Shown piece after piece: positions 1-64,000 of a DNA stretch of 64,000 nucleotides. The notes below the pieces were generated by a model. The model made no database searches and was not told the DNA's origin. It saw only the letters and a list, made by a program, of their open reading frames with translations. Both the position numbers and the translations under genes were made by a program. Numbering within the stretch: the stretch's first letter is position 1; each line of letters starts with the position of its first letter. Where the stretch lies: assembly GCA_964016885.1 (NCBI GenBank), contig OZ024743.1:129704001-129768000 (forward strand), in the 5' to 3' direction. This DNA comes from Eledone cirrhosa. Taxonomy: Eukaryota.

Positions 1-3000
1 AAACACCAAAGACCAAGCACCAAACACCAGACACCAAGCACCAAACACCAAGCACCAAGCACCAAACACCAAACAACAAGCACCAGGTACCAAGCACCAA
101 ACACCAAAAACCAAGCACCAAGCACCAAACACCAAGCACCAAGCACCAAACGCCAAACACCAAGCACCAAGCACCAAGCACCAAACACCAAGCACCAAGC
201 ACCAAACACCAAGCACCAATCACCAAGCACCAAACACCAAGCAGCAAGCAGCAAGCACCAAACACCAAACACCAAGCACCAAGCACTAAACACCAAGCAC
301 CAAGGACCAAACATCATACACCAAGCACCAAGCACCAAACACCTAACACCAAGCACCAAGCACCAAGCACCAAGCACCGAACACCAAGCACCAAACACCA
401 AGCACCAAACACCAAGCACCAAGCACCAAACACCAAGCACCAAACACCAAGTACCAAGCACCAAGCACCAAACACCAAGCACCAGGCACCAAGAACCAAA
501 CACCAAACACCATGGACCAAGCACCAAGCCCCAAACACTTAACACCAAGCACCAAGCACCAAACACCAAGCACCAAAAACCAAACACCAAGCACCAACTA
601 CTAAACACCAAGCACCAAGCACCAAACACCAAGCACCAAGCACCAATCACCAAACACCAAGAACCAAGCACCAAACACCAAGCACCAAGGACCAAGCACC
701 AGGCACCAAGCACCAAGCACCAAACACAAAACACCAAGCACCAAACACAAAACACCAAGCACCAAGGAGCAAACACCAAGCATCAAACACCAAACACCAA
801 ACACCAAGCACCAAACACCAAGCACCAAGCAGCAAACACCAAACACCAAGCACCAAGCACCAAGCACCAAACACCAAACACCAAGCACCAAACACCAGAC
901 ACCAAGCACCAAACACCAAGCACCAAGCACCAAGCACCAAACACCAAACAACAAGCACCAGGTACCAAGCACCAAACACCAAAAACCAAGCACCAAGCAT
1001 CAAACACCAAACCCCAAGCACCAATCACCAAACACTAATCACCAAGCACCAAGCACCAAACACCAAGCACCAAACAGCAAACCCCAAGCACCAATCACCA
1101 AATACTAATCACCAAGCACCAAGCACCAATCACCAAGCACCAAGCAGCAAGCACCAAACACCAAGCACCAAGCACTAAGCACCTAGCACCAAACACCAAG
1201 CACCAAGCACCAAACACCAAACCCCAAGCACCAAAGACCAAGCACCAAGCACCAAGGACCAAACACCAAGCACCAAGCACCAAGCACCAAACACCAAGCA
1301 CCAAGCACCAAACACCCAGCACCAGACACCAAGCACCAAACACCAAGCACCAAGCACCAAAAACCAAACAACAAGCACCAGGTACCAAGCACCAAAGACC
1401 AAAAACCAAGCACCAAGCAACAAACACCAAGCACCAAGCACCAAACGCCAAACACCAAGCACCAAGCACCAAGCACCAAACACCAAGCACCAAGCACCTA
1501 GCACCAAACACCAAACACCAAGCACCAAGCAGCAAACACCAAGCACCAATCACCAAGCACCAAACACCAAGCAGCAAGCAGCAAGCACCAAACACCAAAC
1601 ACCAAGCACCTAGGACCAAACATCATACACCAAGCACCAAGCACCAAACACCTAACACCAAGCACCAAGCACCAAGCACCAAGCACCGAACACCAAGCAC
1701 CAAACACCAAGCACCAAACACCAAGCACCAAGCACCAAACACCAAGCACCAAACACCAAGCACCAAGCACCAAGCACCAAACACCAAGCACCAGGCACCA
1801 AGCACCAAACACCAAACCCCAAGCACTAAAGACCAAGCACCAAGCACCAAGGACCAAACACCAAGCACCAAGCACCAAGCACCAAACACCAAGCACCAAG
1901 CACCAAACACCCAGCACCAAGCACCAAGCACCAAACACCAAGCACCAAGCACCAAACACCAAACACCAAACACCAGGCACCAAGCACCAAACAGCAAGCA
2001 CCAAACACCAAACACCAAACAGCAAACATCAAACAGCAAACACCAAACACCAAACAGCAAACAGCAAACGCCAAACACCAAGCACGAAGCACCAAGCACC
2101 AAACACCAAGCACCAAGCACCAAGCACAAAACACCAAACACCAAGCACCAAGGACCAAACATCAAACACCAAGCACCAAGCACCTAGCACAAAGCACCGA
2201 ACACCAAGCACCAAACACCAAGCACCAAACACCAAGCACCAAACACCAAACACCAGGCACCAAGCACCAAACACCAAGCACCATGCACCAAACACCAAGC
2301 ACCAAGCACCAAGCACCAAACACCAAGCACCAAACACCAAACACCAAGCACCAAGTACCAAACACCAAGCACCAAACACCAAACACCAAGCACCAAGCAC
2401 CAATCACCAAACACCAAGAACCAAGCACCAAACACCAAGCACCAAGCACCAAGTACATACACCAAGAACCAAACACCAAACACAAAACACCAAGCACCAA
2501 GCAACAAGCATCAAACACCAAGCATCAAACACCAAACACCAAGCACCAAACACCAAACACCAAGCACCAAGCACCAAGCACCAAGCACAAACATCAAGCA
2601 CCCAGCACCAAACACCAAGCACCAAGCACCAAGCACCAAACACCAAGCACCAAGCACCAAAACCCAAACACCAAGCACCAAGCACCAAACACCAAACACC
2701 AAACACCAGAAACCAAGCACCAAGCACCAAACACTAAGCACTAAGCACCAAACAGCAAACCCCAAGAACCAAGCACCAAACATTAATCACCAAGCACCAC
2801 ACAACAAGCACCAAGCACCAAGAACCAGGCACCAAGCACCAAGCACCAAACACAAAACACCAAGCACCAAGCACCAAGCAGCACACACCAAGCATCAAAC
2901 ACCAACCACCAAACACCAAGCACCAAACACCTAACACCAAGCACTAAGCACCAAGCACCAAGCACCAAACTCCAAGCACCCAGCACCAAACACCAAACAC

Positions 3001-4730
3001 CAAGCACCAAGCACCAAACACCAAACACCAAGCACCAAGCACCAAGCACCAAACACCAAAGACCAAGCACCAAACACCAGACACCAAGCACCAAACACCA
3101 AGCACCAAGCACCAAACACCAAACAACAAGCACCAGGTACCAAGCACCAAACACCAAAAACCAAGCACCAAGCACCAAAAACCAAGCACCAAGCACCAAA
3201 CGCCAAACACCAAGCACCAAGCACCAAGCACCAAACACCAAGCACCAAGCACCAAACACCAAGCACATATCACCAAGCACCAAACACCAAGCAGCAAGCA
3301 GCAAGCACCAAACACCAAACACCAAGCACCAAGCACTAAACACCAAGCACCAAGGACCAAACATCATACACCAAGCACCAAGCACCAAACACCTAACACC
3401 AAGCACCAAGCACCAAGCACCAAGCACCGAACACCAAGCACCAAACACCAAGCACCAAACACCAAGCACCAAGCACCAAACACCAAGCACCAAACACCAA
3501 GTACCAAGCACCAAGCACCAAACACCAAGCACCAGGCACCAAGAACCAAACACCAAGCACCATGGACCAAGCACCAAGCCCCAAACACTTAACACCAAGC
3601 ACCAAGCACCAAACACCAAGCACCAAAAACCAAACACCAAGCACCAACTACTAAACACCAAGCACCAAGCACCAAACCCCAAGCACCAAGCACCAATCAC
3701 CAAACACCAAGAACCAAGCACCAAACACCAAGCACCAAGGACCAAGCACCAGGCACCAAGCACCAAGCACCAAACACAAAACACCAAGCACCAAACACAA
3801 AACACCAAGCACCAAGCAGCAAACACCAAGCATCAAACACCAAACACCAAACACCAAGCACCAAACACCAAGCACCAAGCAGCAAACACCAAACACCAAG
3901 CACCAAGCACCAAGCACCAAACACCAAACACCAAGCACCAAACACCAGACACCAAGCACCAAACACCAAGCACCAAGCACCAAGCACCAAACACCAAACA
4001 ACAAGCACCAGGTACCAAGCACCAAACACCAAAAACCAAGCACCAAGCATCAAACACCAAACCCCAAGCACCAATCACCAAACACTAATCACCAAGGACC
4101 AAGCACCAAACACCAAGCACCAAACAGCAAACCCCAAGCACCAATCACCAAATACTAATCACCAAGCACCAAGCACCAATCACCAAGCACCAAGCAGCAA
4201 GCACCAAACACCAAGCACCAAGCACTAAGCACCTAGCACCAAACACCAAGCACCAAGCACCAAACACCAAACCCCAAGCACCAAAGACCAAGCACCAAGC
4301 ACCAAGGACCAAACACCAAGCACCAAGCACCAAGCACCAAACACCAAGCACCAAGCACCAAACACCCAGCACCAGACACCAAGCACCAAACACCAAGCAC
4401 CAAGCACCAAAAACCAAACAACAAGCACCAGGTACCAAGCACCAAAGACCAAAAACCAAGCACCAAGCAACAAACACCAAGCACCAAGCACCAAACGCCA
4501 AACACCAAGCACCAAGCACCAAGCACCAAACACCAAGCACCAAGCACCTAGCACCAAACACCAAACACCAAGCACCAAGCAGCAAACACCAAGCACCAAT
4601 CACCAAGCACCAAACACCAAGCAGCAAGCAGCAAGCACCAAACACCAAACACCAAGCACCAAGGACCAAACATCATACACCAAGCACCAAGCACCAAACA
4701 CCTAACACCAAGCACCAAGCACCAAGCACC
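1..4730 (+). repeat. 3,050-bp HOR (436 monomers, two of them 6 nt): one full copy plus about half of the next
   Basis: GGTACC at 86/961/1381 recurs at 3136/4011/4431. ORF-track offsets 314->3364, 601->3651 and 1095->4145 are all 3,050 = 436x7-2 (hexamers TACATA 2454, CACAAA 2586). Confidence 0.93.
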
Positions 4731-7280
4731 AAGCACCAAACACCAAGCACCAAGCACCAAACACCAAACCCCAAGCACCAAAGACCAAGCACCAAGCACC
4801 AAGGACCAAGCACCAAGCACCAAGCACCAAGCACCAAACACCAAGCACCAAGCACCAAACACCCAGCACCAAGCACCAAGCACCAAACACCAAGCACCAA
4901 GCACCAAACACCAAACACCAAGCACCAAGCACCAAACAGCAAGCACCAAACACCAAACACCAAACAGCAAACATCAAACAGCAAACACCAAACACCAAAC
5001 AGCAAACAGCAAACACCAAACACCAAGCACCAAACACCAAGCACCAAACACCAAGCACCAAGCACCAAGCACAAAACACCAAACACCAAGCACCAAGGAC
5101 CAAACATCAAACACCAAGGACCAAGCACCTAGCACAAAGCAACGAACACCAAGCACCAAACACCAAGCACCAAACACCAAACACCAAACACCAAACACCA
5201 GGCACCAAGCACCAAACACCAAGCACCATGCACCAAACACCAAGCACCAAGCACGAAGCACCAAACACCAAGCACCAAGCACCAAACACTTAACACCAAG
5301 CACCAAGCACCAAGCACCAAACACCAAGCACCAAACACCAAACACCAAGCACCAAGTACCAAACACCAAGCACCAAGCCCCAAACACCAAGCATCAAGCA
5401 CCAATCACCAAACACCAAGAACCAAGCACCAAACACCAAGCACCAAGCACCAAGTACATACACCAAGAACCAAACACCAAACACAAAACACCAAGCACCA
5501 AGCAACAAGCATCAAACACCAAGCATCAAACACCAAACACCAAGCACCAAGAACCAAACACCAAACACCAAACAGCAAGCACCAAGCACCAAACACCAAG
5601 CACCAAACACCAAACCCCAAGCACCAATCACCAAACACTAATCACCAAGCACCAAGCACCAAACACCAAGCACCAAGCAGCAAGCACCAAGCACCAAACA
5701 CCAAGCACCAAGCACCAAACACCAAACCCCAAGCACCAAAGAGCAAGCAACAAGCACCAAGGACGAAACACCAAGCACCAAGCACCAAGCACCAAACACC
5801 AAGCACCAAGCACCAAACACCCAGCACCAAGCACCAAACACCAAGCACCAAGCACCAAGCACCAAACACCAAACACCAAGCACCAAACACCAGACACCAA
5901 GCACCAAACACCAAGCACCAAGCACCAAACACCAACCACCCAGCACCAAACACCAAGCACCAAACACCAAGCACCAGGCACCAAGCACCAAACACCAAAC
6001 ACCAAGCACGCAGCATCAAACACCAAGCACCAAGCACCAAGCACCAAACACCAAGCACCAAGCACCAAGCACCAAGTACCAAACACCAAACACCAAGCAC
6101 CAAACACCAAACACCAAACAACAAGCACCAGGCACCAAGCACCAAACACCAAACACCAAGCACGCAGCACCAAACACCAAGCACGCAGCACCAAACACCA
6201 AGCACCAAGCACCAAGAACCAAACACCAAACACCATGAACCAAGCAGCAAGCACCCAACACCAAGCACCAAGCACCAAGCACCAAGCACCAAACACCAAG
6301 CACCAAGCACCAAACACCAAACACCAAGCACTAAGCACCAAAAACCAAACAACAAGCACCAGGCACCAAGCACCAAACACCAAACACCAAGCACGCAGCA
6401 CCAAACACCAAGCACCAAGCACCAAGAACCAAACACCAAACACCATGAACCAAGCAGCAAGCACCCAACACCAAGCACCAAGCACCAAGCACCAAGCACC
6501 AAACACCAAGCACCAAGCACCAAACACCAAACCCCAAGCACCAAAGACCAAGCACCAAGCACCAAGGACCAAGCACCAAGCACCAAGCACCAAGCACCAA
6601 ACACCAAGCACCAAGCACCAAACACCCAGCACCAAGCACCAAGCACCAAACACCAAGCACCAAGCACCAAACACCAAACACCAAGCACCAAGCACCAAAC
6701 AGCAAGCACCAAACACCAAACAACAAACAGCAAACATCAAACAGCAAACACCAAACACCAAACAGCAAACAGCAAACACCAAACACCAAGCACCAAACAC
6801 CAAGCACCAAACACCAAGCACCAAGCACCAAGCACAAAACACCAAACACCAAGCACCAAGGACCAAACATCAAACACCAAGGACCAAGCACCTAGCACAA
6901 AGCAACGAAAACCAAGCACCAAACACCAAGCACCAAACACCAAACACCAAACACCAAACACCAGGCACCAAGCACCAAACACCAAGCACCATGCACCAAA
7001 CACCAAGCACCAAGCACGAAGCACCAAACACCAAGCACCAAGCACCAAACACTTAACACCAAGCACCAAGCACCAAGCACCAAACACCAAGCACCAAACA
7101 CCACACACCAAGCACCAAGTACCAAACACCAAGCACCAAGCCCCAAACACCAAGCATCAAGCACCAATCACCAAACACCAAGAACCAAGCACCAAACACC
7201 AAGCACCAAGCACCAAGTACATACACCAAGAACCAAACACCAAACACAAAACACCAAGCACCAAGCAACAAGCATCAAAC
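4720..7280 (+). repeat. ~0.8-kb direct repeat at offset 1,763 bp flanking a divergent ~0.9-kb satellite segment
   Basis: ORF offsets 5107->6870 and 5290->7053 = 1,763 = 252x7-1. The middle segment carries variants not seen in the surrounding HOR (CACGCAG at 6007, 6161, 6182, 6392; GACGAAA ~5762). Confidence 0.8.
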
Positions 7281-7989
7281 ACCAAACACCAAGCACCAAG
7301 CACCAAGCACCAAACACCAAACACCAAGCACCAAACACCAGACACCAAGCACCAAACACCAAGCACCAAGCACCAAGCACCAAACACCAAACAACAAGCA
7401 CCAGGTACCAAGCACCAAACACCAAAAACCAAGCACCAAGCATCAAACACCAAACCCCAAGCACCAATCACCAAACACCAAGCACCAAACACCAAACACC
7501 AAACACCAGAAACCAAGCACCAAACACCAAACACCAAGCACCAAGCACCAAACACCAAGCACCAAGCACCAAACAGCAAACCCCAAGCACCAAGCACCAA
7601 ACACTAATCACCAAGCACCAAGCACCACACAACAAGCACCAAGCACCAAGAACCAGGCACCAAGCACCAAGCACCAAACACAAAACACCAAGCACCAAGC
7701 ACCAAGCAGCACACACCAAGCATCAAACACCAAACACCAAACACAAAGCACCAAACACCAAATACCAAGTACTAAGCACCAAGCACCAAGCACCAAACTC
7801 CAAGCACCCAGCACCAAACACCAAACACCAAGCACCAAGCACCAAACACCAAACACCAAGCACCAAGCACCAAGCACCAAACACCAAACACCAAGCACCA
7901 AACACCAGACACCAAGCACCAAACACCAAGCACCAAGCACCAAGCACCAAACACCAAACAACAAGCATCAGGTACCAAGCACCAAAAAC

Positions 7990-10900
7990 CAAGCACCAAG
8001 CATCAAACACCAAACCCCAAGCACCAATCACCAAACACTAATCACCAAGCACCACGCACCAAACACCAAGCACCAAACAGCAAACCCCAAGCACCAATCA
8101 CCAAACACTAATCACCAAGCACCAAGCACCAATCACCAAGCACCAAGCAGCAAGCACCAAACACCAAGCACCAAGCACCAAGCACCAAGCACCAAACACC
8201 AAGCACCAAGCACCAAACACCAAACCCCAAGCACCAAAGACCAAGCACCAAGCACCAAGGACCAAACACCAAGCACCAAGCACCAAGCAACAAACACCAA
8301 GCACCAAGCACCAAACACCCAGCACCAAGCACCAAGCACCAAACACCAAGCACCAAGCACCAAACACCAAACACCAAACACCAGGCACCAAGCACCAAAC
8401 AGCAAGCACCAAACACCAAACACCAAACAGCAAACATCAAACAGCAAACACCAAACACCAAACAGCAAACAGCAAACGCCAAACACCAAGCACGAAGCAC
8501 CAAGCACCAAACACCAAGCACCAAGCACCAAGCACAAAACACCAAACACCAAGCACCAAGGACCAAACATCAAGCACCAAACACCAAACACCAAGCACCA
8601 AGGACCAAACATCAAGCACCTAGCACAAAGCACCGAACACCAAGCACCAAACACCAAGCACCAAACACCAAGCACCAAACACCAAACACCAGGCACCAAG
8701 CACCAAACACCAAGCACCATGCACCAAACACCAAGCACCAAGCACCAAGCACCAAACACCAAGCACCAAACACCAAACACCAAGCACCAAGTACCAAACA
8801 CCAAGCACCAAACACCAAACACCAAGCACCAAGCACCAATCACCAAACACCAAGAACCAAGCACCAAACACCAAGCACCAAGCACCAAGTACATACACCA
8901 AGAACCAAACACCAAACACAAAACACCAAGCACCAAGCAACAAGCATCAAACACCAAGCATCAAACACCAAACACCAAGCACCAAACACCAAACACCAAG
9001 CACCAAGCACCAAGCACCAAGCACAAACATCAAGCACCCAGCACCAAACACCAAGCACCAAGCACCAAGCACCAAACACCAAGCACCAAGCACCAAAACC
9101 CAAACACCAAGCACCAAGCACCAAACACCAAACACCAAACACCAGAAACCAAGCACCAAGCACCAAACACTAAGCACTAAGCACCAAACAGCAAACCCCA
9201 AGCACCAAGCACCAAACATTAATCACCAAGCACCACACAACAAGCACCAAGCACCAAGAACCAGGCACCAAGCACCAAGCACCAAACACAAAACACCAAG
9301 CACCAAGCACCAAGCAGCACACACCAAGCATCAAACACCAACCACCAAACACCAAGCACCAAACACCTAACACCAAGCACTAAGCACCAAGCACCAAGCA
9401 CCAAACTCCAAGCACCCAGCACCAAACACCAAACACCAAGCACCAAGCACCAAACACCAAACACCAAGCACCAAGCACCAAGCACCAAACACCAAACACC
9501 AAGCACCAAACACCAGACACCAAGCACCAAACACCAAGCACCAAGCACCAAACACCAAACAACAAGCACCAGGTACCAAGCACCAAACACCAAAAACCAA
9601 GCACCAAGCACCAAACACCAAGCACCAAGCACCAAACGCCAAACACCAAGCACCAAGCACCAAGCACCAAACACCAAGCACCAAGCACCTAGCACCAAAC
9701 ACCAAACACCAAGCACCAAGCACCAAACACCAAGCACCAATCACCAAGCACCAAACACCAAGCAGCAAGCAGCAAGCACCAAACACCAAACACCAAGCAC
9801 CAAGCACTAAACACCAAGCACCAACGACCAAACATCATATACCAAGCACCAAGCACCAAACACCTAACACCAAGCACCAAGCACCAAGCACCAAGCACCG
9901 AACACCAAGCACCAAACACCAAGCACCAAACACCAAGCACCAAGCACCAAACACCAAGCACCAAACACCAAGCACCAAGCACCAAGCACCAAACACCAAG
10001 CACCAGGCACCAAGAACCAAACACCAAGCACCATGGACCAAGCACCAAGCCCCAAACACTTAACACCAAGCACCAAGCACCAAACACCAAGCACCAAAAA
10101 CCAAACACCAAGCACCAACTACTAAACACCAAGCACCAAGCACCAAACACCAAGCACCAAGCACCAATCACCAAACACCAAGAACCAAGCACCAAACACC
10201 AAGCACCAAGGACCAAGCACCAGGCACCAAGCACCAAGCACCAAACACAAAACACCAAGCACCAAACACAAAACACCAAGCACCAAGCAGCAAACACCAA
10301 GCATCAAACACCAAACACCAAACACCAAGCACCAAACACCAAGCACCAAGCAGCAAACACCAAACACCAAGCACCAAGCACCAAGCACCAAACACCAAAC
10401 ACCAAGCACCAAACACCAGACACCAAGCACCAAATACCAAGCACCAAGCACCATGCACCAAACACCAAACAACAAGCACCAGGTACCAAGCACCAAACAC
10501 CAAAAACCAAGCACCAAGCATCAAACACCAAACCCCAAGCACCAATCACCAAACACTAATCACCAAGCACCAAGCACCAAACACCAAGCACCAAACAGCA
10601 AACCCCAAGCACCAATCACCAAACACTAATCACCAAGCACCAAGCACCAATCACCAAGCACCAAGCAGCAAGCACCAAACACCAAGCACCAAGCACCAAG
10701 CACCAAGCACCAAACACCAAGCACCAAGCACCAAACACCAAACCCCAAGCACTAAAGACCAAGCACCAAGCACCAAGGACCAAACACCAAGCACCAAGCA
10801 CCAAGCACCAAACACCAAGCACCAAGCACCAAACACCCAGCACCAAGCACCAAGCACCAAACACCAAGCACCAAGCACCAAACACCAAACACCAAACACC

Positions 10901-13000
10901 AGGCACCAAGCACCAAACAGCAAGCACCAAACACCAAACACCAAACAGCAAACATCAAACAGCAAACACCAAACACGAAACAGCAAACAGCAAACGCCAA
11001 ACACCAAGCACGAAGCACCAAGCACCAAACACCAAGCACCAAGCACAAAACACCAAACACCAAGCACCAAGGACCAAACATCAAACACCAAGCACCAAGC
11101 ACCTAGCACAAAGCACCGAACACCAAGCACCAAACACCAAGCACCAAACACCAAGCACCAAACACCAAACACCAGGCACCAAGCACCAAACACCAAGCAC
11201 CATGCACCAAACACCAAGCACCAAGCACCAAGCACCAAACACCAAGCACCAAACACCAAACACCAAGCACCAAGTACCAAACACCAAGCACCAAACACCA
11301 AACACCAAGCACCAAGCACCAATCACCAAACACCAAGAACCAAGCACCAAACACCAAGCACCAAGCACCAAGTACATACACCAAGAACCAAACACCAAAC
11401 ACAAAACACCAAGCACCAAGCAACAAGCATCAAACACCAAGCATCAAACACCAAACACCAAGCACCAAACACCAAACACCAAGCACCAAGCACCAAGCAC
11501 CAAGCACAAACATCAAGCACCCAGCACCAAACACCAAGCACCAAGCACCAAGCACCAAACACCAAGCACCAAGCACCAAAACCCAAACACCAAGCACCAA
11601 GCACCAAACACCAAACACCAAACACCAGAAACCAAGCACCAAGCACCAAACACTAAGCACTAAGCACCAAACAGCAAACCCCAAGAACCAAGCACCAAAC
11701 ATTAATCACCAAGCACCACACAACAAGCACCAAGCACCAAGAACCAGGCACCAAGCACCAAGCACCAAACACAAAACACCAAGCACCAAGCACCAAGCAG
11801 CACACACCAAGCATCAAACACCAACCACCAAACACCAAGCACCAAACACCTAACACCAAGCACTAAGCACCAAGCACCAAGCACCAAACTCCAAGCACCC
11901 AGCACCAAACACCAAACACCAAGCACCAAGCACCAAACACCAAACACCAAGCACCAAGCACCAAGCACCAAACACCAAAGACCAAGCACCAAACACCAGA
12001 CACCAAGCACCAAACACCAAGCACCAAGCACCAAACACCAAACAACAAGCACCAGGTACCAAGCACCAAACACCAAAAACCAAGCACCAAGCACCAAACA
12101 CCAAGCACCAAGCACCAAACGCCAAACACCAAGCACCAAGCACCAAGCACCAAACACCAAGCACCAAGCACCAAACACCAAGCACCAATCACCAAGCACC
12201 AAACACCAAGCAGCAAGCAGCAAGCACCAAACACCAAACACCAAGCACCAAGCACTAAACACCAAGCACCAAGGACCAAACATCATACACCAAGCACCAA
12301 GCACCCAACACCTAACACCAAGCACCAAGCACCAAGCACCAAGCACCGAACACCAAGCACCAAACACCAAGCACCAAACACCAAGCACCAAGCACCAAAC
12401 ACCAAGCACCAAACACCAAGTACCAAGCACCAAGCACCAAACACCAAGCACCAGGCACCAAGAACCAAACACCAAACACCATGGACCAAGCACCAAGCCC
12501 CAAACACTTAACACCAAGCACCAAGCACCAAACACCAAGCACCAAAAACCAAACACCAAGCACCAACTACTAAACACCAAGCACCAAGCACCAAACACCA
12601 AGCACCAAGCACCAATCACCAAACACCAAGAACCAAGCACCAAACACCAAGCACCAAGGACCAAGCACCAGGCACCAAGCACCAAGCACCAAACACAAAA
12701 CACCAAGCACCAAACACAAAACACCAAGCACCAAGGAGCAAACACCAAGCATCAAACACCAAACACCAAACACCAAGCACCAAACACCAAGCACCAAGCA
12801 GCAAACACCAAACACCAAGCACCAAGCACCAAGCACCAAACACCAAACACCAAGCACCAAACACCAGACACCAAGCACCAAACACCAAGCACCAAGCACC
12901 AAGCACCAAACACCAAACAACAAGCACCAGGTACCAAGCACCAAACACCAAAAACCAAGCACCAAGCATCAAACACCAAACCCCAAGCACCAATCACCAA
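7990..13000 (+). repeat. Pair of ~2.5-kb HOR variants (period 2,483 bp; 2,490 bp in the duplicated copy near 19.7-24.7 kb)
   Basis: TACATA 8890->11373 = 2,483 = 355x7-2; 20586->23076 = 2,490 = 356x7-2. Identical 153-aa pseudo-ORFs at 8719/11202 and 20415/22905. Confidence 0.8.
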
Positions 13001-16000
13001 ACACTAATCACCAAGCACCAAGCACCAAACACCAAGCACCAAACAGCAAACCCCAAGCACCAATCACCAAATACTAATCACCAAGCACCAAGCACCAATC
13101 ACCAAGCACCAAGCAGCAAGCACCAAACACCAAGCACCAAGCACTAAGCACCTAGCACCAAACACCAAGCACCAAGCACCAAACACCAAACCCCAAGCAC
13201 CAAAGACCAAGCACCAAGCACCAAGGACCAAACACCAAGCACCAAGCACCAAGCACCAAACACCAAGCACCAAGCACCAAACACCCAGCACCAGACACCA
13301 AGCACCAAACACCAAGCACCAAGCACCAAAAACCAAACAACAAGCACCAGGTACCAAGCACCAAAGACCAAAAACCAAGCACCAAGCAACAAACACCAAG
13401 CACCAAGCACCAAACGCCAAACACCAAGCACCAAGCACCAAGCACCAAACACCAAGCACCAAGCACCTAGCACCAAACACCAAACACCAAGCACCAAGCA
13501 GCAAACACCAAGCACCAATCACCAAGCACCAAACACCAAGCAGCAAGCAGCAAGCACCAAACACCAAACACCAAGCACCAAGGACCAAACATCATACACC
13601 AAGCACCAAGCACCAAACACCTAACACCAAGCACCAAGCACCAAGCACCAAGCACCGAACACCAAGCACCAAACACCAAGCACCAAACACCAAGCACCAA
13701 GCACCAAACACCAAGCACCAAACACCAAGCACCAAGCACCAAGCACCAAACACCAAGCACCAGGTACCAAGCACCAAACACCAAAAACCAAGCACCAAGC
13801 ACCAAAAACCAAGCACCAAGCACCAAGCACCGAACACCAAGCACCAAACACCAAGCACCAAACACCAAGCACCAAGCACCAAACACCAAGCACCAAACAC
13901 CAAGTACCAAGCACCAAGCACCAAACACCAAGCACCAGGCACCAAGAACCAAACACCAAGCACCATGGACCAAGCACCAAGCCCCAAACACTTAACACCA
14001 AGCACCAAGCACCAAACACCAAGCACCAAAAACCAAACACCAAGCACCAACTACTAAACACCAAGCACCAAGCACCAAACACCAAGCACCAAGCACCAAT
14101 CACCAAACACCAAGAACCAAGCACCAAACACCAAGCACCAAGGACCAAGCACCAGGCACCAAGCACCAAGCACCAAACACAAAACACCAAGCACCAAACA
14201 CAAAACACCAAGCACCAAGCAGCAAACACCAAGCATCAAACACCAAACACCAAACACCAAGCACCAAACACCAAGCACCAAGCAGCAAACACCAAACACC
14301 AAGCACCAAGCACCAAGCACCAAACACCAAACACCAAGCACCAAACACCAGACACCAAGCACCAAACACCAAGCACCAAGCACCAAGCACCAAACACCAA
14401 ACAACAAGCACCAGGTACCAAGCACCAAACACCAAAAACCAAGCACCAAGCATCAAACACCAAACCCCAAGCACCAATCACCAAACACTAATCACCAAGC
14501 ACCAAGCACCAAACACCAAGCACCAAACAGCAAACCCCAAGCACCAATCACCAAATACTAATCACCAAGCACCAAGCACCAATCACCAAGCACCAAGCAG
14601 CAAGCACCAAACACCAAGCACCAAGCACTAAGCACCTAGCACCAAACACCAAGCACCAAGCACCAAACACCAAACCCCAAGCACCAAAGACCAAGCACCA
14701 AGCACCAAGGACCAAACACCAAGCACCAAGCACCAAGCACCAAACACCAAGCACCAAGCACCAAACACCCAGCACCAGACACCAAGCACCAAACACCAAG
14801 CACCAAGCACCAAAAACCAAACAACAAGCACCAGGTACCAAGCACCAAAGACCAAAAACCAAGCACCAAGCAACAAACACCAAGCACCAAGCACCAAACG
14901 CCAAACACCAAGCACCAAGCACCAAGCACCAAACACCAAGCACCAAGCACCTAGCACCAAACACCAAACACCAAGCACCAAGCAGCAAACACCAAGCACC
15001 AATCACCAAGCACCAAACACCAAGCAGCAAGCAGCAAGCACCAAACACCAAACACCAAGCACCAAGGACCAAACATCATACACCAAGCACCAAGCACCAA
15101 ACACCTAACACCAAGCACCAAGCACCAAGCACCAAGCACCGAACACCAAGCACCAAACACCAAGCACCAAACACCAAGCACCAAGCACCAAACACCAAGC
15201 ACCAAACACCAAGCACCAAGCACCAAGCACCAAACACCAAGCACCAGGCACCAAGCACCAAACACCAAACCCCAAGCACTAAAGACCAAGCACCAAGCAC
15301 CAAGGACCAAACACCAAGCACCAAGCACCAAGCACCAAACACCAAGCACCAAGCACCAAACACCCAGCACCAAGCACCAAGCACCAAACACCAAGCACCA
15401 AGCACCAAACACCAAACACCAAACACCAGGCACCAAGCACCAAACAGCAAGCACCAAACACCAAACACCAAACAGCAAACATCAAACAGCAAACACCAAA
15501 CACCAAACAGCAAACAGCAAACGCCAAACACCAAGCACGAAGCACCAAGCACCAAACACCAAGCACCAAGCACCAAGCACAAAACACCAAACACCAAGCA
15601 CCAAGGACCAAACATCAAACACCAAGCACCAAGCACCTAGCACAAAGCACCGAACACCAAGCACCAAACACCAAGCACCAAACACCAAGCACCAAACACC
15701 AAACACCAGGCACCAAGCACCAAACACCAAGCACCATGCACCAAACACCAAGCACCAAGCACCAAGCACCAAACACCAAGCACCAAACACCAAACACCAA
15801 GCACCAAGTACCAAACACCAAGCACCAAACACCAAACACCAAGCACCAAGCACCAATCACCAAACACCAAGAACCAAGCACCAAACACCAAGCACCAAGC
15901 ACCAAGTACATACACCAAGAACCAAACACCAAACACAAAACACCAAGCACCAAGCAACAAGCATCAAACACCAAGCATCAAACACCAAACACCAAGCACC

Positions 16001-19000
16001 AAACACCAAACACCAAGCACCAAGCACCAAGCACCAAGCACAAACATCAAGCACCCAGCACCAAACACCAAGCACCAAGCACCAAGCACCAAACACCAAG
16101 CACCAAGCACCAAAACCCAAACACCAAGCACCAAGCACCAAACACCAAACACCAAACACCAGAAACCAAGCACCAAGCACCAAACACTAAGCACTAAGCA
16201 CCAAACAGCAAACCCCAAGAACCAAGCACCAAACATTAATCACCAAGCACCACACAACAAGCACCAAGCACCAAGAACCAGGCACCAAGCACCAAGCACC
16301 AAACACAAAACACCAAGCACCAAGCACCAAGCAGCACACACCAAGCATCAAACACCAACCACCAAACACCAAGCACCAAACACCTAACACCAAGCACTAA
16401 GCACCAAGCACCAAGCACCAAACTCCAAGCACCCAGCACCAAACACCAAACACCAAGCACCAAGCACCAAACACCAAACACCAAGCACCAAGCACCAAGC
16501 ACCAAACACCAAAGACCAAGCACCAAACACCAGACACCAAGCACCAAACACCAAGCACCAAGCACCAAACACCAAACAACAAGCACCAGGTACCAAGCAC
16601 CAAACACCAAAAACCAAGCACCAAGCACCAAAAACCAAGCACCAAGCACCAAACGCCAAACACCAAGCACCAAGCACCAAGCACCAAACACCAAGCACCA
16701 AGCACCAAACACCAAGCACATATCACCAAGCACCAAACACCAAGCAGCAAGCAGCAAGCACCAAACACCAAACACCAAGCACCAAGCACTAAACACCAAG
16801 CACCAAGGACCAAACATCATACACCAAGCACCAAGCACCAAACACCTAACACCAAGCACCAAGCACCAAGCACCAAGCACCGAACACCAAGCACCAAACA
16901 CCAAGCACCAAACACCAAGCACCAAGCACCAAACACCAAGCACCAAACACCAAGTACCAAGCACCAAGCACCAAACACCAAGCACCAGGCACCAAGAACC
17001 AAACACCAAGCACCATGGACCAAGCACCAAGCCCCAAACACTTAACACCAAGCACCAAGCACCAAACACCAAGCACCAAAAACCAAACACCAAGCACCAA
17101 CTACTAAACACCAAGCACCAAGCACCAAACCCCAAGCACCAAGCACCAATCACCAAACACCAAGAACCAAGCACCAAACACCAAGCACCAAGGACCAAGC
17201 ACCAGGCACCAAGCACCAAGCACCAAACACAAAACACCAAGCACCAAACACAAAACACCAAGCACCAAGCAGCAAACACCAAGCATCAAACACCAAACAC
17301 CAAACACCAAGCACCAAACACCAAGCACCAAGCAGCAAACACCAAACACCAAGCACCAAGCACCAAGCACCAAACACCAAACACCAAGCACCAAACACCA
17401 GACACCAAGCACCAAACACCAAGCACCAAGCACCAAGCACCAAACACCAAACAACAAGCACCAGGTACCAAGCACCAAACACCAAAAACCAAGCACCAAA
17501 CATCAAACACCAAACCCCAAGCACCAATCACCAAACACTAATCACCAAGGACCAAGCACCAAACACCAAGCACCAAACAGCAAACCCCAAGCACCAATCA
17601 CCAAATACTAATCACCAAGCACCAAGCACCAATCACCAAGCACCAAGCAGCAAGCACCAAACACCAAGCACCAAGCACTAAGCACCTAGCACCAAACACC
17701 AAGCACCAAGCACCAAACACCAAACCCCAAGCACCAAAGACCAAGCACCAAGCACCAAGGACCAAACACCAAGCACCAAGCACCAAGCACCAAACACCAA
17801 GCACCAAGCACCAAACACCCAGCACCAGACACCAAGCACCAAACACCAAGCACCAAGCACCAAAAACCAAACAACAAGCACCAGGTACCAAGCACCAAAG
17901 ACCAAAAACCAAGCACCAAGCAACAAACACCAAGCACCAAGCACCAAACGCCAAACACCAAGCACCAAGCACCAAGCACCAAACACCAAGCACCAAGCAC
18001 CTAGCACCAAACACCAAACACCAAGCACCAAGCAGCAAACACCAAGCACCAATCACCAAGCACCAAACACCAAGCAGCAAGCAGCAAGCACCAAACACCA
18101 AACACCAAGCACCAAGGACCAAACATCATACACCAAGCACCAAGCACCAAACACCTAACACCAAGCACCAAGCACCAAGCACCAAGCACCAAACACCAAG
18201 CACCAAGCACCAAACACCAAACCCCAAGCACCAAAGACCAAGCACCAAGCACCAAGGACCAAGCACCAAGCACCAAGCACCAAGCACCAAACACCAAGCA
18301 CCAAGCACCAAACACCCAGCACCAAGCACCAAGCACCAAACACCAAGCACCAAGCACCAAACACCAAACACCAAGCACCAAGCACCAAACAGCAAGCACC
18401 AAACACCAAACACCAAACAGCAAACATCAAACAGCAAACACCAGACACCAAACAGCAAACAGCAAACACCAAACACCAAGCACCAAACACCAAGCACCAA
18501 ACACCAAGCACCAAGCACCAAGCACAAAACACCAAACACCAAGCACCAAGGACCAAACATCAAACACCAAGGACCAAGCACCTAGCACAAAGCAACGAAC
18601 ACCAAGCACCAAACACCAAGCACCAAACACCAAACACCAAACACCAAACACCAGGCACCAAGCACCAAACACCAAGCACCATGCACCAAACACCAAGCAC
18701 CAAGCACGAAGCACCAAACACCAAGCACCAAGCACCAAACACTTAACACCAAGCACCAAGCACCAAGCACCAAACACCAAGCACCAAACACCAAACACCA
18801 AGCACCAAGTACCAAACACCAAGCACCAAGCCCCAAACACCAAGCATCAAGCACCAATCACCAAACACCAAGAACCAAGCACCAAACACCAAGCACCAAG
18901 CACCAAGTACATACACCAAGAACCAAACACCAAACACAAAACACCAAGCACCAAGCAACAAGCATCAAACACCAAGCATCAAACACCAAACACCAAGCAC

Positions 19001-22000
19001 CAAGCACCAAACACCAAACACCAAGCACCAAGCACCAAGCACCAAGCACAAATATCAAGCACCCAGCACCAAGCACCAAGCACCAAGCACCAAACACCAA
19101 GCACCAAACACCAAACAGCAAGCACCAAACACCAAACACCAAGCACCAAGCACCAAAACCCAAACACCAAGCACCAAGCACCAAATACCAAACACCAAAC
19201 ACCAGAAACCAAGCACCAAACACCAAACACCAAGCACCAAGCACCAAACACCAAGCACCAAGCACCAAACAGCAAACCCCAAGCACCAAGCACCAAACAC
19301 TAATCACCAAGCACCAAGCACCACACAACAAGCACCAAGCACCAAGAACCAGGCACCAAGCACCAAGCACCAAACACAAAACACCAAGCACCAAGCACCA
19401 AGCAGCACACACCAAGCATCAAACACCAAACACCAAACACAAAGCACCAAACACCAAACACCAAGTACTAAGCACCAAGCACCAAGCACCAAACTCCAAG
19501 CACCCAGCACCAAACACCAAACACCAAGCACCAAGCACCAAACACCAAACACCAAGCACCAAGCACCAAGCACCAAACACCAAACACCAAGCACCAAACA
19601 CCAGACACCAAGCACCAAACACCAAGCACCAAGCACCAAGCACCAAACACCAAACAACAAGCATCAGGTACCAAGCACCAAAAACCAAGCACCAAGCATC
19701 AAACACCAAACCCCAAGCACCAATCACCAAACACTAATCACCAAGCACCACGCACCAAACACCAAGCACCAAACAGCAAACCCCAAGCACCAATCACCAA
19801 ACACTAATCACCAAGCACCAAGCACCAATCACCAAGCACCAAGCAGCAAGCACCAAACACCAAGCACCAAGCACCAAGCACAAAGCACCAAACACCAAGC
19901 ACCAAGCACCAAACACCAAACCCCAAGCACCAAAGACCAAGCACCAAGCACCAAGGACCAAACACCAAGCACCAAGCACCAAGCACCAAACACCAAGCAC
20001 CAAGCACCAAACACCCAGCACCAAGCACCAAGCACCAAACACCAAGCACCAAGCACCAAACACCAAACACCAAACACCAGGCACCAAGCACCAAACAGCA
20101 AGCACCAAACACCAAACACCAAACAGCAAACATCAAACAGCAAACACCAAACACCAAACAGCAAACAGCAAACGCCAAACACCAAGCACGAAGCACCAAG
20201 CACCAAACACCAAGCACCAAGCACCAAGCACAAAACACCAAACACCAAGCACCAAGGACCAAACATCAAGCACCAAACACCAAACACCAAGCACCAAGGA
20301 CCAAACATCAAGCACCTAGCACAAAGCACCGAACACCAAGCACCAAACACCAAGCACCAAACACCAAGCACCAAACACCAAACACCAGGCACCAAGCACC
20401 AAACACCAAGCACCATGCACCAAACACCAAGCACCAAGCACCAAGCACCAAACACCAAGCACCAAACACCAAACACCAAGCACCAAGTACCAAACACCAA
20501 GCACCAAACACCAAACACCAAGCACCAAGCACCAATCACCAAACACCAAGAACCAAGCACCAAACACCAAGCACCAAGCACCAAGTACATACACCAAGAA
20601 CCAAACACCAAACACAAAACACCAAGCACCAAGCAACAAGCATCAAACACCAAGCATCAAACACCAAACACCAAGCACCAAACACCAAACACCAAGCACC
20701 AAGCACCAAGCACCAAGCACAAACATCAAGCACCCAGCACCAAACACCAAGCACCAAGCACCAAGCACCAAACACCAAGCACCAAGCACCAAAACCCAAA
20801 CACCAAGCACCAAGCACCAAACACCAAACACCAAACACCAGAAACCAAGCACCAAGCACCAAACACTAAGCACTAAGCACCAAACAGCAAACCCCAAGCA
20901 CCAAGCACCAAACATTAATCACCAAGCACCACACAACAAGCACCAAGCACCAAGAACCAGGCATCAAGCACCAAGCACCAAACACAAAACACCAAGCACC
21001 AAGCACCAAGCAGCACACACCAAGCATCAAACACCAACCACCAAACACCAAGCACCAAACACCTAACACCAAGCACTAAGCACCAAGCACCAAGCACCAA
21101 ACTCCAAGCACCCAGCACCAAACACCAAACACCAAGCACCAAGCACCAAACACCAAACACCAAGCACCAAGCACCAAGCACCAAACACCAAACACCAAGC
21201 ACCAAACACCAGACACCAAGCACCAAACACCAAGCACCAAGCACCAAACACCAAACAACAAGCACCAGGTACCAAGCACCAAACACCAAAAACCAAGCAC
21301 CAAGCACCAAACACCAAGCACCAAGCACCAAACGCCAAACACCAAGCACCAAGCACCAAGCACCATACACCAAGCACCAAGCACCTAGCACCAAACACCA
21401 AACACCAAGCACCAAGCACCAAACACCAAGCACCAATCACCAAGCACCAAGCACCAAGCAGCAAGCAGCAAGCACCAAACACCAAACACCAAGCACCAAG
21501 CACTAAACACCAAGCACCAACGACCAAACATCATACACCAAGCACCAAGCACCAAACACCTAACACCAAGCACCAAGCACCAAGCACCAAGCACCGAACA
21601 CCAAGCACCAAACACCAAGCACCAAACACCAAGCACCAAGCACCAAACACCAAGCACCAAACACCAAGCACCAAGCACCAAGCACCAAACACCAAGCACC
21701 AGGCACCAAGAACCAAACACCAAGCACCATGGACCAAGCACCAAGCCCCAAACACTTAACACCAAGCACCAAGCACCAAACACCAAGCACCAAAAACCAA
21801 ACACCAAGCACCAACTACTAAACACCAAGCACCAAGCACCAAACACCAAGCACCAAGCACCAATCACCAAACACCAAGAACCAAGCACCAAACACCAAGC
21901 ACCAAGGACCAAGCACCAGGCACCAAGCACCAAGCACCAAACACAAAACACCAAGCACCAAACACAAAACACCAAGCACCAAGCAGCAAACACCAAGCAT

Positions 22001-22429
22001 CAAACACCAAACACCAAACACCAAGCACCAAACACCAAGCACCAAGCAGCAAACACCAAACACCAAGCACCAAGCACCAAGCACCAAACACCAAACACCA
22101 AGCACCAAACACCAGACACCAAGCACCAAATACCAAGCACCAAGCACCATGCACCAAACACCAAACAACAAGCACCAGGTACCAAGCACCAAACACCAAA
22201 AACCAAGCACCAAGCATCAAACACCAAACCCCAAGCACCAATCACCAAACACTAATCACCAAGCACCAAGCACCAAACACCAAGCACCAAACAGCAAACC
22301 CCAAGCACCAATCACCAAACACTAATCACCAAGCACCAAGCACCAATCACCAAGCACCAAGCAGCAAGCACCAAACACCAAGCACCAAGCACCAAGCACC
22401 AAGCACCAAACACCAAGCACCAAGCACCA

Positions 22430-25400
22430 AACACCAAACCCCAAGCACTAAAGACCAAGCACCAAGCACCAAGGACCAAACACCAAGCACCAAGCACCAA
22501 GCACCAAACACCAAGCACCAAGCACCAAACACCCAGCACCAAGCACCAAGCACCAAACACCAAGCACCAAGCACCAAACACCAAACACCAAACACCAGGC
22601 ACCAAGCACCAAACAGCAAGCACCAAACACCAAACACCAAACAGCAAACATCAAACAGCAAACACCAAACACCAAACAGCAAACAGCAAACGCCAAACAC
22701 CAAGCACGAAGCACCAAGCACCAAACACCAAGCACCAAGCACCAAGCACAAAACACCAAACACCAAGCACCAAGGACCAAACATCAAACACCAAGCACCA
22801 AGCACCTAGCACAAAGCACCGAACACCAAGCACCAAACACCAAGCACCAAACACCAAGCACCAAACACCAAACACCAGGCACCAAGCACCAAACACCAAG
22901 CACCATGCACCAAACACCAAGCACCAAGCACCAAGCACCAAACACCAAGCACCAAACACCAAACACCAAGCACCAAGTACCAAACACCAAGCACCAAACA
23001 CCAAACACCAAGCACCAAGCACCAATCACCAAACACCAAGAACCAAGCACCAAACACCAAGCACCAAGCACCAAGTACATACACCAAGAACCAAACACCA
23101 AACACAAAACACCAAGCACCAAGCAACAAGCATCAAACACCAAGCATCAAACACCAAACACCAAGCACCAAACACCAAACACCAAGCACCAAGCACCAAG
23201 CACCAAGCACAAACATCAAGCACCCAGCACCAAACACCAAGCACCAAGCACCAAGCACCAAACACCAAGCACCAAGCACCAAAACCCAAACACCAAGCAC
23301 CAAGCACCAAACACCAAACACCAAACACCAGAAACCAAGCACCAAGCACCAAACACTAAGCACTAAGCACCAAACAGCAAACCCCAAGAACCAAGCACCA
23401 AACATTAATCACCAAGCACCACACAACAAGCACCAAGCACCAAGAACCAGGCACCAAGCACCAAGCACCAAACACAAAACACCAAGCACCAAGCACCAAG
23501 CAGCACACACCAAGCATCAAACACCAACCACCAAACACCAAGCACCAAACACCTAACACCAAGCACTAAGCACCAAGCACCAAGCACCAAACTCCAAGCA
23601 CCCAGCACCAAACACCAAACACCAAGCACCAAGCACCAAACACCAAACACCAAGCACCAAGCACCAAGCACCAAACACCAAAGACCAAGCACCAAACACC
23701 AGACACCAAGCACCAAACACCAAGCACCAAGCACCAAACACCAAACAACAAGCACCAGGTACCAAGCACCAAACACCAAAAACCAAGCACCAAGCACCAA
23801 ACACCAAGCACCAAGCACCAAACGCCAAACACCAAGCACCAAGCACCAAGCACCAAACACCAAGCACCAAGCACCAAACACCAAGCACCAATCACCAAGC
23901 ACCAAACACCAAGCAGCAAGCAGCAAGCACCAAACACCAAACACCAAGCACCAAGCACTAAACACCAAGCACCAAGGACCAAACATCATACACCAAGCAC
24001 CAAGCACCAAACACCTAACACCAAGCACCAAGCACCAAGCACCAAGCACCGAACACCAAGCACCAAACACCAAGCACCAAACACCAAGCACCAAGCACCA
24101 AACACCAAGCACCAAACACCAAGTACCAAGCACCAAGCACCAAACACCAAGCACCAGGCACCAAGAACCAAACACCAAGCACCATGGACCAAGCACCAAG
24201 CCCCAAACACTTAACACCAAGCACCAAGCACCAAACACCAAGCACCAAAAACCAAACACCAAGCACCAACTACTAAACACCAAGCACCAAGCACCAAACA
24301 CCAAGCACCAAGCACCAATCACCAAACACCAAGAACCAAGCACCAAACACCAAGCACCAAGGACCAAGCACCAGGCACTAAGCACCAAGCACCAAACACA
24401 AAACACCAAGCACCAAACACAAAACACCAAGCACCAAGCAGCAAACACCAAGCATCAAACACCAAACACCAAACACCAAGCACCAAACACCAAGCACCAA
24501 GCAGCAAACACCAAACACCAAGCACCAAGCACCAAGCACCAAACACCAAACACCAAGCACCAAACACCAGACACCAAGCACCAAACACCAAGCACCAAGC
24601 ACCAAGCACCAAACACCAAACAACAAGCACCAGGTACCAAGCACCAAACACCAAAAACCAAGCACCAAGCATCAAACACCAAACCCCAAGCACCAATCAC
24701 CAAACACTAATCACCAAGCACCAAGCACCAAACACCAAGCACCAAACAGCAAACCCCAAGCACCAATCACCAAATACTAATCACCAAGCACCAAGCACCA
24801 ATCACCAAGCACCAAGCAGCAAGCACCAAACACCAAGCACCAAGCACTAAGCACCTAGCACCAAACACCAAGCACCAAGCACCAAACACCAAACCCCAAG
24901 CACCAAAGACCAAGCACCAAGCACCAAGGACCAAACACCAAGCACCAAGCACCAAGCACCAAACACCAAGCACCAAGGACCAAACACCCAGCACCAGACA
25001 CCAAGCACCAAACACCAAGCACCAAGCACCAAAAACCAAACAACAAGCACCAGGTACCAAGCACCAAAGACCAAAAACCAAGCACCAAGCAACAAACACC
25101 AAGCACCAAGCACCAAACGCCAAACACCAAGCACCAAGCACCAAGCACCAAACACCAAGCACCAAGCACCTAGCACCAAACACCAAACACCAAGCACCAA
25201 GCAGCAAACACCAAGCACCAATCACCAAGCACCAAACACCAAGCAGCAAGCAGCAAGCACCAAACACCAAACACCAAGCACCAAGGACCAAACATCATAC
25301 ACCAAGCACCAAGCACCAAACACCTAACACCAAGCACCAAGCACCAAGCACCAAGCACCGAACACCAAGCACCAAACACCAAGCACCAAACACCAAGCAC

Positions 25401-28400
25401 CAAGCACCAAACACCAAGCACCAAACACCAAGCACCAAGCACCAAGCACCAAACACCAAGCACCAGGCACCAAGCACCAAACACCAAACCCCAAGCACTA
25501 AAGACCAAGCACCAAGCACCAAGGACCAAACACCAAGCACCAAGCACCAAGCACCAAACACCAAGCACCAAGCACCAAACACCCAGCACCAAGCACCAAG
25601 CACCAAACACCAAGCACCAAGCACCAAACACCAAACACCAAACACCAGGCACCAAGCACCAAACAGCAAGCACCAAACACCAAACACCAAACAGCAAACA
25701 TCAAACAGCAAACACCAAACACCAAACAGCAAACAGCAAACGCCAAACACCAAGCACGAAGCACCAAGCACCAAACACCAAGCACCAAGCACCAAGCACA
25801 AAACACCAAACACCAAGCACCAAGGACCAAACATCAAACACCAAGCACCAAGCACCTAGCACAAAGCACCGAACACCAAGCACCAAACACCAAGCACCAA
25901 ACACCAAGCACCAAACACCAAACACCAGGCACCAAGCACCAAACACCAAGCACCATGCACCAAACACCAAGCACCAAGCACCAAGCACCAAACACCAAGC
26001 ACCAAACACCAAACACCAAGCACCAAGTACCAAACACCAAGCACCAAACACCAAACACCAAGCACCAAGCACCAATCACCAAACACCAAGAACCAAGCAC
26101 CAAACACCAAGCACCAAGCACCAAGTACATACACCAAGAACCAAACACCAAACACAAAACACCAAGCACCAAGCAACAAGCATCAAACACCAAGCATCAA
26201 ACACCAAACACCAAGCACCAAACACCAAACACCAAGCACCAAGCACCAAGCACCAAGCACAAACATCAAGCACCCAGCACCAAACACCAAGCACCAAGCA
26301 CCAAGCACCAAACACCAAGCACCAAGCACCAAAACCCAAACACCAAGCACCAAGCACCAAACACCAAACACCAAACACCAGAAACCAAGCACCAAGCACC
26401 AAACACTAAGCACTAAGCACCAAACAGCAAACCCCAAGAACCAAGCACCAAACATTAATCACCAAGCACCACACAACAAGCACCAAGCACCAAGAACCAG
26501 GCACCAAGCACCAAGCACCAAACACAAAACACCAAGCACCAAGCACCAAGCAGCACACACCAAGCATCAAACACCAACCAACAAACACCAAGCACCAAAC
26601 ACCTAACACCAAGCACTAAGCACCAAGCACCAAGCACCAAACTCCAAGCACCCAGCACCAAACACCAAACACCAAGCACCAAGCACCAAACACCAAACAC
26701 CAAGCACCAAGCACCAAGCACCAAACACCAAAGACCAAGCACCAAACACCAGACACCAAGCACCAAACACCAAGCACCAAGCACCAAACACCAAACAACA
26801 AGCACCAGGTACCAAGCACCAAACACCAAAAACCAAGCACCAAGCACCAAACACCAAGCACCAAGCACCAAACGCCAAACACCAAGCACCAAGCACCAAG
26901 CACCAAACACCAAGCACCAAGCACCAAACACCAAGCACCAATCACCAAGCACCAAACACCAAGCAGCAAGCAGCAAGCACCAAACACCAAACACCAAGCA
27001 CCAAGCACTAAACACCAAGCACCAAGGACCAAACATCATACACCAAGCACCAAGCACCAAACACCTAACACCAAGCACCAAGCACCAAGCACCAAGCACC
27101 GAACACCAAGCACCAAACACCAAGCACCAAACACCAAGCACCAAGCACCAAACACCAAGCACCAAACACCAAGTACCAAGCACCAAGCACCAAACACCAA
27201 GCACCAGGCACCAAGAACCAAACACCAAGCACCATGGACCAAGCACCAAGCCCCAAACACTTAACACCAAGCACCAAGCACCAAACACCAAGCACCAAAA
27301 ACCAAACACCAAGCACCAACTACTAAACACCAAGCACCAAGCACCAAACACCAAGCACCAAGCACCAATCACCAAACACCAAGAACCAAGCACCAAACAC
27401 CAAGCACCAAGGACCAAGCACCAGGCACTAAGCACCAAGCACCAAACACAAAACACCAAGCACCAAACACAAAACACCAAGCACCAAGCAGCAAACACCA
27501 AGCATCAAACACCAAACACCAAACACCAAGCACCAAACACCAAGCACCAAGCAGCAAACACCAAACACCAAGCACCAAGCACCAAGCACCAAACACCAAA
27601 CACCAAGCACCAAACACCAGACACCAAGCACCAAACACCAAGCACCAAGCACCAAGCACCAAACACCAAACAACAAGCACCAGGTACCAAGCATCAAACA
27701 CCAAACCCCAAGCACCAATCACCAAACACTAATCACCAAGCACCAAGCACCAAACACCAAGCACCAAACAGCAAACCCCAAGCACCAATCACCAAATACT
27801 AATCACTAAGCACCAAGCACCAATCACCAAGCACCAAGCAGCAAGCACCAAACACCAAGCACCAAGCACTAAGCACCTAGCACCAAACACCAAGCACCAA
27901 GCACCAAACACCAAACCCCAAGCACCAAAGACCAAGCACCAAGCACCAAGGACCAAACACCAAGCACCAAGCACCAAGCACCAAACACCAAGCACCAAGG
28001 ACCAAACACCCAGCACCAGACACCAAGCACCAAACACCAAGCACCAAGCACCAAAAACCAAACAACAAGCACCAGGTACCAAGCACCAAAGACCAAAAAC
28101 CAAGCACCAAGCAACAAACACCAAGCACCAAGCACCAAACGCCAAACACCAAGCACCAAGCACCAAGCACCAAACACCAAGCACCAAGCACCTAGCACCA
28201 AACACCAAACACCAAGCACCAAGCAGCAAACACCAAGCACCAATCACCAAGCACCAAACACCAAGCAGCAAGCAGCAAGCACCAAACACCAAACACCAAG
28301 CACCAAGGACCAAACATCATACACCAAGCACCAAGCACCAAACACCTAACACCAAGCACCAAGCACCAAGCACCAAGCACCGAACACCAAGCACCAAACA

Positions 28401-31320
28401 CCAAGCACCAAACACCAAGCACCAAGCACCAAACACCAAGCACCAAACACCAAGCACCAAGCACCAAGCACCAAACACCAAGCACCAGGCACCAAGCACC
28501 AAACACCAAACCCCAAGCACTAAAGACCAAGCACCAAGCACCAAGGACCAAACACCAAGCACCAAGCACCAAGCACCAAACACCAAGCACCAAGCACCAA
28601 ACACCCAGCACCAAGCACCAAGCACCAAACACCAAGCACCAAGCACCAAACACCAAACACCAAACACCAGGCACCAAGCACCAAACAGCAAGCACCAAAC
28701 ACCAAACACCAAACAGCAAACATCAAACAGCAAACACCAAACACCAAACAGCAAACAGCAAACGCCAAACACCAAGCACGAAGCACCAAGCACCAAACAC
28801 CAAGCACCAAGCACCAAGCACAAAACACCAAACACCAAGCACCAAGGACCAAACATCAAACACCAAGCACCAAGCACCTAGCACAAAGCACCGAACACCA
28901 AGCACCAAACACCAAGCACCAAACACCAAGCACCAAACACCAAACACCAGGCACCAAGCACCAAACACCAAGCACCATGCACCAAACACCAAGCACCAAG
29001 CACCAAGCACCAAACACCAAGCACCAAACACCAAACACCAAGCACCAAGTACCAAACACCAAGCACCAAACACCAAACACCAAGCACCAAGCACCAATCA
29101 CCAAACACCAAGAACCAAGCACCAAACACCAAGCACCAAGCACCAAGTACATACACCAAGAACCAAACACCAAACACAAAACACCAAGCACCAAGCAACA
29201 AGCATCAAACACCAAGCATCAAACACCAAACACCAAGCACCAAACACCAAACACCAAGCACCAAGCACCAAGCACCAAGCACAAACATCAAGCACCCAGC
29301 ACCAAACACCAAGCACCAAGCACCAAGCACCAAACACCAAGCACCAAGCACCAAAACCCAAACACCAAGCACCAAGCACCAAACACCAAACACCAAACAC
29401 CAGAAACCAAGCACCAAGCACCAAACACTAAGCACTAAGCACCAAACAGCAAACCCCAAGAACCAAGCACCAAACATTAATCACCAAGCACCACACAACA
29501 AGCACCAAGCACCAAGAACCAGGCACCAAGCACCAAGCACCAAACACAAAACACCAAGCACCAAGCACCAAGCAGCACACACCAAGCATCAAACACCAAC
29601 CACCAAACACCAAGCACCAAACACCTAACACCAAGCACTAAGCACCAAGCACCAAGCACCAAACTCCAAGCACCCAGCACCAAACACCAAACACCAAGCA
29701 CCAAGCACCAAACACCAAACACCAAGCACCAAGCACCAAGCACCAAACACCAAAGACCAAGCACCAAACACCAGACACCAAGCACCAAACACCAAGCACC
29801 AAGCACCAAACACCAAACAACAAGCACCAGGTACCAAGCACCAAACACCAAAAACCAAGCACCAAGCACCAAAAACCAAGCACCAAGCACCAAGCACCGA
29901 ACACCAAGCACCAAACACCAAGCACCAAACACCAAGCACCAAGCACCAAACACCAAGCACCAAACACCAAGTACCAAGCACCAAGCACCAAACACCAAGC
30001 ACCAGGCACCAAGAACCAAACACCAAGCACCATGGACCAAGCACCAAGCCCCAAACACTTAACACCAAGCACCAAGCACCAAACACCAAGCACCAAAAAC
30101 CAAACACCAAGCACCAACTACTAAACACCAAGCACCAAGCACCAAACACCAAGCACCAAGCACCAATCACCAAACACCAAGAACCAAGCACCAAACACCA
30201 AGCACCAAGGACCAAGCACCAGGCACCAAGCACCAAGCACCAAACACAAAACACCAAGCACCAAACACAAAACACCAAGCACCAAGCAGCAAACACCAAG
30301 CATCAAACACCAAACACCAAACACCAAGCACCAAACACCAAGCACCAAGCAGCAAACACCAAACACCAAGCACCAAGCACCAAGCACCAAACACCAAACA
30401 CCAAGCACCAAACACCAGACACCAAGCACCAAACACCAAGCACCAAGCACCAAGCACCAAACACCAAACAACAAGCACCAGGTACCAAGCACCAAACACC
30501 AAAAACCAAGCACCAAGCATCAAACACCAAACCCCAAGCACCAATCACCAAACACTAATCACCAAGCACCAAGCACCAAACACCAAGCACCAAACAGCAA
30601 ACCCCAAGCACCAATCACCAAATACTAATCACCAAGCACCAAGCACCAATCACCAAGCACCAAGCAGCAAGCACCAAACACCAAGCACCAAGCACTAAGC
30701 ACCTAGCACCAAACACCAAGCACCAAGCACCAAACACCAAACCCCAAGCACCAAAGACCAAGCACCAAGCACCAAGGACCAAACACCAAGCACCAAGCAC
30801 CAAGCACCAAACACCAAGCACCAAGCACCAAACACCCAGCACCAGACACCAAGCACCAAACACCAAGCACCAAGCACCAAAAACCAAACAACAAGCACCA
30901 GGTACCAAGCACCAAAGACCAAAAACCAAGCACCAAGCAACAAACACCAAGCACCAAGCACCAAACGCCAAACACCAAGCACCAAGCACCAAGCACCAAA
31001 CACCAAGCACCAAGCACCTAGCACCAAACACCAAACACCAAGCACCAAGCAGCAAACACCAAGCACCAATCACCAAGCACCAAACACCAAGCAGCAAGCA
31101 GCAAGCACCAAACACCAAACACCAAGCACCAAGGACCAAACATCATACACCAAGCACCAAGCACCAAACACCTAACACCAAGCACCAAGCACCAAGCACC
31201 AAGCACCGAACACCAAGCACCAAACACCAAGCACCAAACACCAAGCACCAAGCACCAAACACCAAGCACCAAACACCAAGCACCAAGCACCAAGCACCAA
31301 ACACCAAGCACCAGGCACCA
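22430..31320 (+). repeat. Three tandem copies of the ~3-kb HOR (3,050, 3,022 and 2,826 bp)
   Basis: Offsets 22905->25955 = 3,050; 25955->28977 = 3,022; 27789->30615 = 2,826. The shorter copies differ from 3,050 by 28 bp (4 monomers) and 224 bp (32 monomers). Private CACCAGG-CACTAAG at ~24,376 and ~27,426. Confidence 0.9.
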
Positions 31321-32399
31321 AGCACCAAACACCAAGCACCATGGACCAAGCACCAAGCCCCAAACACTTAACACCAAGCACCAAGCACCAAACACCAAGC
31401 ACCAAAAACCAAACACCAAGCACCGACTACTAAACACCAAGCACCAAGCACCAATCACCAAACACCAAGAACCAAGCACCAAACACCAAGCACCAAGGAC
31501 CAAGCACCAGGCACCAAGCACCAAGCACCAAACACAAAACACCAAGCACCAAACACAAAACACCAAGCACCAAGCACCAAGCAGCAAACACCAAGCATCA
31601 AACACCAAACACCAAACACCAAGCACAAAACACCAAGCACCAAGCAGCAAACACCAAACACCAAGCACCAAGCACCAAGCACCAAACACCAAACACCAAG
31701 CACCAAACACCAGACACCAAGCACCAAACACCAAGCACCAAGCACCAAGCACCAAACACCAAACAACAAGCACTAGGTACCAAGCACCAAACACCAAAAA
31801 CCAAGCACCAAGCATCAAACACCAAACCCCAAGCACCAATCACCAAACACCAATCACCAAGCACCAAGCACCAAACACCAAGCACCAAACAGCAAACCCC
31901 AGCACCAATCACCAAACACTAATCACCAAGCACCAAGCACCAATCACCAAGCACTAAGCACCAAGCACCAAACACCAAGCACCAAGCACCAAACACCAAA
32001 CCCCAAGCACCAAAGACCAAGCACCAAGCACCAAGGACCAAACACCAAGCACCAAGCACCAAACACCCAGCACCAAGCACCAAGCACCAAACACCAAGCA
32101 CCAAGCACCAAACACCAAACACCAAACACCAAGCACCAAGCACCAAACAGCAAGCACCAAACACCAAACACAAAACAGCAAACATCAAACAGCAAACACC
32201 AAACACCAAACAGCAAACAGCAAACGCCAAACACCAAGCACGAAGCACCAAGCACCAAACACCAAGCACCAAGCACCAAGCACAAAACACCAAACACCAA
32301 GCACCAAGGACCAAACATCAAACACCAAGCACCAAGCACCTAGCACAAAGCACCGAACACCAAGCACCAAACACCAAGCACCAAACACCAAACACCAAA

Positions 32400-35300
32400 C
32401 ACCAGCACCAAGCACCAAACACCAAGCACCATGCACCAAACACCAAGCACCAAGCACCAAGCACCAAACACCAAGCACCAAACACCAAACACCAAGCACC
32501 AAGTAACAAACACCAAGCACTAAACACCAAACACCAAGCACCAAGCACCAATCACCAAACACCAAGAACCAAGCACCAAACACCAAGCACCAAGCACCAA
32601 GTACATACACCAAGAACCAAACACCAAACACAAAACACCAAGCACCAAGCAACAAGTATCAAACACCAAGCATCAAACACCAAACACCAAACACCAAACA
32701 CCAAGCACCAAGCACCAAGCACCAAGCACAATCATCAAGCACCCAGCACCAAACACCAATCACCAAGCACCAAGCACCAAACACCAAGCACCAAACACCA
32801 AACACCAAGCACCAAGCCCCAAAACCCAAACACCAAGCACCAAGCACCAAACACCAAGCACCAAACACCAAACACCAAGCACCAAGCACCAAGCACCAAA
32901 CACCAAGCACCAGGCACCAAGAACCAAACACCAAGCACCATGGACCAAGCACCAAGCCCCAAACACTTAACACCAAGCACCAAGCACCAAACACCAAGCA
33001 CCAAAAACCAAACACCAAGCACCAACTACTAAACACCAAGCACCAAGCACCAAACACCAAGCACCAAGCACCAATCACCAAACACCAAGAACCAAGCACC
33101 AAACACCAAGCACCAAGGACCAAGCACCAGGCACCAAGCACCAAGCACCAAACACAAAACACCAAGCACCAAACACAAAACACCAAGCACCAAGCAGCAA
33201 ACACCAAGCATCAAACACCAAACACCAAACACCAAGCACCAAACACCAAGCACCAAGCAGCAAACACCAAACACCAAGCACCAAGCACCAAGCACCAAAC
33301 ACCAAACACCAAGCACCAAACACCAGACACCAAGCACCAAATACCAAGCACCAAGCACCAAGCACCAAACACCAAACAACAAGCACCAGGTTCCAAGCAC
33401 CAAACACCAAAAACCAAGCACCAAGCATCAAACACCAAACCCCAAGCACCAATCACCAAACACTAATCACCAAGCACCAAGCACCAAACACCAAGCACCA
33501 AACAGCAAACCCCAAGCACCAATCACCAAACACTAATCACCAAGCACCAAGCACCAATCACCAAGCACCAAGCAGCAAGCACCAAACACCAAGCACCAAG
33601 CACCAAGCACCAAGCACCAAGCACCAAACACCAAGCACCAAGCACCAAACACCAAACCCCAAGCACCAAAGACCAAGCACCAAGCACCAAGGACCAAACA
33701 CCAAGCACCAAGCACCAAGCACCAAACACCAAGCACCAAGCACCAAACACCCAGCACCAAGCACCAAGCACCAAACACCAAGCACCAAGCACCAAACACC
33801 AAACACCAAACACCAGGCACCAAGCACCAAACAGCAAGCACCAAACACCAAACACCAAACAGCAAACATCAAACAGCAAACACCAAACACCAAACAGCAA
33901 ACAGCAAACGCCAAACACCAAGCACGAAGCACCAAGCACCAAACACCAAGCACCAAGCACCAAGCACAAAACACCAAACACCAAGCACCAAGGACCAAAC
34001 ATCAAACACCAAGCACCAAGCACCTAGCACAAAGCACCGAACACCAAGCACCAAACACCAAGCACCAAACACCAAGCACCAAACACCAAACACCAGGCAC
34101 CAAGCACCAAACACCAAGCACCATGCCCCAAACACCAAGCACCAAGCACCAAGCACCAAACACCAAGCACCAAACACCAAACACCAAGCACCAAGTACCA
34201 AACACCAAGTACCAAACACCAAACACCAAGCACCAAGCACCAATCACCAAACACCAAGAACCAAGCACCAAACACCAAGCACCAAGCACCAAGTACATAC
34301 ACCAAGAACCAAACACCAAACACAAAACACCAAGCACCAAGCAACAAGCATTAAACACCAAGCATCAAACACCAAACACCAAGCACCAAACACCAAACAC
34401 CAAGAACCAAGCACCAAGCACCAAGCACAAACATCAAGCACCCAGCACCAAACACCAAGCACCAAGCACCAAGCACCAAACACCAAGCACCAAGCACCAA
34501 AACCCAAACACCAAGCACCAAGCACCAAACACCAAACACCAAACACCAGAAACCAAGCACCAAGCACCAAACACTAAGCACTAAGCACCAAACAGCAAAC
34601 CCCAAGCACCAAGCACCAAACATTAATCACCAAGCACCACACAACAAGCACCAAGCACCAAGAACCAGGCACCAAGCACCAAGCACCAAACACAAAACAC
34701 CAAGCACCAAGCACCAAGCAGCACACACCAAGCATCAAACACCAACCACCAAACACCAAGCACCAAACACCTAACACCAAGCACTAAGCACCAAGCACCA
34801 AGCACCAAACTCCAAGCACCCAGCACCAAACACCAAACACCAAGCACCAAGCACCAAACACCAGACACCAAGCACCAAACACCAAGCACCAAGCACCAAA
34901 CACCAAACAACAAGCACCAGGTACCAAGCACCAAACACCAAAAACCAAGCACCAAGCACCAAACACCAAGCACCAAACACAAAACACCAAGCACCAAACA
35001 CAAAACACCAAGCACCAAGCACCAAGCAGCAAACACCAAGCATCAAACACCAAACACCAAACACCAAGCACAAAACACCAAGCACCAAGCAGCAAACACC
35101 AAACACCAAGCACCAAGCACCAAGCACCAAACACCAATCACCAAGCACCAAACACCAGACACCAAGCACCAAACACCAAGCACCAAGCACCAAGCACCAA
35201 ACACCAAACAACAAGCACTAGGTACCAAGCACCAAACACCAAAAACCAAGCACCAAGCATCAAACACCAAACCCCAAGCACCAATCACCAAACACCAATC

Positions 35301-38300
35301 ACCAAGCACCAAGCACCAAACACCAAGCACCAAACAGCAAACCCCAAGCACCAATCACCAAACACTAATCACCAAGCACCAAGCACCAATCACCAAGCAC
35401 TAAGCACCAAGCACCAAACACCAAACCCCAAGCACCAAAGACCAAGCACCAAGCACCAAGGACCAAACACCAAGCACCAAGCACCAAACACCCAGCACCA
35501 AGCACCAAGCACCAAACACCAAGCACCAAGCACCAAACACCAAACACCAAACACCAAGCACCAAGCACCAAACAGCAAGCACCAAACACCAAACACAAAA
35601 CAGCAAACATCAAACAGCAAACACCAAACACCAAACAGCAAACAGCAAACGCCAAACACCAAGCACGAAGCACCAAGCACCAAACACCAAGCACCAAGCA
35701 CCAAGCACAAAACACCAAACACCAAGCACCAAGGACCAAACATCAAACACCAAGCACCAAGCACCTAGCACAAAGCACCGAACACCAAGCACCAAACACC
35801 AAGCACCAAACACCAAACACCAAACACCAGCACCAAGCACCAAACACCAAGCACCATGCACCAAACACCAAGCACCAAGCACCAAGCACCAAACACCAAG
35901 CACCAAACACCAAACACCAAGCACCAAGTAACAAACACCAAGCACTAAACACCAAACACCAAGCACCAAGCACCAATCACCAAACACCAAGAACCAAGCA
36001 CCAAACACCAAGCACCAAGCACCAAGTACATACACCAAGAACCAAACACCAAACACAAAACACCAAGCACCAAGCAACAAGTATCAAACACCAAGCATCA
36101 AACACCAAACACCAAACACCAAACACCAAGCACCAAGCACCAAGCACCAAGCACAATCATCAAGCACCCAGCACCAAACACCAAGCACCAAGCACCAAGC
36201 ACCAAACACCAAGCACCAAACACCAAACACCAAGCACCAAGCCCCAAAACCCAAACACCAAGCACCAAGCACCAAACACCAAGCACCAAACACCAAGCAC
36301 CAAGCACCAAGCACCAAACACCAAGCACCAGGCACCAAGAACCAAACACCAAGCACCATGGACCAAGCACCAAGCCCCAAACACTTAACACCAAGCACCA
36401 AGCACCAAACACCAAGCACCAAAAACCAAACACCAAGCACCAACTACTAAACACCAAGCACCAAGCACCAAACACCAAGCACCAAGCACCAATCACCAAA
36501 CACCAAGAACCAAGCACCAAACACCAAGCACCAAGGACCAAGCACCAGGCACCAAGCACCAAGCACCAAACACAAAACACCAAGCACCAAACACAAAACA
36601 CCAAGCACCAAGCAGCAAACACCAAGCATCAAACACCAAACACCAAACACCAAGCACCAAACACCAAGCACCAAGCAGCAAACACCAAACACCAAGCACC
36701 AAGCACCAAGCACCAAACACCAAACACCAAGCACCAAACACCAGACACCAAGCACCAAATACCAAGCACCAAGCACCAAGCACCAAACACCAAACAACAA
36801 GCACCAGGTACCAAGCACCAAACACCAAAAACCAAGCACCAAGCATCAAACACCAAACCCCAAGCACCAATCACCAAACACTAATCACCAAGCACCAAGC
36901 ACCAAACACCAAGCACCAAACAGCAAACCCCAAGCACCAATCACCAAACACTAATCACCAAGCACCAAGCACCAATCACCAAGCACCAAGCAGCAAGCAC
37001 CAAACACCAAGCACCAAGCACCAAGCACCAAGCACCAAACACCAAACACCAAACACCAGCACCAAGCACCAAACACCAAGCACCATGCACCAAACACCAA
37101 GCACCAAGCACCAAGCACCAAACACCAAGCACCAAACACCAAACACCAAGCACCAAGTAACAAACACCAAGCACTAAACACCAAACACCAAGCACCAAGC
37201 ACCAATCACCAAACACCAAGAACCAAGCACCAAACACCAAGCACCAAGCACCAAGTACATACACCAAGAACCAAACACCAAACACAAAACACCAAGCACC
37301 AAGCAACAAGTATCAAACACCAAGCATCAAACACCAAACACCAAACACCAAACACCAAGCACCAAGCACCAAGCACCAAGCACAATCATCAAGCACCCAG
37401 CACCAAACACCAATCACCAAGCACCAAGCACCAAACACCAAGCACCAAACACCAAACACCAAGCACCAAGCCCCAAAACCCAAACACCAAGCACCAAGCA
37501 CCAAACACCAAGCACCAAACACCAAGCACCAAGCACCAAGCACCAAACACCAAGCACCAGGCACCAAGAACCAAATACCAAGCACCATGGACCAAGCACC
37601 AAGCCCCAAACACTTAACACCAAGCACCAAGCACCAAACACCAAGCACCAAAAACCAAACACCAAGCACCAACTACTAAACACCAAGCACCAAGCACCAA
37701 ACACCAAGCACCAAGCACCAATCACCAAACACCAAGAACCAAGCACCAAACACCAAGCACCAAGGACCAAGCACCAGGCACCAAGCACCAAGCACCAAAC
37801 ACAAAACACCAAGCACCAAACACAAAACACCAAGCACCAAGCAGCAAACACCAAGCATCAAACACCAAACACCAAACACCAAGCACCAAACACCAAGCAC
37901 CAAGCAGCAAACACCAAACACCAAGCACCAAGCACCAAGCACCAAACACCAAACACCAAGCACCAAACACCAGACACCAAGCACCAAATACCAAGCACCA
38001 AGCACCAAGCACCAAACACCAAACAACAAGCACCAGGTTCCAAGCACCAAACACCAAAAACCAAGCACCAAGCATCAAACACCAAACCCCAAGCACCAAT
38101 CACCAAACACTAATCACCAAGCACCAAGCACCAAACACCAAGCACCAAACAGCAAACCCCAAGCACCAATCACCAAACACTAATCACCAAGCACCAAGCA
38201 CCAATCACCAAGCACCAAGCAGCAAGCACCAAACACCAAGCACCAAGCACCAAGCACCAAGCACCAAACACCAAGCACCAAGCACCAAACACCAAACCCC

Positions 38301-41300
38301 AAGCACCAAAGACCAAGCACCAAGCACCAAGGACCAAACACCAAGCACCAAGCACCAAGCACCAAACACCAAGCACCAAGCACCAAACACCCAGCACCAA
38401 GCACCAAGCACCAAACACCAAGCACCAAGCACCAAACACCAAACACCAAACACCAGGCACCAAGCACCAAACAGCAAGCACCAAACACCAAACACCAAAC
38501 AGCAAACATCAAACAGCAAACACCAAACACCAAACAGCAAACAGCAAACGCCAAACACCAAGCACGAAGCACCAAGCACCAAACACCAAGCACCAAGCAC
38601 CAAGCACAAAACACCAAACACCAAGCACCAAGGACCAAACATCAAACACCAAGCACCAAGCACCTAGCACAAAGCACCGAACACCAAGCACCAAACACCA
38701 AGCACCAAACACCAAGCACCAAACACCAAACACCAGGCACCAAGCACCAAACACCAAGCACCATGCCCCAAACACCAAGCACCAAGCACCAAGCACCAAA
38801 CACCAAGCACCAAACACCAAACACCAAGCACCAAGTACCAAACACCAAGTACCAAACACCAAACACCAAGCACCAAGCACCAATCACCAAACACCAAGAA
38901 CCAAGCACCAAACACCAAGCACCAAGCACCAAGTACATACACCAAGAACCAAACACCAAACACAAAACACCAAGCACCAAGCAACAAGCATTAAACACCA
39001 AGCATCAAACACCAAACACCAAGCACCAAACACCAAACACCAAGAACCAAGCACCAAGCACCAAGCACAAACATCAAGCACCCAGCACCAAACACCAAGC
39101 ACCAAGCACCAAGCACCAAACACCAAGCACCAAGCACCAAAACCCAAACACCAAGCACCAAGCACCAAACACCAAACACCAAACACCAGAAACCAAGCAC
39201 CAAGCACCAAACACTAAGCACTAAGCACCAAACAGCAAACCCCAAGCACCAAGCACCAAACATTAATCACCAAGCACCACACAACAAGCACCAAGCACCA
39301 AGAACCAGGCACCAAGCACCAAGCACCAAACACAAAACACCAAGCACCAAGCACCAAGCAGCACACACCAAGCATCAAACACCAACCACCAAACACCAAG
39401 CACCAAACACCTAACACCAAGCACTAAGCACCAAGCACCAAGCACCAAACTCCAAGCACCCAGCACCAAACACCAAACACCAAGCACCAAGCACCAAACA
39501 CCAGACACCAAGCACCAAACACCAAGCACCAAGCACCAAACACCAAACAACAAGCACCAGGTACCAAGCACCAAACACCAAAAACCAAGCACCAAGCACC
39601 AAACACCAAGCACCAAACACAAAACACCAAGCACCAAACACAAAACACCAAGCACCAAGCACCAAGCAGCAAACACCAAGCATCAAACACCAAACACCAA
39701 ACACCAAGCACAAAACACCAAGCACCAAGCAGCAAACACCAAACACCAAGCACCAAGCACCAAGCACCAAACACCAATCACCAAGCACCAAACACCAGAC
39801 ACCAAGCACCAAACACCAAGCACCAAGCACCAAGCACCAAACACCAAACAACAAGCACTAGGTACCAAGCACCAAACACCAAAAACCAAGCACCAAGCAT
39901 CAAACACCAAACCCCAAGCACCAATCACCAAACACCAATCACCAAGCACCAAGCACCAAACACCAAGCACCAAACAGCAAACCCCAAGCACCAATCACCA
40001 AACACTAATCACCAAGCACCAAGCACCAATCACCAAGCACTAAGCACCAAGCACCAAACACCAAACCCCAAGCACCAAAGACCAAGCACCAAGCACCAAG
40101 GACCAAACACCAAGCACCAAGCACCAAACACCCAGCACCAAGCACCAAGCACCAAACACCAAGCACCAAGCACCAAACACCAAACACCAAACACCAAGCA
40201 CCAAGCACCAAACAGCAAGCACCAAACACCAAACACAAAACAGCAAACATCAAACAGCAAACACCAAACACCAAACAGCAAACAGCAAACGCCAAACACC
40301 AAGCACGAAGCACCAAGCACCAAACACCAAGCACCAAGCACCAAGCACAAAACACCAAACACCAAGCACCAAGGACCAAACATCAAACACCAAGCACCAA
40401 GCACCTAGCACAAAGCACCGAACACCAAGCACCAAACATCAAGCACCAAACACCAAACACCAAACACCAGCACCAAGCACCAAACACCAAGCACCATGCA
40501 CCAAACACCAAGCACCAAGCACCAAGCACCAAACACCAAGCACCAAACACCAAACACCAAGCACCAAGTAACAAACACCAAGCACTAAACACCAAACACC
40601 AAGCACCAAGCACCAATCACCAAACACCAAGAACCAAGCACCAAACACCAAGCACCAAGCACCAAGTACATACACCAAGAACCAAACACCAAACACAAAA
40701 CACCAAGCACCAAGCAACAAGTATCAAACACCAAGCATCAAACACCAAACACCAAACACCAAACACCAAGCACCAAGCACCAAGCACCAAGCACAATCAT
40801 CAAGCACCCAGCACCAAACACCAAGCACCAAGCACCAAGCACCAAACACCAAGCACCAAACACCAAACACCAAGCACCAAGCCCCAAAACCCAAACACCA
40901 AGCACCAAGCACCAAACACCAAGCACCAAACACCAAGCACCAAGCACCAAGCACCAAACACCAAGCACCAGGCACCAAGAACCAAACACCAAGCACCATG
41001 GACCAAGCACCAAGCCCCAAACACTTAACACCAAGCACCAAGCACCAAACACCAAGCACCAAAAACCAAACACCAAGCACCAACTACTAAACACCAAGCA
41101 CCAAGCACCAAACACCAAGCACCAAGCACCAATCACCAAACACCAAGAACCAAGCACCAAACACCAAGCACCAAGGACCAAGCACCAGGCACCAAGCACC
41201 AAGCACCAAACACAAAACACCAAGCACCAAACACAAAACACCAAGCACCAAGCAGCAAACACCAAGCATCAAACACCAAACACCAAACACCAAGCACCAA

Positions 41301-41680
41301 ACACCAAGCACCAAGCAGCAAACACCAAACACCAAGCACCAAGCACCAAGCACCAAACACCAAACACCAAGCACCAAACACCAGACACCAAGCACCAAAT
41401 ACCAAGCACCAAGCACCAAGCACCAAACACCAAACAACAAGCACCAGGTACCAAGCACCAAACACCAAAAACCAAGCACCAAGCATCAAACACCAAACCC
41501 CAAGCACCAATCACCAAACACTAATCACCAAGCACCAAGCACCAAACACCAAGCACCAAACAGCAAACCCCAAGCACCAATCACCAAACACTAATCACCA
41601 AGCACCAAGCACCAATCACCAAGCACCAAGCAGCAAGCACCAAACACCAAGCACCAAGCACCAAGCACCAAGCACCAAAC
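32400..41680 (+). repeat. 4.64-kb HOR, two tandem copies, with a partial third continuing to ~42.2 kb
   Basis: Offsets 32400->37054 (4,654), 33523->38170 (4,647), 34123->38763 and 36941->41581 (4,640 = 664x7-8, eight hexamers counted). Private GGTTCC replaces GGTACC at ~33,389 and ~38,036. Confidence 0.9.
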
Positions 41681-42989
41681 ACCAAGCACCAAGCACCAAA
41701 CACCAAACCCCAAGCACCAAAGACCAAGCACCAAGCACCAAGGACCAAACACCAAGCACCAAGCACCAAGCACCAAACACCAAGCACCAAGCACCAAACA
41801 CCCAGCACCAAGCACCAAGCACCAAACACCAAGCACCAAGCACCAAACACCAAACACCAAACACCAGGCACCAAGCACCAAACAGCAAGCACCAAACACC
41901 AAACACCAAACAGCAAACATCAAACAGCAAACAGCAAACACCAAACAGCAAACAGCAAACGCCAAACACCAAGCACGAAGCACCAAGCACCAAACACCAA
42001 GCACCAAGCACCAAGCACAAAACACCAAACACCAAGCACCAAGGACCAAACATCAAACACCAAGCACCAAGCACCTAGCACAAAGCACCGAACACCAAGC
42101 ACCAAACACCAAGCACCAAACACCAAGCACCAAACACCAAACACCAGGCACCAAGCACCAAACACCAAGCACCATGCCCCAAACACCAAGCACCAAGCAC
42201 CAAGCACCAAACACCAAGCACCAAACACCAAACACCAAGCACCAAGCACCAAGTACATACACCAAGAACCAAACACCAAACACAAAACACCAAGCACCAA
42301 GCAACAAGCATTAAACACCAAGCATCAAACACCAAACACCAAGCACCAAACACCAAACACCAAGCACCAAGCACCAATCACCAAACACCAAGAACCAAGC
42401 ACCAAACACCAAGCACCAAGCACCAAGTACATACACCAAGAACCAAACACCAAACACAAAACACCAAGCACCAAGCAACAAGCATTAAACACCAAGCATC
42501 AAACACCAAACACCAAGCACCAAACACCAAACACCAAGAACCAAGCACCAAGCACCAAGCACAAACATCAAGCACCCAGCACCAAACACCAAGCACCAAG
42601 CACCAAGCACCAAACACCAAGCACCAAGCACCAAAACCCAAACACCAAGCACCAAGCACCAAACACCAAACACCAAACACCAGAAACCAAGCACCAAGCA
42701 CCAAACACTAAGCACTAAGCACCAAACAGCAAACCCCAAGCACCAAGCACCAAACATTAATCACCAAGCACCACACAACAAGCACCAAGCACCAAGAACC
42801 AGGCACCAAGCACCAAGCACCAAACACAAAACACCAAGCACCAAGCACCAAGCAGCACACACCAAGCATCAAACACCAACCACCAAAGACCAAGCACCAA
42901 ACACCAGACACCAAGCACCAAACACCAAGCACCAAGCACCAAACACCAAACAACAAGCACCAGGTACCAAGCACCAAACACCAAAAACC

Positions 42990-45900
42990 AAGCACCAAGC
43001 ACCAAACACCAAGCACCAAGCACCAAACGCCAAACACCAAGCACCAAGCACCAAGCACCAAACACCAAGCACCAAGCACCTAGCACCAAACACCAAACAC
43101 CAAGCACCAAGCACCAAACACCAAGCACCAATCACCAAGCACCAAACACCAAGCAGCAAGCAGCAAGCACCAAACGCCAAACACCAAGCACCAAGCACTA
43201 AACACCAAGCACCAAGGACCAAACATCATACACCAAGCACCAAGCACCAAACACCTAACACCAAGCACCAAGCACCAAGCACCAAGCACCGAACACCAAG
43301 CACCAAACACCAAGCACCAAACACCAAGCACCAAGCACCAAACACCAAGCACCAAACACCAAGCACCAAGCACCAAGCACCAAACACCAAGCACCAGGCA
43401 CCAAGAACCAAACACCAAGCACCATGGACCAAGCACCAAGCCCCAAACACTTAACACCAAGCACCAAGCACCAAACACCAAGCACCAAAAACCAAACACC
43501 AAGCACCAACTACTAAACACCAAGCACCAAGCACCAAACACCAAGCACCAAGCACCAAGCACCAAACACCAAGCACCAAGCACCAAACACCCAGCACCAA
43601 GCACCAAGCACCAAACACCAAGCACCAAGCACCAAACACCAAACACCAAACACCAGGCACCAAGCACCAAACAGCAAGCACCAAACACCAAACACCAAAC
43701 AGCAAACATCAAACAGCAAACACCAAACACCAAACAGCAAACAGCAAACGCCAAACACCAAGCACGAAGCACCAAGCACCAAACACCAAGCACCAAGCAC
43801 CAAGCACAAAACACCAAACACCAAGCACCAAGGACCAAACATCAAACACCAAGCACCAAGCACCTAGCACAAAGCACCGAACACCAAGCACCAAACACCA
43901 AGCACCAAACACCAAGCACCAAACACCAAACACCAGGCACCAAGCACCAAACACCAAGCACCATGCATCAAACACCAAGCACCAAGCACCAAGCACCAAA
44001 CACCAAGCACCAAACACCAAACACCAAGCACCAAGTACCAAACACCAAGCACCAAACACCAAACACCAAGCACCAAGCACCAATCACCAAACACCAAGAA
44101 CCAAGCACCAAACACCAAGCACCAAGCACCAAGTACATACACCAAGAACCAAACACCAAACACAAAACACCAAGCACCAAGCAACAAGCATCAAACACCA
44201 AGCATCAAACACCAAACACTAAGCACCAAACACCAAACACCAAGAACCAAGCACCAAGCACCAAGCACAAACATCAAGCACCCAGCACCAAACACCAAGC
44301 ACCAAGCACCAAGCACCAAACACCAAGCACCAAGCACCAAAACCCAAACACCAAACACCAAGCACCAAACACCAAACACCAAACACCAGAAACCAAGCAC
44401 CAAGCACCAAACACTAAGCACTAAGCACCAAACAGCAAACCCCAAGCACCAAGCACCAAACATTAATCACCAAGCACCACACAACAAGCACCAAGCACCA
44501 AGAACCAGGCACCAAGCACCAAGCACCAAACACAAAACACCAAGCACCAAGCACCAAGCAGCACACACCAAGCATCAAACACCAACCACCAAACACCAAG
44601 CACCAAACACCTAACACCAAGCACTAAGCACCAAGCACCAAGCACCAAACTCCAAGCACCCAGCACCAAACACCAAACACCAAGCACCAAGCACCAAACA
44701 CCAAACACCAAGCACCAAGCACCAAGCACCAAACACCAAACACCAAGCACCAAACACCAGACACCAAGCACCAAACACCAAGCACCAAGCACCAAACACC
44801 AAACAACAAGCACCAGGTACCAAGCACCAAACACCAAAAACCAAGCACCAAGCACCAAACACCAAGCACCAAGCACCAAACGCCAAACACCAAGCACCAA
44901 GCACCAAGCACCAAACACCAAGCACCAAGCACCTAGCACCAAACACCAAACACCAAGCACCAAGCACCAAACACCAAGCACCAATCACCAAACACCAAAC
45001 ACCAAGCAGCAAGCAGCAAGCACCAAACACCATACACCAAGCACCAAGCACTAAACACCAAGCACCAAGGACCAAACATCATACACCAAGCACCAAGCAC
45101 CAAACACCTAACACCAAGCACCAAGCACCAAGCACCAAGCACCGAACACCAAGCACCAAACACCAAGCACCAAACACCAAGCACCAAGCACCAAACACCA
45201 AGCACCAAACACCAAGCACCAAGCACCAAGCACCAAACACCAAGCACCAGGCACCAAGAACCAAACACCAAGCACCATGGACCAAGCACCAAGCCCCAAA
45301 CACTTAACACCAAGCACCAAGCACCAAACACCAAGCACCAAAAACCAAACACCAAGCACCAACTACTAAACACCAAGCACCAAGCACCAAACACCAAGCA
45401 CCAAGCACCAATCACCAAACACCAAGAACCAAGCACCAAACACCAAGCACCAAGGACCAAGCACCAGGCACCAAGAACCAAGCACCAAACACAAAACACC
45501 AAGCACCAAACACCAAACACCAAGCACCAAACACCAAGCACCAAGCAGCAAACACCAAACACCAAGCACCAAGCACCAAGCACCAAACACCAAACACCAA
45601 GCACCAAACACCAGACACCAAGCACCAAACACCAAGCACCAAGCACCAAGCACCAAAGACCAAACAACAAGCACCAGGTACCAAGCACCAAACACCAAAA
45701 ACCAAGCACCAAGCATCAAACACCAAACCCCAAGCACCAATCACCAAACACTAATCACCAAGCACCAAGCACCAAACACCAAGCACCAAACAGCAAACCG
45801 CAAGCACCAATCACCAAATACTAATCACCAAGCACCAAGCACCAATCACCAAGCACCAAGCAGCAAGCACCAAACACCAAGCGCCAAGCACTAAGCACCT

Positions 45901-48900
45901 AGCACCAAACACCAAGCACCAAGCACCAAACACCAAACCCCAAGCACCAAAGACCAAGCACCAAGCACCAAGGACCAAACACCAAGCACCAAGCACCAAG
46001 CACCAAACACCAAGCACCAAGCACCAAACGCCAAACACCAAGCACCAAGCACCAAGCACCAAACACCAAGCACCAAGCACCTAGCACCAAACACCAAACA
46101 CCAAGCACCAAGCACCAAACACCAAGCACCAATCACCAAGCACCAAACACCAAGCAGCAAGCAGCAAGCACCAAACGCCAAACACCAAGCACCAAGCACT
46201 AAACACCAAGCACCAAGGACCAAACATCATACACCAAGCACCAAGCACCAAACACCTAACACCAAGCACCAAGCACCAAGCACCAAGCACCGAACACCAA
46301 GCACCAAACACCAAGCACCAAACACCAAGCACCAAGCACCAAACACCAAGCACCAAACACCAAGCACCAAGCACCAAGCACCAAACACCAAGCACCAGGC
46401 ACCAAGAACCAAACACCAAGCACCATGGACCAAGCACCAAGCCCCAAACACTTAACACCAAGCACCAAGCACCAAACACCAAGCACCAAAAACCAAACAC
46501 CAAGCACCAACTACTAAACACCAAGCACCAAGCACCAAACACCAAGCACCAAGCACCAAGCACCAAACACCAAGCACCAAGCACCAAACACCCAGCACCA
46601 AGCACCAAGCACCAAACACCAAGCACCAAGCACCAAACACCAAACACCAAACACCAGGCACCAAGCACCAAACAGCAAGCACCAAACACCAAACACCAAA
46701 CAGCAAACATCAAACAGCAAACACCAAACACCAAACAGCAAACAGCAAACGCCAAACACCAAGCACGAAGCACCAAGCACCAAACACCAAGCACCAAGCA
46801 CCAAGCACAAAACACCAAACACCAAGCACCAAGGACCAAACATCAAACACCAAGCACCAAGCACCTAGCACAAAGCACCGAACACCAAGCACCAAACACC
46901 AAGCACCAAACACCAAGCACCAAACACCAAACACCAGGCACCAAGCACCAAACACCAAGCACCATGCATCAAACACCAAGCACCAAGCACCAAGCACCAA
47001 ACACCAAGCACCAAACACCAAACACCAAGCACCAAGTACCAAACACCAAGCACCAAACACCAAACACCAAGCACCAAGCACCAATCACCAAACACCAAGA
47101 ACCAAGCACCAAACACCAAGCACCAAGCACCAAGTACATACACCAAGAACCAAACACCAAACACAAAACACCAAGCACCAAGCAACAAGCATCAAACACC
47201 AAGCATCAAACACCAAACACTAAGCACCAAACACCAAACACCAAGAACCAAGCACCAAGCACCAAGCACAAACATCAAGCACCCAGCACCAAACACCAAG
47301 CACCAAGCACCAAGCACCAAACACCAAGCACCAAGCACCAAAACCCAAACACCAAACACCAAGCACCAAACACCAAACACCAAACACCAGAAACCAAGCA
47401 CCAAGCACCAAACACTAAGCACTAAGCACCAAACAGCAAACCCCAAGCACCAAGCACCAAACATTAATCACCAAGCACCACACAACAAGCACCAAGCACC
47501 AAGAACCAGGCACCAAGCACCAAGCACCAAACACAAAACACCAAGCACCAAGCACCAAGCAGTACACACCAAGCATCAAACACCAACCACCAAACACCAA
47601 GCACCAAACACCTAACACCAAGCACTAAGCACCAAGCACCAAGCACCAAACTCCAAGCACCCAGCACCAAACACCAAACACCAAGCACCAAGCACCAAAC
47701 ACCAAACACCAAGCACCAAGCACCAAGCACCAAACACCAAACACCAAGCACCAAACACCAGACACCAAGCACCAAACACCAAGTACCAAGCACCAAACAC
47801 CAAACAACAAGCACCAGGTACCAAGCACCAAACACCAAAAACCAAGCACCAAGCACCAAACACCAAGCACCAAGCACCAAACGCCAAACACCAAGCACCA
47901 AGCACCAAGCACCAAACACCAAGCACCAAGCACCTAGCACCAAACACCAAACACCAAGCACCAAGCACCAAACACCAAGCACCAATCACCAAGCACCAAA
48001 CACCAAGCAGCAAGCAGCAAGCACCAAACACCATACACCAAGCACCAAGCACTAAACACCAAGCACCAAGGACCAAACATCATACACCAAGCACCAAGCA
48101 CCAAACACCTAACACCAAGCACCAAGCACCAAGCACCAAGCACCGAACACCAAGCACCAAACACCAAGCACCAAACACCAAGCACCAAGCACCAAACACC
48201 AAGCACCAAACACCAAGCACCAAGCACCAAGCACCAAACACCAAGCACCAGGCACCAAGAACCAAACACCAAGCACCATGGACCAAGCACCAAGCCCCAA
48301 ACACTTAACACCAAGCACCAAGCACCAAACACCAAGCACCAAAAACCAAACACCAAGCACCAACTACTAAACACCAAGCACCAAGCACCAAACACCAAGC
48401 ACCAAGCACCAATCACCAAACACCAAGAACCAAGCACCAAACACCAAGCACCAAGGACCAAGCACCAGGCACCAAGAACCAAGCACCAAACACAAAACAC
48501 CAAGCACCAAACACCAAACACCAAGCACCAAACACCAAGCACCAAGCAGCAAACACCAAACACCAAGCACCAAGCACCAAGCACCAAACACCAAACACCA
48601 AGCACCAAACACCAGACACCAAGCACCAAACACCAAGCACCAAGCACCAAGCACCAAACACCAAACAACAAGCACCAGGTACCAAGCACCAAACACCAAA
48701 AACCAAGCACCAAGCATCAAACACCAAACCCCAAGCACCAATCACCAAACACTAATCACCAAGCACCAAGCACCAAACACCAAGCACCAAACAGCAAACC
48801 CCAAGCACCAATCACCAAATACTAATCACCAAGCACCAAGCACCAATCACCAAGCACCAAGCAGCAAGCACCAAACACCAAGCACCAAGCACTAAGCACC

Positions 48901-48990
48901 TAGCACCAAACACCAAGCACCAAGCACCAAACACCAAACCCCAAGCACCAAAGACCAAGCACCAAGCACCAAGGACCAAACACCAAGCAC
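42990..48990 (+). repeat. 3,001-bp HOR, two near-identical tandem copies
   Basis: Offsets 43080->46081, 43963->46964 and 45811->48812 are all 3,001 = 429x7-2. Shared variants CACCATG-CATCAAA (43966/46967), CACTAAG (44217/47218), CACCATA (45028/48029). Confidence 0.92.
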
Positions 48991-49162
48991 CAAGCACCAA
49001 GCACCAAACACCAAGCACCAAGCACCAAACACCCAGCACCAGACACCAAGCACCAAACACCAAGCACCAAGCACCAAACATCAAACAACAAGCACCAGGT
49101 ACCAAGCACCAAAGACCAAAAACCAAGCACCAAGCACCAAACACCAAGCACCAAGCACCAAA

Positions 49163-52100
49163 CGCCAAACACCAAGCACCAAGCACCAAGCACCAAACAC
49201 CAAGCACCAAGCACCTAGCACCAAACACCAAACACCAAGCACCAAGCAGCAAACACCAAGCACCAATCACCAAGCACCAAACACCAAGCAGCAAGCAGCA
49301 AGCACCAAACACCAAACACCAAGCACCAAGCACCAAACACAAAGCACCAAGGACCAAACATCATACACCAAGCACCAAGCACCAAACACCTAACACCAAG
49401 CACCAAGCACCAAGCACCAAGCACCGAACACCAAGCACCAAACACCAAGCACCAAACACCAAGCACCAAGCACCAAACACCAAGCACCAAACACCAAGCA
49501 CCAAGCACCAAGCACCAAACACCAAGCACCAGGCACCAAGCACCAAACACCAAGCACCATGGACCAAGCACCAAGCCCCAAACACTTAACACCAAGCACC
49601 AAGCACCAAACACCAAGCACCAAAAACCAAACACCAAGCACCGACTACTAAACACCAAGCACCAAGCACCAAACACCAAGCACCAAGCACCAATCACCAA
49701 ACACCAAGAACCAAGCACCAAACACCAAGCACCAAGGACCAAGCACCAGGCACCAAGCACCAAGCACCAAACACAAAACACCAAGCACCAAACACAAAAC
49801 ACCAAGCACCAAGCACCAAGCAGCAAACACCAAGCATCAAACACCAAACACCAAACACCAAGCACCAAACACCAAGCACCAAGCAGCAAACACCAAACAC
49901 CAAGCACCAAGCACCAAGCACCAAACACCAAACACCAAGCACCAAACACCAGACACCAAGCACCAAACACCAAGCACCAAGCACCAAGCACCAAACACCA
50001 AACAACAAGCACTAGGTACCAAGCACCAAACACCAAAAACCAAGCACCAAGCATCAAACACCAAACCCCAAGCACCAATCACCAAACACCAATCACCAAG
50101 CACCAAGCACCAAACACCAAGCACCAAACAGCAAACCCCAAGCACCAATCACCAAACACTAATCACCAAGCACCAAGCACCAATCACCAAGCACTAAGCA
50201 CCAAGCACCAAACACCAAGCACCAAGCACCAAACACCAAACCCCAAGCACCAAAGACCAAGCACCAAGCACCAAGGACCAAACACCAAGCACCAAGCACC
50301 AAACACCCAGCACCAAGCACCAAGCACCAAACACCAAGCACCAAGCACCAAACACCAAACACCAAACACCAAGCACCAAGCACCAAACAGCAAGCACCAA
50401 ACACCAAACACAAAACAGCAAACATCAAACAGCAAACACCAAACACCAAACAGCAAACAGCAAACGCCAAACACCAAGCACGAAGCACCAAGCACCAAAC
50501 ACCAAGCACCAAGCACCAAGCACAAAACACCAAACACCAAGCACCAAGGACCAAACATCAAACACCAAGCACCAAGCACCTAGCACAAAGCACCGAACAC
50601 CAAGCACCAAACACCCAGCACCAAACACCAAACACCAAACACCAGCACCAAGCACCAAACACCAAGCACCATGCACCAAACACCAAGCACCAAGCACCAA
50701 GCACCAAACACCAAGCACCAAACACCAAACACCAAGCACCAAGTACCAAACACCAAGCACTAAACACCAAACACCAAGCACCAAGCACCAATCTCCAAAC
50801 ACCAAGAACCAAGCACCAAACACCAAGCACCAAGCACCAAGTACATACACCAAGAACCAAACACCAAACACAAAACACCAAGCACCAAGCAACAAGTATC
50901 AAACACCAAGCATCAAACACCAAACACCAAACACCAAACACCAAGCACCAAGCACCAAGCACCAAGCACAATCATCAAGCACCCAGCACCAAACACCAAG
51001 CACCAAGCACCAAGCACCAAACACCAAGCACCAAACACCAAACACCAAGCACCAAACACCAAACACCAAGCACCAAGCCCCAAAACCCAAACACCAAGCA
51101 CCAAGCACCAAACACCAAACACCAAACACCAGAAACCAAGCACCAAACACCAAATACGAAACACCAAACACCAAGCACCAAACACTAAGCACCAAGCACC
51201 AAACAGCAAATCCCAAGCACCAAGCACCAAACATTAATCACCAAGCACCACACAACAAGCACCAAGCACCAAGAACCAGGCACCAAGCACCAAGCACCAA
51301 ACACAAAACACCAAGCACCAAGCACCAAGCACCAAACACCAAACACCAAGCACCAGACACCAAGCACCAAGCACCAATCACCAAACAACAAGCACCAAGC
51401 ACCAAACACCAAACACCAAACACCAGGCACCAGACACCAAGCACCAAGCACCAATCACCAAACAACAAGCACCAAGCACCAAACACCAAACACCAAGCAC
51501 CAAGCACCAAACACCAAACACCAATCACCAAGCACCAAACACCAATCACCAAAGACCAAAGACCAAACAGGAAACACCAAACACCAAACAACAAACAGGA
51601 AACACCAAACACGAAACAGCAAACACCATACAGCAAACACCAAACACCAAAAAGCAGACAGCAAACAGCAAACACCAAACACCAAACACCAAGCACCAAT
51701 CACCAAACACCAAGTACCAAGCACCAAACACCAAGCACCAAGCACCAAACACCAAACACCAAGCACCAAACACCAAGCACCAAGCACCAAGCGACAAACA
51801 CCAAGCACCAAGCACCAAGCACCAAACGCCAACCACCCAGCACCAAGCACCAAGCACCAAACACCAAGCACCAAGCACCAAACACCAAGCCCCAAACACC
51901 AAGCACCAAGCACCAAACACCAAGCACCAAGCACCAAACACCAAGCACCAAGCACCAAATGCCAACCACCCAGCACCAAGTACCAAGCACCAAACACCAA
52001 ACACCAAACACCAAGCACCAAGCACCAAACACCAAGCCCCAAGTACCAAGCACCAAACACCAAGCACCAAACACCAGGCACCAAGCACCTAGCACCAAAC

Positions 52101-55100
52101 ACCAAACACCAAGCACCAAGCACCAAACACCAAGCACCAATCACCAAGCACCAAACACCAAGCACCATGCACCAAACACCAAGCACCAAATACCAAACAC
52201 CAAACACCTAGCACCAAGCACCAAACACCAAGCCCCAAGTACCAAGCACCAAACACCAAGCACCAAACACCAATCACCAAGCACCTAGCACCAAACACCA
52301 AACACCAAGCACCAAGCACCAAACACCAAGCACCAATCACCAAGCACCAAACACCAAGCACCATGCACCAAACACCAAACACCAAATACCAAACACGAAA
52401 CACCAAGCACCAAGCATCAAACACCAAGCACCAAGCACCAAACACCAAGCACCAAACACCAAACACCAAGCACCAAGCACGAAGCACCAAACACCAAGCA
52501 CCAGGCACCAAGCACCAAACACCAAGCACCAAGCACCAAACACCAAGCACCAAGCACCAAGCACAAAACACCAAACACCAAGCACCAAACACCTAACACC
52601 AAGCACCAAGCACCAAACACCAAGCAGCAAACACCAAACACCAAGCACCAAACACCAAGCACCAAACACCTAACACCAAGCACCAAGCACCAAGCACCAA
52701 ACACCAAGCAGCAAACACCAAACACCAAGCACCAAGCACCAAGCACCAAGCACCAAGCACCAAGCACCAAACACCATGCACCAAACACCAAGCACCAAGC
52801 ACCAAGCACCAAACACGAAGCACCAAGCTCCAAGCACCAAACACCAAGCTCCAAACACCAAACACCAAGAACAATGCACCAAACACCAAGCACTAAACAC
52901 CAAACACCAAACACCAAACACCAAGCAACAAGCACCAAACAACAAGCACCAGGCACCAAACACCAAGCACCAAGCACCAAACGCCAAGCACCAAACACCA
53001 AGCACCAAGCACCAAGCACTAAACACCAAATGGCAAACACCAAACACCAAACACAAAAAGCAAACACAAAACAACAAGCACCAATCACCAAACAACAAGC
53101 ACCAGGCACCAAGCACTAAACACCAAACAGCAAGCACCAAGCACCAATCACCAAACACCAAGCACCAAGCATCAAACACCAAGCACCAAGCACCAAGCAT
53201 CAAACACCAAACACCAAAGACCAAACACCAAATAGCAAAGACCAAACACGAAACAGCAAACACCATACAGCAAACACCAAACACCAAACAGCAAACAGCA
53301 AACACCAAGCACCAAGCACCAAACACCAAGTACCAAGCACCAAACACCAAGCACCAAGCACCAAACACCAAACCCCAAGCACCAAGTACCAAACACTAAT
53401 CACCAAGCACCAAGCACCAAGCACCAAATACCAAGCACCAAGCACCAAGCACCAAACACCAAACACCAAGCATGCAGCACCAAACACCAAGCACCAAGCA
53501 CCAAGCACCAAACACCAAGCACCAAGCACCAAACACCAAACACCGAACACCAAGCACCAAGCACCAAGCACCAAACACCAAACACCAAACACCAAGCACC
53601 AGACACCAAGCACCAAACACCAAACACCAAACACCAAGCGCCAAGCACCAATCACCAAACAACAAGCACCAAGCACCAAGCACCAAACACCAAGCACCAA
53701 AGACCAAAGACCAAACAGGAAACACCAAACACCAAACACCAAACACCAAACAGCAAACACCAAACACCAAACAGCAAACACCATACAGCAAACACCAAAC
53801 ACCAAAAAGCAGACAGCAAACAGCAAACACCAAACACCAAACACCAAACAGCAAACACCAAGCACCAAACACCAAGCACCAAGCACTGAACACCAAACCC
53901 CAAGCACAAAGCACCAAACACTAATCACCAAGCACCAAGCACCAAACACCAAGCACCAACCACCAAACACCAAGCACCAAGCACTAAACGCCAACCACCC
54001 AGCACCAAGCACCAAGGACCAAACACCAAGCACCAAAAACCAAACACCAAGCACCAGGCACCAAGCACCAAGCACCAAACACCAAGCCCCAAGCACCAAG
54101 CACCAAGCACCAAACAACAAGCACCAAACACCTAGCACCAATCACCAAACGCCAACCACCCAGCACCAAGCACCAAGCACCAAACACCAAACACCAAACA
54201 CCAAGCACCAAGCACCAAGCACCAAACACCAAGCCCCAAGTACCAAGCACCAAACACCAAGCACCAAACACCAAGCACCAAGCACCAAGCACCTAGCACC
54301 AAACACCAAACACCAAGCACCAAGCACCAAACAACAAGCACCAATCACCAAGCACCAAACCCCAAGCAGCAAGCAGCAAGCACCAAACACCAAACACCAA
54401 GCACCAAGCACCGAACACCAAGCACCAAGCACCAAACACCTAACACCTTACACCAAGCACCAAGCACCAAACACCAAGCACCAAGCACCAAACACCAAGC
54501 ACCAAGCACCAAGCACCAAACACCAAACACCAAACACCAAGCACCAAGCACCAAACACCAAGCACCAATCACCAAGCACCAAGCACCAAGCACCAAACAC
54601 CAAGAACCAAGCACCAAGCACCAAACACCAAGTACAAACACCATGCACCAAGCACCAAACACCAAACACCAAGCACCAAGCACCAAGCACCAAGCATCAA
54701 ACACCAAGCATCAAAAACCAGACACCAAACACCAAGCACCAAACACCAAGCACCCTGCACCAAACACCAAGCACCAATCACCAAGCACCAAACACGAAGC
54801 ACCAAGCTCCAAGCACCAAACACCAAGCACCAAACACCAAACACCAAGCACCATGCACCAAGCACCAAACACCAAACACCAAGCACCAAGCACCAAACAC
54901 CAAACACCAAGCACTAAACACCAAGCACCAAGCACCAAACAACAAGCACCAGGCACCAAACACCAAGCACCAAGCACCAAACGCCAAGCACCAAACACCA
55001 AACACCAAGCCCCAAGTACCAAGCACCAAACACCAAGCACCAAACACCAGGCACCAAGCACCTAGCACCAAACACCAAACACCAAGCACCAAGCACCAAA

Positions 55101-58100
55101 CACCAAGCACCAATCACCAAGCACAAAAAACCAAGCACCATGCACCAAACACCAAGCACCAAATACCAAACACCAAACACCTAGCACCAAGCACCAAACA
55201 CCAAGCCCCAAGTACCAAGCACCAAACACCAAGCACCAAACACCAATCACCAAGCACCAAGCACCAAACACCAAGCACCAATCACCAAGCACCAAACACC
55301 AAGCACCATGCACCAAACACCAAGCACCAAATACCAAACACGAAACACCAAGCACCAAGCATCAAACACCAAGCACCAAGCACCAAACACCAAGCACCAA
55401 ACACCAAACACCAAGCACCAAGCACCAAGCACCAAACACCAAGCACCAAGCACCTAGCACCAAACACCAAACACCAAGCACCAAGCAGCAAACACCAAGC
55501 ACCAATCACCAAGCACCAAACACCAAGCAGCAAGCAGCAAGCACCAAACACCAAACACCAAGCACCAAGCACCAAACACAAAGCACCAAGGACCAAACAT
55601 CATACACCAAGCACCAAGCACCAAACACCTAACACCAAGCACCAAGCACCAAGCACCAAGCACCGAACACCAAGCACCAAACACCAAGCACCAATCACCA
55701 AGCACCAAACACCAAGCACCATGCACCAAACACCAAGCACCAAATACCAAACACGAAACACCAAGCACCAAGCATCAAACACCAAGCACCAAGCACCAAA
55801 CACCAAGCACCAAACGCCAAACACCAAGCACCAAGCAGCAAACACCAAACACCAAGCACCAAGCACCAAGCACCAAACACCAAACACCAAGCACCAAACA
55901 CCAGACACCAAGCACCAAACACCAAGCACCAAGCACCAAGCACCAAACACCAAACAACAAGCACTAGGTACCAAGCACCAAACACCAAAAACCAAGCACC
56001 AAGCATCAAACACCAAACCCCAAGCACCAATCACCAAACACCAATCACCAAGCACCAAGCACCAAACACCAAGCACCAAACAGCAAACCCCAAGCACCAA
56101 TCACCAAACACTAATCACCAAGCACCAAGCACCAATCACCAAGCACTAAGCACCAAGCACCAAACACCAAGCACCAAGCACCAAACACCAAACCCCAAGC
56201 ACCAAAGACCAAGCACCAAGCACCAAGGACCAAACACCAAGCACCAAGCACCAAACACCCAGCACCAAGCACCAAGCACCAAACACCAAGCACCAAGCAC
56301 CAAACACCAAACACCAAACAGCAAACATCAAACAGCAAACACCAAACACCAAACAGCAAACAGCAAACGCCAAACACCAAGCACGAAGCACCAAGCACCA
56401 AACACCAAGCACCAAGCACCAAGCACAAAACACCAAACACCAAGCACCAAGGACCAAACATCAAACACCAAGCACCAAGCACCTAGCACAAAGCACCGAA
56501 CACCAAGCACCAAACACCCAGCACCAAACACCAAACACCAAACACCAGCACCAAGCACCAAACACCAAGCACCATGCACCAAACACCAAGCACCAAGCAC
56601 CAAGCACCAAACACCAAGCACCAAACACCAAACACCAAGCACCAAGTACCAAACACCAAGCACTAAACACCAAACACCAAGCACCAAGCACCAATCTCCA
56701 AACACCAAGAACCAAGCACCAAACACCAAGCACCAAGCACCAAGTACATACACCAAGAACCAAACACCAAACACAAAACACCAAGCACCAAGCAACAAGT
56801 ATCAAACACCAAGCATCAAACACCAAACACCAAACACCAAACACCAAGCACCAAGCACCAAGCACCAAGCACAATCATCAAGCACCCAGCACCAAACACC
56901 AAGCACCAAGCACCAAGCACCAAACACCAAGCACCAAACACCAAACACCAAGCACCAAACACCAAACACCAAGCACCAAGCCCCAAAACCCAAACACCAA
57001 GCACCAAGCACCAAACACCAAACACCAAACACCAGAAACCAAGCACCAAACACCAAATACGAAACACCAAACACCAAGCACCAAACACTAAGCACCAAGC
57101 ACCAAACAGCAAATCCCAAGCACCAAGCACCAAACATTAATCACCAAGCACCACACAACAAGCACCAAGCACCAAGAACCAGGCACCAAGCACCAAGCAC
57201 CAAACACAAAACACCAAGCACCAAGCACCAAGCACCAAACACCAAACACCAAGCACCAGACACCAAGCACCAAGCACCAATCACCAAACAACAAGCACCA
57301 AGCACCAAACACCAAACACCAAACACCAGGCACCAGACACCAAGCACCAAGCACCAATCACCAAACAACAAGCACCAAGCACCAAACACCAAACACCAAG
57401 CACCAAGCACCAAACACCAAACACCAATCACCAAGCACCAAACACCAATCACCAAAGACCAAAGACCAAACAGGAAACACCAAACACCAAACAACAAACA
57501 GGAAACACCAAACACGAAACAGCAAACACCATACAGCAAACACCAAACACCAAAAAGCAGACAGCAAACAGCAAACACCAAACACCAAACACCAAGCACC
57601 AATCACCAAACACCAAGTACCAAGCACCAAACACCAAGCACCAAGCACCAAACACCAAACACCAAGCACCAAACACCAAGCACCAAGCACCAAGCGACAA
57701 ACACCAAGCACCAAGCACCAAGCACCAAACGCCAACCACCCAGCACCAAGCACCAAGCACCAAACACCAAGCACCAAGCACCAAACACCAAGCCCCAAAC
57801 ACCAAGCACCAAGCACCAAACACCAAGCACCAAGCACCAAACACCAAGCACCAAGCACCAAATGCCAACCACCCAGCACCAAGTACCAAGCACCAAACAC
57901 CAAACACCAAACACCAAGCACCAAGCACCAAACACCAAGCCCCAAGTACCAAGCACCAAACACCAAGCACCAAACACCAGGCACCAAGCACCTAGCACCA
58001 AACACCAAACACCAAGCACCAAGCACCAAACACCAAGCACCAATCACCAAGCACCAAACACCAAGCACCATGCACCAAACACCAAGCACCAAATACCAAA

Positions 58101-61100
58101 CACCAAACACCTAGCACCAAGCACCAAACACCAAGCCCCAAGTACCAAGCACCAAACACCAAGCACCAAACACCAATCACCAAGCACCTAGCACCAAACA
58201 CCAAACACCAAGCACCAAGCACCAAACACCAAGCACCAATCACCAAGCACCAAACACCAAGCACCATGCACCAAACACCAAACACCAAATACCAAACACG
58301 AAACACCAAGCACCAAGCATCAAACACCAAGCACCAAGCACCAAACACCAAGCACCAAACACCAAACACCAAGCACCAAGCACGAAGCACCAAACACCAA
58401 GCACCAGGCACCAAGCACCAAACACCAAGCACCAAGCACCAAACACCAAGCACCAAGCACCAAGCACAAAACACCAAACACCAAGCACCAAACACCTAAC
58501 ACCAAGCACCAAGCACCAAACACCAAGCAGCAAACACCAAACACCAAGCACCAAACACCAAGCACCAAACACCTAACACCAAGCACCAAGCACCAAGCAC
58601 CAAACACCAAGCAGCAAACACCAAACACCAAGCACCAAGCACCAAGCACCAAGCACCAAGCACCAAGCACCAAACACCATGCACCAAACACCAAGCACCA
58701 AGCACCAAGCACCAAACACGAAGCACCAAGCTCCAAGCACCAAACACCAAGCTCCAAACACCAAACACCAAGAACAATGCACCAAACACCAAGCACTAAA
58801 CACCAAACACCAAACACCAAACACCAAGCAACAAGCACCAAACAACAAGCACCAGGCACCAAACACCAAGCACCAAGCACCAAACGCCAAGCACCAAACA
58901 CCAAGCACCAAGCACCAAGCACTAAACACCAAATGGCAAACACCAAACACCAAACACAAAAAGCAAACACAAAACAACAAGCACCAATCACCAAACAACA
59001 AGCACCAGGCACCAAGCACTAAACACCAAACAGCAAGCACCAAGCACCAATCACCAAACACCAAGCACCAAGCATCAAACACCAAGCACCAAGCACCAAG
59101 CATCAAACACCAAACACCAAAGACCAAACACCAAATAGCAAAGACCAAACACGAAACAGCAAACACCATACAGCAAACACCAAACACCAAACAGCAAACA
59201 GCAAACACCAAGCACCAAGCACCAAACACCAAGTACCAAGCACCAAACACCAAGCACCAAGCACCAAACACCAAACCCCAAGCACCAAGTACCAAACACT
59301 AATCACCAAGCACCAAGCACCAAGCACCAAATACCAAGCACCAAGCACCAAGCACCAAACACCAAACACCAAGCATGCAGCACCAAACACCAAGCACCAA
59401 GCACCAAGCACCAAACACCAAGCACCAAGCACCAAACACCAAACACCGAACACCAAGCACCAAGCACCAAGCACCAAACACCAAACACCAAACACCAAGC
59501 ACCAGACACCAAGCACCAAACACCAAACACCAAACACCAAGCGCCAAGCACCAATCACCAAACAACAAGCACCAAGCACCAAGCACCAAACACCAAGCAC
59601 CAAAGACCAAAGACCAAACAGGAAACACCAAACACCAAACACCAAACACCAAACAGCAAACACCAAACACCAAACAGCAAACACCATACAGCAAACACCA
59701 AACACCAAAAAGCAGACAGCAAACAGCAAACACCAAACACCAAACACCAAACAGCAAACACCAAGCACCAAACACCAAGCACCAAGCACTGAACACCAAA
59801 CCCCAAGCACAAAGCACCAAACACTAATCACCAAGCACCAAGCACCAAACACCAAGCACCAACCACCAAACACCAAGCACCAAGCACTAAACGCCAACCA
59901 CCCAGCACCAAGCACCAAGGACCAAACACCAAGCACCAAAAACCAAACACCAAGCACCAGGCACCAAGCACCAAGCACCAAACACCAAGCCCCAAGCACC
60001 AAGCACCAAGCACCAAACAACAAGCACCAAACACCTAGCACCAATCACCAAACGCCAACCACCCAGCACCAAGCACCAAGCACCAAACACCAAACACCAA
60101 ACACCAAGCACCAAGCACCAAGCACCAAACACCAAGCCCCAAGTACCAAGCACCAAACACCAAGCACCAAACACCAAGCACCAAGCACCAAGCACCTAGC
60201 ACCAAACACCAAACACCAAGCACCAAGCACCAAACAACAAGCACCAATCACCAAGCACCAAACCCCAAGCAGCAAGCAGCAAGCACCAAACACCAAACAC
60301 CAAGCACCAAGCACCGAACACCAAGCACCAAGCACCAAACACCTAACACCTTACACCAAGCACCAAGCACCAAACACCAAGCACCAAGCACCAAACACCA
60401 AGCACCAAGCACCAAGCACCAAACACCAAACACCAAACACCAAGCACCAAGCACCAAACACCAAGCACCAATCACCAAGCACCAAGCACCAAGCACCAAA
60501 CACCAAGAACCAAGCACCAAGCACCAAACACCAAGTACAAACACCATGCACCAAGCACCAAACACCAAACACCAAGCACCAAGCACCAAGCACCAAGCAT
60601 CAAACACCAAGCATCAAAAACCAGACACCAAACACCAAGCACCAAACACCAAGCACCCTGCACCAAACACCAAGCACCAATCACCAAGCACCAAACACGA
60701 AGCACCAAGCTCCAAGCACCAAACACCAAGCACCAAACACCAAACACCAAGCACCATGCACCAAGCACCAAACACCAAACACCAAGCACCAAGCACCAAA
60801 CACCAAACACCAAGCACTAAACACCAAGCACCAAGCACCAAACAACAAGCACCAGGCACCAAACACCAAGCACCAAGCACCAAACGCCAAGCACCAAACA
60901 CCAAACACCAAGCCCCAAGTACCAAGCACCAAACACCAAGCACCAAACACCAGGCACCAAGCACCTAGCACCAAACACCAAACACCAAGCACCAAGCACC
61001 AAACACCAAGCACCAATCACCAAGCACAAAAAACCAAGCACCATGCACCAAACACCAAGCACCAAATACCAAACACCAAACACCTAGCACCAAGCACCAA

Positions 61101-64000
61101 ACACCAAGCCCCAAGTACCAAGCACCAAACACCAAGCACCAAACACCAATCACCAAGCACCAAGCACCAAACACCAAGCACCAATCACCAAGCACCAAAC
61201 ACCAAGCACCATGCACCAAACACCAAGCACCAAATACCAAACACGAAACACCAAGCACCAAGCATCAAACACCAAGCACCAAGCACCAAACACCAAGCAC
61301 CAAACACCAAACACCAAGCACCAAGCACCAAGCACCAAACACCAAGCACCAAGCACCTAGCACCAAACACCAAACACCAAGCACCAAGCAGCAAACACCA
61401 AGCACCAATCACCAAGCACCAAACACCAAGCAGCAAGCAGCAAGCACCAAACACCAAACACCAAGCACCAAGCACCAAACACAAAGCACCAAGGACCAAA
61501 CATCATACACCAAGCACCAAGCACCAAACACCTAACACCAAGCACCAAGCACCAAGCACCAAGCACCGAACACCAAGCACCAAACACCAAGCACCAATCA
61601 CCAAGCACCAAACACCAAGCACCATGCACCAAACACCAAGCACCAAATACCAAACACGAAACACCAAGCACCAAGCATCAAACACCAAGCACCAAGCACC
61701 AAACACCAAGCACCAAACGCCAAACACCAAGCACCAAGCACCAAGCACCAAACACCAAGCACCAAGCACCTAGCACCAAACACCAAACACCAAGCACCAA
61801 GCAGCAAACACCAAGCACCAATCACCAAGCACCAAACACCAAGCAGCAAGCAGCAAGCACCAAACACCAAACACCAAGCACCAAGCACCAAACACAAAGC
61901 ACCAAGGACCAAACATCATACACCAAGCACCAAGCACCAAACACCTAACACCAAGCACCAAGCACCAAGCACCAAGCACCGAACACCAAGCACCAAACAC
62001 CAAGCACCAAACACCAAGCACCAAGCACCAAACACCAAGCACCAAACACCAAGCACCAAGCACCAAGCACCAAACACCAAGCACCAGGCACCAAGCACCA
62101 AACACCAAGCACCATGGACCAAGCACCAAGCCCCAAACACTTAACACCAAGCACCAAGCACCAAACACCAAGCACCAAAAACCAAACACCAAGCACCGAC
62201 TACTAAACACCAAGCACCAAGCACCAAACACCAAGCACCAAGCACCAATCACCAAACACCAAGAACCAAGCACCAAACACCAAGCACCAAGGACCAAGCA
62301 CCAGGCACCAAGCACCAAGCACCAAACACAAAACACCAAGCACCAAACACAAAACACCAAGCACCAAGCACCAAGCAGCAAACACCAAGCATCAAACACC
62401 AAACACCAAACACCAAGCACCAAACACCAAGCACCAAGCAGCAAACACCAAACACCAAGCACCAAGCACCAAGCACCAAACACCAAACACCATGCACCAA
62501 ACACCAGACACCAAGCACCAAACACCAAGCACCAAGCACCAAGCACCAAACACCAAACAACAAGCACTAGGTACCAAGCACCAAACACCAAAAACCAAGC
62601 ACCAAGCATCAAACACCAAACCCCAAGCACCAATCACCAAACACCAATCACCAAGCACCAAGCACCAAACACCAAGCACCAAACAGCAAACCCCAAGCAC
62701 CAATCACCAAACACTAATCACCAAGCACCAAGCACCAATCACCAAGCACTAAGCACCAAGCGCCAAACACCAAGCACCAAGCACCAAACACCAAACCCCA
62801 AGCACCAAAGACCAAGCACCAAGCACCAAGGACCAAACACCAAGCACCAAGCACCAAACACCCAGCACCAAGCACCAAGCACCAAACACCAAGCACCAAG
62901 CACCAAACACCAAACACCAAACACCAAGCACCAAGCACCAAACAGCAAGCACCAAACACCAAACACAAAACAGCAAACATCAAACAGCAAACACCAAACA
63001 CCAAACAGCAAACAGCAAACGCCAAACACCAAGCACGAAGCACCAAGCACCAAACACCAAGCACCAAGCACCAAGCACAAAACACCAAACACCAAGCACC
63101 AAGGACCAAACATCAAACACCAAGCACCAAGCACCTAGCACAAAGCACCGAACACCAAGCACCAAACACCCAGCACCAAACACCAAACACCAAACACCAG
63201 CAGCAAGCACCAAACACCAAGCACCATGCACCAAACACCAAGCACCAAGCACCAAGCACCAAACACCAAGCACCAAACTCCAAACACCAAGCACCAAGTA
63301 CCAAACACCAAGCACTAAACACCAAACACCAAGCACCAAGCACCAATCTCCAAACACCAAGAACCAAGCACCAAACACCAAGCACCAAGCACCAAGTACA
63401 TACACCAAGAACCAAACACCAAACACAAAACACCAAGCACCAAGCAACAAGTATCAAACACCAAGCATCAAACACCAAACACCAAACACCAAACACCAAT
63501 CACCAAGCACCAAGCACCAAACACCAAGCACCAATCACCAAGCACCAAACACCAAGCACCATGCACCAAACACCAAGCACCAAATACCAAACACGAAACA
63601 CCAAGCACCAAGCATCAAACACCAAGCACCAAGCACCAAACACCAAGCACCAAACACCAAACACCAAGCACCAAGCACCAAGCACCAAACACCAAGCACC
63701 AAGCACCTAGCACCAAACACCAAGCACCAAACACCAGGCACCAAGCACCTAGCACCAAACACCAAACACCAAGCACCAAGCACCAAACACCAAGCACCAA
63801 TCACCAAGCACAAAAAACCAAGTACCAAGCACCAAACACCAAGCACCAAACACCAGGCACCAAGCACCTAGCACCAAACACCAAACACCAAGCACCAAGC
63901 ACTAAACACCAAGCACCAATCACCAAGCACAAAAAACCAAGCACCAAGCACCAAACACCAAGCCCCAAGTACCAAGCACCAAACACCAAGCACCAAACAC
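49163..64000 (+). repeat. Distal HOR: unit 1 49,163-55,814 (6,652 bp), unit 2 55,815-61,717 (5,903 bp), unit 3 from 61,718 (internally deleted)
   Basis: CGCCAAA anchors at 49163, 55815, 61718. Offsets 50159->56111 = 5,952; 50425->56328 through 55454->61357 = 5,903; 49215->61770 = 12,555. Unit 2 lacks 700+49 bp; unit 3 lacks ~4,302 bp. Confidence 0.9.
51330..55440 (+). repeat. More diverged satellite subfamily block (second copy ~57,233-61,343)
   Basis: Monomers not seen left of 51 kb: CAGGAAA, AAGCAGA, CGACAAA, TGCCAAC, TGGCAAA, TAGCAAA, AACAATG, CACCTTA, CACCCTG, CACTGAA. Lacks the GGTACC, CCATGG and TACATA landmarks of the 3-kb HOR. Confidence 0.88.

What the first reader, a model, noticed from the sequence alone, without database searches (positions are those of the whole stretch)
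1..64000. A 7-bp CACCAAR satellite with multi-level higher-order organisation
Seen: a two-state heptamer organised at several nested scales (7 bp, 42-420 bp modules, 1.2-1.8 kb, 2.5-6.7 kb HORs, 11.7-13.5 kb super-HOR) with near-identical neighbouring copies. Established: HORs with locally homogenised layers typify centromeric satellites such as primate alpha satellite (171 bp) and Arabidopsis CEN178. Inference: this is the same architecture built from a microsatellite-sized monomer I do not recognise as a named family, so it is a candidate centromeric or heterochromatic satellite.
Basis: partly seen in the sequence, partly recalled or inferred. Interest (0 to 1): 0.72.

Follow-up and report, generated by a model that had tools for sequence, protein, structure and literature searches.

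The report
Single-chromosome 7-base megasatellite, likely octopus
This window is a small piece of a 14.6-million-base block of one 7-letter repeat on a single giant chromosome of a likely octopus; its nested spacings are real but likely record one-off copying events rather than a fixed higher-order unit, and the block likely flanks, rather than forms, that chromosome's centromere.

Summary
The repeat is real: 9,094 of 9,152 monomers are 7 bp and 70% are CACCAAG or CACCAAA. The reported spacings exist at 99.6-99.9% identity, against none in shuffles. They are not regular higher-order repeats: 21 clean tandem units in 104 kb have 17 different periods and 1.85-2.87 copies, and the 13.5-kb "super-HOR" covers only 5.2 kb. 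A hidden 28-bp rhythm underlies the G/A pattern. The block is a patchwork with one inversion junction copied at least 10 times and no layered core, like human HSat3. It is interleaved with 25-bp and AT-rich satellites found mid-chromosome elsewhere, and a gap-bounded 1.07-Mb piece placed at 205 Mb likely belongs in a gap inside it. Best reading: chromosome-specific, likely pericentromeric heterochromatin; CENP-A is untested. The scan found this block before on other windows (e1-10312968, -967, -942).

The parts
1..64000 (+). CACCAAR heptamer array, uninterrupted; 0.4% of a 14.60-Mb block (G000:C4:128,822,851 to about 143,422,340; window = C4:129,704,001-129,768,000)
1..4753 (+). end of a 3,050-bp unit run, 2.87 copies starting 3,989 bp upstream of the window, 99.81% identical; the longest clean run found
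53..4733 (+). stretch with an inverted paralogue 5.5 Mb away (C4:135,229,330-135,234,011), 98.1% of monomers identical
355..5571 (+). 5.2-kb segment copied 13,453 bp downstream at 99.88%; the source of the '13.5-kb super-HOR' (1.39 copies, not a tandem unit)
7476..13764 (+). segment copied 11,696 then 11,703 bp downstream (one-monomer shift); the source of the '11.7-kb' spacing
12324..15269 (+). tandem duplication, period 1,484 bp, 1.99 copies, 99.79%
35783..38274 (+). tandem duplication, period 1,229 bp, 2.03 copies, 99.68%
42179..42538 (+). tandem duplication, period 174 bp, 2.07 copies
42987..49030 (+). tandem duplication, period 3,001 bp, 2.01 copies, 99.80%
50391..61800 (+). youngest large tandem duplication, period 5,903 bp, 1.93 copies, 99.93%
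51330..54995 (+). second sub-family layer: mostly sequence with no earlier source in the window
51982..52396 (+). tandem duplication, period 196 bp, 2.12 copies (repeated at 57885-58299 inside the 5,903-bp copy)
61158..62024 (+). tandem duplication, period 413 bp, 2.10 copies, 99.56%

Best explanation
The window is part of a 14.6-Mb, single-chromosome block of a 7-bp satellite that likely grew by repeated one-off duplications of every size, some inverted, and likely forms heterochromatin flanking, not constituting, the centromere of chromosome C4. Shown: the block, its confinement to C4, the overlapping two-copy duplications, the copied inversion junction, and gap-free junctions with 25-bp and AT-rich satellites. 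Inferred: an ancestral 28-bp tetramer (two G-type, two A-type monomers) blurred by single-monomer slippage; out-of-register recombination or break-induced replication as the copying process; that the 1.07-Mb segment at C4:205.36-206.43 Mb belongs in the gap at 137.41 Mb; and that the 25-bp/AT-rich domain marks the centromere region. Untested: chromatin state and CENP-A.
For: Two-copy units with 17 periods; 64 kb parse into about 7.4 kb of new sequence plus 70 copy phrases. Similarity among 39 samples is unrelated to distance (rho 0.002, permutation p 0.46), and related samples recur megabases apart in both orientations. One convergent junction occurs at 10 sites, 8 in one orientation and 2 in the other; 9 of 10 share both flanks for hundreds of bases or more. 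About 96% of the family is in the block. A roughly 100-kb island, heptamer > AT-rich > 25-bp > heptamer, lies at 140.04-140.14 Mb with both junctions gap-free. The 137.41-Mb gap has heptamer on its left and 0.6 kb of 25-bp repeat on its right; the 205.36-206.43-Mb segment is gap-bounded, starts in heptamer and ends in 25-bp repeat in the fitting orientation, and 19,196 of its first 20,310 bp match the 21 kb before the gap at 99.56%. The 25-bp family lies mid-chromosome on C1, C2, C3 and C21 (0.57, 0.60, 0.44, 0.50 of length), gap-free at both ends on C21. Octopod C-bands are mostly centromeric (PMC6160780, passages).
Against: The 25-bp family was seen on only 5 chromosome-sized contigs plus unplaced ones, and at two places on C1, so it is not a proven centromere marker. 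C4 keeps another satellite-rich region at about 205-210 Mb without the moved segment (37-, 297-, 55-bp and TA repeats). The segment has no exact overlap with the gap flank, and two paralogues in the block match it at similar identity, 99.45-99.59%, though over less length, 15-16 kb; only a few percent of the block was compared and other gaps in it may exist. Interstitial C-bands also occur in octopods. No reads or chromatin data were examined.
Confidence: 0.52

Rival explanations
1. An interstitial heterochromatic block (knob) unrelated to the active centromere, built by the same duplication process; it captured pieces of 25-bp and AT-rich satellite, and C4's centromere lies elsewhere, for example at 205-213 Mb.
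For: Single locus; no layered core; a second satellite-rich domain near the middle of C4; the shared 25-bp family absent from most chromosomes in two searches; interstitial C-bands in octopods.
Against: Shared families meet the heptamer at four places in the block (137.41, 140.04-140.14, 142.44-142.48 Mb) and on C2; the largest 25-bp array assigned to C4 fits a gap inside the block.
Confidence: 0.33
2. The heptamer itself carries CENP-A and is the chromosome-specific functional centromere of C4.
For: Very long, nearly pure array (39 of 40 even samples satellite); ongoing turnover (99.93% duplication); heterogeneous HORs and families segregated by chromosome occur among candidate centromere satellites (atlas section 6).
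Against: Not shared across chromosomes; no homogeneous centre; frequent strand switches, which in humans typify HSat3B5 and beta satellite more than active HORs.
Confidence: 0.12
3. The nested order is an assembly artefact (false duplications of a simple repeat).
For: Scaffolding errors are likely nearby (gap-bounded 1.07-Mb segment); read support was not checked.
Against: Copies differ by graded amounts, 97.7-99.95%; paralogues megabases apart share diagnostic variants at lower identity; block ends are gap-free for 68 and 80 kb; the window has no N.
Confidence: 0.03

Closest known systems
Human HSat2/HSat3 arrays and their nested tandem repeats (bioRxiv 10.1101/2021.07.12.452052; passages read)
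   Same: Derived from a very short repeat; single-chromosome arrays of 12.7-27.6 Mb; kb-scale units whose period varies locally; many strand switches (HSat3B5).
   Different: Unrelated sequence (7-bp unit, not CATTC); monomers here stay discrete (99.4% are 7 bp), so the units are formally irregular HORs; most convergent switches found are copies of one junction; position relative to the centromere is unproven.
Heterogeneous-HOR satellites of the Arabidopsis type in the centromere atlas (bioRxiv 10.64898/2026.09.17.752431; abstract and sections 4 and 6 read)
   Same: Paired blocks of near-identical monomers with heterogeneous spacing and no long-range period.
   Different: 7-bp monomer against a mean of 140 bp; not shared on several chromosomes; no central peak of local duplication in 39 samples.
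Tribolium madens macro-dyad satellites (PMC13081366; abstract and passages read)
   Same: Conserved, multiplied inversion sites and conserved transition zones between interleaved satellites.
   Different: About ten copies about a megabase apart, not thousands; exact mirror only 20 bp and arms are not copies of each other; one chromosome, not all.
Drosophila virilis 7-bp satellites (bioRxiv 10.1101/693077; abstract read; AAACTAC from the listing)
   Same: Heptamer monomer with single-base variants; large heterochromatic amounts.
   Different: Different sequence; 0.5% of this genome against more than 40%; variants are interleaved monomer by monomer here.
Primate alpha-satellite regimented HORs
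   Same: Near-identical neighbouring multi-monomer blocks.
   Different: No fixed unit repeated many times, no layered symmetry, no array on each chromosome.

Membership tests
Regimented centromeric HOR satellite (alpha-satellite type) | a fixed multi-monomer unit repeated many times in tandem | tested here: not met
   21 units, 17 periods, at most 2.87 copies in 104 kb
Regimented centromeric HOR satellite (alpha-satellite type) | a large array on each chromosome | tested here: not met
   about 96% in one block; 11 of 11 rare-variant hits there; 37 of 40 junction hits on C4
Regimented centromeric HOR satellite (alpha-satellite type) | layered expansion: homogeneous core, symmetric divergent flanks | tested here: not met
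   divergence and local duplication unrelated to distance from the middle (rho -0.05, 0.004) in 39 samples of 6 kb, 360 kb apart; a core under about 360 kb could be missed
Any functional centromere | CENP-A occupancy or primary constriction | not testable with these tools
   no chromatin, Hi-C or cytological data available
HSat2/HSat3 (membership) | descent from (CATTC)n | tested here: not met
   monomer spectrum is CACCAAR; not a member, a working analogue only
HSat3-like simple-sequence megasatellite (works like) | short ancestral repeat with kb-scale nested units that change locally | tested here: met
HSat3-like simple-sequence megasatellite (works like) | multi-megabase chromosome-specific block with many strand switches | tested here: met
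   14.60 Mb; 11 forward and 28 reverse of 39 samples; 11 convergent and 4 divergent switches located
HSat3-like simple-sequence megasatellite (works like) | pericentromeric position | tested here: inconclusive
   interleaved with families of mid-chromosome domains, but those families are not shown to be centromeric
Atlas (CAP) satellite-centromere candidate | long contiguous, locally homogenised, gene-poor array | tested here: met
   39 of 40 samples pure heptamer; duplications 99.6-99.9%; genes were not annotated beyond that
Atlas (CAP) satellite-centromere candidate | shared on multiple chromosomes | tested here: not met
   outside C4 only about 90 kb on C2 and 1.1 kb each on C3 and C17 were found
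Atlas (CAP) satellite-centromere candidate | transposon enrichment or centrophilic elements | tested here: inconclusive
   one 2.15-kb element with identical 367-bp terminal repeats inside the block; its genome-wide distribution was not searched
Tribolium-type macro-dyad satellite | conserved, multiplied inversion sites | tested here: met
   one junction at 10 sites
Tribolium-type macro-dyad satellite | symmetric kb-scale arms on all chromosomes | tested here: not met
   exact mirror 20 bp in 9 of 10; one chromosome

The most novel reading that the evidence does not exclude
The block is the centromere domain of a giant octopod chromosome: a roughly 1-Mb core of 25-bp and AT-rich satellite, now mis-scaffolded 68 Mb away, sits between 8.6 and 6.0 Mb of a chromosome-private 7-bp satellite, with CENP-A on the core or spreading onto the heptamer. 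This would give a sequence-level map of a cephalopod centromere, none of which was found in the papers searched, and would suggest that each giant chromosome pairs a shared core with its own megasatellite.
Probability: 0.3. Interest if true: 0.62.

Novelty: new member of a known kind. Interest (0 to 1): 0.36.

Why it matters
The architecture is known: HSat3-like blocks and heterogeneous HORs are common. The sequence family appears undescribed, and no description of cephalopod centromeric DNA turned up in the searches. The block gives one FISH probe for one chromosome and a precise, testable prediction: a 1.07-Mb segment belongs in the 137.41-Mb gap. If so, a shared satellite core lies inside chromosome-private flanks and the assembly needs correcting. 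Because monomers stay in register, the G/A code also works as a clean record of duplication sizes from 28 bp to megabases.

Tried and rejected
Regular super-HOR: rejected. Pan-centromeric repeat: rejected. Layered centre: not seen. Fold-back palindrome at the junction: arms mirror exactly for only 20 bp; the strong predicted hairpin (-103 kcal/mol against about -4 within the array) follows from any strand switch in a simple repeat. Coding role: stops in all six frames, long stop-free runs only reflect low T content. Three-tier G-quadruplex motif: 0. My interim reading that the block lies 62 Mb from C4's 25-bp array was weakened when that array proved gap-bounded. First junction pattern found nothing. 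Sequencing runs: three runs of one sample hold 0.64-0.68 of the words and may be the assembly's source; other organisms hold 0.22 or less and six RNA runs 0.05-0.09; none was laid, so none is evidence, and read support for the duplication order is left open. Paper search was badly set (whole-word stem) and is not counted. One search found the doubled heptamer or CACCAAR in 15 papers, none on satellites by title or abstract start. Searches listed no cephalopod satellite or centromere sequence paper. Dfam and Repbase could not be searched. The atlas main text has 0 hits for octopus, cephalopod or mollus; its supplementary tables were not seen and could list this family.
Full report
Observation. 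The whole window is one tandem array of period 7, GC 0.49-0.51 with extreme strand skew. Alignment to the cyclic unit gives 9,152 monomers, 9,094 of them 7 bp; CACCAAG is 41.9%, CACCAAA 28.0%, and 87 other types make up the rest. Long near-identical segments are far above chance: 691 of >=25 monomers against 0 in 5 shuffles and 0 in 5 order-2 Markov sequences.

They are not regular higher-order repeats. Over 104 kb (window plus 20 kb each side) there are 21 clean tandem units with 17 different periods, from 119 to 5,903 bp, each present 1.85-2.87 times. The 13,453-bp lag covers 5.2 kb, and the 11,696 and 11,703-bp lags 3.6 and 2.8 kb. A diagnostic 6-bp monomer recurs at spacings from 174 to 6,652 bp. 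A greedy parse rebuilds the window from about 7.4 kb of new sequence and 70 copy phrases. I infer overlapping one-off duplications acting on a loose 2.4-3.5-kb ancestral unit. One level was missed: the G/A state correlates at lag 4 (r +0.27, positive in 39 of 39 samples), lag 8 (+0.13, 39 of 39) and negatively at lag 2, which points to an ancestral 28-bp tetramer (inference; the samples share ancestry and are not independent).

Host. The window is G000:C4:129,704,001-129,768,000 in a 3.0-Gb assembly; C4 is 378.8 Mb. Mitochondrial COX1 reads open under the invertebrate code. Haemocyanin genes have 7 beta-sandwich units each, and a unit scores 659 and 650 bits against single-unit chains 4yd9_C and 1js8_A but 460 and 372 against 8tnv and 1lnl (that the first two are squid and octopus and the others gastropods is recalled). 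Seven units are reported for Octopus and Nautilus, eight for Sepia and Loligo (PMC3945787, passages). So a cephalopod, likely an octopod.

Extent and distribution. The block runs from 128,822,851 to about 143,422,340 (14.60 Mb), with no gap in 68 kb left and 80 kb right of its ends. 39 of 40 evenly spaced 6-kb samples are heptamer, 11 forward and 28 reverse, averaging 52.0 three-monomer matches per kb. For 14.5 Mb that predicts 754,000 (bootstrap 701,000-796,000) of the 786,178 genome-wide matches, about 96% (89-101%). 11 of 11 rare double-variant monomers lie in the block. Outposts found: C2 250.86-250.93 and 251.13-251.15 Mb, C4 205.36-205.42 Mb, 1.1 kb each on C3 and C17, three or four monomers on C12 and C22. 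The one-array-per-chromosome test fails in this assembly.

Large-scale build. One convergent junction recurs at 10 sites between 130.4 and 142.9 Mb, 8 in one orientation and 2 in the other; 9 of 10 share both flanks for roughly 0.3-3.3 kb, and the exact mirror is only 20 bp. One other convergent and four divergent switches were located. The window's first 4.7 kb has an inverted paralogue 5.5 Mb away. Among 39 samples, sharing of informative words is unrelated to distance (rho 0.002, permutation p 0.46), and neither divergence (3.4-6.1%) nor local duplication changes with distance from the middle. This is a shuffled patchwork of large duplicated modules, not a layered core, at 360-kb resolution.

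Relation to possible centromere DNA. The heptamer joins, without gaps, a 25-bp satellite and an AT-rich 11-12-bp satellite: an island at 140.04-140.14 Mb in the order heptamer, AT-rich, 25-bp, heptamer; an AT-rich island at 142.44-142.48 Mb; and the C2 pieces. A tight 25-bp pattern gave 82 of 82 listed hits on C1 (251 Mb), C2 (247-251), C3 (163-169), C4 (140.1 and 205.5-206.4), C21 (17.6) and two high-numbered contigs; a variant pattern added C1 279 Mb and no further chromosome in the 100 of 128 listed. The AT-rich marker shares the C2 and C3 domains in the 100 of 294 listed. The C21 array is gap-free at both ends and at 0.50 of the length; the edges of the C1 array were not reached. At first this put C4's main 25-bp array 62 Mb from the block. 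But C4:205,362,691-206,427,690 is bounded by 200-N gaps, starts inside forward heptamer and ends inside reverse 25-bp repeat, next to unrelated sequence on both sides; the gap at 137,411,371 has forward heptamer on its left and reverse 25-bp repeat on its right. Its start matched the gap flank best of 118 tiles (0.236 against 0.187); further sampling showed the 20 kb before the gap to be the same layer (sharing up to 0.85), covering 19,196 of 20,310 bp at 99.56%, while two paralogues in the block cover 15,088 and 16,122 bp at 99.59% and 99.45%. There is no exact overlap, internal gaps of the segment were not checked, and other gaps in the block may fit. I infer that the segment likely belongs in the block, which would put about 1 Mb of the shared satellite between 8.6 and 6.0 Mb of heptamer. 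Against a centromere reading: the 25-bp family is on 5 chromosomes only, and C4 keeps other satellites at 205-210 Mb. Octopod C-bands are mostly centromeric but interstitial ones exist (PMC6160780, passages).

Mechanism. Shown: duplication products from about 0.1 kb to modules that carry inversion junctions and satellite transitions megabases apart. Inferred: slippage by whole monomers, out-of-register recombination or break-induced replication, which a 7-bp register permits anywhere, and passive copying of one old inversion scar. Role, inferred: constitutive heterochromatin, likely pericentromeric (0.52), otherwise interstitial (0.33), CENP-A-bearing heptamer (0.12), artefact (0.03).

Comparison and novelty. 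It works like human HSat3: short ancestral repeat, 13-28-Mb single-chromosome arrays, locally varying kb units, many strand switches (10.1101/2021.07.12.452052, passages); it is not a member, as the sequence is unrelated. Heterogeneous HORs are reported as prevalent among 263 satellite families (10.64898/2026.09.17.752431, abstract and sections 4 and 6). Multiplied inversion sites and transition zones are known in Tribolium madens (PMC13081366, abstract and passages), and 7-bp satellites in Drosophila virilis (10.1101/693077, abstract). I did not find this heptamer in print; Dfam, Repbase and the atlas supplements were not seen. Earlier notes of this scan describe the same block and junction from other windows; they are not independent support. 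The gap-fit of the 1.07-Mb segment and the 28-bp rhythm did not appear in the lines of those notes that I saw. Verdict: new member of a known kind, interest 0.36.

Noticed in passing
G000:C4:205,362,691-206,427,690 (L115, L145, L040, L146-L148): Gap-bounded 1.07-Mb segment whose two ends fit the gap at C4:137,411,371; likely a scaffolding misplacement.
   Followed up: yes
G000:C2:251,134,000-251,152,586 (L160-L162): Heptamer run that also ends at a 200-N gap; the heptamer/25-bp junction at C2:250.93 Mb is 99.8% identical over 585 bp to the one at C4:137.41 Mb. Part of the C2 domain may be misplaced too.
   Followed up: partly
L037:2855-5003 (C4 about 132.570-132.572 Mb): 2.15-kb insertion in the array with identical 367-bp terminal repeats and an apparent 4-bp target duplication; looks like a young non-autonomous LTR element.
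   Followed up: partly
G000:C26:22,009,706 and 21,939,424: In both C26 haemocyanin genes a weak beta-sandwich match with stops lies between the fourth and fifth units, near where cuttlefish have a duplicated unit d (PMC3945787); possibly a decayed eighth unit.
   Followed up: no
G000:C1:173.74-173.91 Mb and C26:21.93-22.02 Mb: At least five seven-unit haemocyanin genes, three in tandem on C1 and an inverted pair on C26, plus two more units on C27.
   Followed up: no
L004 (C4:127.000-127.003 Mb): Unrelated 28-bp satellite, 91% matches, 1.8 Mb left of the block.
   Followed up: no
L045:1996-7839 (C4 about 128.817-128.823 Mb): Four copies of a 1,476-bp unit directly at the block's left edge.
   Followed up: no
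L120-L123 (C4:206.5-209.5 Mb): Cluster of 37-bp, 297-bp, TA and 55-bp satellites: a second satellite-rich domain on C4.
   Followed up: partly
L042:3931-5008 (C17) and L044:4575-5703 (C3): Isolated 1.1-kb heptamer patches, the C17 one preceded by an A-rich tract; possible dispersed seeds of the family.
   Followed up: partly
G000:C2:115-345 Mb (L022): Seven COX1-like nuclear matches, all on C2.
   Followed up: no
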